64,000 nucleotides of DNA from a virus (taxonomy: Duplodnaviria; Caudoviricetes), in IMG/VR virus record IMGVR_UViG_3300014205_000205, positions 1 through 64,000 of that record. One strand, given 5' to 3'. Within the stretch, counting starts at the first letter, position 1; the number at the start of each line of letters is the position of its first letter. The notes below the pieces were generated by a model. It saw nothing but the letters and a program-made list of their open reading frames with translations. It made no database searches and was not told where the DNA came from. The position numbers and the translations under genes were made by a program. Below are positions 1 through 64,000 of the stretch, one piece after another.

Positions 1-1
1 C

Positions 2-400
2 ATCGAAGCGGCAGAGGCGGCGCTCCGCGACAAACACTTCGACCAGAACGGTTGTCGCACTGACGACAAAGATTGGTACCTAAACATCGACGGCAGATCA
101 AGCGGCTACGATCGAGTGAGGATTGGAACGACCCATGCTTTCGTGGACATCACCGTCCCCATAGCAGACCTCCCCGCCCTCCTCAACTACCAGAAGACCG
201 CGGACGCCCTGCGCAAGCTGGTCGCTGACCTGGATGAATTGATGGTTGAAAGTCGCGGCGTTAGCTGCCTGCATAACGGAACCATAATAACGCCATGGCG
301 CGATTTAACCGCAGGCGGGTACATGCAGGAACGACTGTCATCATTAGGGGTGGCGCACGAATTGCTGGCCGCTATCACGCCCAAGGAAGGGGAAGCTTGA
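2..400 (+). CDS. Hypothetical protein, 5'-truncated by window
   Basis: Frame is open from base 2 to TGA 398-400; ATGA overlap with next gene. Confidence 0.6.
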   Translation: MEAAEAALRDKHFDQNGCRTDDKDWYLNIDGRSSGYDRVRIGTTHAFVDITVPIADLPALLNYQKTADALRKLVADLDELMVESRGVSCLHNGTIITPWRDLTAGGYMQERLSSLGVAHELLAAITPKEGEA

Positions 401-708
401 TGAAACTTGACACCATCCCCGCCTATGTGGTTGGCAACGCGCCCGCAGGAGTACCGCAGACCTGCCCCATCACCGGACTACCCTTCTTCACCCTTGAACG
501 CAACCCAGACGGTGAAGGTTATGTGCCAACCTATGGCGGACCTTTCACGTCGTACACCCTTGCAGAGCCAAGCAAGGATTCGGAATCTGGCTACCAGTGG
601 CAGGAGTACAACCACGACGCAGGCGACTGGGGCGACGTGTGGGATGTTCCAAAAGCGGAAGTGCTGATACGGCCACTCTCGCCAAAGGAGGAGAAGCCTG
701 ATGCCTGA
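400..708 (+). CDS. Hypothetical protein
   Basis: ATG overlaps upstream stop; upstream GGAAGGGGA RBS. Confidence 0.7.
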   Translation: MKLDTIPAYVVGNAPAGVPQTCPITGLPFFTLERNPDGEGYVPTYGGPFTSYTLAEPSKDSESGYQWQEYNHDAGDWGDVWDVPKAEVLIRPLSPKEEKPDA

Positions 709-1252
709 GTCTACCCTCCCCCAGGGAAGGGAACTGGATGCGATGTGGGCCAAGGCCATTGGGCAGACCATCACGGAACAGGAAGAATTCGATGAATGGG
801 AATACGCTCTTGCAAAGGGTTCTGGCAATATCAAACGCATGACCAAACAACAGCAGAAGGCTAGGTTCTGGCGTAAAGTCCTGAAAGCTGATGGCAAACT
901 GATCCCGCGGTACTCCTCCTCCATCGCCGCCGCTTGGCAGGTCAAGGCTGAGATGGTCAAGCGCAAGTGGTCCTTCTCGATGCATCATGCTGTCGACGGC
1001 CTTCTAACTGCGACGTTCAGCAAAGGCCGGTATCATGACGCCCACAAAGTATACCCCAAGAGCGAGGGGATGCAGGCTGTAGGGCCGACGAGTGCAGTTC
1101 GGCGATGCGGTCGCCGCGGATGGCGAGTGACACAACACAAGACCAAAGAAGGTGTTCCATTGGATGTGGACGGCATTCCTATGGACCGTCTGAACTTCAG
1201 TCGATCTCCGCGCACCTACGACCTTGGCAATGGCCCAATACGGCAAGGGTGA
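701..1252 (+). CDS. BC1872-like / phage ABA-sandwich family protein
   Basis: RELDAMWAKAIG ... IPRYSSSIAAAWQV pattern typical of this phage family; GGAG RBS. Confidence 0.6.
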   Translation: MPESTLPQGRELDAMWAKAIGQTITEQEEFDEWEYALAKGSGNIKRMTKQQQKARFWRKVLKADGKLIPRYSSSIAAAWQVKAEMVKRKWSFSMHHAVDGLLTATFSKGRYHDAHKVYPKSEGMQAVGPTSAVRRCGRRGWRVTQHKTKEGVPLDVDGIPMDRLNFSRSPRTYDLGNGPIRQG

Positions 1253-1677
1253 AGCGCCATCTCACCCCCGAGGAGCAAGCAGAGCGCCAGAGCATGAACA
1301 CAGCTTTCGCTCGGTACCGCGCCGAACCCGACCGCTACGCTATCCCCGAGAAGGGCACGGATAACCGTTGGCACCTGAATCCCTGCGCTCCACCGCCGCT
1401 ATCGCCATCCGGATTCGCGCCGCCATTTCGTGAGGAGATAGCGGAGCCAGAGACGCCGCAGGAGCCACGCATGAGTATGGCGGACTACCAGGCCATGCGC
1501 AGCCAAAGCCACGCGCCGCCCTCTCCAGGGAGTGCCGCGAAGGCCGCAAAGCTCCACGAGGTGGATAAGCCCCGGATCGATGCAAAGGCGAAGAAGGCCG
1601 CGGACAAGCGCAAGATTGAAGCGGCGAAGAAGGCCGAAGCGGAACGACTCAGCCAGGCGCAAGGGTCGTTACTTTGA
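1249..1677 (+). CDS. Hypothetical protein, Pro-rich middle and basic coiled-coil C-terminus
   Basis: GTGA overlap with upstream stop; start trimmed from ORF 1105..1677. Confidence 0.55.
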   Translation: MKRHLTPEEQAERQSMNTAFARYRAEPDRYAIPEKGTDNRWHLNPCAPPPLSPSGFAPPFREEIAEPETPQEPRMSMADYQAMRSQSHAPPSPGSAAKAAKLHEVDKPRIDAKAKKAADKRKIEAAKKAEAERLSQAQGSLL

Positions 1678-1699
1678 AGGAAAAACCCCAGGAATCTCG

Positions 1700-1939
1700 T
1701 TAGAGACTCTGGGGTTTGGTTTTGCGGGGTCTACCGGTCGGATACCCAACCTTCCGCTCCTGAGCTGCGGCGGCCTCCCACGCACCCTTGGTAGCCACCC
1801 ACACCTCATTGATACTTCCCGCCCTCGATTCCTTGCGGGCTCCCTGTACCTCGCCGCTTTGTGCCCAACGGGTTACGTATCGCCGCTCTATCCCGGCAAG
1901 GCTGGAAAACTCAGCCGCCGTCAACAGATCAGTCTCCAT
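1700..1939 (-). CDS. Small MerR/excisionase-type HTH DNA-binding protein with AT-hook-like tail
   Basis: LLTAAEFSSLAGIERRYVTRWAQSGEVQGARK; C-terminal GRPRK; GGAGG RBS. Confidence 0.75.
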   Translation of the reverse strand: METDLLTAAEFSSLAGIERRYVTRWAQSGEVQGARKESRAGSINEVWVATKGAWEAAAAQERKVGYPTGRPRKTKPQSL

Positions 1940-1957
1940 GCCGTCACCTCCGGACTC

Positions 1958-2027
1958 TATTATATCCCATATCGGACAAAAAATCTATCGCAAACTCTTG
2001 TATATTTGTCCTGTGCGGGATATAATA
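1958..2027. promoter_or_regulatory. Divergent sigmaA-type promoters within an imperfect inverted repeat
   Basis: TTGTAT 1998-2003, 17 bp, TATAAT 2021-2026 (+); TATAAT 1964-1959 (-); arms 1958-1980 and 2005-2027 match 18/23. Confidence 0.75.
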
Positions 2028-2058
2028 TGGATAGAGGTTTAGGGGAGGGGATACAACC

Positions 2059-2598
2059 ATGACGAAGGAGCAGACGGTGTTGGAAAAGACAGCTCGCACA
2101 GGGCAAAAAATCGTCGTCGCAATTCGCGAGGTATACGCCGGCAGCTACACCACTGTGGCCTATGTCGATGGAAAATTGTTCACGCCGGGCGGGTTCCGCA
2201 ACCTGGAACAGCCGATCGGCGACATCACCCACGTGATCCAGAGCGGTAAGACCGGCGTCGGATTCACAGCCATCGAAGCTCAGATCATCGAACAGGCCAT
2301 CGTCCAAGCTGAAGCGGAGTACAAGACAACCCCGGCAGGCCAAATGGCGACACTGCGGCAAGAGCGCCAGACCTTTCTTCTGACTATCGACGCGGTCGAC
2401 TCGAAGGGCAAGGCGGACTTCAACCGCCTCCATGCCCAGCAGGACGAGTCGTGCTGGCAGGTACGCTCCGAGGCCGAGGTCAAGTTGCGGGCGTTGCTGA
2501 CCGGCCTCAGCAACTGGGATAGGGCCCATCCGGAAGTGTTGGCGCAGATCGAGACCGAGACGAATGAGCGGACTCGGCGGTTTTTGGCGCAGGATTAA
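2059..2598 (+). CDS. Hypothetical protein
   Basis: 179 aa ORF, GGGGAGGGG RBS directly after promoter. Confidence 0.8.
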   Translation: MTKEQTVLEKTARTGQKIVVAIREVYAGSYTTVAYVDGKLFTPGGFRNLEQPIGDITHVIQSGKTGVGFTAIEAQIIEQAIVQAEAEYKTTPAGQMATLRQERQTFLLTIDAVDSKGKADFNRLHAQQDESCWQVRSEAEVKLRALLTGLSNWDRAHPEVLAQIETETNERTRRFLAQD

Positions 2599-2610
2599 AC
2601 ATGGCAGGAG

Positions 2611-2877
2611 TTGATTGGAATGACCACGATCGAGATGGACAAGGCTGGGACCGACCACTCCAACGTTCGCTACGTCGAAGCCGCAGCCCGTGAATTGTGC
2701 GCCGCCATCGCTGCGCGCCGGGACATGCTGGAGCGCAAGCGCCAAGCGCCGTATCACTACAGTCCAAAGCGCCAGGCTGAAATTGACCAGCTGCAGGCCG
2801 AATACCACGCGGTTCACGCCTTGGCCGACCGGATGGAGTCCTACGCCCGGTCCGCAGAAGTCAAAACCCAAGGCTAG
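2611..2877 (+). CDS. Hypothetical helical protein
   Basis: ORF with GGAG RBS in operon. Confidence 0.7.
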   Translation: MIGMTTIEMDKAGTDHSNVRYVEAAARELCAAIAARRDMLERKRQAPYHYSPKRQAEIDQLQAEYHAVHALADRMESYARSAEVKTQG

Positions 2878-2892
2878 CGAGGAGGGGCCGAC

Positions 2893-4041
2893 GTGGCCAA
2901 GTACAACGCAATTCACTCCTGCGGACATACGGAAAGGGTCGATTTGATCGGCCCTCGCAATTCCCGGGAGTGGCGGTTGGAGCGGATAGCACAAAAGCCA
3001 TGCGACGCCTGTTGGCGGGCGGAGCGCGAAGCGGAGAACGCCAAACGGAACGCTGAAGCTGCGAAAGAAAACCAAGCCATGGAGTTGCCGGCCCTGGTCG
3101 GCAGCGAAAAGCAGATCGCCTGGGCAGAGACTGTGCGACTTGGAATCCTGCGTTCTATTGATGAGACGGTATCCAACCCATATTACGGCCGCGTGCGGTC
3201 ACATCCACGACTTCAGTCCGCACTCGACAGCTTGTATGGCGAGACGAGAGCCCATTGGTGGATCGACCAGCGCGAATGCCCCTCGTATTCTCTGCTCACC
3301 AATCTGCTAGATGCCCCCGCCGCGCTATCCATTCCTGACACGACTACCACCGAAGACCGGCTGACAGCGCAGGCCGAGGCAACGGTGCGACCGGAGAACT
3401 GCAAGACTAACACCGTTGCCGAAATTCGGGTCATGGGGGCTACCATCCAAATATCCTTCCCCGAGAAGAGAGAAGCCTTCCGGGAGCTCATGCACACCCT
3501 GCATTACAAATGGGCGGAAACGCACTGGCAGCGCACAACCAACCAGTTTGCCGGCACCGCTGACGATCGGGCGGTCGAAGCCGGGCACCGCATCCTGGCT
3601 GCAGGGTTTTCGATTCGGCTGTATGACGAGCAACTACGGGCTAGGGCCATCGCTGGCGAGTACACACCCGAGCCAGAGAGATGGGTCATGAAGTCGACAG
3701 AGGGCAAGTATAAGGACTGGTTCGTGATTCGATGGCCGCGCGAGCAAGATTTCTACGCTGCCGCCAAACGCCTACCTGGAAGCCGCTATTCAGAGGGTCG
3801 GGTATTTGTGCCCGCCGGAGAATACGAGCAGGTGTTAGATTTCGCCGAGAGCCACGGCTTCGAAATCTCACCAGGCGCGCAACGACTGGTTGAGGCTGCC
3901 CGGGTTGCCCGGGGTGCGATGCTGGTGGCAAATATCAAGTTGATAGAAACGGAGCCGCCGCCGCCGGCTCCTGGTCGTTTGCCGCCCATGCTGGAGATGC
4001 CGGGAGAGGTGAGCGTAGCCAATGAGTTGCTTGACGACTGA
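2893..4041 (+). CDS. SNF2-associated protein (N-terminal Zn-binding HxCGH..CxxC, LPALxGSEKQIAWA motif, possible HARP-like C-terminus)
   Basis: HSCGH...KPCDAC and LPALVGSEKQIAWAETVR motifs; overlaps the helicase start. Confidence 0.65.
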   Translation: MAKYNAIHSCGHTERVDLIGPRNSREWRLERIAQKPCDACWRAEREAENAKRNAEAAKENQAMELPALVGSEKQIAWAETVRLGILRSIDETVSNPYYGRVRSHPRLQSALDSLYGETRAHWWIDQRECPSYSLLTNLLDAPAALSIPDTTTTEDRLTAQAEATVRPENCKTNTVAEIRVMGATIQISFPEKREAFRELMHTLHYKWAETHWQRTTNQFAGTADDRAVEAGHRILAAGFSIRLYDEQLRARAIAGEYTPEPERWVMKSTEGKYKDWFVIRWPREQDFYAAAKRLPGSRYSEGRVFVPAGEYEQVLDFAESHGFEISPGAQRLVEAARVARGAMLVANIKLIETEPPPPAPGRLPPMLEMPGEVSVANELLDD

Positions 4042-5470
4042 GCGGTCATTCCACACCGCGACTCGGCTCCTGCCATATCAGCGGGAAGCTGTTGCCAAAC
4101 TGCTCCCTTCTCGTGTTGGCGCCTTACTTATGTCAATGGGGACCGGCAAGACAAGGACGGCCATCGAGCTGGTCCGGATCCGCCTGGCCAAGATCGACCG
4201 CGTGATCTGGTTTTGCCCGGTATCATTGAAAGAAACCATCCGATATGAGATCCTGAAGCACACCAATTGCACCGAATCCGACATTTATGTCTTCGGCGAC
4301 AGGACCAACGAGCGGACGTTGCCGACGGACGCCCTATGGTATATCGTAGGCATCGAGAGCATGTCGGCCAGTGCCCGGGCGGTGTTCTCAGCTCACCGGC
4401 TCATAACAGAGCGCACCTTTGTCATCGTTGATGAGAGTACGTACATCAAAGGCCACCGCGCCCTGCGCACCCAGCGCATCACCCGACTGGCTGAGCCCGC
4501 TCGATACCGGATGATCCTGACTGGTACGCCTATCACTCAGGGAGTAGTGGACCTCTACGCCCAGATGCGATTTTTAGACCCACGCATCCTGGGGTACAAG
4601 AGCTTCTACAGCTTCGCCCGCAACCACCTGGAGTACAGTGACAAGTACCCGGGGCTAATCGTAAGGTCGCATAACGTGCCCTATCTGGCGGCCAAGATGC
4701 GCCCCTATGTCTACCAAGTGACGAAGGAAGAGGCCGGCCTAAACCTGCCCGATAAACTCTTTGAGACCTACTACTGCAAATTGACAGACGAGCAGCGAGA
4801 AGCCTATCAGGAGGCCAAGGAAGTATACCTGGATGATGGCAGCCTGGGCGATTGGAAGAGCATCTACATTTTCAGGCTGTTCACCGCCCTGCAGAGTATC
4901 GTGGCTGGGTTCTGGCGCCGCCCGGATGGGCAAAGAGTCGTGTTGCCGCACCATCGCATTGACTTACTCCTGTCTGTATTGGAGCGCATCCCGGACCCCG
5001 AGAAGGTCGTCATCTGGGCCAAGTATCAGCATAGCGTGCGCGAGATCAAGTCGGCCTTAGCTGCAGCCTACGGGCCGGATTCCGTCGCCGAATTCCACGG
5101 CCGCGTACCGCGGGCCAAGCGAAACGATCGAAGCGCAGAACTCGCCCGTTGGCGTGCTGGAGCCCGGTTCCTGGTAGCAACCCAAAGCGCCGGCTCTCAT
5201 GGACTTACCCTCAACGAGAGTCACTACACCGTGTTCTACGATAACAGCTTCAAACACTCGGAACGCCTTCAGGCCGAGGACCGCATGCACCGGATTGGGC
5301 AGAAGTGGCCGCCTCTTTACATCGACCTAAACGCCGGGTCCGGGATAGAGGAACGCATATTCGACGCCCTGGCCAAAAAGGAAAATGCTTTGTCGGCCTT
5401 CCGGCGCGAAGTGGACAAGGTGAAGAGGACCGATAAGGAAAGACTTAGGGCTTTAGTAAGGTCCTTGTGA
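4022..5470 (+). CDS. SNF2-family (SF2) helicase/ATPase
   Basis: Walker A MGTGKT, VIVDES, LTGTP, GSHGLTL, QAEDRMHRIGQ. Confidence 0.95.
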   Translation: MSCLTTERSFHTATRLLPYQREAVAKLLPSRVGALLMSMGTGKTRTAIELVRIRLAKIDRVIWFCPVSLKETIRYEILKHTNCTESDIYVFGDRTNERTLPTDALWYIVGIESMSASARAVFSAHRLITERTFVIVDESTYIKGHRALRTQRITRLAEPARYRMILTGTPITQGVVDLYAQMRFLDPRILGYKSFYSFARNHLEYSDKYPGLIVRSHNVPYLAAKMRPYVYQVTKEEAGLNLPDKLFETYYCKLTDEQREAYQEAKEVYLDDGSLGDWKSIYIFRLFTALQSIVAGFWRRPDGQRVVLPHHRIDLLLSVLERIPDPEKVVIWAKYQHSVREIKSALAAAYGPDSVAEFHGRVPRAKRNDRSAELARWRAGARFLVATQSAGSHGLTLNESHYTVFYDNSFKHSERLQAEDRMHRIGQKWPPLYIDLNAGSGIEERIFDALAKKENALSAFRREVDKVKRTDKERLRALVRSL

Positions 5471-5488
5471 CAGAAGGGTTGTCGGTCC

Positions 5489-6529
5489 GTGAAACGCATT
5501 ATGTATTCCAAATCCGCCGAAGTACGGACCGCCTTCGTTCGTTCGGCCTTCGAAGACCTACGGTCAGCCGGCGTAAACAAGATGGCCTGCTTGGCGCCGA
5601 AGAAGTTCTTGCCAGGGCTTGCCGGCCTCCTGCCAGAGGCAGTCCTGTATGCCTACGAGGATGTGCCCAGATCAAACGAACTGTTCAACCGGGCAGACGA
5701 CAAAACACTGCTGGTATTCGATCGGGCCAGCCGCTACAAGAACATCACCAATGATCTATTCGTTCGCCTCAGTCGCCTGGCCACCAAATACCAACACAAG
5801 CTGTTGGTCGATATCGTGCCGTTTACCGCCGATGTCCAGTTCCTGTACTGTCCCCTGGCGTTCATTGACCGGGGGGTCCTGGGTTATCAGCACTGGTATA
5901 GCTTCCGCGAGAACAACCTGGAGGAGACCGTAGAGGGACCTGTCCGGGCATTCGACTATCACCTACTGGCCCGAAAGCTGGCGCCCAATGCCGGCATCGA
6001 TTACGAGGAGTTCGTCGGCTCGCAAGTACAGACAATCGACTGCCAACTAACGGCTGGCGAAGCCAGTGAGTATCAAATCCTGCGCGATCGGTTGTTCGCC
6101 GAGAACAAAACCGCCAGTCCCATCATCACCGCCCTTGCCGACTGGACCAATATCCGGCCTGACCGGTACGCCAAGCTGAGGGAGATACTATCGGGCCTGA
6201 CCGGGCGAACGGTGTGTTACACAAACCTGGGCGGTCACAACCAGCGCCTGCGGAAGGCCATTCCAGGGATTGAGGCCAAGTCGTTTTACGATGCCAACGG
6301 CGACGAGGATCAGTTTGACAACATTATCCTGTTTGAAGCGCCGATCGTCAGGGGGTATCTGTTCCTGGACGTGCTGGCCAACGTCCGATCGGACTGCAAG
6401 ATATTCTTTTTCAGGGCCAACACAACAGTGGACAAACTCCTGTACAACCGCATGCACGGCGAATATGTGGCGCTCAACGAGTTTAGCCGAGTTCTATATC
6501 GGGAGGTGCATCGTGAAAGGCGGAGCTAA
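5489..6529 (+). CDS. Degenerate (probably catalytically inactive) SNF2 paralogue
   Basis: LLVFDRASRYK / LLVDIVPF / FIDRGVLGYQHWYSF align to VIVDESTYIK / MILTGTPI / FLDPRILGYKSFYSF of the upstream helicase; no Walker A seen. Confidence 0.7.
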   Translation: MKRIMYSKSAEVRTAFVRSAFEDLRSAGVNKMACLAPKKFLPGLAGLLPEAVLYAYEDVPRSNELFNRADDKTLLVFDRASRYKNITNDLFVRLSRLATKYQHKLLVDIVPFTADVQFLYCPLAFIDRGVLGYQHWYSFRENNLEETVEGPVRAFDYHLLARKLAPNAGIDYEEFVGSQVQTIDCQLTAGEASEYQILRDRLFAENKTASPIITALADWTNIRPDRYAKLREILSGLTGRTVCYTNLGGHNQRLRKAIPGIEAKSFYDANGDEDQFDNIILFEAPIVRGYLFLDVLANVRSDCKIFFFRANTTVDKLLYNRMHGEYVALNEFSRVLYREVHRERRS

Positions 6530-7595
6530 ACTCTATCTCCCACAGAACGTCCTGGATGCGGCCCGGGAGCGCGTCGCTACCCTGTTCGATGCGTTCGAAA
6601 ACATCGTAGTCTCTATCTCTGGTGGTAAGGACAGTACGGTGCTGCTGGACCTCTGCCGGCAGGAAGCCCTGCGGCGCGGCCGCAAAGTGCACGCGTTTTT
6701 CCTGGATCAGGAGGCCGAATACCACTCCACCGAGGAGCAGGTGCGATACCTGATGACCCTGGAAGGTGTTATCCCGCACTGGTTCCAGGTCCCAATCCGC
6801 ATGACGAACGCCACATCGCTGCGCGTCGATTTCCTCTACGCCTGGGGGCCCGGAGAACACTGGATGCGCGAGAAGGACCCCATGGCCATCCATGAGATCG
6901 GCGAGAAGTACCCGCAACGATTCTACCCGTTTTTTGAGTGGTGGGAAAAGACGAATTGGGATCCGAAAACCACCTGCTATTTGGTAGCTCTCCGGGCTGA
7001 AGAGAGTCTGAACCGGTTCCGGACCATGGTGAAAAATCCCGGCTGGAACGGCCTGAACTGGACATCGGGCGGCAAGTCGGGCATCAAAGCCTACCCATTG
7101 TACGACTGGACCTTCGAAGACGTTTGGCACTACATGGCAGAGCAGAATCTGCGCTACAATCGCATTTACGATTACATGCACCTAATCGGCTATCGAATCC
7201 AGGAGGTGCGCGTGTCCTATCTGGGCCACGAAAACTCGTTCAAGTGTCTACCTTCCCTGCATGAGTTCGAGCCGGACACCTACCGGCGACTGCTGGAGCG
7301 CATGCCCGGGATCCATGCGGCGGCCCGCTACGCCAAAGAAGATACGATGTACAACGCGACGGCATTACCACCAGCCTTCGGGTCCTGGCAAGAGTACCGT
7401 GACTTCCTCTTGGACACGACACCCAGTGAACATGTTGACCGGTTCCGGGAGCGATTCGCCAAACAGGGGAACGACCCATCTATTTGCCGACAGCAGTGCA
7501 AGCAACTGCTGATTAACGACTGGGAGCAGAATATCGCCGTTATCAAGCCGAAGGCTAAGACGGACGCACTGGTAAAGTGGAGGGAACTCCTATGA
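6513..7595 (+). CDS. PAPS-reductase-family PP-loop protein (IbrA/YbdN, DUF3440-like)
   Basis: SISGGKDS PP-loop, LDQEAEY, ALRAEESLNR, YPLYDWTFEDVW; GTG start after GGAGG. Confidence 0.9.
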   Translation: MKGGAKLYLPQNVLDAARERVATLFDAFENIVVSISGGKDSTVLLDLCRQEALRRGRKVHAFFLDQEAEYHSTEEQVRYLMTLEGVIPHWFQVPIRMTNATSLRVDFLYAWGPGEHWMREKDPMAIHEIGEKYPQRFYPFFEWWEKTNWDPKTTCYLVALRAEESLNRFRTMVKNPGWNGLNWTSGGKSGIKAYPLYDWTFEDVWHYMAEQNLRYNRIYDYMHLIGYRIQEVRVSYLGHENSFKCLPSLHEFEPDTYRRLLERMPGIHAAARYAKEDTMYNATALPPAFGSWQEYRDFLLDTTPSEHVDRFRERFAKQGNDPSICRQQCKQLLINDWEQNIAVIKPKAKTDALVKWRELL

Positions 7596-8035
7596 TGAAA
7601 CTGTGCCAGTGGGGAGACGTGGCGATCATCCGGCTATCTCGTGAGGATCCAGCGTTTTACGCCTACCTGGGGCCGTTCTTTGGCAGCCGTGCGGCCGCTC
7701 GGGAGTTAGGTATGCCTATCTATGATGATCCGGGCCGGATCTGGCTGGTCGCCTTAACGGTGGAAGGCCCCGTGGGCTGCGGTAGTCTGGAAATTAAGAA
7801 CCACAAGGCGGCGCTGAAGAGTGGCTGGGTGCTCCCTGAACACCGGAAGAAGGGCCTTTACAACGCACTTTTTGAGGAGCGCCTGAAGCTGGCTGCCGAA
7901 GCTGGCGCCACCATGGTTACGGCAACCTGCACCGATGCCAGCCGTAACACTCACCTCCGGCATGGATTCGCGGAGATCGGCCGACGCGGCAGATACTACC
8001 TAATGCAAAAGGAGCTTACCCATGGCGACAATTGA
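7592..8035 (+). CDS. GNAT-family acetyltransferase
   Basis: WVLPEHRKKGLYNALF acetyl-CoA motif A; HLRHGF. Confidence 0.85.
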   Translation: MMKLCQWGDVAIIRLSREDPAFYAYLGPFFGSRAAARELGMPIYDDPGRIWLVALTVEGPVGCGSLEIKNHKAALKSGWVLPEHRKKGLYNALFEERLKLAAEAGATMVTATCTDASRNTHLRHGFAEIGRRGRYYLMQKELTHGDN

Positions 8036-8690
8036 TGGGGCCGCAAGCCTGGCCGATCGGGCCGATGCGCTATTCACTGAGCTCGATGTGATGCCACTGG
8101 CGGCCAAGGTCGAGGCCATGAACCAGATCAAACAGCGCCTGCATGCCCATAGCCCATTTACCGAGCCGGTGGACTGCGTGATCTGGGTCCCTGCCGACCA
8201 GGTGCGGCCGAACGAATGGAACCCAAATAACGTCGCTCCACCGGAGATGCGACTCTTGGGGATGAGCGTCTTGACAGATGGATACACCATGCCTTGTGTG
8301 GTCGGTGACACCAGTGGAACATTTCCGGAGCATTACATGATCGTGGACGGCTTCCACCGCCACCTTGTGGGCCAAAACGTGCCGGCCGTCCGCAAGCGCA
8401 TCCACGGGTACCTACCCGTCAGCGTGGGCCGGTGGGCACCCGGAGACCTCAAAGAGATGCAGGCCGCCACCGTCCGCCACAACCGAGCCCGGGGCAAACA
8501 CTCGGTGTCTGGTATGACCAACATCGTGGTTGATCTAGTGCAGAAGGGCTGGACCGACGAGGAGATCAGCAAACATCTGGGCATGGATGCCGATGAAGTG
8601 TTGCGGCTCAAACAGGTTTCCGGCATTGCCGAGCTATTCAAGGATCGGCATTACTCGCGTTCTTGGGTGCTGGGCCAAAAAGAAGAATAA
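8022..8690 (+). CDS. ParB/Srx N-terminal domain protein (IbrB/YbdM-like)
   Basis: PNEWNPNNVAPPEMRLL, DGYTMP, IVDGFHR, ATVRHNRARG. Confidence 0.9.
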   Translation: MATIDGAASLADRADALFTELDVMPLAAKVEAMNQIKQRLHAHSPFTEPVDCVIWVPADQVRPNEWNPNNVAPPEMRLLGMSVLTDGYTMPCVVGDTSGTFPEHYMIVDGFHRHLVGQNVPAVRKRIHGYLPVSVGRWAPGDLKEMQAATVRHNRARGKHSVSGMTNIVVDLVQKGWTDEEISKHLGMDADEVLRLKQVSGIAELFKDRHYSRSWVLGQKEE

Positions 8691-8705
8691 GTTCACCTGG
8701 TCCTG

Positions 8706-8734
8706 TTGACTCTATCACACACATGATGTATGAT
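8706..8734 (+). promoter_or_regulatory. SigmaA-type promoter
   Basis: TTGACT 8706-8711, 17 bp spacer, TATGAT 8729-8734, then GGAGG RBS. Confidence 0.75.
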
Positions 8735-8757
8735 AAAAACAACAGGAGGCGATCAGA

Positions 8758-9177
8758 GTGGCGATCACCATTCAGGCGTACCGGCAAGCCGAAGGGGACT
8801 TTTGGAATCGTATGGGGCCGTTCCTGGTTGACGTCGCAGTGCAAAAAGAGTTCGGCGGTGCTATCGCCAGTACACCAGGAACCACTTGGTGGTTGGCCGG
8901 TGACGGGACCGGCAAGACGATCGGCTTCGGCGCCGTCGAGATCAACGGTTACAACGCCAAGCTCCGTTATGGCTACGCAGTGCCGGCCGCTCGCGAACAA
9001 GGGCTCTATCGTCAACTGCTCACAGCTCGCCTAGATGCCTGCAAGGCCGCTAACTGCAAGACTGCCCGCGCCGAAGTTCGGGAAGCCAACCTGCAGGACT
9101 ATCTGAGCCTCGGTTTCCGGGTCACCAGCAAAAGTGTCGGCTTTACAAAAGTCGAGCTTCGGCTAGGAGGGCAATAA
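8758..9177 (+). CDS. GNAT-family acetyltransferase
   Basis: YAVPAAREQGLYRQLL motif A; YLSLGFRV. Confidence 0.85.
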   Translation: MAITIQAYRQAEGDFWNRMGPFLVDVAVQKEFGGAIASTPGTTWWLAGDGTGKTIGFGAVEINGYNAKLRYGYAVPAAREQGLYRQLLTARLDACKAANCKTARAEVREANLQDYLSLGFRVTSKSVGFTKVELRLGGQ

Positions 9178-9869
9178 TGCAGCAGACAAAGCTCTACGGC
9201 CTGGCCGAATTCGCCCAAGCTCTCGGTTGGGACAAACGGAAACTGAGCACCTACGTCGCCCGCGGTGTGATGCCGGCGCCTTACCAACAGTTAGCCAGCG
9301 GCCCGGTCTGGCTAGGGGCCCAGGTGGATGCGTATAAAGATGGAGGGAAAGGGATGGTCGCCATGATGCGGGAAGAGGCAATTGGTCTGGTCAATGCCAC
9401 GGCAGACAAAGACCTTTGGACTTTGGAGGACCGTATACCCTTCGCTGCGCTACCCCTACCCAGTGGGCTTCTCAGGTACTCCGAAAACGCTCGTTTCGAG
9501 ATCCGCGAAATACTGCTCCATGAGTCCTTCGGCGCAAAAGACCAGGAAGACTGCCGGTATTGGACGGCGCTAGCGGAAAGGGTTCACGTGCCAGGGCGTG
9601 CGCCCAACGAACTCTACCAAGACTATGTGCGCCGTTACTTTACCGGACACACGTTTCCGGAGGGCCCCAGCTTCGCCAGTGATCCGCAGTGCGTGCAAAC
9701 CTTACCTCTGTGGAAACTGGACGGCCTGGATTGGGGCCAATACGCTCCGGTATTGGATAACGACCTGTGCGTGTTCGAAGTGGTTCATAAAGATGCGGAC
9801 CGCGAAGAGCTTGCCCGACGCGGGCGGCTCTGGGATGAGACTGCGAATGCGTTTCGGTATCGCCGGTGA
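9177..9869 (+). CDS. AlpA/MerR-type HTH fused to an unknown C-terminal domain
   Basis: LYGLAEFAQALGWDKRKLSTYVARGVMPAP..LASGPVW. Confidence 0.7.
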   Translation: MQQTKLYGLAEFAQALGWDKRKLSTYVARGVMPAPYQQLASGPVWLGAQVDAYKDGGKGMVAMMREEAIGLVNATADKDLWTLEDRIPFAALPLPSGLLRYSENARFEIREILLHESFGAKDQEDCRYWTALAERVHVPGRAPNELYQDYVRRYFTGHTFPEGPSFASDPQCVQTLPLWKLDGLDWGQYAPVLDNDLCVFEVVHKDADREELARRGRLWDETANAFRYRR

Positions 9870-9874
9870 CGCGG

Positions 9875-9911
9875 AAAGCTCGGCCTCTTCAATTGTGAGG
9901 GACCGAGCTTT
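9875..9911. terminator. Bidirectional terminator between convergent blocks
   Basis: AAAGCTCGG-CCTC...GAGG-GACCGAGCTTT stem at the strand switch. Confidence 0.8.
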
Positions 9912-9927
9912 GTTTAATCTACGGCTA

Positions 9928-10122
9928 CTATGAGGTAGACAAGATCGCGGGAACGACCACCGTGCCCACCATGACCAAAACCAAGGTGCGGAGGGTAATC
10001 CTCCCCCAGGCCAAGCGATAGCCTGTGTAGGCGAGGACAACCACAAGCAGGCAGTAGATCCACAGCGGATCCAGTCCCCACCAGACCAGGAGCGCCAACG
10101 TCAACGCGACGGTCCGGCCCAT
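9928..10122 (-). CDS. Small membrane protein
   Basis: 64 aa, hydrophobic segments; start trimmed to MGRTVAL. Confidence 0.6.
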   Translation of the reverse strand: MGRTVALTLALLVWWGLDPLWIYCLLVVVLAYTGYRLAWGRITLRTLVLVMVGTVVVPAILSTS

Positions 10123-10175
10123 GTAACCACCCCATGGAGATACGGGTGGGGACCAGGGAAGTTCGGCACCAACGC

Positions 10176-10212
10176 AAAAAGCCCGGCCCCTCAATGAAGA
10201 GGAGCCGGGCTT
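10176..10212 (-). terminator. Rho-independent terminator
   Basis: AAGCCCGGC/GCCGGGCTT stem followed by T-run on - strand. Confidence 0.75.
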
Positions 10213-10216
10213 CGTT

Positions 10217-10495
10217 TCATCCTTGCTGGGGAGGGTTCGCTTTGCCCGCCTTGTTGATGGCCCAGTACCCGGTAGCGATGAGGTACAGGACGGCCATCAC
10301 CTGCGCATACGCGTTCAGGTTTGCTGAGCCCCACACAGGGACCCAGCCCAGGACGATGGGAGCGAGTAGCGAAACGCGTCCGGTCCAGCTATCAGGCCAG
10401 ACCTTGCCTTTGTTGAACTGGATCGAGACGAACAACCAGAGTCCAAGGAGCGCGACGGTCTGCATGTCGACGTTTGGAATGGTCGGGAAGTCCAC
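10217..10495 (-). CDS. Holin-like membrane protein
   Basis: 92 aa, 2-3 TM segments, charged C-terminus, in lysis region; GAGGAGG RBS. Confidence 0.6.
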   Translation of the reverse strand: MDFPTIPNVDMQTVALLGLWLFVSIQFNKGKVWPDSWTGRVSLLAPIVLGWVPVWGSANLNAYAQVMAVLYLIATGYWAINKAGKANPPQQG

Positions 10496-10514
10496 GAAAG
10501 ATTACCTCCTCAAT

Positions 10515-10538
10515 AAAAAAGCACCCGAGTTGGGCGCT
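10515..10538 (-). terminator. Rho-independent terminator
   Basis: AGCGCCC-AACTC-GGGTGCT-TTTTT on - strand. Confidence 0.7.
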
Positions 10539-10545
10539 AGGTTGA

Positions 10546-10782
10546 TCAGTTAGTTTGCAAATGGTTCCAACACTGAACGGCGTCAAACCCCGAGACGGAC
10601 GATGTTCCGCCAGAGGTCACGATCCACGGAGATGGTGTCCACGGCGTTCCTGTGTTCGGATAAGGCCAACTCGGGACCGGTTGAGCAGGAACGCGGTTCG
10701 TCTGGGTGCCATCCATGAGTTGCTGATACTCTGCTATCTCAGTCGGAGTTCCTTCGAGTCGTCCGTCAGGGTGCTTGATCAT
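10546..10782 (-). CDS. Hypothetical protein
   Basis: 78 aa ORF; GAGGAGG RBS. Confidence 0.6.
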   Translation of the reverse strand: MIKHPDGRLEGTPTEIAEYQQLMDGTQTNRVPAQPVPSWPYPNTGTPWTPSPWIVTSGGTSSVSGFDAVQCWNHLQTN

Positions 10783-10804
10783 CGAAATGCGACCTCCTCA
10801 AATG

Positions 10805-10828
10805 AAAAGCGCCCCATTTTAGGGGCGC
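10805..10828 (-). terminator. Rho-independent terminator
   Basis: GCGCCCC/GGGGCGC stem plus TTTT on - strand. Confidence 0.65.
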
Positions 10829-10962
10829 CGGTTGACGTGTACTTTTTGGGGCCAAAAGCGGGGGTATCTAGGGGTGCGGGCACCTCGGAAAAACGTCACT
10901 GAGAGGTTTGTAGTGCGTCGGTCCTGCGATGCTACTGCCGCAAGGGTTGCGTGGTTCGCCTC

Positions 10963-11517
10963 TCAGATGTTCTCCCAACCAGGGATTTCTAGGACCTTTT
11001 CGCCGCGTCGCCGGGCCGCGTACAGGGCTTCTGCCGCCCGAGCCGACAACTCCTCACGAGTGATAAGTGTTATCGGCAATTCATGGTACTGCTTGGCCAT
11101 GAGGGTAAGGGCGCGTTTGCTTCTGGCATCGAGGCATCCTTTGCTTTCCCAGATGGTGCGAACCCCATCGACCCATAAATGAAAATCGGGCTTGTAGCCA
11201 ACCGTCTTGCCGCGCTTGGTCGTGAGCAGATACTCCTGCCCTTCGTAGCGATAGAACTTTCCTATCGACGACGGTTCGCCCTTCTCGGTCCATGGCGTGT
11301 AGCCGATGAAGCGGAGTAACCGCTCGGTGTTGGCCTCCAGGTTCGACTTGAGCGAATGGCCCAGGTCCGGTCGCGGGCCGACGTTGGCATTGAACTTGCT
11401 CCGTTTCGCCTTCTCTTCGGATGACGCCAACCACTCTTGGTATTGCTTGGTAGAAGCGCGCCCTTTCTGTTCAGTCCACCATTCCCGCGGAGGGGCAAGG
11501 CCTTGCGGATGCGTCAT
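10963..11517 (-). CDS. PD-(D/E)xK nuclease, T7 endonuclease I / resolvase-like
   Basis: YKPDFHL...IWESKG motif. Confidence 0.75.
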   Translation of the reverse strand: MTHPQGLAPPREWWTEQKGRASTKQYQEWLASSEEKAKRSKFNANVGPRPDLGHSLKSNLEANTERLLRFIGYTPWTEKGEPSSIGKFYRYEGQEYLLTTKRGKTVGYKPDFHLWVDGVRTIWESKGCLDARSKRALTLMAKQYHELPITLITREELSARAAEALYAARRRGEKVLEIPGWENI

Positions 11518-11535
11518 GTTTAGACCGCCCACGGC

Positions 11536-12252
11536 TCAGCACCTCCGCCCGGTGTCCACCCACGCGTTCACCGCAACCAAGGGTACGCGCCGGATGAAGG
11601 CCAGCCAGTATCCACCATAGAGCGTTAAGAACTCCCTGGCGTTCGCCCAGTAATCTCCTTTGACGGAACAACTGACCCGGACCATTTCCACTTGCGTGAA
11701 CCCACCGTCTCCGCGCTGTTCCCGAATGGCCTTCGCTCCGTTGAGCAGCACCCAATGGTTTGTGCCGCGATTGAACATACTACCATCGGACCGCTTTTCA
11801 TACGGGCCATCACCCTCAAAGGTGATAGTCGTCATACCTACATAGCCGGATTGGAGGTAAAGCCGCAGGCGATGAAACCACGGATCGATAAGACTCCACG
11901 GTGCCGTCGCCCACGGATTATGCAGGTCTTGCTGCCAACGGGACATATCTGGGCCAACAGGGTCGATGACCACCGGCTCGATCAAGCGCAGCTTGTTATG
12001 CAGCCACGGTCCACCCTTGCCGATGAGGTCCTGCCAGTTGAGGGGCGAATCTTTGTAGGTTCTGGTGCTACCGCCGTGGAAAGGTTGAAGGCTTCCTTCG
12101 TAAAGCTCTGGCAGCCGCTCAGCAGTCCAGCCGACCGCGCCGGCCAGGCAGCAAGCGCCGCAATCGCCGTAACTGTGAAACCGCGGGGACGGCTGGTGGA
12201 TAGCGTGCGAATCCACTTCAACACTCCAGTTAAACCGGTTCATGTCCATCAC
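11536..12252 (-). CDS. Papain-like (C39-like) cysteine peptidase
   Basis: YGDCGACCLA Cys motif and GTNHWVLLNG His motif. Confidence 0.6.
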   Translation of the reverse strand: MMDMNRFNWSVEVDSHAIHQPSPRFHSYGDCGACCLAGAVGWTAERLPELYEGSLQPFHGGSTRTYKDSPLNWQDLIGKGGPWLHNKLRLIEPVVIDPVGPDMSRWQQDLHNPWATAPWSLIDPWFHRLRLYLQSGYVGMTTITFEGDGPYEKRSDGSMFNRGTNHWVLLNGAKAIREQRGDGGFTQVEMVRVSCSVKGDYWANAREFLTLYGGYWLAFIRRVPLVAVNAWVDTGRRC

Positions 12253-12419
12253 TCGCCGCTCCCCTCGCCAATGGCCCGTTGCATGTCAAGGATGATGGCC
12301 TTTGCTTGGTCCAGGGCGGTGAGAGCATCCTCCATAGAGATACCGAAGGCCTGCTCCACAACGGTATCCGGCCCTTCGTCGGGGTCTTTGTACTCGATAA
12401 CGACCTTAATGCCGCTCAC
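12249..12419 (-). CDS. Small acidic hypothetical protein (56 aa, absent from ORF track)
   Basis: GTG after GGAGGGGAGAG; MSGIKVVIEYKDPDEG...; stop overlaps next start. Confidence 0.65.
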   Translation of the reverse strand: MSGIKVVIEYKDPDEGPDTVVEQAFGISMEDALTALDQAKAIILDMQRAIGEGSGE

Positions 12420-12567
12420 CTCTCCCCCTCCTTCCCTTCCTCCCGTAGCCGCGCCCAGCCCTCTCCCGGCCTCGCCACGCGCTCAGGGGCACCCGCCTTT
12501 GGATGCCCCTTGGGTTTGCGCGGCGTCTCGCCGGGGTCCGCGGCATACCGTTTGGCCGCGTCTGTCG

Positions 12568-13368
12568 TCATGATACACTCACCGTCCTGGTCCGCTCGTC
12601 GTAGGACACCGTTTTGCCCGTGGCTTCTGCGAACGCCCGCAGGTCCACGCGGGTCGTGCCGCTCTCCAGCTTCCCGCCGCAGTCCACCTCGACGCCTTTG
12701 TACAGCACCGTCACCGCATCCTTGGCCCGCGGCTTCTTCGCCGCCAAGCCCAGCGCCTGCGCGATACCTTCCGCCAGCGCCGTTGCCACCGTGGGGATGA
12801 AGGAAACCTTGCGCGCCGCGGCCACATCATCGGGTGACGTGCCGAAGAATAGCTCGAAGAGGATGGCGGGCCCCACCGTATTCCGCAGGATGCCGAAGTC
12901 GCTACACATGACGGTGCCCCGCCACGGGACGCCGAACGTCGCCAGGGCATCCTTGACGAAGGGGTAGATAGTTAAGGCCAGCGGGTATGACTTGGGGTCG
13001 GTGTGGTTGGCTTCCGCGTCCAACCAGTCGCCCTTGCTGGTCCAGACGTAGACTGAGCCGCCGCGGGCTTCTGGATTGCCGGCCGCGTCGTGGTGGGTGC
13101 TCACGAGGAGGTCCGCTTTGGTGTGGAGTGGCAGGACGTTGTTCGCCACCGCCGCCCGCGCTTTGAGTTCGCCGGCTAAGTCGCCGGGCTTGGCTAAGGC
13201 TGTGTTCGCACCTTCGTGGGTCATGAGTACGTTCACGTCATAACGGGCTAGCGCCGCACGTAGGGCTTGGGCGAAGTGCCAGTTTGTCACCGCCTCCATG
13301 ACGCCATCGGTTGCCGTGGAGCCTTGATCCCATGCGCCGTGGCCAGAATCTAGTACGACGGTCTTCAC
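12568..13368 (-). CDS. Endolysin: N-acetylmuramoyl-L-alanine amidase (Amidase_3) with C-terminal stalk-like domain
   Basis: VVLDSGHG, E(AVTN), LLVSTHHDA, ILFELFF; C-terminal TRVDLRAFAEATGKTVSYDERTRTV. Confidence 0.9.
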   Translation of the reverse strand: MKTVVLDSGHGAWDQGSTATDGVMEAVTNWHFAQALRAALARYDVNVLMTHEGANTALAKPGDLAGELKARAAVANNVLPLHTKADLLVSTHHDAAGNPEARGGSVYVWTSKGDWLDAEANHTDPKSYPLALTIYPFVKDALATFGVPWRGTVMCSDFGILRNTVGPAILFELFFGTSPDDVAAARKVSFIPTVATALAEGIAQALGLAAKKPRAKDAVTVLYKGVEVDCGGKLESGTTRVDLRAFAEATGKTVSYDERTRTVSVS

Positions 13369-13382
13369 CGCATCACCTCATT

Positions 13383-13622
13383 TCAGTGCGTCACCAGGAA
13401 AGTGATCAAGCCCACCGCGACCGCCAGCAACACCGATTGCATCACCGAGTCAAACCGCGAGGGACGATCGAGCTTTTTCTCTACCTTGCTGTTCGTTTCT
13501 TTTTGGTCTTCCCACCGATCGGTTTCTTGCTTGGTATGTGCCTCAAATGTTGCGTCCAGGGTGTTCAACCTCCCACTTAGCTGTTCTGCCGCTACCCGCC
13601 ACTCTTCGGCCACGGCAACCAC
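13383..13622 (-). CDS. XhlA-like lysis accessory protein
   Basis: Coiled coil plus single C-terminal TM, immediately upstream of amidase. Confidence 0.6.
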   Translation of the reverse strand: MVAVAEEWRVAAEQLSGRLNTLDATFEAHTKQETDRWEDQKETNSKVEKKLDRPSRFDSVMQSVLLAVAVGLITFLVTH

Positions 13623-13658
13623 CTCCGATCAAAATGCAGGAACATTTCGGTATGCGCA

Positions 13659-13749
13659 GAATCATTGGCCCTGCGGTGCCATGGTTGTACCTGCCAAGAT
13701 TCGGCCATGGCAAAGGGAGATCGCCGCCTCCGACGATCTCCCTGCCGCA
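13659..13749 (-). ncRNA. Candidate cis RNA: three-way junction plus pseudoknot (element 1)
   Basis: P1 13749-45/13676-72; P2 10 bp; P3 8 bp; P3 loop GAAUCUUGGC pairs with downstream GCCAAUGAUUC. Confidence 0.55.
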
Positions 13750-13774
13750 CTACTCCCCCGCTACTCAAGCGGGG

Positions 13775-14962
13775 TTAAAACTTATACCGCGCCCGCCGCC
13801 GTCCGTCGTCGTACTCGACCGGCACTTCCCGGGCCCCGGCCGCTTCCATTAGTGGCCGATACCAACCATAGACCCCGCCAGGTGCCCGATTCTCCAGGCC
13901 GAACTGCCCCTTGAGTTCCGGCTTATGCACGCCGCTGACGTAGACTTCAAGCGTCTCCACATCGATCTCAATCACAACCGGGGTCTGGTAGGGACGTAGA
14001 GTCAGTTGGCCGTATCCAGTCTGGTCATTGCGCGCAGGCAAGCCGGGGAGCTGGCGGGCGTTGCTAGTCAGCCAAAGGTAGCAGGCATCGTCGGACCAGT
14101 CGCGCCCAGTGGCCATGGCGTAGGAGATGTAGCAGGCTTCCAGGCCAGCCGCGATCGGGGCCGCGAATGAAGTGCCCATATCCCACGACCCCGGCACGCG
14201 CCCAACGGCCACGGCATCTACCTCGGGGTAACTGGAGGAGAACTCGGACGGCTTCCATGGCAGCCAGTCCATCATGGTGCCGGTGTCAGGCATCCCGCCG
14301 TGGTCAATCGCGCCAATGGCCGTCACGTACTCATAGGCACCCGGGTATGACCGCTCTACGATGTCTGCGGAACCCTTGTCCAGCGAGGTGTTGCCTGCTG
14401 CCGCGATGAGTGGCATTTGCTTGCCCTCGTGCATCGCCACACCCAAAGCCAAAGCCGGATTGGCGTCACCACCGATAGAGGCGTTTGTGAGGTGCCCCGC
14501 TTCGGATGCTTTCTGCAAGCCCAAGCCGGCCGTTGCGTCCTCGCAGTAACCTTGGTCACCAAAGATGCGGATGGTGCGTATCTGCGCCTTTGGGGCGATG
14601 GCCAGGACGATCCTTGTCACCAGCGAACCGTGGCCCAGGCGGTCGAGTAGGTCAGCCGGATCTCCACCGGGGGCCAGGTTAAGCCCACCGATGAGCGCGC
14701 CTTCCGGCACCTGCTCAGGATGTGGAGCGCCAGAGTCTACGACGTTGATGATCACACCTTGGCCAGCGAAGCCCATGCGATGCAGGTCTTCAGCGAAGGT
14801 CTGGAACTGGTTGGCACTCGGGAATGGCGCGCCCGCCGCCAACCGTATCTTGGGTGTCTCGATCTTGAACAACGCGGTCCCTCCCTGACTGATAGCAAAA
14901 TAGGGGCTCCCCGAAGGAAGCCCCATCTGAGACGAACTCAATTTAACTGTGGAAATTCTCAA
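13775..14962 (-). CDS. Subtilisin-like S8 serine protease with C-terminal stalk-like domain
   Basis: VVDSG, LGHGSLV, AAAGN, MGTSFAAP catalytic motifs; start uncertain. Confidence 0.9.
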   Translation of the reverse strand: MRISTVKLSSSQMGLPSGSPYFAISQGGTALFKIETPKIRLAAGAPFPSANQFQTFAEDLHRMGFAGQGVIINVVDSGAPHPEQVPEGALIGGLNLAPGGDPADLLDRLGHGSLVTRIVLAIAPKAQIRTIRIFGDQGYCEDATAGLGLQKASEAGHLTNASIGGDANPALALGVAMHEGKQMPLIAAAGNTSLDKGSADIVERSYPGAYEYVTAIGAIDHGGMPDTGTMMDWLPWKPSEFSSSYPEVDAVAVGRVPGSWDMGTSFAAPIAAGLEACYISYAMATGRDWSDDACYLWLTSNARQLPGLPARNDQTGYGQLTLRPYQTPVVIEIDVETLEVYVSGVHKPELKGQFGLENRAPGGVYGWYRPLMEAAGAREVPVEYDDGRRRARYKF

Positions 14963-14980
14963 TCCTTTCGCCCATAATGG

Positions 14981-15301
14981 ATGGCAAAGGGGTGTTGCCG
15001 AATGTTTTCGATCGTTACTTTCATCGTTATGGGCGTCGTTTGCTTGTTGGTGTCATTCAACGTTTTCCGGATCCATACGCCAAATCCGTTCCTAGACTGG
15101 GTGTTCTTTGGCACGGCGGCACTATGCTTCATCGGCGCGGAGTTAGCCAGTATCTGGCGGCGTACAGCCATAGCGTCAGAATCAGCCGCCGAAGCTCTAG
15201 ACCGGCAAACCGCGCTGCTAAGGAGCATTGCGTTCAACTTGCCGAGCGCGGTAGAACCGACTGGTTTGGAATCAGAACCCAGCGCCGACGAACAAATCTG
15301 A
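14981..15301 (+). CDS. Two-TM membrane protein opposing the late operon (moron-like)
   Basis: Two hydrophobic helices plus acidic tail; fills the gap between integrase and protease. Confidence 0.65.
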   Translation: MAKGCCRMFSIVTFIVMGVVCLLVSFNVFRIHTPNPFLDWVFFGTAALCFIGAELASIWRRTAIASESAAEALDRQTALLRSIAFNLPSAVEPTGLESEPSADEQI

Positions 15302-15343
15302 AACTAGGGCCATACTGCCCACGGCTCTCATCAGAATTCCCGC

Positions 15344-16276
15344 CTACTGCGGCATGTAACGATTGTACTGCTCCTGTCGGCGTTTACCGCTTAACTGCGC
15401 ATACAGCTGAGTGGTTTCGGGCTTCTCATGACCAAGAATCGACTGCACTGCCGACAACTCCGCCCCACCGTTGAGCATGGCGGTCGCCATCGTGTGCCGG
15501 AAACTATGGGGGTGGACCTTCTCCCGCAAGCCGCAACGGTTAGCGACTTGTTTCACCGCCCACCAAATTTGGTGCGGGCTGAGCCGATGCTTGAAACCCT
15601 TGCCGTTGGTGAACAGGTATTCGCAGTCATCCTCGCGCTTGTCCAAGTACCGCTTCATCCACAGAGCCGCCTTGGCGTTGAAGTAGACTTCGCGTTCTTT
15701 CGATCCCTTGCCCATGACAACCAGACAGCGACGGTTCCAATCGATGTCCGCCTGCTTGATGTTGGATACCTCCATAGCCCTGCCGCCCGACGCGAAAAGG
15801 AACTCGACCAAGGCGTGTTCCCGCACGGTCTTGCAGGAGTCTCGGATGAGTTCCAGCTCGTCGAAGCTCAGGGCCTTCGGAATCCTCTGCGGCTGTTTCG
15901 GCTCCCGCAACTTGTGCGCAGGACTTCGAGCGAGGACATCCTCCTCTACGCACCACGTGAAGAAGGACCTAACCATCCGCACACGATGAGCAATGGTAGA
16001 CGCCTTCCGACCTTCTGATGCCTTCCCGCCGATATAACCCCGCAAATCCAGGAGGGTAATCTCCTCGATGGGCTTGTCGCCGATGTTCCGGGCCAGCAGT
16101 CGCAACTGGATGTCGTAACAGCGGAGGGTGAAGGGCGAATACCCCTCAGTCCTCCGCTGTTCACGCCACGCGACCACGGCCTCAGAGAGTAGAGTCCGTA
16201 TCCTACACTTCAGGTTCTGTGATCTGCGGCAGGAACGGCACCAGGTCGGCGTAGGCGAATCCGCTATAGGTGACAC
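15344..16276 (-). CDS. Tyrosine recombinase (XerC/D-like)
   Basis: ASGGRAMEV, GKGSKER, HSFRH, LGH, TQLY: full R-K-H-R-H-Y set; true start uncertain. Confidence 0.92.
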   Translation of the reverse strand: MSPIADSPTPTWCRSCRRSQNLKCRIRTLLSEAVVAWREQRRTEGYSPFTLRCYDIQLRLLARNIGDKPIEEITLLDLRGYIGGKASEGRKASTIAHRVRMVRSFFTWCVEEDVLARSPAHKLREPKQPQRIPKALSFDELELIRDSCKTVREHALVEFLFASGGRAMEVSNIKQADIDWNRRCLVVMGKGSKEREVYFNAKAALWMKRYLDKREDDCEYLFTNGKGFKHRLSPHQIWWAVKQVANRCGLREKVHPHSFRHTMATAMLNGGAELSAVQSILGHEKPETTQLYAQLSGKRRQEQYNRYMPQ

Positions 16277-16406
16277 CGTGGTCGTTGAACCACTGCCGCA
16301 CCATATGCACCAACCAGTGCTCGGTCTCCACCGTCACAGCCGCACCGTCTACCGGGTCCACCTGGGTCATCGCCCAGATTACTGCGTCTATCGTCTCAAC
16401 AGGCAT
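16203..16406 (-). CDS. Small hypothetical tail-module protein
   Basis: ATG after GGAGGCGG. Confidence 0.6.
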   Translation of the reverse strand: MPVETIDAVIWAMTQVDPVDGAAVTVETEHWLVHMVRQWFNDHGVTYSGFAYADLVPFLPQITEPEV

Positions 16407-16419
16407 GTGTTTCCGCCTC

Positions 16420-17673
16420 CTACTGCATTTCCACAACGATGGTCAGAGCGCCGGATGCGGGAGCGGAGCCGAACGTCACCCGTACAATCAGGTTGCTATG
16501 CAGTCCCTTAAGCGCAGGGACAGCCTTTTGCGTTGTTGCCGCTCCGGTCGCCGTTGCTCCTGCCTGAAGCACCAGCGAACCGGATGACGCTAGGTTGGTC
16601 GCCTCTGCGTATAACAGTCCAGCCGAGTTTACCGATGTAGACCCAACTGAGCGATTCGCCGTATACAGCGCCACTGTAGCTGCCTGATTGTGTGTGTTGT
16701 AGCACGAGATCTTAAACTCACCAAACCGTCGAATCTGATCCTCGGTGAGCAACCCGTGCGTGATGAGGTTGTAATCGTGAATGCTTGTGTCCGTGATCGC
16801 CACGGCGGCGACGATGGTCAAGCTGTTCTGGTTGTGCCGTGTACTGACCATCAGCACGTTCTCGGAGTCTGTCTCCAGCGCACCACCTTGCCCGTCGGTG
16901 CGGGTTGGCTTCGTCGTGTGGTAGACGCCACCGATTTGCGTAGCCCTGTTGGGTGCGAGACGCCCGTTGCGTCCCTCGCTTAGTGGTGAGACGATGACGG
17001 ATTCGCCCAGCACCTCTACCGTGAGGGAGACGTAATCCGTGTAGATGGTGGAGGGGCCGCTGCCGTCGCTGGGGTAGGTTGGGTGAAGCAGGGCGTTGAC
17101 GATGCCGGTGGCGGGGTCGATTGCCACACCCAGGAGACTGCCGGTTAGGTTAGGCGAAATCGCAGTCGGAGTACTAGCTGTGTGCGGAGTACCCCGGTCA
17201 AACCATGCGCTCGTATCATTGTGCCACATTTTGCATGTCGCCCCGTATGCTGGGACACCACCATTGACGCCTACCCCGTAACAATACGCATTCATGGTCA
17301 ATGATTGGATGTTGGCGATGAGGTCCGCTACCGTCCAGTTCTGCGGGACCTTGCCACGGCGCTTGAGATCGTTGAGGACATCCCAGGCAAAGAGTTGCTG
17401 GGCGTAGTAGTTAAGGCCAGTTGTGTTGCCGATGCTTGTTGAGTTCCCATCGCCTTGGGTTACGATGCTCGTGTAGTTTGCTGCGCCGAACTCAGTCAGG
17501 AACGAGGCTGGCGTCCCAAATGTAGTAGCGGATACGTACTTCGCCACGTGCGGTACGTCGGTGATCACGCCAACCGTCTTGCCCTTGAAGTCCATCGTCT
17601 GGCTGACGTAGGGCTGACCGTCAAGATTACTGCCCGTTACTTCGCTTTTTACTTTCCCTTTGATCAGTTTCAT
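16420..17673 (-). CDS. Putative tail fibre / minor virion protein
   Basis: 417 aa, beta-rich, T/S/G-rich, distal tail position. Confidence 0.55.
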   Translation of the reverse strand: MKLIKGKVKSEVTGSNLDGQPYVSQTMDFKGKTVGVITDVPHVAKYVSATTFGTPASFLTEFGAANYTSIVTQGDGNSTSIGNTTGLNYYAQQLFAWDVLNDLKRRGKVPQNWTVADLIANIQSLTMNAYCYGVGVNGGVPAYGATCKMWHNDTSAWFDRGTPHTASTPTAISPNLTGSLLGVAIDPATGIVNALLHPTYPSDGSGPSTIYTDYVSLTVEVLGESVIVSPLSEGRNGRLAPNRATQIGGVYHTTKPTRTDGQGGALETDSENVLMVSTRHNQNSLTIVAAVAITDTSIHDYNLITHGLLTEDQIRRFGEFKISCYNTHNQAATVALYTANRSVGSTSVNSAGLLYAEATNLASSGSLVLQAGATATGAATTQKAVPALKGLHSNLIVRVTFGSAPASGALTIVVEMQ

Positions 17674-17686
17674 TTAAGTCACCGTC

Positions 17687-18121
17687 CTAAGTGGAGTACG
17701 TCACGACAACTACAGCAGTAGTCGTAGAGCTAAGCACCATGCGATAGTTGGCAATCTCACCGGAGGACTCCAGGAGGATAAAGTCAGAGTCGTTTGCCCG
17801 GTGATTCCCGGTTGCCGCCGTGGACGCCGCGACCCCATCGACGCGGTAGTTGATCCCCGCCGACTGCACCTCCAGGGCGGCATAGATGGCCGCGCCATAC
17901 GTTGCGGAGGTCAGGCTTTGACCGGACGTCGTCACTGTGATAGCCTCAAATGCCATGGGCGTCAGGCCGCGAGGGACCACCTCAATGGCCCACTCAGACG
18001 AACCGACCTGGCGAGCCGCAATTGGCTTGTACAGGTCGGTGGATGGTACGTATGCTTGCGGTAACAGTTGGGCGGCGTCATTCGTCGCCAGGGATGCACT
18101 GGTAGAGCCCATTTTGTCCAC
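17687..18121 (-). CDS. Putative minor virion protein, S/T-rich
   Basis: 144 aa in tail module. Confidence 0.6.
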   Translation of the reverse strand: MDKMGSTSASLATNDAAQLLPQAYVPSTDLYKPIAARQVGSSEWAIEVVPRGLTPMAFEAITVTTSGQSLTSATYGAAIYAALEVQSAGINYRVDGVAASTAATGNHRANDSDFILLESSGEIANYRMVLSSTTTAVVVVTYST

Positions 18122-18162
18122 GCCCCCCCGAACTGAAGTCTAAGAATCCCGAAGGCTCTCCT

Positions 18163-18978
18163 TCAAACATCGGTCAAGACGATCATACCGTCGCCTGTTT
18201 GTACACCGTTGAACATTATGGTATCCGTACCTGCCGAATAACCAGAACCGCCTGCTCCACTTCCTAAATTACTATTGGTTTCGGTATCGCCCGTGCCTCC
18301 GCCACCACCATAATAGCCGCCGCCGCCGCCGCCGCCATTGTAGCCGTACCCCGGATTACAATTACCGCCATTCCCTAAACTACCGTCATAGTGAATGCCG
18401 ATGCCGCCTGCTGATTGGGTACCTCCTGTAGCCGGGGTAACGGCAAAAGTAGTATCACCACCGCCGCCTGTCAAACCACCGCCGGCTCCGCCATCGCGAT
18501 GGCCACTACCGTTGTCTTCTGTGCCGCCTCCACCGCCACCGGCGACAGCTACCCGATTAGCTAAAGCGGTACCGCCTTGCCGCACATCGGAAGCCCCGCC
18601 ACCACGGCTAGAGCCGTTACCACCATTCCAGCCGCCAGATAGACCAGAACCACCAACATAGAGATTCAAGGTCTCGTCATGCGTGACTGTAATCTTAGTC
18701 TTGACATAGCCACCCCTGCCGCCGATGCCAATTCCCGATTGGCCCTGGGCACCATAGCACTCTATCCACATTCTTTTCCTGCCTTTAGGGACAACGAATG
18801 TCTGAAGTGCTCCGGTGTAATTAAAGGTCCAAGACAATGCCTGATATCCGGCGGCGGCCGGTATGGTGACAAGAGACGCGTCCGACAATGCCTTATTCGG
18901 AATTTCGACGAACCCCACTGTATCTGGAATCGTAACGCTAAAAGGCCCTGTAACCAATGGATTTGCTGTGCCGCGCAT
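18163..18978 (-). CDS. Glycine-rich domain protein (Gly_rich / ALK-LTK-like), putative tail appendage
   Basis: GAQGQSG..GGRGGYV..LNLYVGG..GGGASDVRQGG..RVAVAGGGGG; ATG 18978 after GGAG. Confidence 0.75.
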   Translation of the reverse strand: MRGTANPLVTGPFSVTIPDTVGFVEIPNKALSDASLVTIPAAAGYQALSWTFNYTGALQTFVVPKGRKRMWIECYGAQGQSGIGIGGRGGYVKTKITVTHDETLNLYVGGSGLSGGWNGGNGSSRGGGASDVRQGGTALANRVAVAGGGGGGTEDNGSGHRDGGAGGGLTGGGGDTTFAVTPATGGTQSAGGIGIHYDGSLGNGGNCNPGYGYNGGGGGGGYYGGGGGTGDTETNSNLGSGAGGSGYSAGTDTIMFNGVQTGDGMIVLTDV

Positions 18979-18980
18979 GG

Positions 18981-19334
18981 CTAAATTGTCTCCAGATAAC
19001 CGTAACCGATTACCTGGATAGACGTTGCTGTTACGGCATTGCCCACGATCGACTGTTGCGAGGTCGTGGAGGACATTACGATGGGGCCGAAGGCAATGGT
19101 TTGATTGGCTAAAATCGTTGTGTTTGTCAACCATCCGATGTCGGCACCGGAACTGGTGGCCCGATGTGAAACCGTAGCCTGAGCGTCCAAGGTGGTCATA
19201 TTGACTACATACACCGCCGTCACGATGGTCCTTACAGCGGTAGAAGGCCCAGCATAGATAGACGTTGCCGCACTCGTAGAGAGCGCAGTCGTATAGAACA
19301 GGAGCCCCGGCGTTGCCGCCGTGGACATGGCCAT
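18981..19334 (-). CDS. Small S/T-rich virion protein
   Basis: 117 aa, about 30% Ser+Thr by hand count. Confidence 0.7.
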   Translation of the reverse strand: MAMSTAATPGLLFYTTALSTSAATSIYAGPSTAVRTIVTAVYVVNMTTLDAQATVSHRATSSGADIGWLTNTTILANQTIAFGPIVMSSTTSQQSIVGNAVTATSIQVIGYGYLETI

Positions 19335-19346
19335 GGTTCACGCCCC

Positions 19347-19535
19347 CTATAACCCTAGAAGTTGCAGCAGGATCACTTCACCTTGGACATTCTTGACCGT
19401 CGCCGATGCGTCTACTTTGCCAGTGGAACCGCCTAAAACCAGTAAATTATCTCTGCCGTTGACATTCCAGAAAGAAGCTGTAATCACGGACCCGGTGACC
19501 GCGGTGGCGGGGCTTGTCCAGCTAATATCACTCAC
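19347..19535 (-). CDS. Small tail protein
   Basis: WTSPATAVTGSVITASFWN..RDNL pattern seen at tail-fibre N-termini. Confidence 0.6.
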   Translation of the reverse strand: MSDISWTSPATAVTGSVITASFWNVNGRDNLLVLGGSTGKVDASATVKNVQGEVILLQLLGL

Positions 19536-19975
19536 ACCCCTTCATGCGAAAGGGCCCGCCATCGTTTTGGCAGGCCCCGCTTGGCATTTTCGGCTTCCAG
19601 TGCTTTCAACGTCTCGCCAACTTCCCAGTTGCGGTTAGCTGGCACCGGTCTGGCCATGAGCACCGCATCGATCTCTGCCTTGTTACCAGGCAGAACCACC
19701 CCGCGCCACATATGACCTACAACCCCGTTCCAACAGTTCACGCAAAGAAAAAGGAGTTTGTCCGGCCAGACAAACTCCGCTCCGCCGCAGTCCGGGCAGT
19801 CCACAATCCACCGGTTGTGATTCACTCGCGCCATCAAGGGCGGTCCTGAATCAATCAGTCCCAGTGACGGAACCTTAACCCCGGCCTTTCGAGCCATGAC
19901 GGCTAGTTGCCCTTTGACCCAGTCATCCAGCGTGCCGCCAATCTGCATCGACGCGTCAATAATCGGTAACGCCAC
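19532..19975 (-). CDS. Zn-binding hypothetical protein
   Basis: CPDCGG...CVNCWN; GTG start trimmed. Confidence 0.65.
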   Translation of the reverse strand: MALPIIDASMQIGGTLDDWVKGQLAVMARKAGVKVPSLGLIDSGPPLMARVNHNRWIVDCPDCGGAEFVWPDKLLFLCVNCWNGVVGHMWRGVVLPGNKAEIDAVLMARPVPANRNWEVGETLKALEAENAKRGLPKRWRALSHEGV

Positions 19976-19976
19976 G

Positions 19977-21476
19977 TTAATACCCCCATAAACTGGTGTC
20001 CCAGACTGCCGTATCCCAAACCGCGTACTGCACCGGCAGGGCCTTCTCGCAGCCGAACCGAACGGAATGCGATAAGCCTGCCTCATCAACATGGTGCTCA
20101 ATGCGCTCGATCCAATAGTCATGGTTGACGCCGGTCTGCGCCTCGACAATGGTAATCCGGTCACTGATTTCGCGGGTGAGGATCTGCGCCATGCGATCGG
20201 AAGTGCCGTTATTCACCGTGATCGTCACAGTCGGACGCGGGTCCTGGTACCGGCCGACGAGAGCATTGACTAAATCTCGCGCCGTCTCCAAGGGAATCTC
20301 CTGACGCGTCGACAGGGTATAAACCTGCCGCCCGTAGTTAGCGATGGAGGAAGTTGCATCAACGGTGTTTGCGGCAATCGTGGTGGTGTCAACGGTGACG
20401 AGTTGGGCCCGCAACTGCAAACCAGTCAAGACGGCGCCAGACGGTCCAGCGGTCAATGTAATGGTGCATGACTGGCCGCTGGCGCGGTCCATCGTCAAAG
20501 AGGCAACCGAACCAGATGTGACAGCGTAGTCCGTTGGCGATGTCGGCGTAACAGCAGCCATAAACGGCTCCGATGAGCTAGCGACAAACTTCTGCGTCTC
20601 ATTTGCTGCCAGGGTAATCGCCTGTCCTAGTTGCCAAAAAGATGATTCCGGCGCCGCCGAACGCGTGACAATCGTCACTTCGGCCACGTTGATGATGTCT
20701 TTCAAGCCTGGATTGTAAGCGAATGATTCCGAGAAGAGCGGCTCGGCACCGGTATCACTGATGGTGGCTTGTGACACCGTCGAACGCGCTGTCGTCATGC
20801 GGTAGGTGCGACTTTCAAAAACAATCCGGCCCTGACCATCCTCATAGAGCGATGCGCCAGGACCCTCGGTGTTGAGCAGTGTTACCGCCGCCGAAAACGC
20901 ATCCTCATCCTGCAACCACCACCAATCCAGTGTCGTCTTGCCGGTGTCCAGTACCCGATCGGCCGCTGGCCAGCCTGCGGCGTCCAGTAGGTGCCCCAGA
21001 GCCACATCGGTGGTAATCGACGAATATAGCGCTGTGCTCACGCGCTTGTTGGCTAATCTGGACAGCGTGCCGAGTGATGGCAAGCTAACCGAACGCCGGG
21101 ACCGTTCCGGATGTTGGGGAATGTCGTCGAGGTAGCCGGTGAAGAGATAGTAGACGGTACCGCCGTAGGCCGCTTGAATCTGCACCTTCCGACCCGGTAT
21201 CAGATTTCCATACAATGGCGATGATGTGTTTTCTGGTGAAAAGTTACGCGCTTGGTTGTCTACGTCGCAAGAAGCGGAACCAGCCATCGGAGGAGCGAGG
21301 GAGCGAATTTGGTCCCGTCCCCTCACCGTGTTGATACCAGGGTCAGAACGCACGTAGTCGCCCACGTCTTCATAGACTTGCGCCGATGTGCCGGCCTGCC
21401 ACGGAACGAGGAAGGCCGTCTTGGTGAGTGTTCCTGTGCCGTCCCAGTCTACTAAGACGGAATATTTTGTGGACAC
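19977..21476 (-). CDS. Minor tail / baseplate hub-type protein
   Basis: 499 aa directly downstream of tape measure. Confidence 0.7.
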   Translation of the reverse strand: MSTKYSVLVDWDGTGTLTKTAFLVPWQAGTSAQVYEDVGDYVRSDPGINTVRGRDQIRSLAPPMAGSASCDVDNQARNFSPENTSSPLYGNLIPGRKVQIQAAYGGTVYYLFTGYLDDIPQHPERSRRSVSLPSLGTLSRLANKRVSTALYSSITTDVALGHLLDAAGWPAADRVLDTGKTTLDWWWLQDEDAFSAAVTLLNTEGPGASLYEDGQGRIVFESRTYRMTTARSTVSQATISDTGAEPLFSESFAYNPGLKDIINVAEVTIVTRSAAPESSFWQLGQAITLAANETQKFVASSSEPFMAAVTPTSPTDYAVTSGSVASLTMDRASGQSCTITLTAGPSGAVLTGLQLRAQLVTVDTTTIAANTVDATSSIANYGRQVYTLSTRQEIPLETARDLVNALVGRYQDPRPTVTITVNNGTSDRMAQILTREISDRITIVEAQTGVNHDYWIERIEHHVDEAGLSHSVRFGCEKALPVQYAVWDTAVWDTSLWGY

Positions 21477-24400
21477 TACCGCCGCCCCCTCCTGGTCGCA
21501 TCTTCGTTCGCCGCAACTACGATGTCATACACCTGGCGCTCGCCGATGTAGACGTTGAAAACGGGCTGTCCACCACCCGCTCCCGCCATGGCGAGCTGAC
21601 CGCCTTCGCTCATGCCACCACCGCCGCCGAAGGTGCCCATCACCGCCTGGTTGACTCTGGCGTTGAACCCGCCAAAGGCATCGTCCAGCCGGGCCAGAGG
21701 TGCCAGCGCCTGCTTGCCCATGGTAGATACGATGGTCTCAGCAAACGCCTGCATCCGATCTGCCAGCCAGGACAGCGGGGTCAATGCCTCGGTGCCAGCC
21801 TCCCCAAATACGCCCACGGTAGGTTTGAAGGCCACGCCGCCGGCTGCATTCTGGGGCAGCGCTGATACGATGTTCGCCCGGGCCTGCTCCAGAGACATGC
21901 CATAGGCGTCCGACAGGGCCTTCGCTGCCGCTTCGATATCGCCTGACTGCGCCATTTTGCTTGCGTTGTTCAGGACATTGGTCCGACTTATGGCTGCGGC
22001 TTGTTCTGCTACCGTTGTCCTATCCGCTGAAGTGGTTGCCGCGGTTCCAACCAGAGGCGCTAAGTTTGCTTTGGCTGTCCCTTTGTCGATTCCCCAAGCA
22101 TCGGCCAAAGTGGTAGCCGCTTGATCAAGATTCCCGGCTTGTGCCTGGGATTTCGCTGTCTCGAGCGCGTTTGTTTTCTGCGTTGGGGTTAGTGCTGGAA
22201 CTGTAGATGCAGGAGGCGCAGCGGGCGCAGGGGTTGGAGGCGTTGGCGCTTTGGCACTTCCGAGCGTTGCCAATCCTGCTGCAGCCGCGCCGGCCGCGTC
22301 CCTGAGTGCTACCAAAGCCGCTGTTGCTTCATTCTCTTTGGCGACAAGTATCACCAATTCACCATTGTACTTGGCGATCATCTCGTTGCCGAACGCGACG
22401 AGTTTGGCTTGTTCCTCTTCGAGTTGCCGCAAGGGCTTCAAGGCTTCATCGTTTTCGAGAATCGTCTTGGAGTAGGCGTCGATCTTGGCCTTAGCCTCGT
22501 CGAAGGATGTGTTGGCAAGGGTAATGGCTGGATTGATTTTGACCAAAACTTCAGCGAGTGTGTCGTACTCCGTCTGCAGCCGATCATGCTTGGCGGTTAG
22601 TTTATCTAGTGCCATGTTGTTGTCGACAATCTTCTGGCGGAATCCGCCAATCGAATTCGCCGCCTGGTCGAACGTCGTCAGCGTCTTTTCTACAGAGGGG
22701 ACGAGATCACCCACCGAAGCCTGCAGTTCCTTGGTGCGATCCTCCATGCGCTTCTGTTCGGCTGTGGCGTCGATGATCTTTCGCTGGTACTCCTCAATGG
22801 CCGTCTTAACCTCGTCGAACGTCAACTCTTTGGACGTGTCGATGATCTTCCCTTGTGCGTCGTTCAGATTCACAAAGTTGTCGGCTAGCGTGTTGAGTTG
22901 ATCCTTGAGAGGTTGAATGGTGGTTTCTTTTTGGAGCGCCAACTCTTCTTTCTGCAAACCAAGCTTTTCGATTTGCTTTTGCAGGACATTCACCCGCGTG
23001 TCCTTTTCACCCACGCCGGACTGCCGCAGCGTCTTGAGCGCCAATTCCGCTTGCTGCTGTTGGAGGCCCAGCGACTTCATCTGCTTGTCGAGAGCCGTCT
23101 CGCCGACTAGCTTCACGTTCGCCAGCGACTTCATCTCAGCGCCAAGGTCCCTGATCTTGGTTTTAACGGCATCCACTTCGCGGCCCATGACATCGAAGGC
23201 AGACGTGATATCGCCTTGGTTGTCCGCTGTGGATTTTTTGAGGACTTCCATTTCGTCTGTGACGGCTTGCAGTCCAGTTTTCCAAGCGTCAAGGGTATCG
23301 GAGATGCCGCCCCGCGCCGTCTTGGTGCTATCCTCTAACTCTTTGATTGCATCCTTGGTCTTGTTCAGCGCCTTGGTTGCCTCATCCAACCGTCCGGACA
23401 AGGTTTTCAGCCAGTCCTGCATGGTCTTGACGGCTTCAGACGCGGAGGAGAGATTTGTCTTGGCATCAGCGATGGGACCAGACACCTCGCGCAGTTGTGC
23501 CGACGTTTCTGCCACGGCTGTCGTGGCTGAGTTCAGCGAACCGGCCAGCCCAAGCGTCGTTTCGGAAAGCGCGCCGGTCAGTTGCTGCGCCTCATCGTAC
23601 TGGCTCTTGAGCAGTTGAACGACGTTCTGTTGCGCTTCCAACTTGGTTGTCAGGTACTGTTGCCTCTCCGCATCATACCCAGCGCCCTTGGTAGCCTCAC
23701 CGATCACCGCAGAGAAAGTGGCCCACGCCGCTTCGGTTTTCTTTAGTGCCCCTTCAACTTCAGCCATGGCGACGCGCTGGCGCTCGACCATTTCGGTTAG
23801 CGCCTTGTCGTGTGCGGCTTTTACCTCAGTATCGGTCAAAGGAATCACTGTCTTTGGAGGGACAACTTTAGGTGGGAGGATGGGTCCGTACACCTCATCG
23901 CCACCACGGACCAAAGCCAAGGCTCTCGCGAGTTTCCCTCTTGTTTCGTCGATCTGCTGGTTTATGTCACTCAATTCTCGGCCGAGTTCACTCAGAACAT
24001 GGGCTTCGATGGCAGAAGGAGCTTTTTGGAAGTCATTCAAAAGTTCTTGCTGTTGATCAATCCGCTTCTGAATCTCATCCCGCTTTTTCTGTAAGTCGTA
24101 GGATCCCTTCTGAAGCGCAGCAAGATCACTCAAGTTCTTTGCCTGTACGTTTTCGCGAGCGGCAACTGTGTTTTCCTTCAGCCTTTCGGTGTCTATCGCC
24201 ACAGCCTTTCCGTGTTCGTCCCACTGCGTAACCAAGGCCGGGAACATGTCGCCAATCTCTTGGATAGTCTTCTTCTCTTCGTCCGATACCGCCTGATGCT
24301 CGGCTTCTGTTTTGGTCACATCACGCAGGGCGTTCTGCAATTCGGCATAACGGCTTGAAAGCTCAATCAAGGATGTAGCTTTTTGGGCTGTTTCTTCCTG

Positions 24401-26077
24401 GGCTTTCTTCTGAGCGGTAGCATAAGCAGTAACGCCGAGCGTCAAAACACCGAGCGCGATCGCAATACCAACAGCGACAGGATTGATTGCCGCCAACACC
24501 GGGGTGAGAGTCGCAATCGCCGTTTTCACGCCCGCGATAACAGCACCTAGTCCGGCCAGGCCGATCATGAGTGGACCCACAATCGCCAGCAAGCCCCCCA
24601 AGACCATGATTGACTGTTTCACCGGCATCGGGAGATCCTGCAGGACTTGGACAAATGCTTTCAAATAACCAATCGCGCCGATGATCATGGGTTTGAAGGC
24701 ATCACCGATCTGCCTGGTGAACTCATCCCAGGTGTTTTGCAGCATCTTGATCGCGCTTTCGGTAGTCGCAAACCGCTGCGCCGCCTCTTTGTTCAAGGCG
24801 GTATTCGACTGCCATGCCTGAGTAGCCAATCCGAGGCTTTTGCTCAGGACATCACCGGCGCCTGCGGTGCGCAGCAGGGCGTCGCGAACCCTGATATCAT
24901 CCATCTCCAGTGTTTCCATGACGCCGAAGAGGTTTGTCCCTTCATCCTGCATGCGCTTGAGGCCGGTGATAAAGGCGACGGTGGCGCCCGCCGCGTCCTT
25001 TTGGAATGCCGTTGCAAATTCACCGGCCGACACGCCGGCTACCGCCGCAAACGCCTTTAGATCGTCGCCACCATTGGCTGCCGCTATGGCCAGCTTGGAA
25101 AACACGCGACTGATGGCCGTGCCGCCGGCTTCTGCGTTGATGCCGACCGAAGAAAGGGCCGCGCCAAATCCGAGCACCTGCGGCTCAGATAAACCGACTT
25201 GCTTACCGGCGCCTGCGATGCGCAAGGCAAACTCAGTGATTTCCGCTTCGGTGGTGGCCAAGTTGTTGCCTAATTCAACGATGGTGGACCCCAACTTGTC
25301 AGCATTGCCGATCGGCATCTGCATGATGTTGGCAAACCGCGCCAGAGACGTGGCGGCCTCTTCTGTGCCAAGGTTAGTCGAGACGCCCAGCTTGGAAACC
25401 ACGTCTGTGAACTTCTGCAGGTTGTCGACGCCGCGCACACCCAATTGCCCGGCCAACATACCGATGTTCGAAAGCTCCTCCGCCGCAACTGGTACAACCT
25501 GAGACATGCCGCGGAAGCGCCCTTCGAGGTCTTTGAATTCGCCTTCGGTCGCGTTAACTGTCTTGCGCACGCCAGCAAAGGCCGATTCGAAGCCGATCGA
25601 GGTTTGGGCCGCCGCTTTGGCCATTGCCACAAACGGCACCGTAAAAGCTCCGGATAGCGCCATGCCACCCATCAGCAGGTTCATCTGCGTTTGCATGTCG
25701 CCCAGTGTGCCAACCAGGCCCTCGGCCTGTTGTTTCGCTCCGTGCATGTGGCTGCCGGTTTTCTTGGCCGCCTCGCCGGCCTGGCCTACGCTCTTAGTGG
25801 TTTTTTCTGCACTCTCGCCGGTCTTCTTAAACGCCTCACCGGTTTCGGCTACAGTTTCAGAGGTTTTCTTGACAGATTCAGTTGCTTTGTCCAGTTTGCC
25901 GGGCAGAGCATCGAGTGGCACCAGCAGTCCACTCGCCGTTTTCCCGAACCCCTGCATGTCCTTTTCGATTTTCGCTGATGCGCTGGACACGGTTTTTTGC
26001 GCCGCTGCAAACTTGGCATCCATGTCGCCCAAATCCACGCCGAGATGGATCAGTAGTTCGCCTAGATTTAGAGCCAC
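21476..26077 (-). CDS. Tail tape measure protein (TP901-type core)
   Basis: 1533 aa; FESAFAGVRKTV, LGNNLATTEAEI, AEAGGTAISR; long coiled coils. Confidence 0.95.
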   Translation of the reverse strand: MALNLGELLIHLGVDLGDMDAKFAAAQKTVSSASAKIEKDMQGFGKTASGLLVPLDALPGKLDKATESVKKTSETVAETGEAFKKTGESAEKTTKSVGQAGEAAKKTGSHMHGAKQQAEGLVGTLGDMQTQMNLLMGGMALSGAFTVPFVAMAKAAAQTSIGFESAFAGVRKTVNATEGEFKDLEGRFRGMSQVVPVAAEELSNIGMLAGQLGVRGVDNLQKFTDVVSKLGVSTNLGTEEAATSLARFANIMQMPIGNADKLGSTIVELGNNLATTEAEITEFALRIAGAGKQVGLSEPQVLGFGAALSSVGINAEAGGTAISRVFSKLAIAAANGGDDLKAFAAVAGVSAGEFATAFQKDAAGATVAFITGLKRMQDEGTNLFGVMETLEMDDIRVRDALLRTAGAGDVLSKSLGLATQAWQSNTALNKEAAQRFATTESAIKMLQNTWDEFTRQIGDAFKPMIIGAIGYLKAFVQVLQDLPMPVKQSIMVLGGLLAIVGPLMIGLAGLGAVIAGVKTAIATLTPVLAAINPVAVGIAIALGVLTLGVTAYATAQKKAQEETAQKATSLIELSSRYAELQNALRDVTKTEAEHQAVSDEEKKTIQEIGDMFPALVTQWDEHGKAVAIDTERLKENTVAARENVQAKNLSDLAALQKGSYDLQKKRDEIQKRIDQQQELLNDFQKAPSAIEAHVLSELGRELSDINQQIDETRGKLARALALVRGGDEVYGPILPPKVVPPKTVIPLTDTEVKAAHDKALTEMVERQRVAMAEVEGALKKTEAAWATFSAVIGEATKGAGYDAERQQYLTTKLEAQQNVVQLLKSQYDEAQQLTGALSETTLGLAGSLNSATTAVAETSAQLREVSGPIADAKTNLSSASEAVKTMQDWLKTLSGRLDEATKALNKTKDAIKELEDSTKTARGGISDTLDAWKTGLQAVTDEMEVLKKSTADNQGDITSAFDVMGREVDAVKTKIRDLGAEMKSLANVKLVGETALDKQMKSLGLQQQQAELALKTLRQSGVGEKDTRVNVLQKQIEKLGLQKEELALQKETTIQPLKDQLNTLADNFVNLNDAQGKIIDTSKELTFDEVKTAIEEYQRKIIDATAEQKRMEDRTKELQASVGDLVPSVEKTLTTFDQAANSIGGFRQKIVDNNMALDKLTAKHDRLQTEYDTLAEVLVKINPAITLANTSFDEAKAKIDAYSKTILENDEALKPLRQLEEEQAKLVAFGNEMIAKYNGELVILVAKENEATAALVALRDAAGAAAAGLATLGSAKAPTPPTPAPAAPPASTVPALTPTQKTNALETAKSQAQAGNLDQAATTLADAWGIDKGTAKANLAPLVGTAATTSADRTTVAEQAAAISRTNVLNNASKMAQSGDIEAAAKALSDAYGMSLEQARANIVSALPQNAAGGVAFKPTVGVFGEAGTEALTPLSWLADRMQAFAETIVSTMGKQALAPLARLDDAFGGFNARVNQAVMGTFGGGGGMSEGGQLAMAGAGGGQPVFNVYIGERQVYDIVVAANEDATRRGRR

Positions 26078-26114
26078 CAGGAATCGCCACCCTCGGCGGA
26101 ATTTTGTTTAGTCG

Positions 26115-26366
26115 TCATTCGCCAAACGAATCAGGCGCTTGGCCGCGCTTTTTCTTCAAGCTCGCGAAAAAATCATCAGGTTGGGCCGGCTTGCGTTTCT
26201 TTGTACTGGGTGTCGAATTGGAAATCAAGGCAGCCAAAATGCCTGTCCGGTAATCCTCACGCTGCTCATGCGCCAAAAATCGCTTCAGTCGCCAGTCAAA
26301 TTGGAGCGGTGTGCTTCGCCAAAATTCACGTTCTGACATGCCCAGGTCGTGACAACCGATCGCCAA
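26115..26366 (-). CDS. Tail assembly chaperone, downstream (gpT-like) segment
   Basis: LGMSEREFWRSTP pattern; position before tape measure. Confidence 0.75.
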   Translation of the reverse strand: MAIGCHDLGMSEREFWRSTPLQFDWRLKRFLAHEQREDYRTGILAALISNSTPSTKKRKPAQPDDFFASLKKKRGQAPDSFGE

Positions 26367-26392
26367 TACGGCGTGCCACGAAAAAACCTGGG

Positions 26393-26713
26393 CTACTGAG
26401 GGCGGGCTCCCGCCTCCGGCTTCGGTACGTTGGCGGCGTACATCTCAGCCAGGGCCCCAGAGACCAGGCCGATATTGCCGAAATGAACCATGCCGCCTAC
26501 GTCGTCGATGGTCAGATCTTTATCTTCGTGGCGCAGACAAGCCCACAGTAGAACGACCATGTCGGTGCCGCTGAGGTTGGTCAGGACACCGGAGGCCATC
26601 AGGTTCTTGCCGGTCTCCTTCTCGAAATAGCGAACCGCGTTAAAGTCAAAACGGAGGTGCCGCTCCCGATCAAGGGAAATGGCGACCTCCGGTGCAGTCG
26701 GATTGTACCCCAT
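26393..26713 (-). CDS. Tail assembly chaperone (gpG-like)
   Basis: LRFDFNAVRYFEKETG; position after tube genes. Confidence 0.8.
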   Translation of the reverse strand: MGYNPTAPEVAISLDRERHLRFDFNAVRYFEKETGKNLMASGVLTNLSGTDMVVLLWACLRHEDKDLTIDDVGGMVHFGNIGLVSGALAEMYAANVPKPEAGARPQ

Positions 26714-26728
26714 TTGAAATGCCCCCTT

Positions 26729-26762
26729 AAAAATAGAAGGGGAACCCGTCACCGAGTTCCCC
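26729..26762 (-). terminator. Terminator after tail tube genes
   Basis: GGGGAACT/GGTTCCCC stem followed by TTCTATTTTT. Confidence 0.7.
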
Positions 26763-26770
26763 GCTTTGCG

Positions 26771-27412
26771 TTAGCCGCTTGTGCCTCGGGTCGTAAACGT
26801 AACCATACGCCCGTCGATATCCGCGGTCCCTTCGAACGACACCGAGCCGTCCACGATGCCATCCGCGGCGCCTGAGATGTCGTCACCAGAGAGGTAACCC
26901 CAACACCGCGCATCAAAGCTGGCAGTAGACGACGCGTGGAACGTAACCGCTACCGGCTGCGAGCTCGATGTCAGCAGTTGTGCGAACGTCGGTGTAGAAT
27001 GGAAGTCCTGGATCGAACCGCTCATGTCAACCAGCGCCTGGATACGGCTTCGGAAGGCGCTGCCAAACACGGTCGAATCCTGGTTGTCGGCGCTGATCGA
27101 GTACGAATATCCGTGCGCCGCCGCCACAGAGGCCGTAGGCAGGACTGTGCCAGTGAACGTGTATGCGTTGGCGGATGATGTCGGAAACACCACCGAGCCA
27201 TTCAACCGATACAGCGTGTAGGCCGTCGATGACACGGCGCCACCAGAGGATGTGGCCACAGAGAATGGAGCAAGGGGAGCGAACGGCTCTCCTTGATAAG
27301 AGGAGGACGCAACCTGATACACCTTTCCATTTGCGGACGTTGTCGCCACGGCGGTGAGGGCGATACCCGTGGCCGACAGCGTGACCAAAGCATTCTTGCC
27401 AGCGTAGGCCAT
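26771..27412 (-). CDS. Tail tube protein paralogue 2, with S/T-rich insertion
   Basis: MAYAGKNALV and DSTVFGSAFRSRIQAL match tube 1; about 27% Ser+Thr. Confidence 0.7.
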   Translation of the reverse strand: MAYAGKNALVTLSATGIALTAVATTSANGKVYQVASSSYQGEPFAPLAPFSVATSSGGAVSSTAYTLYRLNGSVVFPTSSANAYTFTGTVLPTASVAAAHGYSYSISADNQDSTVFGSAFRSRIQALVDMSGSIQDFHSTPTFAQLLTSSSQPVAVTFHASSTASFDARCWGYLSGDDISGAADGIVDGSVSFEGTADIDGRMVTFTTRGTSG

Positions 27413-27425
27413 CTAGTTCACCCCC

Positions 27426-27839
27426 TTAGCTGGTAGTCGCGACAGTGACCGCTCCGGAGCCCTCAAGGCCGATCGATAGGCCGACCACGCCATCAACCGA
27501 GGCGTCGACGTCATATGACCCCACCTTGACCTCTTGCTGGAACATGTTGTTGGTCGTGCCATCGATCATGAACTGGGTGTACAGGGCAGAGTCGTTGACC
27601 AGCGCATTGCGGATGGCTGATTGCCCGGACAGGTCCGTGCTCATGAGAAACCCGGACAGGCTGTAGGATGCGTCCTTTACCCCTTGCAGACGGGAACGCC
27701 ACCCGGCGCCAAATGCCGTGATGTCGAAATTCTCGCCCGCTATGTTCATCGTCGCGGAGTTCATCTGGCCCACAGTGGTATAGGTACCCCCCGAGGCCGT
27801 CGACACCTTGACCAGTAGGTTCTTGCCAGCTACTGCCAT
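27426..27839 (-). CDS. Tail tube (major tail) protein paralogue 1
   Basis: MAVAGKNLLV, DITAFGAGWRSRLQGVKDASYSLSG, GLEGSG. Confidence 0.85.
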   Translation of the reverse strand: MAVAGKNLLVKVSTASGGTYTTVGQMNSATMNIAGENFDITAFGAGWRSRLQGVKDASYSLSGFLMSTDLSGQSAIRNALVNDSALYTQFMIDGTTNNMFQQEVKVGSYDVDASVDGVVGLSIGLEGSGAVTVATTS

Positions 27840-27878
27840 TCAACTCACTCCTTTTTATTTAGATCTGAAAAGCCATTG

Positions 27879-28082
27879 CTAATCTGTTTGCGTGTGCCCG
27901 CACAAGCGGCACTGCCAAGACGGTGGGCCGCCCATGGTGGACAAGTTCAGTCGGGATTCTGGTGGGTGCTCGCAGATGGGCGTTTCCTCAACGTCGGGCG
28001 GCTGCTCCGCCAATGAAAAAAGGGCCGCCTCGACTAGCGCCCTCATCCCGACCAATATTTGGACCAAAGCTTTATCGTTCAA
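27879..28082 (-). CDS. Small Zn-finger protein
   Basis: CEHP...CRLCGH. Confidence 0.6.
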   Translation of the reverse strand: MNDKALVQILVGMRALVEAALFSLAEQPPDVEETPICEHPPESRLNLSTMGGPPSWQCRLCGHTQTD

Positions 28083-28093
28083 AGCATCACTCC

Positions 28094-28555
28094 TTACATC
28101 GTCTGGTACATTGCTTCTAAGTTCACACTCCAGAAGTAGTGGTTATTTTTGTCCCGATCCAGAAAGTTCGGCTGCGTCTGCAGCATCCGTAAATCCATGT
28201 ACACGTTTTGCAGAGGCACGTCGCCAGGCTGCCAAGGTATCAAGAATCCAAGTTCGGTCTCTGGGCTCGCGCTTTGGAGTGCGTCATTTACAGCCCAGGC
28301 CAGGTTTTGACCGCTCGTAAAGCCGTCAGAGCGCACGATGATGGAGATGTGCGGGTGACTGATCTGCATTGCGGTTCCCAACACACGATCTGGCGCCCGG
28401 CCCCGCTCCGCAATAACGAATACGCATTCCACCGGCACGCCGGTCCTGGCGTCCGCCGGACGCGGGCTACCATGAAATAGGTTGACGTTGGCGGTTAAGG
28501 CGGTGCTATGGGCGTCCAGGTAGTTTTCGATGTCCTTTCCCGGTCTGTGCGCCAC
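28094..28555 (-). CDS. Tail terminator-like protein, copy B
   Basis: MAHRPGKDIENYLDAHSTALT...; paralogue of 28573..28983. Confidence 0.75.
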   Translation of the reverse strand: MAHRPGKDIENYLDAHSTALTANVNLFHGSPRPADARTGVPVECVFVIAERGRAPDRVLGTAMQISHPHISIIVRSDGFTSGQNLAWAVNDALQSASPETELGFLIPWQPGDVPLQNVYMDLRMLQTQPNFLDRDKNNHYFWSVNLEAMYQTM

Positions 28556-28572
28556 TGATGACCGCCTCCGCA

Positions 28573-28983
28573 CTAAGTCGTCTGGTACACCGCTTCGACA
28601 TCCATTCGCCAGTGATAGTGGTTGTTTTTGTCTTGCCCTAACGGGTCTGGATGCGAATGTGGAATCTTCACATCAAGGTAGGAGTTGCCTGTGCTCGGGC
28701 TAGCGCTTTGCAGGGTCTCCATGACCTCCCAAGCTAGGTTCTCGCCACTGGTGAAGCCGCTCGACCGAACGATCACAGCGACATGCGGATGGCCGATCTG
28801 AATAGCGGTTCCTAGCACCCTGTCTGGTGGCGGCCCGCCGTCTGGCAGAACAAAGACGCACTCGACCGGCACGCTCGCGCTTACAGGTCGCACGATGCCT
28901 TGGAATAGGTTCGTCCCACCAGTTAGCGCTGTCGAGTGCGCATCCAAGTAGTTGAGGATATCGATTCCGGGCCGGTGTGCCAC
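28573..28983 (-). CDS. Tail terminator-like protein, copy A
   Basis: MAHRPGIDILNYLDAHSTALT...; position between gp10-like and tube genes. Confidence 0.75.
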   Translation of the reverse strand: MAHRPGIDILNYLDAHSTALTGGTNLFQGIVRPVSASVPVECVFVLPDGGPPPDRVLGTAIQIGHPHVAVIVRSSGFTSGENLAWEVMETLQSASPSTGNSYLDVKIPHSHPDPLGQDKNNHYHWRMDVEAVYQTT

Positions 28984-28994
28984 TTGTGATCACC

Positions 28995-29432
28995 TCATTT
29001 CGTGGCCAGGGCGGCTTTGGCAAGCGCCAGGATGTTGGCCGCGATCTGCGGAGCCCGTTCGTTGACAGGGTGCTCCAGGTACTTCCATGTGGTTGGCGGG
29101 TCGTGTCTCGCCGTTCGCTTCCCAGGGGTCCACTGCTCGGGATGCGGAGCGCCTTCTTCAGGCGATGGAATCTCGTGGACGTAGAGCGCGTACTTTGATG
29201 CAGCGCCGCCATATCCAAGCTCCACGAGGATCTGAGCGCCGACCTTCTGTGGCTTGGTCACATAGCCGGAGCTTTTGAGCGTGCCTGTATCCACCGGTAC
29301 CCGGCGTTTTGAGATGGCCATGATGTTGTTGGCTTCCATGTAGACAGCGGAGCTCAGCGCGACCTTCACTCGTTCGCCGTACCTCGCCAGGTTGGCTTTG
29401 ATCTGCTCCGCTCCGCTAACCGACCCCGCCAT
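28995..29432 (-). CDS. HK97 gp10-like neck/tail completion protein
   Basis: KRRVPVDTGTLKSSG, YALYVHE, KYLEHP. Confidence 0.85.
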   Translation of the reverse strand: MAGSVSGAEQIKANLARYGERVKVALSSAVYMEANNIMAISKRRVPVDTGTLKSSGYVTKPQKVGAQILVELGYGGAASKYALYVHEIPSPEEGAPHPEQWTPGKRTARHDPPTTWKYLEHPVNERAPQIAANILALAKAALATK

Positions 29433-29775
29433 CGCCGCCAACTCCTCCCAACCATATCTTCCAGTGGTCAGAACTACCGGCCTCGCCGATGCGGAGCGCC
29501 AGTGCGGACACGGACCACCCGGCGTTGGCGCTTGTCGTCTCACCTGGTAGGTAGAGTAACGAACTAATCTGCACATCTACCGAGGAACCGCAGACGATCT
29601 GCTTCGACGACATGACAGTCTCGCCCAAGAGATTGCGGACGTGGACCACCTTGTCGATGGCCCGGCCCAAAAACGATGTGGCTGCACTGTAAATGTTCTC
29701 GCCGTCGGTGTTAACACTGGTGGAGTTAGCGATGAGAAGTGTCTGCTTAAATTGGGCTTGTAATTGCCAATCCAA
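29416..29775 (-). CDS. Head closure (SPP1 gp16-like) protein
   Basis: Size, position and NTDGENIY..KVVHVRNLLGETVMS pattern. Confidence 0.65.
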   Translation of the reverse strand: MDWQLQAQFKQTLLIANSTSVNTDGENIYSAATSFLGRAIDKVVHVRNLLGETVMSSKQIVCGSSVDVQISSLLYLPGETTSANAGWSVSALALRIGEAGSSDHWKIWLGGVGGDGGVG

Positions 29776-30210
29776 TTAACCACTCCCCGTCGTAGAAGCG
29801 ATGGTGCCAGGGAAGTCATCCTGACCCATTCGGAAGTTGGGCTGCACGAAATCTGTGTCGGCATCGCGACTTTGCTTGGTGTTCTGTGACCGGCCGCCGA
29901 CAAACATTCCGGCCGATGCAGTCCCGCGCCGCCGCAATATAACCGCCTGTCGTTCATACGCTTTGGACCGTTGGGATGCTGAGATGTCCAACCCTTCGTT
30001 GCGTGTATCAACGTAGCTGGCCCAGTGCGCCGCCAGGTTGTCACAACAGATGGCCGCCGCCCGGTAGTGGTTAGCTTCGATGTTGGCCAGTACGGCACTG
30101 ATCTCTTCGTCGGCGAGGATAGCTGTCCCTGATACCGTTTCACCTGTATAGAACCGGACAGTGGACAGCCCGGAACTGCCGACATTCGACGAGTTATAGG
30201 TAAAAGTCAT
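29776..30210 (-). CDS. Head-tail connector (gp15/gp6-like)
   Basis: MTFTY..VRFYTGET..ILADEEI pattern; position. Confidence 0.75.
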   Translation of the reverse strand: MTFTYNSSNVGSSGLSTVRFYTGETVSGTAILADEEISAVLANIEANHYRAAAICCDNLAAHWASYVDTRNEGLDISASQRSKAYERQAVILRRRGTASAGMFVGGRSQNTKQSRDADTDFVQPNFRMGQDDFPGTIASTTGSG

Positions 30211-30218
30211 ATGTCCAC

Positions 30219-30581
30219 CTACTTCGTGAAGAGCTTCAACGTCCGGCCGGTCGCCTCACCGGTGGACCCTGATACCAGGCGCATGAACGGCCACGGCTTC
30301 AGCGAATCCGGTAGGATGTAGGCCTGGGCTGCCGCCGTTGATACAGTAATCGATATCTGCGTGCTGGCGATCGAATACAGGTCAACGAACGTACCGTCCG
30401 AGCTTGATGTCGGGCTGACGGCGAACGTGATCGTTGAGCTTCCAAACGCTGTCGCCCCCATGAGGCCCAGCACTTCGGCACTCCGGATATCCGCCACGGT
30501 GCTTACCGGGGACTGAGTAGTTCCTGATGTGAAACTCAACGTCTGCACAGATGAAACCCGTTCAACTTCTGCCCTACTCAT
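30219..30581 (-). CDS. Hypothetical S/T-rich virion protein
   Basis: 120 aa in head-completion block. Confidence 0.65.
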   Translation of the reverse strand: MSRAEVERVSSVQTLSFTSGTTQSPVSTVADIRSAEVLGLMGATAFGSSTITFAVSPTSSSDGTFVDLYSIASTQISITVSTAAAQAYILPDSLKPWPFMRLVSGSTGEATGRTLKLFTK

Positions 30582-30608
30582 CTTTGTTTACCCCCTTTCA
30601 GGGTGGAA

Positions 30609-30854
30609 TCACGATCTGCGAGGCTTTCCTCTAGGCTTGGGCGCACCGAGGGCAGTCTCTTTCGGTTCTGCCAGGCCGGTCTTAGGTGGAGGCGTGTCTA
30701 CCGCTTCGCCGTCAACGATTTCCGCAATCCAATTCAGTCGGCGCATGGAGGCCTCGGTGCGATCTGAACCGATGTCTTCTGAGGTGATCTTGTCGCCCCA
30801 TTTGTAGTCGCCGCCCTGCAGTTTGATCGGAGTATGACGGACGGTGTAAATCAT
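30609..30854 (-). CDS. Small hypothetical head-module protein
   Basis: ATGA overlap with upstream stop; basic C-terminus. Confidence 0.6.
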   Translation of the reverse strand: MIYTVRHTPIKLQGGDYKWGDKITSEDIGSDRTEASMRRLNWIAEIVDGEAVDTPPPKTGLAEPKETALGAPKPRGKPRRS

Positions 30855-31819
30855 AACGCTACCCATGCCTCCTGCATGTACTGCTGGTTCTCCAGGGCGC
30901 CCAAGAGCTGCTGCTGCATATTGTTCAGCCGGGTCATCTCGGCCTGGACTTGGCCAAGGCGGGTCTGCAGCTCACCCTTGCGCGAGTTCAGCTTGACCAT
31001 CATGGCGTGGGCCTTTGGCTGCTCCCAGCCATAGAGGTGCGAGGTCTTCAGCAAATCGCTTTCCTGCGGCATGTAAACCCGCACGCCGGCCTGTTTGGCA
31101 ATGCCGAGGAAGTACTCGCACGACGGCCTTTGGGCGGCATACTCGCTGCCCTGGGCCATATCGACACCGTAGATGTGGATCTCTTGGAAGCCTTCGGATA
31201 GGGCCAGGGCCATCATGTAGCTGATCGAATTGGTGTAGTAGCCGCCGTACTTGGCGATCATCACCTGCAGCGGGTACTCAACGCTGTTTGGGATGTCGTC
31301 CCAGTGCCGCTGCATGTACACAAGGCACCCCAGAGCCGCCATCTTGGCAGCGTGTTCATTGGAAGCGTTGCGACTGTGGAAGAAGGGGTTGCCCGCGTAC
31401 TCCGTCTCGCGGCCGTGGATCTCAAACCAGCGCAGGCGGGCCTCTACTTTCGGCTTCGCCCACGGGTCCGAGCCATCTGCCATCCGCATGTCGTAGGCTT
31501 CGTTGAGGGACCAGAGCTCGAAGTCTGGGTCATCGAACGGCGCTTGGTTCCAGTGGCTGGCGAACCCGACGATGGCCACTTTCTTGATCTTGACGGGCGA
31601 TGCCGTCTTCGCCAGTTCCGCGGGCTCCTCTTCTACGACCGGAGCCTCGTTAGGCCGCTCTGGTTCAACGGGCATCGGGACAACCGGCTGCGCTTCGGGA
31701 GCAGGGGCGGGAACACTAGTCTTTTTCTTTTTGGAAACGTTCGGCTGGTGCACTCTCGTCCTCGACCTCGTAGCGCTCGGTGCAAGGTCCACGGAGTTCT
31801 CGGTACTCAAATGATTCAT
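30851..31819 (-). CDS. Putative sialyltransferase-fold glycosyltransferase (CstII/GT42-, GT29- or Maf-like)
   Basis: KKVAIVG, WSLNEAY, TNSISYMMALALSEGFQEIHIYGVDMAQGSEYA resemble CstII motifs as recalled (KKVIIAG, FRCNQFY, TSGVYMCAVAIALGYKEIYLSGIDFYQNGSSYA). Confidence 0.7.
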   Translation of the reverse strand: MNHLSTENSVDLAPSATRSRTRVHQPNVSKKKKTSVPAPAPEAQPVVPMPVEPERPNEAPVVEEEPAELAKTASPVKIKKVAIVGFASHWNQAPFDDPDFELWSLNEAYDMRMADGSDPWAKPKVEARLRWFEIHGRETEYAGNPFFHSRNASNEHAAKMAALGCLVYMQRHWDDIPNSVEYPLQVMIAKYGGYYTNSISYMMALALSEGFQEIHIYGVDMAQGSEYAAQRPSCEYFLGIAKQAGVRVYMPQESDLLKTSHLYGWEQPKAHAMMVKLNSRKGELQTRLGQVQAEMTRLNNMQQQLLGALENQQYMQEAWVAL

Positions 31820-32499
31820 GCCCCCTCGATGTTTTTCACTACCTGGTCGCCCCCGGCTAGGTAGTGGTCATTCAACTGCTTCCTGAGAAGCCATAGGCCG
31901 TAACGCTCTTGCTCTGGCGCATAGGGATCCGGCCGATTCACACCATGGACCCCGGTAAGCGCCCCCACGACGTGATACAAGCCCGACGCCAGGAATATCG
32001 CCTGGTAATCCTGCTTGTAGGTGTACATCGCCGGGTGGTGCCGATAGGGATTCGCAACCTTGTTGTCAGGCGCGAAGTCCCCGAGCAACAAAAAACCACC
32101 GTCTTTCACGGCGGCATCAATCTTTGCGACGGACTCCAGCAAACGGGACCGGTCTACCCAGTGCAGTACGTAGTTGACAATGACAAGATCAAACTGCTCA
32201 CCGATCCGCATGTCGGCGGCCGTGCTCTGGATGTACTCGATGCCCTGGTATCTGCTCCGGCCGTCCGCAATCGCCTCCGCAGACGGTTCCACAGCCACCA
32301 GACGCAGGGTGTTCGCCGTCTTGATCAGGTGCAGACGGTACCCGGTGGAGGCCCCGACTTCCAGGATGGTAGGCGGATCAAGGTGGTAGTCGCGAAGTAG
32401 CCGAATGGGCAGATCGTCGTGCAGTTTCGACATCGCTACGGCATTACGGCGGTAGTAGGCATCTGACTCGGTGCTGCTGAACACGTGGTCCTGCGTCAT
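31816..32499 (-). CDS. Class I SAM-dependent methyltransferase (similar to Pse-cluster-associated methylases)
   Basis: ILEVGASTG, VAVEPS, FDLVIVNYVLHW, GGFLLLGDF. Confidence 0.85.
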   Translation of the reverse strand: MTQDHVFSSTESDAYYRRNAVAMSKLHDDLPIRLLRDYHLDPPTILEVGASTGYRLHLIKTANTLRLVAVEPSAEAIADGRSRYQGIEYIQSTAADMRIGEQFDLVIVNYVLHWVDRSRLLESVAKIDAAVKDGGFLLLGDFAPDNKVANPYRHHPAMYTYKQDYQAIFLASGLYHVVGALTGVHGVNRPDPYAPEQERYGLWLLRKQLNDHYLAGGDQVVKNIEGA

Positions 32500-33476
32500 G
32501 AGGGCACCGCCTCGCACAGCGCTTCCAGGTCCTGCACCGACAGCCACCGGTCATTTACGTCTGAGGAGTACCGGAAGCCGGCCGGCAGCGGATCGCCTTG
32601 GGCCTGTTCTGCCGTCCACCAGGGGTGTTGGGGTTGTACGACATACACCGGCCCGGCGTCAATTGTGTGGGCGGTCTCCTCATCAGAGAGCAACGCCTCG
32701 CCGAGCTTTTCGCCCGGTCTGATGCCGGTAACCATGATGGGCACGCCTGGGGCAATCGCTTGCGCCAGATCTGTAACCTTCATGCTGGGCAGTTTGGGAA
32801 TGAAGATCTCGCCGCCCTGCATGTGCGTCAGGGAGTACTTCACTAGGTCTGCGGCTTGAGGTAGAGACAGCCAGAACCGGGTCATGCGGGGGTCCGTGAT
32901 GGTGATGCGCCCGGTCTGGGCCAGCTGGCGGAACAGCGGCACCACGGAGCCCCGAGAGCCTACGACGTTTCCGTATCGACAGGCGCTAAACGAAGTCCGT
33001 CCGGGGCTGTAGGCATTCCCTTGAATGAACAGATCCTCCGCCACCGCCTTGGTCTTGCCGTAGAGGTTGCTCGGTGAGCAGGCTTTGTCGCTGGAAACCA
33101 GCAGGACCTTCTTGACCCAACCATCAATTGCGGCGTCGATGACGTTCTGACTGCCTTGGATGTTGGTTTTGACGGCCTCGGCCGGGTTGTATTGGCAAGC
33201 CGGAACCTGTTTGAGCGCCGCTGCGTGAATCACTATGTCGACCCCGGCGAAAGCCCGTTCCAGCCGGTCCTTGTCTCGCACGTCGCCAATGAAATACCGG
33301 ACGACACTCCCTGTGTCATCTGGCCACCGCGCGCGCATCTCGTGCTGCTTGAGCTCATCACGACTAAATACAATCAACCGTTTAGGATTCTGCGGCAGTA
33401 TTTTTTGAATTAATTGGTGTCCCAGTGATCCGGTTCCACCGGTGATCAGGATCGTCTTGCCTGTAAAGAGCCCCAC
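32496..33476 (-). CDS. pseB: UDP-N-acetylglucosamine 4,6-dehydratase (PseB/FlaA1 type)
   Basis: GGTGSLG, FSRDELKQHEM, IGDVRD, HAAALKQVP, SSDKA, RYGNVVGSRGSVVP, GIRPGEKL. Confidence 0.92.
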   Translation of the reverse strand: MGLFTGKTILITGGTGSLGHQLIQKILPQNPKRLIVFSRDELKQHEMRARWPDDTGSVVRYFIGDVRDKDRLERAFAGVDIVIHAAALKQVPACQYNPAEAVKTNIQGSQNVIDAAIDGWVKKVLLVSSDKACSPSNLYGKTKAVAEDLFIQGNAYSPGRTSFSACRYGNVVGSRGSVVPLFRQLAQTGRITITDPRMTRFWLSLPQAADLVKYSLTHMQGGEIFIPKLPSMKVTDLAQAIAPGVPIMVTGIRPGEKLGEALLSDEETAHTIDAGPVYVVQPQHPWWTAEQAQGDPLPAGFRYSSDVNDRWLSVQDLEALCEAVPS

Positions 33477-33494
33477 TAATAATCGCCCCAATCT

Positions 33495-33527
33495 ATAAAG
33501 TAAGGAGGAGGCGCCTGCCCCCTCCTT
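33495..33527 (-). terminator. Terminator-like hairpin upstream of pseB
   Basis: AAGGAGG.../CCTCCTT stem then ACTTTAT on - strand. Confidence 0.5.
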
Positions 33528-33539
33528 CAAAACTCGAGC

Positions 33540-34241
33540 CTACGAAATCCCCGAATGATTCCCGCTTGACGACACGACCAACCAACGCGTGGATGAGGCC
33601 CCGACCAAACGAACAAACTGGTCAAGAGCATCGAACGTCAGGATGGTGCCCGTCGAATCGAATGTTTGGACCGTTGAGGCCGTTGTGACCGTGTGCGCCT
33701 TCGTAGTGTTGGCGATGTTGTAGATGACCTTTTGGACACCGGCCACGGGAGCACTGATGGTCACGGCCATCTGCGACGTGTTGCTCAGAACGCTGATGCC
33801 GTATGCAGTTAGCACACCACTTGTGGTCGCCACCGTCTGCAGGGCCTGAAACAATCCACCGGAGAGGGTGGCAGTACCGGTAACTGCCAAATTGCTAGAG
33901 CCGGTAAGCGTTCCGCCCACTCCAAAGGTGCCAGCGATGGTGCCGTTGCTGGAACCGGTGATGGTCTTGGAAACCGTGAGTCCGCCGCTCACCAGGGCGC
34001 TACTCGATGCCGTAAGCGTGCCGCCAATCGTAGCGGCACTCGACCCGGTGATGGTTTTGCTGACAGTCAGCCCGCCCGAGACCAACGCACTGGAAGAGGC
34101 GGTGAGCGTCCCACCGACGGTTGCCGCTCCTGAACTGACAACAGCTCCCGAGACATTCAATCCGGATGACAGCGTCACCGCTCGCTCGAACGTCGCCGGA
34201 GACTCAAAATACTCTGTTTGCCGCCGATTGATACCCGCCAT
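33540..34241 (-). CDS. S/T/G-rich capsid decoration or fibre protein with internal repeat
   Basis: Directly after MCP; 76/233 Ser+Thr. Confidence 0.75.
   Translation of the reverse strand: MAGINRRQTEYFESPATFERAVTLSSGLNVSGAVVSSGAATVGGTLTASSSALVSGGLTVSKTITGSSAATIGGTLTASSSALVSGGLTVSKTITGSSNGTIAGTFGVGGTLTGSSNLAVTGTATLSGGLFQALQTVATTSGVLTAYGISVLSNTSQMAVTISAPVAGVQKVIYNIANTTKAHTVTTASTVQTFDSTGTILTFDALDQFVRLVGASSTRWLVVSSSGNHSGIS
33948..34127 (-). repeat. Two tandem 90-bp coding repeats (30 aa, 29/30 identical)
   Basis: AAT(V/I)GGTLTASSSALVSGGLTVSKTITGSS x2; DNA copies differ at many synonymous sites. Confidence 0.9.
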
Positions 34242-34299
34242 TGCACTTCACTCCTTTCTATGCCGGGGCCCGCCACATGACAGGCCCCGCATGACTCAA

Positions 34300-35262
34300 T
34301 CAGGCGACGCACGCATTGAAGAACGCAGCGCAGTCCGCGGCGACGACCTTCTGGGCGTAGGCCATTTCGCCTTCAATCCGATCCGAACGCTTCAGGTCGA
34401 TCCGGAAACGGCTGATGACGGAGCCGGACTGATTGGCGCCCAGATACCCGGTCCAGTCGAATGTGTAGCCGGCAGACGGCATCAGAAGGCCCGGAGACGG
34501 AGCCGAGTAGCAGAGCAGGGCATGCTTGCCGTAGAGGAATGACATGGAGGCGTTTGCCCCCTCAACAGCGGAGTTCTGCACGGCATAGGGCACCAATACC
34601 CGGTCGACGTCAAACAGGGCCGGAAGCAGATCCAGAGTGACAACACCGCGCTGGACGTGCTTGATCCGGTCGATGATGTCCGGGTGATGGCGCAAGGCGT
34701 CAAAGACCTGCGGGCCGATCACCAGGGTGTTGGGTTTGTAGCCGGTGTTCTGCGAAACAGCGATGGACTGGGCGGTGACGTCCTCGATTGGCGTGCTGGA
34801 GTTCGTGCCCCACTGGGTGCCGACGGTGATGTCGGTACCGGTGGTGGAGCCTGTCCAGATGCCGGTCGTGAAGAAGTTCGTCACCCAATCAGCTTCACGC
34901 TTGATCAAAAGCTGATGCGTCACCCACTCGGTAGCATCCCGGTCCATGTCGAGCGGCGCATCGGCATTGGCCCGGGTCTGATCGTCGATATCCTTGTGGA
35001 CGGCAACCACGTTAGCCGAATACACGTCTGTGCTGTTGGAATAGCCGCTGCCAGCCGACTCGGTAGCCGGGGCCCGGACCTTGGCCTCAGACCGATGCCA
35101 GTATTCCTTGGGGTACGTAAAGAACTTGTCGGATTGCTTGCTGACAGGGACGCGCGGGAAGGCTGTCCCGGCGATAAAATTGGTAGCCCTCTGGAGGTAT
35201 GCCACGCTGATGTTAGTCAGCGGCCGGTTTACATGTACTTGGTTAATGGACGGATCAGGCAT
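34300..35262 (-). CDS. Major capsid protein (gpE-like HK97 fold)
   Basis: LTNISVAY, FPRVPV, EAKVRAPATE, LIKREADW, KPNTLVIGPQVFDALRHHP; position after scaffold and decoration. Confidence 0.9.
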   Translation of the reverse strand: MPDPSINQVHVNRPLTNISVAYLQRATNFIAGTAFPRVPVSKQSDKFFTYPKEYWHRSEAKVRAPATESAGSGYSNSTDVYSANVVAVHKDIDDQTRANADAPLDMDRDATEWVTHQLLIKREADWVTNFFTTGIWTGSTTGTDITVGTQWGTNSSTPIEDVTAQSIAVSQNTGYKPNTLVIGPQVFDALRHHPDIIDRIKHVQRGVVTLDLLPALFDVDRVLVPYAVQNSAVEGANASMSFLYGKHALLCYSAPSPGLLMPSAGYTFDWTGYLGANQSGSVISRFRIDLKRSDRIEGEMAYAQKVVAADCAAFFNACVA

Positions 35263-35311
35263 ATTTGTTCATCCCATCCTGTGCTCGCCAGCCCCTGGCG
35301 GCGCGACACAT

Positions 35312-35392
35312 GCCCCACGAAAACTAATCGTCGGGCTCTGGCCGTGGGGCGCGACCATACGGGCGGAATAGCGAGTTCCGCCTGAGCCCGAC
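35312..35392 (-). ncRNA. Candidate cis RNA in MCP leader: three-way junction plus pseudoknot (element 2)
   Basis: P1 9 bp GUCGGGCUC/GAGCCCGAC; P2 7 bp; P3 5 bp; loop GCCCCAC pairs with downstream GUGGGGC. Confidence 0.6.
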
Positions 35393-35399
35393 AAAGTTA

Positions 35400-35423
35400 A
35401 TTTAGATCAGGTTGATTTAGATC
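35400..35423 (-). promoter_or_regulatory. Tandem GATCTAAAT boxes (third copy at 27857-27865)
   Basis: ATTTAGATC at 35400-35408, 35415-35423 and 27857-27865, all intergenic. Confidence 0.45.
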
Positions 35424-35426
35424 GAA

Positions 35427-35804
35427 TCAGCTCGACTGAAGCATGTGCAGAATTTCCAGCGACACGATGTTGCCAGAGACCAGCGAGGTCGTGCCGGATA
35501 CCAGCATGCCGAGAATGTAATCACGGACGCCGGTGGATGAACCAGCCCGGCCCAGGGTGGTAGCGCCAACCAAGTCGGTGACCGCAAAGTTGCCATCGGT
35601 CATGACCTTGGTTTGACCGCCGATGGCGACCTCAGCGAACCCGCTGGAGGTGCCGGATTGAATCACACCAATGACTTTGGCGCCGGCGCTGGTCGGAAAT
35701 ACCAACAAGCTCTGCGTGGTCAGGCCGACGATCGCATACTGGGACGTGGAGAAGTCTGCGCCTACCTCGTAGGTGCGAGTGATAAGCCCTTGCGAAACAG
35801 CCAT
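35427..35804 (-). CDS. Capsid decoration/cement protein (DUF2190-like)
   Basis: 125 aa between scaffold and MCP; 31/125 Ser+Thr. Confidence 0.75.
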   Translation of the reverse strand: MAVSQGLITRTYEVGADFSTSQYAIVGLTTQSLLVFPTSAGAKVIGVIQSGTSSGFAEVAIGGQTKVMTDGNFAVTDLVGATTLGRAGSSTGVRDYILGMLVSGTTSLVSGNIVSLEILHMLQSS

Positions 35805-35805
35805 G

Positions 35806-36957
35806 TTAGTTAGCCTCCTTCAGGCTCAGGGTGTACAACTCAGGATTGGCAGCGGTAACGTCGGCATAGGCCTGGGCATAGGTCTTGGCCGCGCCCTTGG
35901 CAACTTGTTCCTTGGCCATCTTGTCCAGACGGGCCTCCGCGCTGCCTTCCACGGGGCCGTTGCCAGTCTTGCCGATTTCGCGAGTGATCTGGTCATTGGC
36001 CTTGATCCGGGCTTCGGCCTTGGCCAAAGACTCTTCGACAGCCTTGCCAACATCCTCACCGGCCGCATAAGCCTTGCGAAGCATGGCAGAAACAGCGGTC
36101 GCCTCGCCGGCACTGGGGTACTGGGAGGCCTTGGTCAGGAACTCGCGGCTAACCCGCACCTCGCGCTCGGCGTTGAGATCGGTCTCTGCCTTGGCAAGTT
36201 TGGTTTCGGCTTCGGTGGCCCGCTTTTGCAGTTCGGTCACTTGACCGGCGGTCTTTTCGAGGTCATCGAGCCGCTTGGCAACTTCAACCGGCAACGCGGG
36301 CGCGGGCGGGGCTGCCTTCTTGGCGATCTCGGCCTCTACAGCAACGCGATCCTCGGCCTTGAGGCCCTTCAGGAGCTCTTCGAGGGTCATGATTACCTCA
36401 TCACCTTTCTTTACGGGCGGATTTTTCTTAGGCATGCCGTCCTCGCCCATCTCTTCCTTTGGATCCATATCCGGCGGGGGCACCTTGGCCTTCTCCACGG
36501 CGGCCGTTGTCTGCTGCATCAGATCCATCATGGCCTGCATGTGTTCCATGAGCTTCGTGTGGTATTGCTCCATGGTCTCACGCAGCATCTCGTCCTTCTT
36601 CGCCTTGTCCACACTCTCGTCACCCATGATAGAACGCACCGAGGAATGGAAGGCGTCAGACATCCTCCACTCTTGCTCCCAGAGGTCGCTCTCTTTCTCT
36701 TGGACGGTCAGGACTTGGTCCATGGTCATCGCTTTGTCGCCCATGCCCATCATCTTGCGTATGCCCTCAAGCGCCCGCTTGAAAATGCTTTGTCGCTCTT
36801 CTGGTTTGTCCGTCTTGATCACCCCCCCTTCCGGCGGCGCCGGATCCCCGCCTGGAACGTCGGCCGCCTTGATGATGAGGAACTTGCGCTTGTTGGCCGC
36901 CTTGTCAACGCCAGCTACGGCGGTAATTTCCATGTCAACCAGTTTCTTTTGGGGCAT
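35806..36957 (-). CDS. Capsid scaffolding protein
   Basis: VAGVDKAANKRKFLIIK N-terminus, long charged coiled coil, AYADVTAANPELY C-terminus. Confidence 0.8.
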   Translation of the reverse strand: MPQKKLVDMEITAVAGVDKAANKRKFLIIKAADVPGGDPAPPEGGVIKTDKPEERQSIFKRALEGIRKMMGMGDKAMTMDQVLTVQEKESDLWEQEWRMSDAFHSSVRSIMGDESVDKAKKDEMLRETMEQYHTKLMEHMQAMMDLMQQTTAAVEKAKVPPPDMDPKEEMGEDGMPKKNPPVKKGDEVIMTLEELLKGLKAEDRVAVEAEIAKKAAPPAPALPVEVAKRLDDLEKTAGQVTELQKRATEAETKLAKAETDLNAEREVRVSREFLTKASQYPSAGEATAVSAMLRKAYAAGEDVGKAVEESLAKAEARIKANDQITREIGKTGNGPVEGSAEARLDKMAKEQVAKGAAKTYAQAYADVTAANPELYTLSLKEAN

Positions 36958-37474
36958 CCTCTTCCACCCTCCTTCCTTGGCCTTCCATACTGTAGCCGGT
37001 GCGCTCACCGCTCTGGATCTTGGCGAAGTAGTCCTCGGGCCAGACCACACCCATTAGCCACGTGCCTTTTGTGATGTGCTGGTCGCCCTCATCGAAATCA
37101 GTGGGGGCGATGTAGCACTGAACCACATCCGGCGTTTCGCCCTCGAAGTCGACGGCGTGCATGTCGTTAATCGGACCGCCTGCCTTGGCGATTTCCTCTG
37201 CCAGGCCGGTCACATCCAAGCGAACAGTTTCGCCAGTCTCGGCCGCCTTGGCGACGGCTCCAAGCAATTGCATGGCCGCTTTTACCAGTTTGCCTTTGCC
37301 CTGCATCAACCGCATAAAGCCATAGCAGGCTTTCTCGATCTCTTCGGCCGTTGACCAGTCGCCCTGTGTGTCCACAACGTTCGGCTCGTACACGATGCCC
37401 AAGGTATATCGCTGCGCATCGGTCTTGCGAATGATCCGCACGCCGACATCGACATCCGTCCTGGTAGTTACCAC
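36935..37474 (-). CDS. XkdF-like capsid maturation protease
   Basis: GIVYEPNVVDTQGD, INDMH, KGTWLMGV, TGYSMEG. Confidence 0.88.
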   Translation of the reverse strand: MVTTRTDVDVGVRIIRKTDAQRYTLGIVYEPNVVDTQGDWSTAEEIEKACYGFMRLMQGKGKLVKAAMQLLGAVAKAAETGETVRLDVTGLAEEIAKAGGPINDMHAVDFEGETPDVVQCYIAPTDFDEGDQHITKGTWLMGVVWPEDYFAKIQSGERTGYSMEGQGRRVEEDAPKETG

Positions 37475-37484
37475 GTCACACCTC

Positions 37485-38681
37485 CTAAAATTGCTCCATC
37501 CACGTAAATGCGACAAAAACATCTGCAGCCGCACTGCTCTTGGCGGTCACGGTCAAATGCTCGCCCGGACGCATATTCAACGCGAATAGGCTAAGATCCA
37601 AAAACAACTGATCAGCTTTTGCCATTTGGAGAGCGAAGGCCAGGATGCCGCTAGAGGCCGCAGTGCTCGCGACATTGATTTGCGCCACAGATGTCAAGGC
37701 GTTGAAATCGGTATATGCTGATGTACTGGTGACAATCGGGTTTTTGTATGCCTGGATCGTGACTGGCTTCGTGCCATCCGTCGCCAGGCTGATGGCGTCG
37801 GACCGAATACGGACCTTGTTCACCACGCTTTGGTACGTCGTCGAGTTGCGCAGGGTGAACAGTGGGACTTCGGCGGTGATCGAAGCCTTTGACGTCTCAT
37901 AGGTATGGTGGACGTCATAGACCTCTTGAATGGCCGGTCCCTCAGTGGCGCCCATCGCGCTGCCGGTCTTGAGGGCGATGCTCGTATTGTTTGTGGTATT
38001 CTTGACTTCCGCCATGCAGGGTAATGTCGGATGCGTCAGACTTGGAGCGGTGTTGGCGTTAGCATAGTGAATGCGGTGAACATCGACGAACTTTCCGCTC
38101 GCGGGGTTTTCCACTGCGAACTCGATGGCGCCGAACCCCAACCATTGATAACGGATCTGGTATACGTTGCCTTTTGTTGGGTCTAGTGTCATCCCGGACG
38201 AAGTGGTACCATCCATTTCGTCAAGGTTCCAGGATGTTTGGGATGTCCATGTATCAACACCGTTGTTGCGGTGCAGAACTCCGAACGCTGCGCCGTTGTA
38301 GCCGAAGAAGAATCCATCAGTCTCATCGCCAGCGCCAATAATTTGTGTGCTGCCAACCACACCAGACGTAAAGATGGCTGTGAAGCGTACCACCGCGCCC
38401 ACTCCTGGTATGTACCGGATCAGGTGGGTGGAGGCGATCTTGGCCGAACTGTTGGTCTGGGCGCCGGTCGCCAGAACCCCCAATCCTGATGCCGTCGTGA
38501 TTGTGCCCGCCCCTGTCACTGCGGAGTCAACCAACTCGCTGTTGATTTTCTGCGCCAAATTCCATCCCGAGGAGACATTCAGTTGGCTGGTGACAATCTC
38601 GCCAAACGCCCCCTGCGCTCTTGCAAGCTCAAACACTGACAGTTGGTTAACGTTACCCGGCATGTGGCGAACGACAGCCAT
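37485..38681 (-). CDS. Beta-rich putative virion protein of unknown function
   Basis: 398 aa; DGFFFGYNG, YQIRYQWLGFGAIEF; S/T-rich; GGAGG RBS. Confidence 0.7.
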   Translation of the reverse strand: MAVVRHMPGNVNQLSVFELARAQGAFGEIVTSQLNVSSGWNLAQKINSELVDSAVTGAGTITTASGLGVLATGAQTNSSAKIASTHLIRYIPGVGAVVRFTAIFTSGVVGSTQIIGAGDETDGFFFGYNGAAFGVLHRNNGVDTWTSQTSWNLDEMDGTTSSGMTLDPTKGNVYQIRYQWLGFGAIEFAVENPASGKFVDVHRIHYANANTAPSLTHPTLPCMAEVKNTTNNTSIALKTGSAMGATEGPAIQEVYDVHHTYETSKASITAEVPLFTLRNSTTYQSVVNKVRIRSDAISLATDGTKPVTIQAYKNPIVTSTSAYTDFNALTSVAQINVASTAASSGILAFALQMAKADQLFLDLSLFALNMRPGEHLTVTAKSSAAADVFVAFTWMEQF

Positions 38682-38696
38682 TTCGTCCGCCTCCTT

Positions 38697-39587
38697 TTAT
38701 TTCGGGATTTCAGTGACCAGCGCGACGGCACACCGGCAACTCGGGTGGAGTGTCGGTCCTGATATCAGTCCGGCGTCCGATTGAAATGGTTCGCCAATCG
38801 GCACCTTTTGACCATCCATCGCCAAGCATCTAGGGCACGTTCGCGGACTGTCTACCGCTGCGATCCATTCCTGCATGGACATACTCAGAAGCAAGCCCTC
38901 TGCCCTGGCCTCTTCCCAAGCATACTGGGAACCTCTAGAGGCTGCGTTTATAGTCTCGGTGCGAGCGATGTTCTCGGCTCGTCGGCGCAAGAGCTTCTTT
39001 TCGTAGGTCTCAGCCATCTTGTTCGCTGCCGAAACCGACCTGGTGCCATCCATTGCGACCGTCTTCCAGTACTTCAGAGCAGTGTTTGCATCCCGCTCTG
39101 TCAGCCCAACCATCTCTTTGATGGCTTTCGCTGATTGGTACGGGTGCACACCAGTCTCAAATGCGTTTCGGATCACGCTTTTGATGGCCTTGCGGGTCTC
39201 ATCACCAATCTGCACCACGAGTTCGGCCGTGTGTGTGTCGATCCACTGGTAGACGTATGGGTTTTGCAGGTCGAATTTCATCGTCAGCCGCATGTGCTCC
39301 AGTTCGAGCTTCCCGGCCCTTTCCAGGGCTTGCGCCATCAAGGAAGCGCTCTCGACCACGAATAGGTTCGAGGCGGCTGTCCAGTCCATGCGGTCCAATA
39401 TGCCAGCAGGGTCGCCGGATTCAACTGCCCGAATGACGTCTTCAACGGTCACATCGCGTTTGAGTGTCTGCGAGTAGCCTGCAATTGTCTTGTCCCAGCC
39501 TGTGGTCAATTCGGTGGATAAGGTCTGTGATTGCCGTAGATGGCGGTCTAACTCGGGGTCTAGCTTGCGTACCCACTGCCAGGTCAT
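38697..39587 (-). CDS. Head morphogenesis protein (SPP1 gp7 / Mu F)
   Basis: RAENIARTETINA, QEWIAA, CPRC, PTLHPSCRCAV. Confidence 0.92.
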   Translation of the reverse strand: MTWQWVRKLDPELDRHLRQSQTLSTELTTGWDKTIAGYSQTLKRDVTVEDVIRAVESGDPAGILDRMDWTAASNLFVVESASLMAQALERAGKLELEHMRLTMKFDLQNPYVYQWIDTHTAELVVQIGDETRKAIKSVIRNAFETGVHPYQSAKAIKEMVGLTERDANTALKYWKTVAMDGTRSVSAANKMAETYEKKLLRRRAENIARTETINAASRGSQYAWEEARAEGLLLSMSMQEWIAAVDSPRTCPRCLAMDGQKVPIGEPFQSDAGLISGPTLHPSCRCAVALVTEIPK

Positions 39588-40888
39588 AGGACCTCCACTT
39601 GTTCAGGCTCGGGCAGGTTGGCCATACGTCGCATTTCAGTTTCCAACACCGGATCCGGTGTGATGATGCCGACCTTGGCCAGATTGGCGACGTAGTTGCC
39701 CACTGCTTCTAGCGCGGGCTTCTCGATCGGCCCGGGGACCAACGTTGGCAATTTCTCCAGCTTCATGTTGTTCAATGCGAACAATCGGGGGATGGCGAAC
39801 CGGTTGAAGATGGAAGCGATCATGTCCAGCCAGGCGGAGATAGCCAGGCCGAAGAGTTCGGTCTTATCCGATGAGAGAGCGAAGCTGCCGACTTTGTCGG
39901 TCCCCAGGAACATGAATTCGGCTAACACCGACATAGCGATCCGGGTCTCGTACCGCTTGATCGGCTTGTCTGAATCCACTTGCCGTTGCCCGCCCGAGGT
40001 AGCTAGCCTGAATTTGTACCCAGTTTTGATCGCAGTTCCATTGTCGTCGGTGTACTCCTCGGCGGGGATGACCAGCCCCTCGCGCTCATCTCGCTTGATC
40101 TCACTGATCATCGTCTCGAATTCGGCCCGTAATGCGGCGTCAGTTGATCCGGCTTCGGCGGTCATAATGTGCAGAGGAACTTCCATGATCGTCAGCCCGG
40201 TGGCGTCCCGCTCCATCGCAATCGCTTCGAGTTCCTGGAAACGCTTAACAAAAAACCAAGAGCGGTAGGCGTTGCGAAGAATGCTACGGCCCTCGGGGTT
40301 CCCTTTGGTCGTCTCCGTCCGGAACAGCAAGGCCTTCTCGATGGGGATAAAGACCCGCTCGAACGTCGGCGGCGCCGACTGCCACATACCGGTGACAGAC
40401 CCGTCGTCGAGGTCGAATTCCCAGTCGCTCAGCGTCTCCTGGGATCGGATTTCGATCTTGCGCCAGCCGATCTTGTTGTCCGTGTAAACGCTTCGAGATT
40501 CAGGGGGGCCAGTCGGGCCGCCTCGGCGCTTGTACACGATCTCGAAGAAAGACCACCCGGCCCACAGCATGGAAAGAACCTCGCTGATGAGGTCGCCCCA
40601 GGTATGTGACATGTCCGCCCGGCACTCGGCCAGGAATTGGGCGGCATCGACGTCGACCCTATCTTCGGATGCGGCCTTTTCGGTCCAGGTTGACTGGCGC
40701 ACCAACATCTTGATCAAAAACAAAAAGGCGCCCACTATGGCGTCGTTGTCTCGCATTTCTTGGTAGATCTTAATGGCCTGCGTACCGCGGAGCTTAGGGT
40801 GAAGCTCTTCATAAACGTGGCCGCCGTATCGGTTAAGACCTGTCCGACCGTATATCTGTGTGATCTTCTTTTTCTCGACAGCCACCAA
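39584..40888 (-). CDS. Portal protein (DUF935 / Mu gp29-like)
   Basis: YQEMRDNDAIVGA, GWSFFEIVY, GNPEGRSILRNAYRSW, VGSFALS. Confidence 0.9.
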   Translation of the reverse strand: MVAVEKKKITQIYGRTGLNRYGGHVYEELHPKLRGTQAIKIYQEMRDNDAIVGAFLFLIKMLVRQSTWTEKAASEDRVDVDAAQFLAECRADMSHTWGDLISEVLSMLWAGWSFFEIVYKRRGGPTGPPESRSVYTDNKIGWRKIEIRSQETLSDWEFDLDDGSVTGMWQSAPPTFERVFIPIEKALLFRTETTKGNPEGRSILRNAYRSWFFVKRFQELEAIAMERDATGLTIMEVPLHIMTAEAGSTDAALRAEFETMISEIKRDEREGLVIPAEEYTDDNGTAIKTGYKFRLATSGGQRQVDSDKPIKRYETRIAMSVLAEFMFLGTDKVGSFALSSDKTELFGLAISAWLDMIASIFNRFAIPRLFALNNMKLEKLPTLVPGPIEKPALEAVGNYVANLAKVGIITPDPVLETEMRRMANLPEPEQVEVL

Positions 40889-40891
40889 TCA

Positions 40892-41551
40892 TCACCTCCC
40901 CAGTAGCTCCCGGTAATCGGTGTGTCCGGGTTGAACACTCTGGTGCAGGGCCCGGATTAGGTCGAGGTCGGCAGGCGTGTCCAACGTCCACCGCAGCGAC
41001 GATGTGTCACCGGTGGAGGACACGTTGACGGCCCCGAAGCGCCCGGGGGCGTGCCATAGATACGGTGTAACGTGCTCTCGGTCAAACTTGCTGCCTGCTT
41101 CGTCCCAGGCTGTTTGCAGAGCAGCGATGCTCATGACTTCGCAATCCAAGCCGTCCGGGTAACTCGGCGGGTGCACGTTGCTGGCATACTCACAACCGGC
41201 CGCCTGGAACTCCTGGATGACCCGAGACACCACGGTGGGATCGAGCAGCGGGCAATCGGCAGTAATGCGCACCACAACGGTGAGGAGGTGCAGGGCTGCC
41301 GCCTTGAAGTAGCGGTCCAATACATCCGTCTCGTCACCGCGGTAGACCCTGACACCCCACTCCCGGCACTTGGCCGCGATCGCATCGTCCTTCTGTTCCC
41401 GGCTGGTGGCCACGACAATGCGCTCAATCTCGGGAACGAGCTTCACCCGATCAATGACGTGACGGAGAACCGGCTTCCCGCCAAGATCCATGAGGACCTT
41501 ACCAGGAAGCCGGGTGCTGCCCATGCGGGCCTGTATAATCGCGCCGATCAT
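40892..41551 (-). CDS. spsF: Acylneuraminate cytidylyltransferase, SpsF type
   Basis: IIQARMGSTRLPGKVL, RGDETDVLDRY, VRITADCPLLDP, REHVTPY, LRWTLDTPAD. Confidence 0.92.
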   Translation of the reverse strand: MIGAIIQARMGSTRLPGKVLMDLGGKPVLRHVIDRVKLVPEIERIVVATSREQKDDAIAAKCREWGVRVYRGDETDVLDRYFKAAALHLLTVVVRITADCPLLDPTVVSRVIQEFQAAGCEYASNVHPPSYPDGLDCEVMSIAALQTAWDEAGSKFDREHVTPYLWHAPGRFGAVNVSSTGDTSSLRWTLDTPADLDLIRALHQSVQPGHTDYRELLGR

Positions 41552-41656
41552 ACCCAAATAAAGCGCCCCTCTACGAAAAAGCGGCCCCGCACCCGTGGGC
41601 ACAAGACCTCATCATGGAAATTGTAGGGGATTCGACCCCCCGAAAACTGCAAACCT

Positions 41657-42121
41657 TCACGTTCCAGAACGAGAGAAGATAATCCCCTCGTCCCAGTACG
41701 CCAAGGCCAGAGCCAGCAATCCCTTATTGGCGAGGTAGTACACGTTCCGCTCGCTCATATGCAGCTCAAAGGCCACGCCGGTCGCCGTGTATCTGCCGTC
41801 CACCAGGAGCATCTGCAAGACCTGTCGGGTCTCACTTTCGAGGCTGGGCAGAGTGTCATCAATCCAGCGGACGCGTTCTCGTTTTTGCGCAACAGTCTTG
41901 TTTTGGGCCAGGGCAGACGCTCGACTTCCTACCGGGTCACCCGGGCCCCCGTTTTGTATTCCTGGTGTCTCGTTCACCGGCGAGGCGAGAATGACGTCCA
42001 TCTCGGAAACCGCCGCCTGCTTTTTGTGCCTCTGGTAGTGGCGCAGTTCCTCGCGCACGAACCAAAGGTAGTGCGCTTCTATGACACAGCCATCGATGTG
42101 GAATAGGCCAGAACGCCGCAA
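41657..42121 (-). CDS. RinA/ArpU-like late transcriptional activator
   Basis: GDPVGSRASAL, C-terminal sigma-70 region 4-like HTH GVAFELHMSERNVYY; TTTGCAGTTTT just downstream. Confidence 0.7.
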   Translation of the reverse strand: MRRSGLFHIDGCVIEAHYLWFVREELRHYQRHKKQAAVSEMDVILASPVNETPGIQNGGPGDPVGSRASALAQNKTVAQKRERVRWIDDTLPSLESETRQVLQMLLVDGRYTATGVAFELHMSERNVYYLANKGLLALALAYWDEGIIFSRSGT

Positions 42122-42133
42122 GCGACCGCCCCC

Positions 42134-43183
42134 TCAGATATTCACCACGCGCCCGGTGTCCGATGCCTTGCGAGCGGCCTCCACGATCTGAACGGCTCTT
42201 AACCCGTCCTCGCCCGTCACCAAGGGCTTTTCCTCACCGCGGATGCAGGCCAGGAAGTGCCGTAGTTCGGCCCGGTACATGTCGTCGGGATGGAACGGTT
42301 GGGCTTGCCCTTGGTGCTCGTAGGTGTGCTTCCCGGCTTTTTTGGACACCTTGACTACCCACGCGTTGAAGTTCCAGTCAATACTCCCGGTATCTCCGAC
42401 AATCCGGCATCCTCGCTGTGCTTCTTGGTCCAAGTAGTCCAAGTGGATGCTGGCCTGGACTCCACTCTCAAACCGCACTACCAGGTCGGCGATATCCTCC
42501 GTCTCGATCTGCAGAGCGCCCGAGTTCTGCATCGTGCAGGATACGCTCACAGGCTGCCCGAACAGCCAGCAGGCGTAGTCCAGTTCATGGCTGGCATCCA
42601 TGAGAATGCCGCCCCCGGTTTTCCGTGAGGCGGCATAGTTGGTACGGTAGTCGATCCCTGGGCGCCAGTCTGGCAGATAGGATCCGAAGTGGATGGAGGC
42701 GTGGCGGACCGTGCCAATGGCACCGGAGTCGATGATCCCCTTCGTTCGGCGTAGGCCGGGATGGAAACGCAAACAGTATCCGACGAGAAGGGGCACCTCT
42801 TCCGTGTCAGCATGGAGGAGGATATGTTCGGCATCGTTCAGATCGTGGGCCAATGGTTTCTCGATCATCACCGCCGACATTCTGCCGTCCACGATGGCTT
42901 CCCGTGCGGCATCATAATGCAGATGGTTCGGTGTGGCGATGATAGCGCCATCGTATTGTTCGCAAATGCCGCGGTAGGTGCCCCAAACCTTGAATGGCCA
43001 CTTGCACCCTTGTTTTTCCGAGATTGTCGGCGACCCGTATTCCCTGTATAGCGCCAATCCCGCCCGCGGATCCGTATCGCAAGCGTCGACTTCCACCCCC
43101 ATCTCTTTGAGCAGTCGAATGTGCCGGCGTCCGATGGAGCCGCAACCCACGACCAAGATCTTCAGGGGCTTATCATTTGGCAA
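42134..43183 (-). CDS. Gfo/Idh/MocA oxidoreductase
   Basis: ILVVGCGSIGRRH, IIATPNHLH, MIEKPLA, GGGILMDASHELD; TTG start after GGAGG. Confidence 0.9.
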   Translation of the reverse strand: MPNDKPLKILVVGCGSIGRRHIRLLKEMGVEVDACDTDPRAGLALYREYGSPTISEKQGCKWPFKVWGTYRGICEQYDGAIIATPNHLHYDAAREAIVDGRMSAVMIEKPLAHDLNDAEHILLHADTEEVPLLVGYCLRFHPGLRRTKGIIDSGAIGTVRHASIHFGSYLPDWRPGIDYRTNYAASRKTGGGILMDASHELDYACWLFGQPVSVSCTMQNSGALQIETEDIADLVVRFESGVQASIHLDYLDQEAQRGCRIVGDTGSIDWNFNAWVVKVSKKAGKHTYEHQGQAQPFHPDDMYRAELRHFLACIRGEEKPLVTGEDGLRAVQIVEAARKASDTGRVVNI

Positions 43184-43614
43184 GTCATTGTTACCTCCGT
43201 CTCTGTTCGCCTGGTCTCCGCGTACCCAGCCTGGGCGAAGGCCTTTTGGGATGCTGTGTTCTCCGTCTTGATCACAGCCTTGATGGTCTTGACCCCAACC
43301 TTCTGCATCTCGGCGTTTCCCAGCCGCAGTATTTCTGCCCCCACTCCGCAGCCACGATGGCCCGGCGCCACCGTCACACTGACGAATGCCTCGCCACCCT
43401 CGACGTCGTAGCGGACGGTACCCAGCGAAAGACCGGCCCGCCGAGCGATGAACAGGCGCCGGCTCGAATCCTCCATAACATTTCGTAGCCACTGGAGGTG
43501 CTCTTTCCACGAGACGGGCTTCGAGTCGAACATCATCGCCCTAGTGGTCGGATGATTGCGCCAGACGTACAGCAGCGATGCGTCCTCCATAATAGCTCGT
43601 CGCAGAGCGGTCAT
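43162..43614 (-). CDS. GNAT N-acetyltransferase, PseH-like
   Basis: LLYVWRNHP, VSWKEHLQW, VAPGHRGCGVG, ENTASQKAF. Confidence 0.85.
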   Translation of the reverse strand: MTALRRAIMEDASLLYVWRNHPTTRAMMFDSKPVSWKEHLQWLRNVMEDSSRRLFIARRAGLSLGTVRYDVEGGEAFVSVTVAPGHRGCGVGAEILRLGNAEMQKVGVKTIKAVIKTENTASQKAFAQAGYAETRRTETEVTMTCQMISP

Positions 43615-44435
43615 CGGATCTCCCTCACAAGCTGGAAGGCTTCGGCGGCCATCAGGCCGGACTGGGCGCCCCGGAGCATGGCCTGCGCCCGCAGGGCCTC
43701 TGGCGATCGCGGGTGCGGAAACGGCCGCCGCTCAGTCTCATACATCTCCATGGCTTGAATCTTCTTCTCCAGGTAGTCACCCGAGATGTCCACGAAGGTG
43801 GTAGGCCGGAATGCCGGTTCCGTGCTGAAAGCCCATTCGGTCGAGCTGGCCACCTCGTAGGCATAGACACTCTTTACGGAGCAGCCCGGAACCGGCCGCG
43901 TTGCGATCAGAGTAGCATGCGCCATTGCCCGGTGATCCTGATTCAGGTCCCCAATGTGATGGGTATACACCACTTCTGGCTGGTATAAGTCGAGCAGGTG
44001 CTTGATAACTTCAGAGATGTCCAAGCCGCCGATTGTGTCCAGACGTTGGTCTGGCAAGTTTCCGAAGCTAACGATGGAAGCTCCTAGAAACTTGGAGGCG
44101 TTATCAGCTTGACTCATCAACGTCTCTAGTTCTGCCGTTGTCGTCGTGCCTCGTGATGTTAGGCCGGTTGCCAGTATGCCGATGCTTACCTCGTGGCCCT
44201 CGGCCGCCAGGCGGGCAATGGTACCGCCGCATCCAAGGCACTCATCGTCTGGATGTGCGGCCAAGACGAGAATCCGCTTGCTTTTGGCGCTCGGCTGACG
44301 CGGCGCTACCATGGCTTGGTCGGCCTTACACACATGGCAGAAATTCGGACCACCGCACCGCATCTGTTTCCCGTCGGGACGGGGGAACACCCGCCCGTGT
44401 CCGCTATTTGGATTAGCTGGATTGTAACGTTCCAA
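43611..44435 (-). CDS. PIG-L/LmbE family N-deacetylase with small N-terminal Cys-rich extension
   Basis: AAHPDDECLGCGG, VYTHHIGDLNQDH, KKIQAMEMYETE, AEAFQLVR. Confidence 0.9.
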   Translation of the reverse strand: MERYNPANPNSGHGRVFPRPDGKQMRCGGPNFCHVCKADQAMVAPRQPSAKSKRILVLAAHPDDECLGCGGTIARLAAEGHEVSIGILATGLTSRGTTTTAELETLMSQADNASKFLGASIVSFGNLPDQRLDTIGGLDISEVIKHLLDLYQPEVVYTHHIGDLNQDHRAMAHATLIATRPVPGCSVKSVYAYEVASSTEWAFSTEPAFRPTTFVDISGDYLEKKIQAMEMYETERRPFPHPRSPEALRAQAMLRGAQSGLMAAEAFQLVREIR

Positions 44436-44451
44436 GTAAAATACGTCCTTT

Positions 44452-45099
44452 CTAAGCCCACCAAGTCTGATGGGTGTCCAAGTCCAATAGAGAAAGGCGC
44501 CCTCCCCAGACGGCGCCCGTGTCGATGCCTATTTTGTCGGGTCCGCGCCACACCTCGTAGCTGCCGTGCAGCAGATGCGTCGGTGTGTGGCCGAAGACCA
44601 CTCGTTTACCGCGGTAACCCTCGTGGAACTCCCCGCGGATCCAAAGGAGGTCATCTGGTGTCTGTTCGCTCAACGGAACTCCCGGCCGCAGGCCCGCATG
44701 GACGAGGATGCAGTCAGGCTCCTCGTGGTAGAGTGGCAAGCCGGCGAGGAAGTTGACCACGTGGTCCGGGATAGCACCGCCGAAGTCTGCCATAGTTTTG
44801 TCTCCGCCTTGTTGCATCCACACTTGGCGGTCCCACTCGCGCATCCAGGCATGGCGACTTGCATCTCCTTGCAGGTAGGCCAGCATTACAGCGTCGTGGT
44901 TGCCAAGGACGGCCTTCGCCCCTCGGTCTACCAGGTCCATCACAAGGTGAATGGTTGAGGCCGCGTCCGCCCCTCGGTCCATGTAATCGCCCAACAAAAA
45001 AAGCCGGTCGCTCTCCGGCTTGTAGTGGGCCATATCCAGGATTTGCAGCAGTCGATGTCCTTCGCTGTGGATGTCTGCCACGGCCAGCCTACGACCCAC
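44452..45099 (-). CDS. Calcineurin-like metallophosphoesterase (Ser/Thr phosphatase type)
   Basis: DIH, GDYMDRG, GNHD, VHAG, VFGHTP, IDTGA. Confidence 0.9.
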   Translation of the reverse strand: MGRRLAVADIHSEGHRLLQILDMAHYKPESDRLFLLGDYMDRGADAASTIHLVMDLVDRGAKAVLGNHDAVMLAYLQGDASRHAWMREWDRQVWMQQGGDKTMADFGGAIPDHVVNFLAGLPLYHEEPDCILVHAGLRPGVPLSEQTPDDLLWIRGEFHEGYRGKRVVFGHTPTHLLHGSYEVWRGPDKIGIDTGAVWGGRLSLLDLDTHQTWWA

Positions 45100-46033
45100 G
45101 GCGAATCTCCTCCAACACTTGGGCCAGGCGTTCCTTGCGGGATTTGGGGTGCCAGTCTAAATGTGGTGAAGGATATAGATTCATCGTCGGTTGCTTCACG
45201 GCGCCACAGACGACCGAGGTTCCCGGCACTAAGCCGGTGATTTCATGGGCAAGTACGGCCAGGCTGCATGTTTCCGACCCGGTGACATCGGTGGTAAGGC
45301 CCTCCGCCCAGTTGGCATTGAAGGGCGTCCATTTGACGGCGGCCAAGAAAGCGCCAGCAACATCCTCGATGTGCATGACGTTGAGCGGCAATGGGTAGGG
45401 CGCGGTCACCCGCACTTCGCTTTTGGCCAAGGCGTCCCGGCATATTTGGTAGACAACGCCTTCTCTGCGATCTCCGCCAAACACTCCGGGCAGTCGCAGA
45501 ATCGAGACGGTCAAGCCCTGTTTCCTACCCATTTGAAGAACCTGTTCCGCAGCCAACTTACTGGCCGCGTAGTGATCCAAAGGATCAGCGAGGAGTTCAT
45601 CATCGCACGTACCGCCATAAGCCAGAACGCCGTATACCGCCTGCGTGCTGGCAAAGATCAGGTGCTTTACCCCAGCCTTAAGGCAGTAGTCCAAGACGTT
45701 GGCCGTTGCTACTACGTTGTCACGGTACAGCCGGGCGATGTCGCAAGGCCCGGGTACGGGCGGCAAATCGGCCCCTTCGGGATTTGGCAGAAGGCTGATG
45801 TCTACCCGCCCCGCCAGGTGGATGACGACGTCGGGCGGCCGCTCCTCGATCAGTTTGCCAAAGCCCTTGGACAAGTCGCAGAACCATCGCCTCTCCGGCC
45901 CTCCCGCATACCGCCGCACATGTGGCTCGTTCGGCCAGTTGCACAGCGGTATGGCGTAGTGACCAGCCTTCTGCAACTTCGGCACCAGATGCCTGCCAAT
46001 ATAGCCTTCCGCCCCGGTGACTAGGATTCTCAC
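45089..46033 (-). CDS. NAD-dependent epimerase/dehydratase (extended SDR)
   Basis: VTGAEGYIG, VIHLAG, FASTQAVYG, YAASK. Confidence 0.9.
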   Translation of the reverse strand: MRILVTGAEGYIGRHLVPKLQKAGHYAIPLCNWPNEPHVRRYAGGPERRWFCDLSKGFGKLIEERPPDVVIHLAGRVDISLLPNPEGADLPPVPGPCDIARLYRDNVVATANVLDYCLKAGVKHLIFASTQAVYGVLAYGGTCDDELLADPLDHYAASKLAAEQVLQMGRKQGLTVSILRLPGVFGGDRREGVVYQICRDALAKSEVRVTAPYPLPLNVMHIEDVAGAFLAAVKWTPFNANWAEGLTTDVTGSETCSLAVLAHEITGLVPGTSVVCGAVKQPTMNLYPSPHLDWHPKSRKERLAQVLEEIRRGS

Positions 46034-46062
46034 GCGTTACACTCCTTTTACAGGCGGACGTC

Positions 46063-46308
46063 TCAGCCGCGCAAGATCTTATCGACGGTCGTATACGTTT
46101 CAAGCACTTCCCGCCAATCGTCGCCATAGCGTCCAAGAAGCGCCGTGGCTTTACGCAACCAATCACCGTGAGCATATCTTTTCCAGTCAGGGTGGTTTCC
46201 GATGTGCTCATAGCCCCATGAGCACTGGTCAATGTGACTGAGCTTACAGAAACGCTCATGCAATTCGATCGCAACCGATTGCTCAGCAGTCAAGCTCATG
46301 CGTTCCAC
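46063..46308 (-). CDS. Hypothetical protein
   Basis: 81 aa ORF overlapping the upstream stop. Confidence 0.55.
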   Translation of the reverse strand: MERMSLTAEQSVAIELHERFCKLSHIDQCSWGYEHIGNHPDWKRYAHGDWLRKATALLGRYGDDWREVLETYTTVDKILRG

Positions 46309-47273
46309 CCCTTCGGCGCCCGCTCTTTGAAGTCCGCCTCACTCATGATCCCGTCATGCGTCTGCCTGACCAGGACCACACCCTCCCGCCACTCGCCAAA
46401 GGTGTACGGCCGCCCCAGGGCCAATTCGATCAGCCCGCCAACCTCATCACAGCCGGCCGCGATCGTCAGGTTGACCGTGCCGCTGAACCTCGGATTGATC
46501 TCGAACACATAGGGTACGCCATCCCGCATCCGAAGTTGCACGTTGAAGGGGCCGCACGGGTTCAGCTTCTCGGCGATGTCGCGGCACACCTGGTCAATGG
46601 CTTTGTTGCGCCGGGTGACGGCCAGCCGCGTAGAGCCTCTCTTGTCGATGATCTCCTTTGGCACCACGGCGTGAACAGTGTTGCGCTGGTCGCAGACGAC
46701 GGAGACGGTGTACTCCGGGCCGTCGATGTACTCCTGGATAATGAGCGCATCAAGGTAGCCCGCGGTTTCGGCGTGAGCCAATCCCTCTTGGCGGGACCGG
46801 ATAATCGCTACTCCGCGACTGCCTCGCCCTGTACGCGGCTTAATTACCCATGGATATAGCAAATCAAATGGGGCTGTATCGTCGATGGTTTTCGTTCTGT
46901 TATACGTGCGAGGGACCGTGACGCCGATGCCGCCCAGGACGCGCATTAGTTCTCGCTTGTCTAGGCAGGCGCGGATAAAGGTCTCCGTTGGAGTAAGCAC
47001 TTTGGACGGATTAGCGGCTTTGAACAACGCCGACTCTTCGTCCACCAGCGGAATGGCTATATCAACTGACTGGCGAATGCAGAGGTCCATCATAGCAAGC
47101 ATGTAGCCATTGTCCGTCGCTTTTGGCACAACAAAACCCCCATCGCCCAGGTATAGCCCAGGTGCATGGGGGTCCGTGTCGCAAGTTAGTACTCGATGGC
47201 CTCGGGACTGCAAATGGCGGATCAGATCAGGTATGGCGGCGCCGCCCGCACCTGTAAGTAATATGGTTGCCGT
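46296..47273 (-). CDS. ATP-grasp amide ligase (CPS-like), apparent ACG start
   Basis: TILLTGAGGAA, VIKPRTGRGSRGV, IQEYIDGPEYTV, FEINPRFSG; frame bounded by TAA 47276-74. Confidence 0.88.
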   Translation of the reverse strand, partial: TATILLTGAGGAAIPDLIRHLQSRGHRVLTCDTDPHAPGLYLGDGGFVVPKATDNGYMLAMMDLCIRQSVDIAIPLVDEESALFKAANPSKVLTPTETFIRACLDKRELMRVLGGIGVTVPRTYNRTKTIDDTAPFDLLYPWVIKPRTGRGSRGVAIIRSRQEGLAHAETAGYLDALIIQEYIDGPEYTVSVVCDQRNTVHAVVPKEIIDKRGSTRLAVTRRNKAIDQVCRDIAEKLNPCGPFNVQLRMRDGVPYVFEINPRFSGTVNLTIAAGCDEVGGLIELALGRPYTFGEWREGVVLVRQTHDGIMSEADFKERAPKGWNA

Positions 47274-47278
47274 TTAGA

Positions 47279-47497
47279 TTACCTCCACATTCTTGTCTGC
47301 GCATCATTCAATTTGCGCAACGTATCTTGAATGCTCTGCCACTCCTTTGAAAGGTGGCGAAGCCGGTCTGTTTCTGCCACAACCTCAGCCGTCCTCCGCT
47401 TCTGGTCTTTATCCATCCTGTGAATCAAATACAAACTCAACGGTAGGGATAAAGCCATCGATACCAAAGCGACAAGAGGAACCACCCACCAATTCAT
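47279..47497 (-). CDS. Small single-TM protein
   Basis: N-terminal hydrophobic helix plus coiled coil. Confidence 0.6.
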   Translation of the reverse strand: MNWWVVPLVALVSMALSLPLSLYLIHRMDKDQKRRTAEVVAETDRLRHLSKEWQSIQDTLRKLNDAQTRMWR

Positions 47498-48537
47498 CGC
47501 AGCACCCTCCATTCCACAACCTCATCCTCTGGAATGTCCGCCTTGGCCACTCGCCCAACCACCAAAGTGATGTCCTTCGCCGGTATCCCATGTCCCGGTC
47601 GCTTGCTTGTCAACATCTCCGCTGTGATCACAGTCCCGGAAGGGATATAGCAGGCGGACACCACCGAACGCCGCGCCTTGAGGTACATATCTTGCTCCTC
47701 AGGTGCCGGGCCGGTCTTATCTCCGTCACCCATGGCGGCCTCTACGTCTCGGATCTGGCTTACCATGGCTTTGAGTTCGCCGGGCTCCAAGGCGAAAGCG
47801 TGGTCTGGGCCCGGCGATGTGCGGTCAAGCGTGAAGTGCTTCTCGATGATGCAGGCACCCATAGCAACGGCTGCGAGGGGGATGTGCCAGCCTAGTGTGT
47901 GGTCGGAGTAGCCAAGCAGGCCGTCGTAAGTGCATGACCATTCGGGGATGAATCTCAGGTTGGCGATATGGCAAGGCGCCGGATAGAGCGACGCGCACTG
48001 AAGAAAGGCCACTGCGTCGTTGTCCATGTCCCAACAAGCGCCATATACATCCCCGATTTCTCGCGCGGTACACATCCCGGTAGAGATGATCATCGGCCTG
48101 CCCTTGCTGGCCACGTACCGCACAAACGGCAGGTCTACGGCCTCATAGGAGCTGATCTTGAATGCCGGCACCCCAATGGCGTCAAGCTCGTCCACCCCGG
48201 CCCGATCGGTCGGCGTGCTCAGCCAGTGGATGCCTTTGGCTGTGGCGTAATCGAACAAGGGCTTCTGCCATTCCCTCGGCAATTCGGCTTTGCGGATAAT
48301 GTCCCAGGTGTCTTCGTCACGACCCGCCAGGTAAGTAAAGCGCGGCGTACGCTTGGAATAGAGAGTATCGGCACTGTAGGTTTGGAACTTTACCGCATCG
48401 CAGCCGGCTTCGACAGCGGCATCAATCAAGCGCTTAGCCGTCTCGAAGTCGCGGTTGTGGTTGCTTCCGGCCTCGGCTATTACGTAACAAGGATGGCCCG
48501 GGCCCACGGTTCGGTGGCCGATTTGGATGGTACTCAT
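47494..48537 (-). CDS. neuB: Nonulosonic acid synthase (NeuB/PseI/SpsE family) with SAF domain
   Basis: IAEAGSNHN, DAVKFQT, FKISS, IISTGM, YSDHTLG, IEKHFTLDR, KRPGHGI. Confidence 0.95.
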   Translation of the reverse strand: MSTIQIGHRTVGPGHPCYVIAEAGSNHNRDFETAKRLIDAAVEAGCDAVKFQTYSADTLYSKRTPRFTYLAGRDEDTWDIIRKAELPREWQKPLFDYATAKGIHWLSTPTDRAGVDELDAIGVPAFKISSYEAVDLPFVRYVASKGRPMIISTGMCTAREIGDVYGACWDMDNDAVAFLQCASLYPAPCHIANLRFIPEWSCTYDGLLGYSDHTLGWHIPLAAVAMGACIIEKHFTLDRTSPGPDHAFALEPGELKAMVSQIRDVEAAMGDGDKTGPAPEEQDMYLKARRSVVSACYIPSGTVITAEMLTSKRPGHGIPAKDITLVVGRVAKADIPEDEVVEWRVLR

Positions 48538-48538
48538 C

Positions 48539-48778
48539 TCAGACTCTCCTCCCATCCATCCTACGCACACCCGGGAACTGACGAGATATTGCCTCCCAAA
48601 ATGACCGGGCGGCCTCATCTGGTACGTACCCAGGACCGAATGCTACCTGCCCGGTTCCCAAGTGGATCTTGACCATACCATTTCCGATGTTGATGTGGCC
48701 ATACAGAGCAGGAGCCGCCGTTATACCCATGCCTCCCAAGGCGGAAAGCGGCATTATGACTTCGCGGTCGTCGCCCAT
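48539..48778 (-). CDS. Small hypothetical phage protein
   Basis: 79 aa; YVPDEAARSFWEA. Confidence 0.6.
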   Translation of the reverse strand: MGDDREVIMPLSALGGMGITAAPALYGHINIGNGMVKIHLGTGQVAFGPGYVPDEAARSFWEAISRQFPGVRRMDGRRV

Positions 48779-49095
48779 ATGGCTCTCGCCTCTTTCTTAA
48801 TCTCAACGTTGCCGTGAAGCACTTCTTCGCAAGCTCCTTCTTCACAGGAACACCGATGGACCGATGTTGCCCGGTCATCCTCGGCGCAGAAGTGGACCAC
48901 AAATCCATTCGGACCGGCCAGCGCCTCCGTCGTCAGCAGAACCTTGTTGCCATTGAGGAATACCTCTACCGTGGTTGTCTCCGCTTCCTTGCGATCGGTC
49001 TTAAAACGCAGGGCTGTGTGATCCGGCCCTTGCCGCGGGCCACTCGGAAACGGCTCGGGATGACAGCGCCGGCACCGACATACATGCTCGGCCAT
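48754..49095 (-). CDS. Cys-rich hypothetical protein
   Basis: HVCRCRRCHP and HRCSCEEGAC; GGAAGGGG RBS. Confidence 0.6.
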   Translation of the reverse strand: MAEHVCRCRRCHPEPFPSGPRQGPDHTALRFKTDRKEAETTTVEVFLNGNKVLLTTEALAGPNGFVVHFCAEDDRATSVHRCSCEEGACEEVLHGNVEIKKEARAIWATTAKS

Positions 49096-49099
49096 GGTT

Positions 49100-50353
49100 C
49101 TACCGCGCCCCTTCCCTTGGCTCCTCCAACCACTTCTCCAGCACCTCGGCTACCTCGTAGTACACCTGCGCCGTGCGCCGAATGTCTTCGTCACTGTGGC
49201 TGTAGCCAACGTAGGTGATCAAGCCTGGCAGCACGCCGCGGGCCGCACATTCGGCCATGAAACGCATCTTCAGCTCCTGCGCTCGGGGTCCGGTGAATGT
49301 CTGGCGCCAGCAAACCGGGATGCCCTCGGCGTAAGCAGGCACGTCGTGGCGGTTCATCGCGCCCTCGAAGCCAGCCATGAGCGTTGATCCCGCCCGGTAG
49401 ATGTGGTCTGCGACCGGCTCCGAACGGAGGATGTTTAGCGTAGCCTTAGCCGCAGCCAGGCCGATCAGCTCGCCGTTGTAGGTCCCTGAAATGAAACACT
49501 TTTCAAAGGCGTCCATAACATCCCGGCGGCCAGCTACAGCCCCGGTCGCATAGCCATTGCCCATCGCTTTCCCCAAGCAAATCAAGTCGGGCGTAACACC
49601 GCACCACGCGGAATACGTGAGCCCGTTGAAGCGGCCGAAGGTCACGACCTCATCCGCCACATACAACGCACCGTACCGGACACACAGTTTTTTGACCTTA
49701 CGCAGAAACTCGAAGGAAGCCATGAACGTCCGGGCTGGCTCAATGAGTACCGCAGCGACTTGGGTCCCTCGTTCGGCATGCCATTCCAGACGCTCCTGAA
49801 GCGAGATGGCATCGCCGTAAGTGAATTGGTCGATGTTGTCTGCCAGGTTCTTCGGCACACCGTACTCGCCCCGGCCTAACTGAGTCACCTGGAAGTAGTC
49901 ATCCTGCCCGTGATACGAGTTGCTGGCTACCAAGACAACATCGCGCCCGGTATATGTCCGGGCCGCCCTGACCGCTGCCGACGTCGCCGCCGATCCGGTC
50001 TTGACGAAACGAACTGCATCCGCTCCGGGCAGGATCTCGGTCAGCATCTCAGCCACCTCGACGACCAAGGGGTGCTCTAAAGAAAAAAGCACGCCCTTGC
50101 GTGCCTGCTCGACCACCGCTTCGGTAACTGCCGGGTAGTTGTACCCCAGGACGATTGGCCCGAGGGCCGCCATGTAGTCGATGTACTCGTGACCGTCAAC
50201 GTCCCAGACGTGTGAGCCTTGCCCTCGCTCGATGAACGACGGGTAATCGATCGGGTTTCTCGCCGTGGCCTTGCTGAGTGTCTGGGCCCCTTGGCAGGGC
50301 ATCACTTTCTCTGCCCTCGCTAGCCATTCTCGCGACTTGTCATACTGCCCCAC
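49100..50353 (-). CDS. Class III PLP aminotransferase (GSA-aminomutase-like, sugar-cluster type)
   Basis: GQGSHVWDVDGHEYIDY, RFVKTGSAAT, YHG, VADEVVTFGR, PDLICLGKAMGNG. Confidence 0.9.
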   Translation of the reverse strand: MGQYDKSREWLARAEKVMPCQGAQTLSKATARNPIDYPSFIERGQGSHVWDVDGHEYIDYMAALGPIVLGYNYPAVTEAVVEQARKGVLFSLEHPLVVEVAEMLTEILPGADAVRFVKTGSAATSAAVRAARTYTGRDVVLVASNSYHGQDDYFQVTQLGRGEYGVPKNLADNIDQFTYGDAISLQERLEWHAERGTQVAAVLIEPARTFMASFEFLRKVKKLCVRYGALYVADEVVTFGRFNGLTYSAWCGVTPDLICLGKAMGNGYATGAVAGRRDVMDAFEKCFISGTYNGELIGLAAAKATLNILRSEPVADHIYRAGSTLMAGFEGAMNRHDVPAYAEGIPVCWRQTFTGPRAQELKMRFMAECAARGVLPGLITYVGYSHSDEDIRRTAQVYYEVAEVLEKWLEEPREGAR

Positions 50354-50386
50354 GAATGATGTTCCTCCTCCATCAACAAGCCGGTA

Positions 50387-50598
50387 GAAGGTGATTTTGT
50401 CTATTGGATGCAGGCGATATTAAGAGCTTTTCGTAGCTGCAGCGAGATACACGATTGCATAAATCGCCTGCATGAACGGCCCTGTTCGCCCCTTTGTTTA
50501 CCAGTCCCCAGAAACACGCAATCGCCGCCCATGGCCCAAAACCAGCCGAAACGGCGATCGGACTACCTCAAAAACGCAACGTCCGATAATCACCATTC
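50387..50598 (-). ncRNA. Candidate 212-nt multibranched RNA between terL and the aminotransferase
   Basis: Closing helix 50598-88/50396-87; internal arms 50558-87, 50521-59, 50408-73 (11 bp) and two short hairpins. Confidence 0.45.
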
Positions 50599-50604
50599 CG
50601 TCTC

Positions 50605-52257
50605 TTAGACCTTCCACGGGCTGGAGCGATGCCCGGCCTGCAGATTCAGCGTCATACCGTCATGGGATGGCGCCTTTCCTGTCCGCTCAAAAGCCATCTC
50701 GTCATAGAGCTCCGCATGGGCGAAGTGATCGGCTTTGGTACCCTCCACATAGCGATACACCGGCTGCCCGGTCCGCTTGTCCGTGGAGAGGATACGCTTC
50801 GGGGCCTTCATCTGTGTGAAATAGCCCTCGATGGTTTGCGCATGCGCCGGCAGGATGAGATGTTGCCCCTGCACCCGAGCCATCATCTTGTCCATGGCTA
50901 CCGTCCGGTTAAGATGCACGATGCGTTTATCACCGTCCCATCTGGCCGTCTCCGCTTTGTCCTCGATGTCATACTGTGCCGCCCAGGCCCGGCCCGGAAA
51001 CCGCTCGCAGAACTCAACGACTTTGCGCGTCTCCGGGTTCTTGTCAATCACTGCACAGCGGACGTCGTAGCGAGTCATCAATGACACCAAGTCTTCGAAG
51101 TCGAGCACCGTGCCGATATAGACGGCGCGTTTTTCGTCCTTGTAGCGCATAGAGATTCGAACATGCAAGGCTTTGCCGACGTCTACGCCCATGGAACAGC
51201 GTTTTCCAACGGATGGCATTTCGCGGTACTCTGGGTCTCGGCAAGCCAACAGCAAATCGTCGTCCAGGGCGCCACCCTTGGCAACGTGGGGCAGGCCTAT
51301 GCCTTGGTTCCAAAACTCCTGTTCCGCTGCTGGGTCGTCATCGGCGGCCTTCGCCTCGGTTGCCATTTCCTGCGCCGTCTTGGTTGGGCTTAGGAGCTGG
51401 CTGACGCGACGCCCCCGGATTTCGCCCGAAGGGTTCTGCGGCACCCACAGACCGTTCCAGGCCATGAACGTCGTCGTCGGCTTGTGGCACTTGGCGCACC
51501 AATAATTGGCCGGGACGACCTCCAAGTTGATGTTGTCGGGCCAGGTTGGGATTTGCTGCAGACCGCAAGCTGGGCATACGACCATGAATTCATGCTGATC
51601 GCTTTCTAACCACCGGGCATGGATGCCAAACTCGGGCACCGTTGGCGTCGAGATGTCGAGCTCCCATTTCCACGGACTGGCATCCAGGCGTCGGCGCGCC
51701 AACGGCAGGTGTTTTTGCACCATTTCGTCGAACTCATCAACGATCAGGAAGTCGATCGGCATGCTCTTCAGCTTCGACTTACTGCGAGAGCCCCGGATGA
51801 AGAAGTTGCGCTCCCCGGCGCGCTTATGCTGGGTATTTGAGACATCCGTGAAAAGCGACTCCAGGTAGTCCGACCCTTCGATGGCCGGCCCGAACCTGGA
51901 GTTGGAGAAGTCGTATGACTCGTCGTCGGTGGGTAAAAGATAGAGAATATCCATGTTGTGGATGTCCAAGCCCCAAAGCGACTTGTTAATGGCGTATTCC
52001 GATAGGCCCATCTGCGCAGCCTTTGAGAGCACCATCACAGGAGATTCATCGGCGTAAATATCCCGAAGAAATGGGTATCGATCCAGATTGAAGGGGCGCC
52101 CATCAATGACACGTCGCCGCTTCGTCCATTCTTCCAAACCGATACGCACTACCGCATGCAGATCCTCCGCTGATTGTATCGGGCCCGCCTTCTTGATGAA
52201 GTAGGCGATCAGCTCCGCTGTCGTCTGCGGTTGTTGAGGTGATTTCTTATTGAACAC
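50605..52257 (-). CDS. terL: Terminase large subunit (gpA-like)
   Basis: KAAQMGLSE, FLIVDEFD, ISTPT, MGVDVG nuclease motif, DHFAHA. Confidence 0.93.
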   Translation of the reverse strand: MFNKKSPQQPQTTAELIAYFIKKAGPIQSAEDLHAVVRIGLEEWTKRRRVIDGRPFNLDRYPFLRDIYADESPVMVLSKAAQMGLSEYAINKSLWGLDIHNMDILYLLPTDDESYDFSNSRFGPAIEGSDYLESLFTDVSNTQHKRAGERNFFIRGSRSKSKLKSMPIDFLIVDEFDEMVQKHLPLARRRLDASPWKWELDISTPTVPEFGIHARWLESDQHEFMVVCPACGLQQIPTWPDNINLEVVPANYWCAKCHKPTTTFMAWNGLWVPQNPSGEIRGRRVSQLLSPTKTAQEMATEAKAADDDPAAEQEFWNQGIGLPHVAKGGALDDDLLLACRDPEYREMPSVGKRCSMGVDVGKALHVRISMRYKDEKRAVYIGTVLDFEDLVSLMTRYDVRCAVIDKNPETRKVVEFCERFPGRAWAAQYDIEDKAETARWDGDKRIVHLNRTVAMDKMMARVQGQHLILPAHAQTIEGYFTQMKAPKRILSTDKRTGQPVYRYVEGTKADHFAHAELYDEMAFERTGKAPSHDGMTLNLQAGHRSSPWKV

Positions 52258-52258
52258 G

Positions 52259-52876
52259 TCACATCAACGCCCTTACCGCGGGATCAGCTTTCAACCGATT
52301 GATTATCTTTTCGAGTATGGCCGGCGGGCACTCCGCTGCGAGTGCCGCCAAAATAGCCTTGACAGCGTTTTCAAACTGCTCGTGCTGCGCAAGGCGGTCT
52401 TTAATATCGACGAACAAAACCATCCACCCGCGCATTTCTTTGGATAGCCCCACCATACTGGAGTAGTACTTACCAAAGTCCGGGGCCACCAATTTGCCGG
52501 TGAGTTGATCCCTCTCCATAACGGTTTCTAACCGTATTACCTCGGCGTCAATGCGTTGCACGTACCGATTCAGCGTCTGGGCCACATCCACTTGGATGGC
52601 GACGATTTCCTTGACGGCCTCGACCTTGAGTTCTTCCGCCCGATCCTGCTGTTTGCAGCGCTTCGTCCGCCTATCGATCGGACCGGACTTCATGTACCTG
52701 GTAATCGCCATGGTGATCGCGTTATCGTTCGGCATGGGCTCCTTGGTGCGGGTTGCCCAGGCTTCCACATCGCCCCGCACGTCCTTGACGATGGAACGAC
52801 CTTTACGCCCCATGGCCCACATCTCTGATACCCGGGGACCGATGCCCCACTCATCCACCTTATGGGGCTTGGCCAC
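52259..52876 (-). CDS. terS: Probable terminase small subunit
   Basis: Helical 205 aa ORF abutting terL; GGAG RBS. Confidence 0.6.
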   Translation of the reverse strand: MAKPHKVDEWGIGPRVSEMWAMGRKGRSIVKDVRGDVEAWATRTKEPMPNDNAITMAITRYMKSGPIDRRTKRCKQQDRAEELKVEAVKEIVAIQVDVAQTLNRYVQRIDAEVIRLETVMERDQLTGKLVAPDFGKYYSSMVGLSKEMRGWMVLFVDIKDRLAQHEQFENAVKAILAALAAECPPAILEKIINRLKADPAVRALM

Positions 52877-52895
52877 TATAACACTCCTTTTATGC

Positions 52896-53005
52896 GTAAC
52901 GCTTGTAACGATTCAAAACGTTACTTTTTGTAACGAGTAACGTTACACGCTCTTGGCGAATCGCTTCCCTACCTTGGAATGCACCGTTTCTTTGCATCGC
53001 GTTAC
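52896..53005. repeat. Cluster of seven GTAACG/CGTTAC hexamers upstream of terS
   Basis: At 52896, 52905, 52919rc, 52930, 52937, 52941rc, 53000rc. Confidence 0.8.
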
Positions 53006-53234
53006 ATCGTCCAATCAGCAGCGAGGTGATGCCTTTGGCCCGACACCGTCAGGCTTCAAAAGTCGTTCCGCTTGGTGCTCCGCAGTTGGTGTCTCGTGCT
53101 ACCGATGACCTCCCCGAATGCGGTCCCATCAAAGTGGAGGTCTACCGAAGGCCCGGGTCCCTGTCTCTGGATATCTCCATTGGACCAGCAAGCGATCATC
53201 CGGGCGCTATCGTCACAGACCTGACATCGCGTAG

Positions 53235-53267
53235 AAAGCCCCCGCCGCCATGAGGTTGTCGGGGGCT
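53235..53267 (-). terminator. Terminator
   Basis: AGCCCCCG/CGGGGGCT stem followed by TTCT on - strand. Confidence 0.65.
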
Positions 53268-53808
53268 AGTTCTTTGCCTTTTGCAATCGTTCCTCGATGT
53301 CCCGGCACGTCTCCGGGTCAACCTCCACCACCGGCCCCCATCTGGGCGCTCTAGCCTCTGGTGAGCCGAAACAGGTCCGGAACCGCTCCGCCCAGGCCTC
53401 GGCTTCTGGTATGGTCGGGAATTGTACCCCTAGGATCTGCGCCGCCCAGTGGCCGATCTCGTGGGCGCTTGTTTGCTGTGCCTGATCCTCACGAAAGAAG
53501 GGCCCGGTGATGACTGCCAGGTCTATACCGCCTATGCGAGTGTAGTAGCCCTTGGCGTCCGGGGGTGGTGTGAGGAGATAGAGCGTGCCGAGGTCCACAC
53601 CGAGGTTTTTCTCCACTGCGGCTCGCTCCGTGTCGAAGATGTCGAACCGGCTGGCCTCTATCTGCGGTCTCGTCAGGCCGGCATCTTTCAGCACTGCCTC
53701 GGGCACCGTCATACCGCTTCCACCCGCTGCTCCTACCATGAGGAGGATACCGAGGGCCATTCCAGCAATGAAGGTTAGCGCTATTCCGCCAGCCAGTTTT
53801 CCGCTCAT
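53266..53808 (-). CDS. Membrane-anchored or secreted HExxH zincin-like protein
   Basis: N-terminal hydrophobic anchor; SAHEIGHW. Confidence 0.65.
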   Translation of the reverse strand: MSGKLAGGIALTFIAGMALGILLMVGAAGGSGMTVPEAVLKDAGLTRPQIEASRFDIFDTERAAVEKNLGVDLGTLYLLTPPPDAKGYYTRIGGIDLAVITGPFFREDQAQQTSAHEIGHWAAQILGVQFPTIPEAEAWAERFRTCFGSPEARAPRWGPVVEVDPETCRDIEERLQKAKN

Positions 53809-54221
53809 ACTTTTACCTCAGTGGCCTCTGGCCAAAAGTCAGGTGGATAGACAGGTTCCAGGTCATTCCCGTCGCGAGAGTTGTTGATATTACCGATGAT
53901 GCGTTCCTGGGTGAATGAGTCTGGCGGGTAGATGACGCCCTTTTCTTGAAGCCACGCGGGTATCTTTTGATTGCTCCACCATACGGCACCATCGAGAAGA
54001 GTCCACGGCTCTTTAGCTCTGTCGTGAACCATCAGGTCCAACTCGGTCCCATCCGGAAAACGGTAGCGGTTTGGCATGATCCCCATCAATTGCAGACCGT
54101 TCCAGACCTCCAAGCTCCACCCACTACTAGGACTGGAGTCGTACTTCTCCCAGACCCATGCCAAATCTAATGTGGACCCCGCCTGCCATTTCGCCTCAGA
54201 TACGCGAGTGCAAATAATCAC
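53805..54221 (-). CDS. Hypothetical protein
   Basis: 138 aa Trp-rich ORF overlapping the next start. Confidence 0.6.
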   Translation of the reverse strand: MIICTRVSEAKWQAGSTLDLAWVWEKYDSSPSSGWSLEVWNGLQLMGIMPNRYRFPDGTELDLMVHDRAKEPWTLLDGAVWWSNQKIPAWLQEKGVIYPPDSFTQERIIGNINNSRDGNDLEPVYPPDFWPEATEVKV

Positions 54222-54281
54222 TGGGTGATATGGTGCTTCATGGTGCTTTGGGCGCGGTCCCCCGCTTGATCAGGTAAAGGT

Positions 54282-54989
54282 TCATGCCTTCACGTCCAAT
54301 CGCGGGTTGAGGGGCTTCGTGTATGTTGATACCTCGGCTGGAATCAGTAGCGGAGGGAAGCCTTCTTCGGACCGGATGGCGTTCACAACATCTAGCCATT
54401 CCTGATGCGTGATGACTCCAAGGTCCGCCTCCCAATGCGCTTGGTCCAGGCGTTGACGGTAACCGAAAAAGCGCCTTTGCGCCTCTGGTGAACTTGCAGG
54501 GCTCGGCGTCGTCGGCGGTCTGTGCAAATCCCATTTGATAAATCCATCTTCCACACCGTGCCCGCAACAAGCGCCAATAGCGCCTGGAATGTGGCCCAAG
54601 CACGGGTCATGTCCCTCTGGCGTGGGCATCTTGCGGCACTGCATACAGGGTCGCTCCTGGCTGATGGGGGTCTGGTCGTCAGCGTAGAACCACGCTTTAC
54701 GGTCTTCGTCCCAGTAGATCAAGTGGCCGCGAGTGTGTGAGGTGACTGTTTTCGGTCTTGACGCTTGGGGCGGCGTCGACGATCTGGGGGTGGAGGGCTC
54801 TGTATTTACTCCACCCTTGCAGACGGTCCCCTCTCGTAGGGGAATGCCATGCGCCGGAGTTGTCGGGCTCAAGCTGTCCTGCATCCCTTTGATCTTCTTA
54901 CGCCAATGGGTATCTGTGATCTTGTAGGCGATGTACGCGCCTAAAGCGAAAGCCGCCCAGATAAGGGCGGCGATTGCGGTTGTGGTCAT
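54282..54989 (-). CDS. Single-TM protein with Cys/His-rich domain
   Basis: CMQC...GHDPCLGHIPGAIGACCGHG; start trimmed to MTTTAIA after GGAGG. Confidence 0.7.
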   Translation of the reverse strand: MTTTAIAALIWAAFALGAYIAYKITDTHWRKKIKGMQDSLSPTTPAHGIPLREGTVCKGGVNTEPSTPRSSTPPQASRPKTVTSHTRGHLIYWDEDRKAWFYADDQTPISQERPCMQCRKMPTPEGHDPCLGHIPGAIGACCGHGVEDGFIKWDLHRPPTTPSPASSPEAQRRFFGYRQRLDQAHWEADLGVITHQEWLDVVNAIRSEEGFPPLLIPAEVSTYTKPLNPRLDVKA

Positions 54990-55426
54990 GCCGCCATCCT
55001 CCAGACGATCCAAGCCGCAGCCAGAGCGATTTGCACCAGGTGCAGGGTGTTGTCGAACACGATGAGCAGCCATGTGCATTCGGGATCGTGCCCGGTAACT
55101 CGCATCAGCCACTTCACCGGCCAGCGGCGGTCTTGGATCCAGTGGATGGCGCCGAGGATAAAGCACACCACTACAAGCAAAGGAAGAACGGCAAGCCCCC
55201 AAGCGGTGCGGGCTACAAGAGCCATGCACGTAAAAACTGCCAGAGCCCACGATTCAGCGTGTAGCGTAATAGCGGTGAAAGCCATGTCGGTGCCGTTGAA
55301 AAGTGGTTTGGCCTTGTTCTGCGCCATCCAATTGGTCTGCACCACGTAGTCACCCAGCAAGTGCCCCAGGAACCCGGCAATGAAAAGTGCCGCCCATATT
55401 TGGACGGCTTCTGCTCCGTTTGTCAT
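54986..55426 (-). CDS. DUF3307-family membrane protein
   Basis: GHLLGDYVVQTNWMAQNK ... HWIQD ... DNTLH. Confidence 0.8.
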   Translation of the reverse strand: MTNGAEAVQIWAALFIAGFLGHLLGDYVVQTNWMAQNKAKPLFNGTDMAFTAITLHAESWALAVFTCMALVARTAWGLAVLPLLVVVCFILGAIHWIQDRRWPVKWLMRVTGHDPECTWLLIVFDNTLHLVQIALAAAWIVWRMAA

Positions 55427-55437
55427 TTACTTTCCCC

Positions 55438-56223
55438 CTATGCCCGAGCGCCGAAGAGTGATGCTATCCGACGCTTCAGCCAGCCGGGGGCATCGGCGAA
55501 CCCCTCTTCGATCTGACCGAAGTACGACCGGGAGATGCCGAGGAAAACCGCCGCTTGGGCCTGCGTCCAACCCATGCCCTTGCGCTGATCCCGAAGCGCA
55601 ACCATGATAGTGGGTGCTAGCTCGTCGGCCCCCTCGGTATCCATGACAAGTTGGAGAGGTCGGCGAGCGAGTTGCTTTGCCGTGCGCTCCAAGGTACCCA
55701 ATCGGCCCGTGGTCTTAGCGACTTGCTTGGCCATGGCGGCGTTTCGTTCGTCTTGGGCTCGTAGTGCTCCATGGATCGCCGCCGCAACGGTCTCTTCGAC
55801 CAACTCCCGGAGCAGCGGCGTCGCGGCACGGATGACGCTAGCCTCCATCTGGCCAGGCGACCGTTGCCGCCGAAACTCTTTCAGCATGGCCCGAACCTTC
55901 TTGCGAAACTCTGCGCCTTTGTCCGTCTGGGCCAGCATAGCGAATGAATACGCGCCCTCTTCACTCAGGACCTTGGTGTCTTGGATTCCTGAAGGGGTGG
56001 TCAATTTGACCACCCCTGTCTCGCCATCGAACTCCTCCGGATTGCGGCTCAGCAGGCGCGCTCCGCTTTGTTTCGGTTCGCTGTAGCCCAGAGCTTTGGC
56101 CACATCGATCACCGGGAAGTAGAACTCGCCGTCCTTTTCAACGAGCCTCACCTGAGCGCCATGAAAATCAAACTCAGACACCGGAACGACACGGTTCTCC
56201 ATGATCCATCTTCCCCTTCGCAT
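55438..56223 (-). CDS. Bro-N antirepressor-like protein with C-terminal XRE HTH
   Basis: FDFHGAQVRLV, FPVIDVAKALGY, LSEEGAY; RKGMGWTQAQAAVFLGISRSYFGQIE; start 56223 or 56202. Confidence 0.85.
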   Translation of the reverse strand: MRRGRWIMENRVVPVSEFDFHGAQVRLVEKDGEFYFPVIDVAKALGYSEPKQSGARLLSRNPEEFDGETGVVKLTTPSGIQDTKVLSEEGAYSFAMLAQTDKGAEFRKKVRAMLKEFRRQRSPGQMEASVIRAATPLLRELVEETVAAAIHGALRAQDERNAAMAKQVAKTTGRLGTLERTAKQLARRPLQLVMDTEGADELAPTIMVALRDQRKGMGWTQAQAAVFLGISRSYFGQIEEGFADAPGWLKRRIASLFGARA

Positions 56224-56238
56224 CTGATTTGCTCCTCT

Positions 56239-56317
56239 TTCCCCTGGATCCAAAAGCACACCAGCGCGTTCCACCGGGGGAAGTCGGTAGAACTAGGCCT
56301 GGCCGGGCCCGCTGGTG
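56239..56317 (-). ncRNA. Candidate cis RNA: three-way junction plus pseudoknot (element 3)
   Basis: P1 8 bp CACCAGCG/CGCUGGUG; P2 4 bp; P3 8 bp; loop UUCCCC pairs with GGGGAA next to the RBS. Confidence 0.45.
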
Positions 56318-56324
56318 GCAAACT

Positions 56325-56819
56325 TTACACCTCGACGCTATGGGGCATATGCACCATCCGCCACGCCGACGCCGCCATTGCCGCCTCAGCCTCCGACGAA
56401 AAATATCCAAGATGGTATGCCTTCCCGTTCAGCCTTTCTGCAGCCCGCCATTTCTGACGCTGTTTGCTCCACCACACGCCGCGGTGTTTTGACGTTGAAC
56501 CTTCGTATGATCCTCGGTTCTGATGGTTTTCCGCGCAGGTGACCACCCGCAAATTTTCTCTCCGATTATCCAGCCGATTACGGTTTATATGGTCAACTTG
56601 CATGTCAGAATCCGGCCCCAAGCCCATTATCACCCGATGCATCAGGACGACCGTTGTCCGACCTCGTGACCTCCTGGAATGACAGGCGTAACCGCCAGAG
56701 TGTAAATGCCACGTTTGATGCTCTACAGTAGCCGAAGTTTCGCGATCAACCATTGCATTGGCTGTTATCACACCGTCAATCCCATACAATGGTATTTGAA
56801 CAAAATCACTGCACGCCAT
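56325..56819 (-). CDS. HNH endonuclease with AP2 domain (free-standing homing type)
   Basis: MHRVIM, VDHINRNRLDNRRENLR, SKHRGV..KWRA..HLGYF. Confidence 0.92.
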   Translation of the reverse strand: MACSDFVQIPLYGIDGVITANAMVDRETSATVEHQTWHLHSGGYACHSRRSRGRTTVVLMHRVIMGLGPDSDMQVDHINRNRLDNRRENLRVVTCAENHQNRGSYEGSTSKHRGVWWSKQRQKWRAAERLNGKAYHLGYFSSEAEAAMAASAWRMVHMPHSVEV

Positions 56820-56908
56820 CTTTCTGCCTCCAATCTAAAACGCCTCTCCTGTTGGTGGAGGGGCGCTGCGCTGTCGTGTTTGGGTTCTACTGGCGAGGGC
56901 GCACCAGC

Positions 56909-57403
56909 CTATTTGCTCACGCTTTTGGCGTGTTGAAACCAATTGCTCTGCGCCAGCCCTTCACTAATGGCCCGGCTAGACCACCCGCAACTGCACACGA
57001 CTTTGAACCTCTCGCCATCGGGGCCGCGGGAGGCCACCTCGTGAGGCGGTTCTTTATCGGAGCGCTCCTTCTCTTGAGACTCTTTCTCTGACCGCAGACG
57101 CGCCGCGCGCTGTTCCTTAAGTAATTCTGATGTGATATCGGGCACTCGCTGATGCGCGATCTCGGCGATTAACCGCTGCACATCGTCCAAGGCGTACTTC
57201 AATAGGCGGCCGGATGGGGCGAGTCTGGGTTCCGTGTGGATCTTACCCTCGATCTGCTCCAGAATCGTGCCGACCCGGGCGCGGGTCTGGTCCCAGACTG
57301 TAGCCTTGATCTCCTCTACCAGAGCCGCAACCTCGGAAGCTGAATACCGCCTGATGTCCGCAGTGTTGGCCTTCGGAACGAAATCTTCGATCCCTTCCAT
57401 CAT
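56909..57403 (-). CDS. Hypothetical protein with C-terminal Zn-ribbon-like motif
   Basis: FKVVCSCGW...WFQH; AAGGAG RBS. Confidence 0.7.
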   Translation of the reverse strand: MMEGIEDFVPKANTADIRRYSASEVAALVEEIKATVWDQTRARVGTILEQIEGKIHTEPRLAPSGRLLKYALDDVQRLIAEIAHQRVPDITSELLKEQRAARLRSEKESQEKERSDKEPPHEVASRGPDGERFKVVCSCGWSSRAISEGLAQSNWFQHAKSVSK

Positions 57404-57526
57404 TCATCGTCTCCTTCGCTTTGCTTGTCGGTTCTTCGCTATGCTTCGCTTGGCTTTGCCCTCGCCAAAATCTAAAGAGCGCCCTTCTCCGCAGAGAGGA
57501 CGCCCGATTGTGCAAAATAATCATCA

Positions 57527-57585
57527 ACAGTGTACGTATACGGGCTAAATACCGCTTGACAGTGTACGTACACATGCGGTATACT
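57527..57585 (+). promoter_or_regulatory. SigmaA promoter with palindromic operator, plus an upstream partial operator
   Basis: TTGACA 57556-61, GTGTACGTACAC 57562-73, TATACT 57580-85; ACAGTGTACGTATAC at 57527-41. Confidence 0.85.
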
Positions 57586-57617
57586 GAGTTCAGAAGGTAG
57601 CGAAAGGGGTTGCGGAC

Positions 57618-58001
57618 ATGAGCGGATACGTGGACGCCTTGACAGGCAAATGGGACGGCAAGTTTCACCCGGTAGTGATAGCCAGCCAGGTGCAACAAGC
57701 GCAGGAATTGATGGCGTCTTTTGACACCGATGCCACCGTGGACGCCAACGGCGTGGTCCGGTGGAACAGCAACAAGCAGGTCCCGCCGCAGGATGTCTTG
57801 GAGCTCTGGGCTTACGCTCACAAGTCCTTTAACCTAGAAGCCAGCACCGAGGCCCGCAAGGTCGATACCGACACCTTCCTGACCACCTACCGCAAGAACT
57901 ACAAGACACCATCAGCCGAACACCGGGCAGCAGCTCGGGCGGCCCACGGCCCCGGAGTGACTTTGGTCGACGTGATCAGCGGGCACCGATTCCGGACCTA
58001 A
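57618..58001 (+). CDS. Hypothetical early protein
   Basis: 127 aa; AAAGGGG RBS. Confidence 0.75.
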   Translation: MSGYVDALTGKWDGKFHPVVIASQVQQAQELMASFDTDATVDANGVVRWNSNKQVPPQDVLELWAYAHKSFNLEASTEARKVDTDTFLTTYRKNYKTPSAEHRAAARAAHGPGVTLVDVISGHRFRT

Positions 58002-58021
58002 GATTCGAAGGAGGACCGCTG

Positions 58022-58348
58022 GTGTACGCTGTGAACATCACGGACATGGAGGCTTGCGGAACGTCTGCCAGCCTCCTGATGCGATCCTTGACCATCTCTT
58101 TGCAGGCGGTTTCCATAGATTCGGATGAGGTGGATAGCGACGCTTTGGTCTGCAATCATCCGAACCAGACGCAGGTAAAAGCGGCCTTGCAAATCCTCAT
58201 CAGGATCGCACGCAACCGCAAGCGCCGTCTGCGCATCTACCAGCAGGGCAAAAGAGGCGGCTGGAAACGGGCCACCATCAACCCAGAGGAAGTGACCTCT
58301 GAGGACATGGCCCTTGTGGATCCCTCTGGTCAGATGCGGTTCTTTTGA
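58022..58348 (+). CDS. Hypothetical early protein
   Basis: 108 aa; AAGGAGG RBS. Confidence 0.7.
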   Translation: MYAVNITDMEACGTSASLLMRSLTISLQAVSIDSDEVDSDALVCNHPNQTQVKAALQILIRIARNRKRRLRIYQQGKRGGWKRATINPEEVTSEDMALVDPSGQMRFF

Positions 58349-58393
58349 AACCGAGCCAGCGGGTCCTGTCACAAACGAAAGGCGGAACTCAAC

Positions 58394-58642
58394 GTGTCAC
58401 CACAAAAGCCGGGAGCAAACCGGCGCACCACCTGGACAAGCCGCAAGGACGCGGAAGGAAACCTCCTTGGTAACCGTACCGTGTACCTCACTGGGGTCAT
58501 GGCTGCCGAATTGGACCAAGGAGCCCGCGAGGCGGGGTTCGTGTTCGTCAAGACAGTCAAGGGTCAACCTGTTGAAGTGGTCGACTTGCAAGGCTACATC
58601 ATGAGCTTGCACCACGCGGCCAAAGGCATCACTCCCAAGTGA
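58394..58642 (+). CDS. Hypothetical early protein
   Basis: 82 aa; AAAGGCGG RBS. Confidence 0.6.
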   Translation: MSPQKPGANRRTTWTSRKDAEGNLLGNRTVYLTGVMAAELDQGAREAGFVFVKTVKGQPVEVVDLQGYIMSLHHAAKGITPK

Positions 58643-58684
58643 GATAGGTTCGAAAAGTTTTTGAAAAAAGTTTCGTCTAACCCC

Positions 58685-58712
58685 TTTACAGTGTACGTAC
58701 ACATGGTATACT
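58685..58712 (+). promoter_or_regulatory. SigmaA promoter with the same palindromic operator
   Basis: TTTACA 58685-90, GTGTACGTACAC 58691-702, TATACT 58707-12. Confidence 0.85.
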
Positions 58713-58749
58713 TGTCTCAGAAGGACAGGAACGGAAGGGGCTGGCGAAG

Positions 58750-58902
58750 ATGCCGCAACAGAAGCTGTACATCTGCCGGATCGATAAGCACGGCAAGGAG
58801 AACTGGTACCTAGATAGCCGTCTCGCACGCCGCTTGATCCGGGTCTCTGCCGACGAAGCGAAACTCGCCATCGCCACCGGAACCGGCCGCAGGTCAGACT
58901 AA
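58750..58902 (+). CDS. Small basic protein (50 aa, absent from ORF track)
   Basis: MPQQKLYICRIDKHGKENWYLD...; AAGGGG RBS after promoter. Confidence 0.65.
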   Translation: MPQQKLYICRIDKHGKENWYLDSRLARRLIRVSADEAKLAIATGTGRRSD

Positions 58903-58955
58903 CGGAGCGCAGACAACGGCTACAGTCCCCATGTGTATGGGGGTGGATACCGAAT

Positions 58956-59216
58956 TTGATTCGAGGAGGTTTTACCGTGGAATACACGACGCCCGACCAG
59001 GCGTGGGATGGACTAGTTGGTTCGCAGACGCCCGCCCAGTTCATGCAGTCCAGTCGCGAAATGGGTTTGACGACCGTTGAGGATGCCTGCGCCGCCTACG
59101 CCCAGACGATTCCGGCCATGTTCGACGGCTGGAGCGCCGAGAACCCCGAGGTTGACCTGAACGAGATCGCTGGTCTGTTGGCTCGGTACATCCGGACGAG
59201 TGAGCCGAACGCCTAA
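58956..59216 (+). CDS. Hypothetical early protein
   Basis: GAGGAGG RBS; start may be GTG near 58977. Confidence 0.65.
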   Translation: MIRGGFTVEYTTPDQAWDGLVGSQTPAQFMQSSREMGLTTVEDACAAYAQTIPAMFDGWSAENPEVDLNEIAGLLARYIRTSEPNA

Positions 59217-59271
59217 CCACCCAGGCCAGCCGGGGCCTAATACCGGCGTAGTAGAGAAAGGGGCGCTCGCC

Positions 59272-59589
59272 ATGGGATACATCAGCAGCTTTACCCCCGC
59301 TCGCGTCCGCAAGGGTACCGACTGGGGCAAGCGTCCGTGCTTTGTTTGCGGCCACAACACCACCAAGACGCCCGCCGCATGGACACCGCCCTTGATCTGC
59401 CACCGGCCAGCCTTTGCGGCCACCGGGCACGTCGAGGCAACGCATCACCGTCTATGCTCCAAGTGCCGGACCTGGATTACGCCGGACGGACGGTTTAAGA
59501 TGCCCGGCGCTCCCGCCGAGTCGCTTGCCGCTCGGTGCGAATTTGAAGTTGCTCCTCCCGGAACCAATATCGTCTACTACAGAGACTAG
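59272..59589 (+). CDS. Zn-finger hypothetical protein
   Basis: CFVCGH...HHRLCSKC; AAAGGGG RBS. Confidence 0.7.
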   Translation: MGYISSFTPARVRKGTDWGKRPCFVCGHNTTKTPAAWTPPLICHRPAFAATGHVEATHHRLCSKCRTWITPDGRFKMPGAPAESLAARCEFEVAPPGTNIVYYRD

Positions 59590-59633
59590 CCCGGCTAACT
59601 ACCGGGCTCTACACTGGAAAGGGGGCGCTCGTC

Positions 59634-59876
59634 ATGGCGCCAATCACAACACAAAAGGTCAACGCCATCCTGAGCAAGCACTTTCAGAAGGCCACCGCTG
59701 ACAAACCGGGATTCACGGTCGGTAAATTCATGGGCTCTGTTGACTGCATCATAGTCGGCCACGAACCCCAGGGCGCTCCGCACTTGGTTTCTGCGTATGC
59801 CGAGGTGCTAAAGGCCGCAAGGGTGCGAGTGGAGGCAGGGAGCTTCGCAATCATTTGCCACGGGATTGAGGACTGA
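59634..59876 (+). CDS. Hypothetical early protein
   Basis: 80 aa; AAAGGGGG RBS. Confidence 0.7.
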   Translation: MAPITTQKVNAILSKHFQKATADKPGFTVGKFMGSVDCIIVGHEPQGAPHLVSAYAEVLKAARVRVEAGSFAIICHGIED

Positions 59877-59974
59877 GTCCAGGCTCCGTAGCGGGCAACC
59901 GCTCCCCCTCGTCTGTACCGCCAAGTTCTGGCTTGGCAGCAGAGACCAGGGGTTCCGATTAGGAGGTTTGAATC

Positions 59975-60334
59975 GTGGATGTTACCCTGTCCCCGGCTTC
60001 GGTCCAGGCTATCCAAACTAATGGCTATGGCGATTTTCCTGAGTTACTGACCGGCCACATCGCTGCCGCCTTGGCGGCCTACTACCAACGGGGGATTATT
60101 TGGAACCTGCGAGATGGTGAGGTGGTCGACCCAAAACGCCTCGATGCGCTGAACGGCCTGCGGCTAGAGTTGACGGCGGGCGAGTACCTCCCGTACCGGA
60201 TCCTGAACGGCCGGCTGTGCTGGGGCTCTCGGATGCAGGATGGGCATGTCGAGTGGTGGAGTGTAGGTGATTGCGTGCCGATCATGTCGGACGTGCCGGG
60301 CTGCATAAGCACTTCCCCCTCAGTGGCATCCTAG
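59975..60334 (+). CDS. Hypothetical early protein
   Basis: 119 aa; AGGAGG RBS. Confidence 0.65.
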   Translation: MDVTLSPASVQAIQTNGYGDFPELLTGHIAAALAAYYQRGIIWNLRDGEVVDPKRLDALNGLRLELTAGEYLPYRILNGRLCWGSRMQDGHVEWWSVGDCVPIMSDVPGCISTSPSVAS

Positions 60335-60370
60335 AGCTTGCAGGCGTTGTGTCGGCTCGGTTGTGCCTGT

Positions 60371-60398
60371 ATCCCCTACCTTTCGGGTGGGGGATTTT
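60371..60398 (+). terminator. Terminator closing the + strand island
   Basis: ATCCCC-TACC/GGT-GGGGGAT stem followed by TTT. Confidence 0.7.
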
Positions 60399-60399
60399 G

Positions 60400-60567
60400 C
60401 TATGTTTTAGTGGCGAGGAATAGGGCCCCTGCTATCCATCCCAACATCGCGATCATTGCGGCGAGTGGGTCGAGTTTCCTGGCGATTCCGAGGGCCAAAT
60501 GCACGGCCGCCAATGCGAGCGCCAACCTGCTCGCCCATAAGAGCACTGTGCGCTTCCATGCGATCAA
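60400..60567 (-). CDS. Small two-TM protein (55 aa, absent from ORF track)
   Basis: MIAWKRTVLLWASRLALALAAVHLALG...; GAGGGG RBS. Confidence 0.6.
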   Translation of the reverse strand: MIAWKRTVLLWASRLALALAAVHLALGIARKLDPLAAMIAMLGWIAGALFLATKT

Positions 60568-60746
60568 GCCTTATCCCCTCCCTCTCCCTGGGCTCTGACC
60601 GTCTTGAATGCGTCCGGGGGAACTCCGCAGTCGATGGCCAGTTCCTGCAGCTCCTCTGGCGTCATCCCATCAATCATGGTGCGGAACTTGCGGCCTAATT
60701 CCGTCTGTGGGAACTTCTGCTTCACGCTCGCCACCTCCGATCGCAA
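60564..60746 (-). CDS. Small hypothetical protein
   Basis: About 60 aa; start uncertain. Confidence 0.55.
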   Translation of the reverse strand: MRSEVASVKQKFPQTELGRKFRTMIDGMTPEELQELAIDCGVPPDAFKTVRAQGEGGDKA

Positions 60747-61572
60747 ACTCCGCCCCGGGCCGCGTCTGGTCCAGCAGCTCCGCCACGCTTCGCAAGGTTT
60801 TGGCCAGGTTGTAGGGGTGCCCAGCCTGCGGGATCTTGGGTAGCGCCACGTCGATACCCGCCGTCCTTGCAGCGTCTGCCAGGGCCTCCAGGAATGTCAT
60901 GGCCGTATCAGGGATGGGCGCCAGTCCGTTGAGCGATTCTGCCCTACGCTCCCAGCTCTTGGCGATTTTCGCTTGCACGTGCAGGCCATAGTCCCCGGCC
61001 AGACACCGGGCAACGTAGGCCGCCGCTTCTCTGCCCTTGATGATCCGCTCTGCCTCTTTCGCCCCATCCTCCGCGCCGAATCGTTTGACCTTGCGCACTG
61101 GGAGGTACCCGCCCGCCCGCAATCGGTCCTCAAATGCGCCGGCGCCCTCCGCCGCATGGTAGCAACCAACCAGCCATGCGACTCGTTCCTCCGAGCTTAG
61201 CCCCAGGCCATTGGGGTGCTCCGCTCGGGCCACGGTGCGCAGATGACCCAGGCCGATGCGCTGACACCATTGCGTATCGGAAATGCCTTCCTGATTGAAA
61301 GCCCATCGCAGGTCTTTTTCGTTGATCTTGCGCGCCCAACCGAGATCTACCTTCATGGCTTCCGGCGATGTCCCGGCAAGCTCCGCATACGACAAGATGA
61401 TTTCTTCGTGTTGTGCTTGTGGCTTTTCGCGGAGTTCGTCCACGATGTAGTAGACTGCCATGGTTCGCGCAAACCTGCTGGCGCCCATAGCCTGCCCGAA
61501 TTTGAGCCGATTGGGCGATTCGTCGGCCTGGCGTTGCTCCTCGCGGCTCATCTCTGATACTGCCGCTACCAT
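60670..61572 (-). CDS. Hypothetical helical protein
   Basis: Start trimmed to MVAAVSEM after GAGGGAGG. Confidence 0.7.
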   Translation of the reverse strand: MVAAVSEMSREEQRQADESPNRLKFGQAMGASRFARTMAVYYIVDELREKPQAQHEEIILSYAELAGTSPEAMKVDLGWARKINEKDLRWAFNQEGISDTQWCQRIGLGHLRTVARAEHPNGLGLSSEERVAWLVGCYHAAEGAGAFEDRLRAGGYLPVRKVKRFGAEDGAKEAERIIKGREAAAYVARCLAGDYGLHVQAKIAKSWERRAESLNGLAPIPDTAMTFLEALADAARTAGIDVALPKIPQAGHPYNLAKTLRSVAELLDQTRPGAEFAIGGGEREAEVPTDGIRPQVPHHD

Positions 61573-61585
61573 GGTGGTCCTCCCT

Positions 61586-61990
61586 CTATCCGTCGAGCGT
61601 GAGCCAGTCAGCCTGCTCCAGGAACTCCTCAACGCCATAGTAGACGTTGATGCCCAGTTGTTCGGCAAATAGCACCTCCTGGTCTGCCCCCGGCGATTCG
61701 CCCGGCAGCCGAATCAGCGCGTCGCACCGGCTAATCCATGCAAGGTCAAGTTCCATCCAGTCTTCGTAGGGGTGAGGGGTTTGGAGGTGCCAGAAGTGAC
61801 TAAGATGGGGAATGTACGGCGCATACCCAAGCTTCAGGAGTGGATCTGCCGCCGCTATGGCAATGCGGGTGTTCTCCGCAGGGTCTGGTTTGGTGTAAGG
61901 AGCCGAAATGTAGACGAACCGCAAGGCCTTGCCCTCCTCAGATGTACCGATCTGGACGCCAGCCGTCAGGAACCGCGTAGAAGCAACCAA
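61586..61990 (-). CDS. DUF4406/DUF1937-like (nucleoside deoxyribosyltransferase-like fold)
   Basis: VYISAPYT, APYIPH, WISRCDALIRLPGESPGADQEV. Confidence 0.8.
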   Translation of the reverse strand: MVASTRFLTAGVQIGTSEEGKALRFVYISAPYTKPDPAENTRIAIAAADPLLKLGYAPYIPHLSHFWHLQTPHPYEDWMELDLAWISRCDALIRLPGESPGADQEVLFAEQLGINVYYGVEEFLEQADWLTLDG

Positions 61991-62171
61991 GCGTTAGCCA
62001 TGGCTCTTCCGATTCGTGATAGAAGCCCCAATCACGTTCGCTCCATACCGGCTTGTCCAGCCATGCGGCAAGGTCCAGGAGTGCGCCAACCCAGAATGGT
62101 TTCATGCTGTGCGCCTCCACGGCACCCACCCAAGGAATCGATAACGCCGAATCTTGCTCATGGCATAGCAC
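61938..62171 (-). CDS. Small Trp-rich hypothetical protein
   Basis: Short ORF in a tightly packed run. Confidence 0.45.
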   Translation of the reverse strand: MLCHEQDSALSIPWVGAVEAHSMKPFWVGALLDLAAWLDKPVWSERDWGFYHESEEPWLTLGCFYAVPDGWRPDRYI

Positions 62172-62284
62172 CCGAAACAGAGTTGGGGCCCGCCGCGCGC
62201 CATGGCGATATAGATTTCATCGCCGCGTTGAGGATGCCCGCAACGGTGGCAAGGTAGGTTCAGACTCACGCACTGGTTGCTCAT
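62102..62284 (-). CDS. Small Zn-finger protein
   Basis: CHRC...CFGC; GAGGAGGAG RBS. Confidence 0.6.
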   Translation of the reverse strand: MSNQCVSLNLPCHRCGHPQRGDEIYIAMARGGPQLCFGCYAMSKIRRYRFLGWVPWRRTA

Positions 62285-62318
62285 GCCGCATCTCCTCCTC
62301 TAGACCACTATCCGATGT

Positions 62319-62528
62319 CTAATCCCGCAGTCCGGCATATGGTTGGTTGGTCCACCCGTGGAATTTGCAGACGGGGCAATCGCTGTGATGTGGGCCTGAC
62401 CACACGAGGGGAGCGCACCCGTTTGGACACATTCCTTCCGACCAGTTTCGGTCGTGCCTGCGAAAGGCCACGGCCATTTCAGCATCCTTCTTCGGATCAC
62501 CGCTTGACTGAAAGGCAATCTCCCTCAT
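62319..62528 (-). CDS. Small Zn-finger protein
   Basis: CPNGC...CPVC. Confidence 0.6.
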   Translation of the reverse strand: MREIAFQSSGDPKKDAEMAVAFRRHDRNWSEGMCPNGCAPLVWSGPHHSDCPVCKFHGWTNQPYAGLRD

Positions 62529-62539
62529 CGTTCATACCC

Positions 62540-62791
62540 CTATCTGGTGTTCCGCAAATCGTAAGCTGTTTGCAGGTTCACCCATACTTGCGCGCTTGTG
62601 CCAAACGCCGCTGCCAGGCCGGACGCGGTGTCTGGAGTGATGCCGCACTTGCCGTCTAGAAGATCGCCAACCGTCTGAGCGGTACAGCCGAGAATCTCTG
62701 CAAGGCCCGCTTGTGTCCAGCCCCGCGCCTCAATCTCTGCTTTTATGTAGTCCCCTGGAGGGAATACTTCTGCCGCCGTGATACTGCACAC
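62540..62791 (-). CDS. higA: HigA-like XRE antitoxin / regulator
   Basis: FPPGDYIKAEIEARGWTQAGLAEILG, GITPDTASGLAAAFGTSAQVWVNLQTAYDL. Confidence 0.85.
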   Translation of the reverse strand: MCSITAAEVFPPGDYIKAEIEARGWTQAGLAEILGCTAQTVGDLLDGKCGITPDTASGLAAAFGTSAQVWVNLQTAYDLRNTR

Positions 62792-62835
62792 GCCATTTCC
62801 TCCACATCAAGATATCCGGTGATCCGATGATTTTC

Positions 62836-63415
62836 TGGGTAGTTCACGGTAGGCAGAACCCGTGCAAGCCCCGATTAGCCTTTATCCGTGGCTTGACTTA
62901 CCGGCGGACGGGCGGGTCCGGTTGGCTAAGACCGTTGACCCCATTCCCCGCGGCGCTTAGGCCCTTAAATTCTCCCTTAACCTGCCTACCGTCAATTACC
63001 CAGGTCTCCTTGTTCCACAATGGCGTCGCAAGTACAAAGCCCCTGCACTGGCATATTGGCATCCCTGATAACATACGCCCCCGCCTCTTCAGCGAGGGCG
63101 TCGTATAGTCTCAGGGATTCTGTCCCATTTACTCGTGCCAACCACCCCCTAGTTTGGCCGATGCTTCGTTGCCCGCGCTTCCCGTTGCTGGGGTTCTCGG
63201 GACGTGACCAGAAGGACGGCTTCCTCTGGGCTCGTGTGTTTGTGCCTGCCTTGTGGATGGCCTGTGAACCATTGTGGTCGGGCTGATGACATGCCTGCCC
63301 AAGTAGGCCCGCAGGTTCTGAATGGGCCAAAACACTATGGTTTGGTCGGGCTGATTTCGCCATGGCCGGGGGCCGTAACGCCGCCCCTGTTCATGGGCTA
63401 TAGGTCGCCAGCCGT
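62836..63415 (-). ncRNA. Candidate large structured ncRNA (about 580 nt) directly 3' of the tRNA
   Basis: 22-nt near-perfect helix 63003-62982/62857-62836, long hairpin 63061-63118, hairpin 63208-63229, no convincing ORF. Confidence 0.5.
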
Positions 63416-63491
63416 TGGCAGGGGCAGCAGGATTCGAACCTACGCATCCGGGAGTCAAAGTCCCGCGCCTTACCAACTTGGCTATACCCCT
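63416..63491 (-). tRNA. tRNA-Gln (anticodon TTG), 76 nt, CCA encoded
   Basis: Acceptor AGGGGTA/TGCCCCT-G-CCA; anticodon arm CGGGA-CTTTGAC-TCCCG; T loop GGTTCGAATCC. Confidence 0.96.
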
Positions 63492-63586
63492 GTGAAACTT
63501 TGGCTGGACAGTTACGGAGCCCGCCGAACTGAATCGGTATGGTCCGCAGACCGAGCTTGCCGCCGACCGTCCAAAGGTTGTTGCCA

Positions 63587-63874
63587 TTACTTACGTTCAA
63601 CCGTCAGAACATCGCTGGTCCGATAGCCGCGCGCCTTGCGCTTGCCTTTTGGCTTGATGGCTACACGATAACTTGGTAACCAAACCGCTCCAGGTGTGGG
63701 GGTGTCATACGCTGACCATGTGCCCAAACCGCCAACCTCGTAATATCCGTCGTGTACCGATGGAGCGGCAATGGTGCCCTCTCTGGTCCACGGTGTTTGG
63801 TCAAAGCATAACCCTGTCAGGACCACACGCTCCCCAGGCTTTAGGGCAAGTATCTCTTCGGGTGTGAGCACCAT
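63587..63874 (-). CDS. Hypothetical protein
   Basis: 95 aa; GGAGGGG RBS. Confidence 0.7.
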   Translation of the reverse strand: MVLTPEEILALKPGERVVLTGLCFDQTPWTREGTIAAPSVHDGYYEVGGLGTWSAYDTPTPGAVWLPSYRVAIKPKGKRKARGYRTSDVLTVERK

Positions 63875-64000
63875 CCGTTCCCCTCCGCTCTACCGATACA
63901 GCCGCCGCCAATAGTTGTGCTCCCTGTCGTGCTCCTCTTTCCGCACTTGTGCCGCTTCAGGGGTGTTGTAATCCTTCAGGCGCTCCCGGACGTAATCGCG

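Follow-up and report, generated by a model that had tools for sequence, protein, structure and literature searches.

The leader of the major capsid protein (MCP) mRNA of this phage contains a new, unnamed RNA motif of about 115 nt that is specific to one phage clade. The motif is one of three intergenic elements in the window (the whole 64,000-nt stretch analysed, positions 1 to 64,000 of IMG/VR virus record IMGVR_UViG_3300014205_000205) to which an initial annotation had ascribed a common fold and perhaps a common function, namely three-way junctions whose P3 loop (L3) pairs with a downstream tail and which act as roadblocks to RNase J or as translational switches. Among the three, element 2 alone has evolutionary support, and there is no evidence for a single class or for nuclease roadblocks. 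The elements, the parts of element 2 and its neighbouring genes are as follows.

13659 to 13749, minus strand: element 1, a very stable three-way junction; its gap, 152 nt with multiple hairpins, precedes the lysis genes
34300 to 35262, minus strand: MCP gene, downstream of element 2 (phrog_1005, 5e-87; Phage_cap_E)
35281 to 35395, minus strand: element 2 within the bounds set by covariance model R1, a three-way junction with tail and hairpin P4
35283 to 35302, minus strand: hairpin P4 of element 2, GCCGCC ... GGCG-A-GC with a bulged A and loop AGGGGCU
35312 to 35317, minus strand: tail UGGGGC of element 2, candidate pseudoknot partner of L3
35318 to 35327, minus strand: variable linker with a U-run, directly 5' of the tail
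35339 to 35357, minus strand: hairpin P3 of element 2, with the near-invariant L3 loop CGCCCCA at 35345-35351
35362 to 35382, minus strand: hairpin P2 of element 2, GGCGGAA / UUCCGCC with a loop of 7 nt
35384 to 35394, minus strand: 5' strand of element 2 helix P1, core GUCGGGCUC plus extending U.G and U-A pairs; partner 35328-35338
35396 to 35426, minus strand: AT-rich spacer (29% GC) from the scaffold stop codon to P1 of element 2
35427 to 35804, minus strand: head scaffolding protein gene, upstream of element 2 (phrog_673, 1e-12)
56239 to 56317, minus strand: element 3, a three-way junction 3' of the HNH-AP2 stop codon

Much of the original description stands. RNAfold returned P1 enclosing P2 and P3 as the MFE fold at all three minus-strand positions, the J3/1 linker is short in each, and the gene context is as first described, with element 1 before the lysis genes, element 2 before the MCP gene and element 3 before Bro-N. 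Element 2 occupies the 164-nt gap between the scaffold and MCP genes and folds with a P1 of 9 bp, a P2 of 7 bp and a P3 of 6 bp (-36.1 kcal/mol, z -1.6). Its L3 sequence GCCCCA(C) faces the tail (G)UGGGGC over 6 bp and not the 7 originally counted, as a seventh could form only in competition with the pair that closes P3; the counts of 10 (bulged) and 6 for elements 1 and 3 were reproduced. The P4 loop AGGGGCU is a second possible partner of L3, the two loops being complementary over 5 nt. The spacer upstream contains two GATCTAAAT repeats and a conserved ACCTGAnnTAnAY block, and a stable GC-rich hairpin lies directly 3' of the MCP stop codon.

Element 2 is kept in six metagenomic relatives (L083-L088; MCP identity 64-75%), each with a scaffold-MCP gap of 139-186 nt, whereas the gap measures only -8 to 46 nt in 80 more distant relatives (MCP 45-54% identical). 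Because the gap is long in the near relatives and so short in the distant ones, the element is a lineage-specific insertion. Covariance model R1, built from the seven scaffold-MCP leaders, finds it as a single copy on the 84-kb contig (cmsearch, 109 bits, E 3e-26). From an alignment of seven sequences in all, some of them from the same or sister samples, RNAalifold recovers P1, P2 and P3 along with the extra hairpin P4, and 14 of the 26 pairs are compensatory. Pair counts over these seven sequences gave 94.4% pairing in the paired cells against 34-44% with the partners slid, and 15 double-sided changes against 1-5; the observed pairing values were reached by none of 500 shuffles. Changes on both sides affect 5 of 10 pairs in P1, while P2 keeps 7 bp in every sequence despite differing letters (5 of 6 modelled pairs compensatory), and compensatory pairs make up 3 of the 4 modelled in P3 and 2 of 6 in P4. 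The P3 loop GCCCC is invariant among the seven, six of which also have AGGGG in the P4 loop. Helices across the family hold about 11 G.U against about one A.C, which points to the sense strand as the RNA. Identity within the element is 68%, compared with 44% at MCP third codon positions, and its GC content of 56-67% stands against 29-48% in the upstream spacer. We consider it very likely that selection has maintained element 2 as an RNA structure.

The tail UGGGG is an island of conservation within a variable linker, and L3 and the tail are both conserved and complementary in all seven copies (5-7 bp, with some G.U pairs). None of the six pairs of this pseudoknot changes on both sides among the seven copies. 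The covariation check proposed in the initial annotation thus turned out well for P1 to P4, while the pseudoknot shows conserved partners and no compensatory change. For the conserved UGGGG, the invariant L3 loop GCCCCA is the most likely partner. As for the fold being a real RNA, element 2 bears this out in its junction, and its L3-tail complementarity is kept in all seven copies, while searches for elements 1 and 3 retrieved no relatives of either.

Taken alone, the cartoon topology is weak evidence. A P1[P2,P3] MFE fold with a J3/1 of at most 2 nt arises in 6-10% of dinucleotide shuffles of the three element sequences, and RNALfold local folds of such topology number 738 on the minus strand of the window and 652 on the plus strand. 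The L3-tail duplex energies of the three elements fall in the top 0.1-1.3% among about 700 distinct local junctions, and a contiguous L3-tail complement of at least 6 occurs at three minus-strand loci only, including elements 2 and 3, both intergenic. Against shuffled tails the complementarity gives p values of 0.12 (element 1), 0.05 (element 2) and 0.07 (element 3), and coding sequence yields similar L3-tail scores too (31473-31575, 48823-48892; plus strand, 16998-17091).

Element 1, flanked by a subtilase-like gene on one side and by a small single-TM protein gene followed by an Amidase_3 endolysin on the other, folds with P1 UGCGG/CCGCA, a P2 of 13 bp and a palindromic P3 of 8 bp (-45.0 kcal/mol), and its L3 and tail (GAAUCUUGGC and GCCAA-U-GAUUC) are complementary over 10 bp with one bulge. 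Element 3, between the HNH-AP2 and Bro-N/Ant genes, has a P1 of 8 bp, a P2 of 4 bp and a P3 of 9 bp (-36.5 kcal/mol, z -1.0 to -2.0); P1 is followed by UGCUUUUG, then by GGGGAA, which is complementary to L3 (UUCCCC) over 6 bp, and then by the Bro-N/Ant SD, AGAGGAG. It is very nearly an even call that both are generic GC-rich hairpin clusters which acquired the junction-pseudoknot cartoon by chance and best-case selection, an account that covers these two elements only and is compatible with the explanation of element 2 preferred below. The frequency of the topology in shuffles and among local junctions, the shuffled-tail p values, the comparable scores in coding regions and the unremarkable z of element 3 all favour it. 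Set against it are the stability of element 1, whose z of -4.1 to -4.75 was equalled by none of its shuffles, and the fact that, of all intergenic gaps, those holding the two elements are the most strongly structured, at -0.42 to -0.46 kcal/mol per nt.

The 4227 models of Rfam 15 were run at their gathering scores and also with E relaxed to 10 in the surroundings of each element and to 1 in the relatives. Even at the permissive thresholds no family, whether ribozyme, riboswitch, pRNA or phage motif, gave a meaningful match to elements 1-3 or the relatives of element 2, and the view that none of the three falls into a known unrelated class holds at this level; the sole match in the window is tRNA-Gln (63419-63491). 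One of the closest structural analogies, and the one on which the initial annotation drew, is with flaviviral class 1 xrRNAs, in which a ring of 15-16 nt around the 5' end halts 5'-3' exonucleases. Pairing of 5'-end nucleotides with the junction (PK1) builds this ring (PMC8374639, PMC5760640), and a flaviviral xrRNA stops bacterial RNase J1 in vitro (PMC5760640). Like these RNAs, element 2 is a viral cis element with a P1-closed three-way junction, a P3 apical loop complementary to a downstream single strand, and a further hairpin downstream. Unlike them, it matches no Rfam model and has neither a conserved PK1 nor conserved nucleotides in the junction: among the seven copies there is no conserved 5'-flank complement to J2/3, and J2/3 itself differs between copies both in length (2-5 nt or more) and in letters (CGUA, UUUU, AU, GAAGA and others). 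It is also the mRNA leader of a DNA phage rather than part of an RNA-virus 3' UTR, with tail and P4 in a different order. The proposed match to flaviviral topology therefore extends to the three-way junction and not to PK1 or to any model.

It is quite improbable that all three elements form one phage-encoded, xrRNA-like class that stalls RNase J, a 5'-3' exonuclease, and thereby sets operon stoichiometry. The idea has in its favour the shared cartoon, L3-tail energies in about the top 1% of local junctions, the intergenic position of all three, the xrRNA-like layout of element 2, the in vitro block of RNase J1 (PMC5760640), and endolysin look-alike clusters that are mostly of Bacillota, the last being a lead only as to the host originally named. 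Yet elements 1 and 3 score about 0 bits under R1 (at best 2.2 and 1.1 bits with filters off, in alignments off the described helices) and have no retrievable relatives; no Rfam xrRNA model matches at E up to 10; 5'-flank-junction pairing is not conserved in the element 2 copies, and the fold and its pseudoknot are matched by shuffled sequence at the rates given above (6-10%; p 0.05-0.12). Membership of one class, and of the xrRNAs, was accordingly not upheld. Among the RNA runs searched, none contains the sequence. Similarly little credence is due to a narrower idea, in which element 2 would be the first device of this xrRNA-like kind from a DNA phage: its pseudoknotted junction would mechanically stop RNase J after an upstream cut and leave a long-lived capsid mRNA, and elements 1 and 3 would have arrived at the mechanism independently.

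Elements 2 and 3 could also be branched (Y-shaped) intrinsic terminators or attenuators that tune read-through into the capsid or Bro-N gene, a GC-rich P1 and U-run pausing and releasing RNA polymerase. Element 3 and most copies of element 2 resemble Rho-independent terminators in that a U-run comes after a GC-rich closing helix. For element 3, a terminator scan flags the stem (P1, then UGCUUUUG) and its U-rich run TGTGCTTTTG as terminator-like, and a canonical terminator-like hairpin lies one gene upstream (56820-56908); in element 2, the extended P1 is followed by at least 5 U in the next 8 nt in five of seven copies. The run is weak in the other two copies, however, both elements differ from such terminators in having a branched stem, and the minus strand of element 1 showed no U-tract terminator in the scan. 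Termination would leave the conserved L3, and the UGGGG and P4 that lie 3' of the U-run, unexplained, and it is counter-intuitive before the most needed late protein, an essential gene with no promoter in between, as the 50-nt GC-rich stretch from U-run to AUG leaves no room for one. As an account of both elements, it is unlikely.

A further possibility is translational control, in which the C-rich L3 of element 2, and perhaps that of element 3, alternates between two G-rich SD-like sites and gates ribosomes, conceivably together with a protein, for instance free scaffold or capsid protein. The sites would be the tail UGGGG and P4 loop AGGGG in element 2, which thus has two conserved GGGG sites, and in element 3 the GGGGAA after P1 and a second copy, GGGGAAG, just inside the Bro-N ORF, which together bracket the Bro-N SD and AUG. 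Both elements lie in a 5' UTR position, as such a switch would. But the two G-runs of element 2 lie 30-55 nt upstream of the AUG, apart from the real RBS; covariation does not discriminate between the alternative pairings, and L088 lacks the P4-loop GGGG. Taken together, we consider this reading distinctly unlikely.

Phages do possess other structured RNAs near head genes. The Mu-gpT-DE motif is a conserved RNA structure downstream of the major head gene, and the phi29 prohead RNA is a three-way junction whose loops pair between molecules. Element 2 likewise adjoins the major head gene, and its phage has a Mu-like portal and Mu F genes, but the element lies upstream of that head gene and matches neither Mu-gpT-DE nor any other phage motif in Rfam. 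With prohead RNA it shares the three-way junction core, loops carrying mutually complementary sequences of 4-6 nt and the head-gene association, and differs in giving no model match, in belonging to an unrelated packaging system and in residing inside an mRNA leader rather than a separate gene. In favour of a self-cleaving ribozyme, a ligand aptamer, or a trans-acting or oligomerising RNA of the prohead type are the occurrence in those classes, too, of three-way junctions that combine a conserved loop with a complementary conserved G-run, the location among head-assembly genes, and the 5-nt complementarity of the L3 and P4 loops. These readings are very improbable, given the silence of ribozyme, riboswitch and pRNA models at permissive thresholds, the short, variable junction strands with no conserved catalytic-core-like letters in the seven copies, and a Mu-like portal and gpA-type terminase rather than a phi29-like system.

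Our best guess is that element 2 is a leader that protects or regulates the capsid-gene mRNA. Stem-loops at the 5' end shield processed mRNAs against 5'-end-dependent decay, and the known stabilisers and intercistronic processing sites of bacterial and phage mRNAs, among them the B. subtilis cggR-gapA processing site, the T7 gene 10 leader and the T7 RNase III sites, are simple hairpins or long irregular duplexes that leave operon segments with different stabilities. Element 2 resembles them in lying between cistrons, just 5' of a gene expressed at a very high level, and in having an AU-rich single-stranded stretch on its own 5' side; it departs from them in its conserved three-way junction with loop-tail pairing. 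The late polycistronic transcript may be cut in the AT-rich spacer just 5' of P1; the compact junction would then provide the capsid-coding segment with a protected 5' end, which would raise capsid mRNA above the level of its neighbours, and the GC-rich hairpin after the capsid stop codon could cap the 3' side. The U-run after the extended P1 fits a terminator equally well, and the capsid SD, being about average for this contig, gives no obvious reason for a special control of translation. Element 3 is most simply read as a terminator-like hairpin ending the free-standing HNH gene, and element 1 is probably a leader of the lysis cassette, with multiple hairpins and of unusual stability. The account as a whole, with a cis-acting and protective capsid leader, a terminator-like element 3 and a lysis-cassette leader, is offered tentatively and falls somewhat short of even.

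The same phage clade carries a nonulosonic-acid pathway within its virion operon. Element 2 is a covariation-supported motif outside Rfam that precedes the most abundantly made protein of an uncultivated phage clade, inserted in a gap that is tightly coupled in relatives. Small (about 115 nt), with clear helices and two invariant, complementary islands of 5-6 nt, it is a ready substrate for simple tests. Were it a nuclease roadblock, the xrRNA principle would extend beyond the RNA viruses of eukaryotes to DNA viruses that infect bacteria; were it an ordinary stabiliser or attenuator, a phage lineage would have re-tuned its scaffold-to-capsid ratio by RNA insertion.

Gene annotation places the elements in a virus record (IMG/VR) of 84 kb, 58% GC and about 74% completeness, assembled from a landfill metagenome; the window makes up the opening 64 kb of the record. 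A block of minus-strand genes runs from regulatory genes (near 57 kb) through terminase, portal/head and tail genes to lysis genes (12568-13622), and the gene context that the initial annotation assigned to each of the three elements is correct:

56325-56819, minus strand: HNH-AP2 endonuclease gene, flanking element 3
56239-56317, minus strand: element 3
55438-56223, minus strand: Bro-N/Ant-like gene, flanking element 3
50605-52257, minus strand: terminase gene (GpA_ATPase)
35427-35804, minus strand: head scaffolding gene (phrog_673), upstream flank of element 2
35281-35395, minus strand: element 2
34300-35262, minus strand: major capsid protein (MCP) gene (phrog_1005, 5e-87), downstream of element 2
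13775-14962, minus strand: subtilase-like gene, one flank of element 1
13659-13749, minus strand: element 1
minus strand: gene for a small single-TM protein, then the Amidase_3 endolysin gene, the other flank of element 1

The endolysin joins Amidase_3 to a weak Cu_amine_oxidN1 match and its look-alike clusters are for the most part Bacillota or viral, while GGAG-type ribosome-binding sites (SDs) precede most genes of the contig. Both the look-alikes and the SDs would be compatible with a Bacillota host, though they are no proof of one. An argument from a weak SD at the capsid gene was ruled out, the SD score lying at the contig median. Two gene starts deserve comment. At the small lysis protein (13613-13622) the SD GGAGGUG runs into the first GTG, which makes another GTG, about 9 nt further downstream, the more probable start codon; at Bro-N (56202-56223) the ATG at 56223 has a strong AGAGGAG SD, and the database protein (254 aa) begins 7 codons later. 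Upstream of the gene preceding the large terminase lies a 389-nt non-coding gap (52877-53265, minus strand), AT-rich in its 3' part and holding several CGTTAC/GTAACG repeats and small hairpins; candidate functions for this gap are a late promoter, a regulator or a pac region.

The three elements read as originally described, and their MFE folds are three-way junctions in which a helix, P1, encloses hairpins P2 and P3. Each has a complement between the P3 loop (L3) and the tail 3' of P1: 10 bp with one bulged U in element 1, 6 bp in element 2, where a seventh pair would compete with P3, and 6 bp in element 3, where a second GGGGAAG lies inside the Bro-N ORF. The same topology arises in 6-10% of shuffles of the three sequences, almost never with equal stability, and RNALfold predicts 738 local folds of this kind for the minus strand and 652 for the plus strand, spread over about 700 distinct loci. 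The L3-tail duplex energies (-13.5, -12.5 and -9.8 to -12.5 kcal/mol) fall in the top 0.1-1.3% of these loci, a rank expected from picking the best cases; shuffling the tail only gives p = 0.12, 0.05 and 0.07 for elements 1, 2 and 3. Three folds within coding regions, at 31473-31575 and 48823-48892 (minus strand) and 16998-17091 (plus strand), match the elements in the strength of this complement (-12.5 to -14.3 kcal/mol, or an uninterrupted 6 nt) and serve as internal chance controls. By itself, the three-way-junction cartoon thus carries little weight, and it was all that the proposal of a shared functional fold and a class of nuclease roadblocks had to draw on. Two observations speak for some signal in the three elements: contiguous complements of at least 6 occur at just three minus-strand loci, two of which are the intergenic elements 2 and 3, and the three element gaps rank among the most structured per nucleotide.

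Evolutionary evidence comes from the comparison of element 2 with its relatives. A protein search with the MCP found six metagenomic contigs (75-64% identity), all of which have a gap of 139-186 nt between a scaffold gene of 127-128 aa and the capsid gene that aligns with the window. In 80 more distant relatives (MCP 45-54% identity) the same gap measures -8 to 46 nt, so element 2 is an insertion specific to its clade. RNAalifold recovers P1, P2 and P3 along with an additional hairpin, P4, whose sequence GCCGC.AGGGGC..GCGAGC includes a bulged A; 14 of 26 pairs are compensatory. When the alignment is fitted to the model, 94.4% of cells pair, versus 34-44% when partners are slid by 1-3 columns, and changes on both sides of a pair number 15 versus 1-5; none of 500 shuffles reached the observed pairing values. 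These double changes are spread over P1 (5/10), P2 (5/6), P3 (3/4) and P4 (2/6). Because G.U pairs (about 11) far exceed A.C pairs (about 1), it is the sense-strand RNA that carries the structure. The element is 68% identical, versus a mean of 44% at third codon positions in the capsid gene beside it. All told, element 2 is a well-supported, selected and new structured RNA motif. A small ORF inside it was ruled out, since gap lengths differ among the relatives by non-multiples of three.

The pseudoknot is a different matter. The L3 loop GCCCC(A/G) is invariant, and in each of the seven copies it is complementary over 5-7 bp, some of them G.U, to UGGGG(C/U), a conserved island within a variable, indel-bearing linker. 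No pair of this helix changes on both sides, so that the pseudoknot is consistent with the alignment but unproven. A second AGGGG lies in the P4 loop of 6/7 copies, and a rival reading of element 2 is a translational switch that uses its two G-runs.

The known distribution of the motif is narrow, comprising seven metagenomic phage contigs, and it is single-copy in the 84-kb contig. A covariance model (R1) built from the seven copies found no further members among 82 loci of more distant MCP relatives, among 19 metagenome, 14 genome and 13 viral pattern matches, or in the whole 84-kb contig, and pattern scans for L3/P4 and L3/P1/GGGG in three collections gave chance matches and one known copy. 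Rfam returned only noise for the whole window (at gathering score), three relatives (E up to 1) and each element (E up to 10); in this Infernal-type search, suggested by the initial annotation, element 2 matched no family at E up to 10. The label "sequence-unrelated" for the three elements holds, in that R1 gives elements 1 and 3 scores of about 0 bits and aligns them away from the helices described, and these two are therefore not homologues of element 2.

Elements 1 and 3 have yielded no comparable alignment. Subtilase homologues reach at most 59% identity, HNH relatives at most 47% and come from unrelated phages, and the Bro-N search returned no homologue beyond itself; nothing usable emerged from viral contigs searched with these three and the small lysis protein, or from genome contigs searched with the amidase. 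The single DNA run mapped to 12400-15400 showed no variants within element 1. Thermodynamically, element 1 is outstanding (z -4.1 to -4.75); it lacks a U-tract and forms part of the lysis cassette's leader, which is 152 nt long and contains four hairpins. In element 3, P1 is followed by UGCUUUUG, and a terminator scan picks the element up. The preceding gap (56820-56908, minus strand) separates a 164-aa ORF from the HNH-AP2 gene. It contains a canonical terminator-like hairpin (GCGCCCCUCC ... GGAGAGGCG, then UUUUAG), closely followed by the HNH gene's GGAGG SD. From these features, the simplest reading is that element 3 would be a terminator ending a free-standing HNH gene. Like the element 2 family, it has UUUGCC before P1, CCCC in its L3 and GGGG after a U-run, a likeness that could be chance.

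Three of the relatives that carry element 2 (L085, L087 and L088), like the window, have nonulosonic-acid and sugar-modification genes among the portal/head genes: NeuB, CTP_transf_3, PIG-L, GNAT, Gfo/Idh/MocA, SDR epimerase and methyltransferase. In L088 a pair of IS605-type Y1 transposase and TnpB genes adjoins the sugar-modification genes. The prohead protease is fused to a ChaB domain in L088 and, as Peptidase_S78_2, to a 2'-5' RNA ligase/LigT-like domain in L084 (316-1269).

Flaviviral Xrn1-resistant RNAs (xrRNAs) are defined by a three-way junction, a PK1 helix joining the 5' end to the junction, an L3-S4 latch, conserved nucleotides in the junction and a ring of 15-16 nt that surrounds the 5' end; a West Nile virus xrRNA stops RNase J1 in vitro (PMC5760640, PMC8374639). 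Element 2 has the three-way junction, and the latch is plausible. However, PK1 and the conserved nucleotides are absent and no xrRNA model matches, so element 2 is not a member of that family; that it works like an xrRNA is improbable.

Upstream of element 2, every copy has an AT-rich spacer of 25-42 nt (29-48% GC vs 56-67% for the element). The word GATCTAAAT occurs in three exact minus-strand copies, all intergenic: two in this spacer (35415-35423 and 35400-35408) and one (27857-27865) ahead of the gene at 27426-27839, the likely major tail gene. In relatives a conserved ACCTGAnnTAnAY block lies 10-14 nt before P1, often as a direct half-repeat (for instance GTAGAC twice in L087). Judging from these words, they may mark a promoter or a protein-binding site; as for a promoter, a longer 12-mer was not enriched and the word was not seen before the major tail gene of the relatives.

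What element 2 does in the capsid leader can be approached from its surroundings. A U-run follows an extended P1 in 5/7 copies, as would suit a branched terminator or attenuator, while a ribozyme, an aptamer or an oligomerising RNA is less likely. Directly after the capsid stop lies a GC-rich 12-bp hairpin (34242-34299, minus strand; -26 kcal/mol in 58 nt) without a U-tract, which could stabilise the capsid mRNA segment from its 3' side; in relatives the matching gap is 12-138 nt. A protective or processing role is favoured, because the spacer is AT-rich, P1 closes the structure directly after it, the hairpin follows the capsid gene, and the capsid protein is the product needed in the largest amount. 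The spacer, presumably single-stranded, would be the type of site cut by RNase Y or RNase E-type enzymes. Such a role would overlap with the original idea that the elements set stoichiometry within operons, and an xrRNA-type ring would not be required for it.

Follow-up and report, generated by a model that had tools for sequence, protein, structure and literature searches.

Nonulosonic acids displayed on flagella, capsules and LPS control recognition by the immune system, adhesion and the adsorption of phages. The 64,000-nucleotide stretch of tailed-phage DNA analyzed here (the window) carries, amid its head genes, a gene whose product had been read as an enzyme with a sialyltransferase fold, which raises the question of whether a phage might make such sugars and attach them to its own particle. 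The literature we searched contained no description of a phage doing both, and no paper on this protein family or on phage virion nonulosonylation. The gene, the parts of its product and the surrounding head and tail genes are as follows:

27426 to 27839: tail tube, beyond the transferase on the tail side.
28573 to 28983: tail terminator, also beyond the transferase on the tail side.
28995 to 29576: gp10-like gene, on the head-tail joining side of the transferase.
29776 to 30210: adaptor-like gene, on the same joining side.
30609 to 30866, minus strand: small ORF of 81 to 85 amino acids with no family match, its start overlapped by the transferase stop codon.
30851 to 31819, minus strand: putative transferase of 322 amino acids with a GT42/Maf-type sialyltransferase fold, from a new phage family; putative CMP-nonulosonate:protein transferase.
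30854 to 31033, minus strand: residues 263 to 322, long amphipathic C-terminal helix with an invariant G307-A308 pair.
31034 to 31588, minus strand: residues 78 to 262, catalytic core, a Rossmann-like alpha/beta domain (pLDDT mostly >90).
31139 to 31168, minus strand: motif G218-V-D-M-A-Q-G-S-E-Y227, presumed CMP/phosphate-binding center, aligned with CstII G152-I-D154-F-Y156...S-S-Y162.
31589 to 31819, minus strand: residues 1 to 77, a basic patch and then a Pro/Glu-rich disordered linker (pLDDT 50 to 70).
31816 to 32547, minus strand: SAM-dependent methyltransferase (Methyltransf_25/12/11, E ~1e-10), ATGA-coupled to the transferase.
32496 to 33530, minus strand: PseB, an inverting UDP-GlcNAc 4,6-dehydratase (TIGR03589, 418.6 bits against a cut-off of 407.75; Polysacc_synt_2, 4.8e-95).
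33540 to 34241, minus strand: fibre-like protein, 32.6% Ser/Thr, directly after the capsid gene; proposed acceptor.
34300 to 35262, minus strand: major capsid protein (phrog_1005, 5.2e-87; Phage_cap_E, 2e-06).

The placement originally predicted, within the head block, is borne out, the gene having the major capsid protein on one side and the genes for head-tail joining and the tail on the other. The same prediction had the gene translationally coupled to a head gene, and here it has to be corrected: the overlap at its start codon (ATGA, with GAGGGGG before it) involves the stop of the methyltransferase gene instead, the true start of which is probably the ATG at 32499. Small ORFs of 60 to 110 amino acids, like the one at the transferase stop, come after the transferase in many related loci.

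The segments on which the sialyltransferase reading was founded are all present in the ORF, namely KKVAIVG from residue 79, WSLNEAY from residue 103 and the 33-residue stretch TNSISYMM...GSEYA from residue 196, and they are not chance resemblances: in a family of 3,701 representative clusters, no columns are more conserved than these. Within the motif G218 to Y227, G218, V219, M221 and E226 are invariant in the family alignment, with conservation of 90% or more at D220 and Y227. The Pro/Glu-rich N-terminal linker is likewise as described (residues 1 to 77 are of low complexity, with 13 Pro and 9 Glu), and the length of this extension varies from 3 to 100 residues among 40 homologues. At the other end of the protein, residues 264 to 320 form a single helix of 57 residues in the AlphaFold model, with a family-conserved 7-residue hydrophobic repeat (277/284/291/298/305/312/319) and conserved G307, A308 and W319. 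This helix corresponds to the coiled coil by which, in the original prediction, the enzyme might be recruited. Two copies of residues 76 to 322 modeled as a homodimer scored 0.17 (mark, 0.42), which says nothing either way about whether the helix mediates oligomerization.

The transferase family is unannotated, spans 399 IMG/VR loci in addition to its representative clusters and has members in viruses only, one locus (L092) being prophage-like within an Acidobacteriota chromosome; the closest homologues (P0001) are 81% identical. No Pfam, PHROG or NCBIfam model matched the protein, and at E up to 10 neither PF06002 (CST-I) nor PF01973 (MptE-like/Maf) matched the protein or the genome, the PF06002 result for the genome being a weak negative in that control genomes were silent too. 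Judged by sequence, the transferase is not a member of GT42, GT29 or the Pfam Maf/MptE-like family; it belongs to a very large phage-only family of enzymes that has no name and whose fold resembles that of bacterial sialyltransferases and of the Maf proteins, which glycosylate flagellin. Some homologues carry inteins at two sites, both inside the GVDMAQGSEY motif, a call based on junction motifs and one precomputed LAGLIDADG_3 match; Pfam returned no intein domains in two of the proteins concerned (P0121 and P0130). In one viral cluster of 105 members, the methyltransferase and the transferase fold are fused.

The fold itself was compared with CstII, GT29 enzymes and Maf, to which the original prediction had likened it. 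A family profile searched against the PDB matched GT42 sialyltransferases only (9 of 9 matches, E 0.009 to 0.8) and no GT29 enzyme; the profile is needed, as the single sequence reaches CstII at E ~1.3 at best. CstII is also the top Foldseek match (prob 1.00, E 5e-4) of the AlphaFold model (pLDDT 84). In VIA-align, the core superposes on CstI (2p56) with Z 10.6 over 154 residues (rmsd 3.3) and on residues 272 to 499 of Maf (5mu5) with Z 10.2, again over 154 residues (rmsd 3.0), and its likeness to GT29 enzymes is moderate (Z 6.1 to 6.7). The model thus contains both the single Rossmann-like (modified GT-A) sialyltransferase fold of GT42 and the fold of the Maf central catalytic domain, these two being the best matches and GT29 the next of the three. 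An MptE-type kinase, which had been named as the match that would overturn the assignment, is not the best one: the thiamine-pyrophosphokinase/MptE-like folds score clearly below GT42 and the Maf domain (TPK1 Z 7.4, other pyrophosphokinases Z 6.1 to 6.5, with Foldseek prob 0.99 for Bacillus subtilis TPK, 3lm8). SteA superposes on the core with Z 8.6. A common fold is no proof of function, and SteA and the thiamine pyrophosphokinases match too.

The residues of the putative active site align in part with those of GT42. CstII N31, S132, D154 and Y162 have conserved counterparts in N106, S198, D220 and Y227 (by sequence alignment only), and the position of Y156, which together with Y162 helps CMP depart in CstII (bioRxiv 10.1101/2023.08.01.551455), is occupied by a nearly invariant A222. 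The catalytic general base of GT42 is a His that follows the lid, H188 in CstII and H202 in CstI (PMC4202792). Among 40 sequences of the phage family no conserved His lies between D220 and the C-terminal helix, and the sole invariant His of the family, H135, sits elsewhere in the chain. The CstII lid is moreover cut down to ~11 residues. With the catalytic His lacking a conserved counterpart and the lid reduced, the chemistry of the transferase may therefore differ from that of GT42; H135, E226, E235 and D255 would be candidates for the catalytic base.

What the enzyme could use as a donor is suggested by the other genes of the genome. PseB, encoded two genes upstream, catalyzes the reaction with which the pseudaminic-acid-type pathway begins, and the intervening methyltransferase has a weak match to TIGR03587, a Pse-associated methylase. 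Further sugar genes lie beyond the capsid gene:

40892 to 41602, minus strand: CMP-sugar cytidylyltransferase, which makes the activated donor (CTP_transf_3, 6.3e-35).
42134 to 50353, minus strand: further sugar-tailoring genes (class-III aminotransferase, ATP-grasp ligase, SDR epimerase, metallophosphoesterase, PIG-L deacetylase, Gfo/Idh/MocA oxidoreductase).
47494 to 48618, minus strand: NeuB-family nonulosonate synthase (NeuB, 8.7e-82, with a SAF domain).

The synthase scores 340 bits with NeuB_NnaB and 297 bits with PseI, both under the equivalog cut-offs. The genes for making the sugar are flanked by terminase and portal and share their strand, and are therefore part of the late structural operon. 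Genes for GT2, GT4 or GT52 glycosyltransferases were found neither in the genome of the window nor, above cut-off, in four complete relatives, and a genome scan with PF07922 was negative, weakly so, as control genomes were silent too.

Of all the evidence, that of gene context is the strongest, and the predicted link to a phage-made nonulosonate holds across the family. In whole-record HMM searches, NeuB and the cytidylyltransferase (CTP_transf_3) were each found in 19 of 27 homologue-carrying viral contigs of at least 20 kb, loci that are not phylogenetically independent, and both were present in all six homologue-carrying genomes that are at least 90% complete. The eight contigs without NeuB are all 28 to 68% complete. 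Among deposited phage records, NeuB occurs in 3 of 50,697. At several loci the genes are immediate neighbors: one has the order NeuB, homologue, NeuC, cytidylyltransferase (L054), in another the homologue adjoins NeuB (L047), and in two more it lies within a NeuB/SDR/cytidylyltransferase cluster (L030 and L036). The pathways to which the relatives are tied are of different types (NeuC in 8 of 28 records, a PseB/LegB-type dehydratase in 7 of 28, a transketolase-like protein with an SDR in others), so donor specificity must vary. A tblastn search with the window's other pathway proteins against 80 loci gave almost nothing; these proteins are divergent, and the flanks covered only 10 kb. The complete Microcystis phage Mvi-Yong1342-1 has a distant homologue (30% identity) before its small terminase and a genome without NeuB. 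That position brought up a DNA-modifying enzyme as a candidate function, which we rejected: the fold, the counterparts of the CMP site and the linkage to NeuB all speak against it.

The candidate acceptor emerges from gene order. Major capsid protein, Ser/Thr-rich fibre-like protein, transferase and head-tail adaptor recur in this sequence in at least four unrelated capsid lineages (HK97, Phage_capsid_4, Mu gpT and protein-E type among them). A recognized capsid gene lies at most four genes upstream of the transferase in 53 of 68 loci, with exactly one gene between in 43, and the products of the genes in between are richer in Ser+Thr than those of other ORFs (medians 23.7% and 13.3%; p 1.6e-19). 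Relatives of the window's own fibre protein (33540 to 34241) stand immediately upstream of a transferase in 17 of 20 cases. This protein has a conserved C-terminal domain common to transferase-adjacent proteins of other phages, and its beta-sandwich domain resembles tailspike/gp10-type domains (Z 11.6 to 10.8) and the capsid spike of phage Pa223 (Z 8.6). Six other clusters of Ser/Thr-rich neighbors (c7, c33, c34, c47, c63 and c86) were not joined to the fibre family by an iterated HMM built from it; several unrelated acceptor-like families may exist. The claim that the enzyme transfers the sugar to virion proteins is supported overall, its virion acceptor indirectly, through the order of capsid protein, Ser/Thr-rich fibre and transferase; adjacency alone does not show that the Ser/Thr-rich neighbor is the acceptor.

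We hold with moderate confidence that the protein takes a nonulosonate from its CMP-sugar and attaches it by O-glycosylation to virion proteins, the head fibre encoded at 33540 to 34241 being the probable target. Its fold and family, the conserved counterparts of CMP-binding residues, the company of NeuB and cytidylyltransferase and the synteny are observed; its donor, acceptor and chemistry, and the role of its C-terminal helix, are what we infer. The phage would produce its own CMP-activated nonulosonic acid, here of the pseudaminic-acid type to judge from PseB, the NeuB-family synthase and the cytidylyltransferase, and would tailor it further, probably with a methyl group added by the translationally coupled methyltransferase. 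The transferase itself would be a soluble, late-expressed glycosyltransferase whose CMP-sugar cleft might be formed by the Gly-rich strand-loop KKVAIVGFA, N106, the N197-S198 segment and the G218-VDM...SEY227 motif. It would transfer the sugar, with inversion, onto hydroxyls of a Ser/Thr-rich virion protein, most likely the fibre-like one. The reaction would take place in the cytoplasm, with head assembly still ahead or under way.

The published view of viral neuA/neuB/neuC clusters, from Lake Biwa viral genomes (bioRxiv 10.1101/655167), points elsewhere, to a nonulosonate transferase that acts on the host surface (LPS/LOS, capsule, flagellin or S-layer) as part of an auxiliary module, for example in superinfection exclusion. 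GT42 enzymes do sialylate lipooligosaccharide (PMC4202792), and the fold evidence fits such a target equally well. However, the place between capsid/fibre genes and head-tail adaptor is kept across at least four unrelated capsid families, the adjoining gene is consistently Ser/Thr-rich and fibre-like, and sugar genes in a late packaging/head operon would be poorly timed for remodeling a cell near lysis; nor was a membrane segment or export signal seen in the transferase model, which is a soluble alpha/beta core with one helix. A host-surface target is in our view unlikely. That the enzyme uses another donor, such as host CMP-Kdo or a host-made nonulosonate, or builds oligomers on the fibre in the processive manner of a polysialyltransferase, we consider quite unlikely. 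The variety of pathways among the relatives and the Microcystis phage genome without NeuB speak for this alternative, as do the use of Neu5Ac and Kdo by Maf enzymes (PMC11339370; bioRxiv 10.1101/2020.06.03.131540) and the bifunctionality of CstII (PMC4202792); in this genome, however, the set of synthase and cytidylyltransferase is complete, coupling ties the transferase to genes of the pathway, and no sequence feature favors processivity.

The reading furthest from a virion transferase is that the protein transfers no sugar at all and is a nucleotide binder of the thiamine-pyrophosphokinase/MptE/SteA fold (a kinase or a regulator), or a head-assembly factor that shares only the fold. The structural matches to SteA and the pyrophosphokinases count for it, as do the missing GT42 catalytic His, a long C-terminal helix that resembles scaffolding-type helices, and PF01973 (MptE-like) on 16% of the members of the nearest Pfam-labeled Atlas cluster (score 0.80, a lead only). 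Yet GT42 enzymes alone are found by sequence profiles, with no sequence match to thiamine pyrophosphokinase or MptE kinases, the top two structural matches are both nonulosonate transferases, and the conserved counterparts are CMP-sialic acid binders. The gene context is one of sugar and not cofactor synthesis, the near-obligate company of NeuB and cytidylyltransferase would go unexplained by a kinase or assembly role, and inteins have invaded the putative active-site motif. We judge a role other than glycosyl transfer very unlikely.

On the preferred reading, a nonulosonate transferase acting on the virion, the gene context suggests that the head fibres of many uncultivated phages bear a coat of sialic-acid-like sugars made by the phages themselves. 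We give about an even chance to the broadest form of this reading, a widespread virion sialylation module in tailed phages of many bacterial phyla, in which a phage-only GT42/Maf-fold family without the canonical catalytic His, its active-site motif invaded by inteins, is paired with a Ser/Thr-rich head fibre and fed by several types of phage nonulosonic-acid pathway, placing self-made sugars on capsids and making viral neuABC genes structural-glycan genes. If this is true, thousands of unannotated viral proteins gain a function, and phage neuB/neuA clusters become virion-glycan genes and not host-directed auxiliary ones. It would also supply a compact (~250 amino acids), soluble enzyme for protein O-nonulosonylation, together with a small natural acceptor, of use in glyco-engineering, and, given the missing catalytic His, a transferase family of interest for the mechanism of inverting sialyltransferases. 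What a sialic-acid-like coat would give a phage then becomes a question, with stability, escape from grazing or immune clearance, adhesion to mucus or biofilm, and masking from host defenses among the possible answers.

Of the known systems, virion glycosylation in mycobacteriophages of the Che8/Corndog type is similar in that the phage is presumed to glycosylate structural proteins of its own particle, in capsid and tail, with an enzyme that it encodes, a concept to which mycobacteriophage genome papers refer (e.g., PMC11256854). Those phages employ conventional hexosyl transferases of the GT-A/GT-B type, with host nucleotide sugars as donors, and their host range is actinobacterial. We know of no nonulosonate pathway and no GT42/Maf fold in these systems. 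The FlmG proteins of Caulobacter are CMP-Pse/CMP-Leg protein O-glycosyltransferases acting on Ser/Thr of a structural filament protein, but belong to a different, modular enzyme class (PMC7591256; bioRxiv 10.1101/2022.03.25.485807); no FlmG-like structure was among the fold matches listed for the transferase, which is not evidence of absence.

The GT42 enzymes CstII and CstI of Campylobacter jejuni and that of Pasteurella multocida (9C08) are the sole sequence-detectable PDB relatives, and the transferase has conserved counterparts of their Gly-rich N-terminal strand and of N31, S132, D154 and Y162. Identity is 11 to 16%, however, and the transferase has no PF06002 match, a reduced lid, Ala in place of Y156 and no conserved equivalent of His188/His202; the GT42 acceptors are galactose of lipooligosaccharide or sialic acid, not protein. 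With Maf (5MU5, Magnetospirillum magneticum), the transferase shares its catalytic-domain fold. Maf is cytoplasmic, its gene accompanies those for Pse/Leg biosynthesis, and its targets are Ser/Thr residues of a structural protein that polymerizes and is exposed on the surface (PMC11339370). Here too the gene is linked to genes of nonulosonate synthesis and to a structural neighbor rich in Ser/Thr, and an associated methyltransferase is common to the transferase locus and to flagellin glycosylation islands (TIGR03587). The two differ in architecture, Maf having three domains in ~630 residues (an N-terminal Rossmann-like domain, a central domain and a C-terminal helical bundle; PMC11339370) and the transferase a disordered N-terminus, one core and one helix in ~250, and in membership, the transferase family being virus-only and without a PF01973 match. 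They would differ in substrate as well: the acceptor of Maf is flagellin, whereas that of the transferase would be a phage virion protein.

The gene in question is a predicted CMP-nonulosonate transferase with a sialyltransferase-type fold, and both its open reading frame and the three motifs quoted in the original prediction are present, the motifs starting at residues 79, 103, and 196. Its placement in a head-completion region also held, as the gene lies among the following capsid, adaptor, and tail genes:

34300-35262, capsid protein
33540-34241, minus strand, Ser/Thr-rich fibre-like protein of 233 aa (32.6% Ser+Thr)
30851-31819, minus strand, transferase ORF of 322 aa
29776-30210, adaptor-like gene
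28995-29576, gp10-like gene
28573-28983, minus strand, tail terminator, matching tail terminator family PF12691
27426-27839, tail tube

The window belongs to an 84-kb viral record with its late operon on the minus strand. This operon opens with the large terminase, followed by a class-III aminotransferase, a NeuB-family nonulosonate synthase, an ATP-grasp ligase, an SDR epimerase, a metallophosphoesterase, a PIG-L deacetylase, a Gfo/Idh/MocA oxidoreductase, and a CMP-sugar cytidylyltransferase. The portal, a Mu-F-like protein, the scaffold, the capsid protein, and the Ser/Thr-rich protein come next, and then PseB (UDP-GlcNAc 4,6-dehydratase, scoring above its equivalog cut-off), a methyltransferase, and the transferase. 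The phage therefore has a nonulosonate pathway of the Pse type, to which further tailoring enzymes are added. At its 5' end the transferase gene overlaps the methyltransferase gene, start codon on stop codon (ATGA, with GAGGGGG just before it); at its 3' end, its stop runs into the start of an ORF of 81-85 aa without assigned function. The predicted translational coupling is therefore found on both sides, but the partners are these two ORFs, neither of which is demonstrably a head gene.

Three other features of this genome are worth recording. A 154-aa ORF between the oxidoreductase and the cytidylyltransferase (41657-42121, minus strand) has a faint match to sigma-70 region 4 (E 0.029) and may be a late regulator. 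The tail terminator and the adjacent gene at 28094-28573 (minus strand) are paralogs with clearly similar sequences, which looks like a tandem duplication. Unusually for a phage, the tail region encodes a 392-aa protein (18163-19341, minus strand) whose sequence matches PF12810, the ALK/LTK glycine-rich domain (E 2.9e-20).

Searches of Pfam, PHROG, and NCBIfam at thresholds up to E 10 gave no match to the transferase, and the Pfam models for the families closest to it, PF01973 (MptE-like/Maf) and PF06002 (CST-I), found nothing in the phage genome. A word-indexed search nevertheless returned 1,081 related proteins, none named and none with a Pfam domain covering the transferase region, and an exhaustive search, clustered at 50% identity, returned 3,701 clusters, of which 2,048 had E values no higher than 1e-10. 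Homologs occur at 399 IMG/VR loci, and the Atlas neighbors are 100% viral. All 29 matches in GTDB genomes (L082-L110) are in MAGs from unrelated phyla, including Dehalococcoidia, Gracilibacteria, Planctomycetota, Saccharibacteria, and even a Bathyarchaeia bin; most are on short contigs and are probably phage DNA binned into MAGs. One match (L092), possibly a prophage, lies inside an Acidobacteriota chromosome of 6 Mb.

In an alignment of 40 family members, the core spans about 185 residues, 25 of which are invariant. When a profile built from it was compared with the PDB, all nine matches were GT42 sialyltransferases (CstII and CstI of Campylobacter jejuni and P. multocida 9C08; best E 0.009), aligned from the N-terminal KKV-I-G strand through the GVD motif. 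The AlphaFold model (pLDDT 84, core mostly >90) retrieved CstII first in Foldseek (probability 1.00, E 5e-4). A VIA-align comparison against 48,161 chains gave Z 10.6 for CstI (154 residues, rmsd 3.3) and Z 10.2 for the central domain of the flagellin glycosyltransferase Maf (154 residues, rmsd 3.0), with lower scores for SteA (8.6), thiamine pyrophosphokinases (6.1-7.4), and GT29 sialyltransferases (6.1-6.7). The likeness to the CstII/Maf/GT29 fold noted in the original prediction is therefore real, and neither structural search placed an unrelated protein such as the MptE kinase ahead of CstII or CstI. Outside the core, residues 1-77 (13 Pro, 9 Glu) carry a basic patch and then the anticipated Pro/Glu-rich linker; this whole stretch is poorly ordered in the model (pLDDT 50-70) and corresponds to 3 to 100 residues in homologs. 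Residues 264-320 are modeled as a single long helix with a hydrophobic position every seven residues and family-wide conservation of G307, A308, and W319.

In sequence alignments, N106, S198, D220, and Y227 correspond to CstII N31, S132, D154, and Y162 and are invariant or nearly so across the family. The CstII Y156 position is Ala, and the lid has about 11 residues versus about 34 in CstII. The general base of GT42 enzymes is a histidine (His188 in CstII, His202 in CstI; PMC4202792), and the 40-sequence alignment has no conserved His at the expected position; the invariant H135, E226, E235, and D255 are candidate catalytic bases. Inteins give separate evidence that the G218-VDMAxxSEY227 motif (31139-31168) matters. 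More than 30 homologs of 375-650 aa are interrupted within it by an element with canonical intein junctions (Cys first, His-Asn last, Ser next after the element), at two adjacent sites, before S225 and after Y227. These include P0121, P0125, P0130, P0133, P0142, P0147, P0174, P0177, P0233, and P0265-P0285; one intein-bearing homolog has a LAGLIDADG_3 domain, and the window's own copy has no intein.

The link to a sugar donor comes from co-occurrence. Among 27 whole viral records of at least 20 kb carrying a homolog, NeuB is present in 19 and the cytidylyltransferase domain CTP_transf_3 in 19; all six records at least 90% complete have both, and the eight lacking NeuB are 28-68% complete. By comparison, when the window NeuB was run by tblastn against 50,697 deposited phage records, only 3 matched, including a Moritella contig. 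The homolog adjoins NeuB at locus L047, lies between NeuB and NeuC, followed by a cytidylyltransferase, at L054, and sits within the alternative sugar cluster described below at L030 and L036. Pathway type varies among relatives: of 28 records, 8 have NeuC and 7 have a dehydratase of PseB/LegB type. No GT2, GT4, or GT52 genes were found in the window genome, and none scored above cut-off in four complete relatives; thus the family is the only recognizable transferase candidate for the phage-made CMP-sugar. Five loci (L024, L026, L030, L035, L036) carry an alternative cluster beside the head module, comprising NeuB, a short-chain dehydrogenase, a cytidylyltransferase, a transketolase-like protein with both thiamine-diphosphate domains, and an FkbM methyltransferase, which may make an unusual ulosonic acid.

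The most distant relatives may behave differently. The only cultured-phage homolog, in Microcystis phage Mvi-Yong1342-1 (PP496355.1, 11908-12711; 30% identity), is annotated as a "type 11 methyltransferase" yet aligns with the transferase core, so this annotation is probably an error arising from fused relatives. In a 105-member viral cluster, Methyltransf_11 is fused to a domain with the transferase fold (TM 0.62). The Microcystis phage genome lacks NeuB and its homolog precedes the small terminase, so members on distant branches may draw on donors from the host or have a different role altogether.

Gene order points to a candidate acceptor. The best 80 of the 399 IMG/VR loci show remarkably little variation in this order: the capsid protein is followed by one gene (two or three in rare cases), the homolog, a small ORF, the head-tail adaptor, and head closure genes. 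Among 68 loci with enough upstream sequence, a recognized capsid gene is at most four genes away in 53, with exactly one intervening gene in 43. The capsid genes are HK97-type, Phage_capsid_4, or Mu-gpT-type (protein-E type in the window), so vertical descent of a single head module does not by itself explain the order. Intervening genes have a median Ser+Thr content of 23.7% versus 13.3% in other ORFs (Mann-Whitney p 1.6e-19, counting each distinct protein once and without phylogenetic correction). The C-terminal domain of the window's fibre-like protein, about 95 residues, recurs in proteins at 19 further loci; among the 20 proteins, 17 are directly upstream of the homolog, two are two genes upstream, and one follows the capsid gene at a locus where the transferase has relocated to the sugar cluster. 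Family members (the window and loci L002-L077), almost invariably encoded between the capsid gene and the transferase, combine a variable repeat region with the conserved beta-sandwich, and many have Ser/Thr C-terminal tails. In the model, the repeats are disordered and the sandwich (134-226) is confident, resembling phage tailspike and baseplate domains (Z 11.6-10.8), the capsid spike of phage Pa223 (Z 8.6), and the ends of many viral fibre proteins; Atlas neighbors carry T4 gp9/10-type and collagen-type trimers. We infer a trimeric head fibre or spike, which by analogy with flagellin and Maf would be the most likely acceptor.

Fold, donor link, and module context support the transferase interpretation; the acceptor, the chemistry, and the function of the helix stand as proposals. 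Overall, we lean moderately toward a phage nonulosonate transferase acting on a virion protein. Viral neuABC genes are usually read as host-directed (bioRxiv 10.1101/655167), and modification of host structures would be the corresponding role here, but the gene's position in the head module and its late co-expression disfavor it. A kinase-like or purely structural role for the fold is likewise disfavored, because the sequence signal leads to GT42 alone, the CMP-site residues have counterparts, and the family is linked to NeuB. Use of another donor, or processive action, is possible. In the literature covered by our search, neither this family nor phage particles bearing nonulosonic acids are described. 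The closest known systems are Maf and flagellin (PMC11339370), the GT42 enzymes (PMC4202792), and mycobacteriophage virion glycosylation; the protein would work like Maf or GT42 enzymes, yet it falls outside both families by sequence, outside Maf by architecture, and outside GT42 by the lack of a conserved catalytic histidine.
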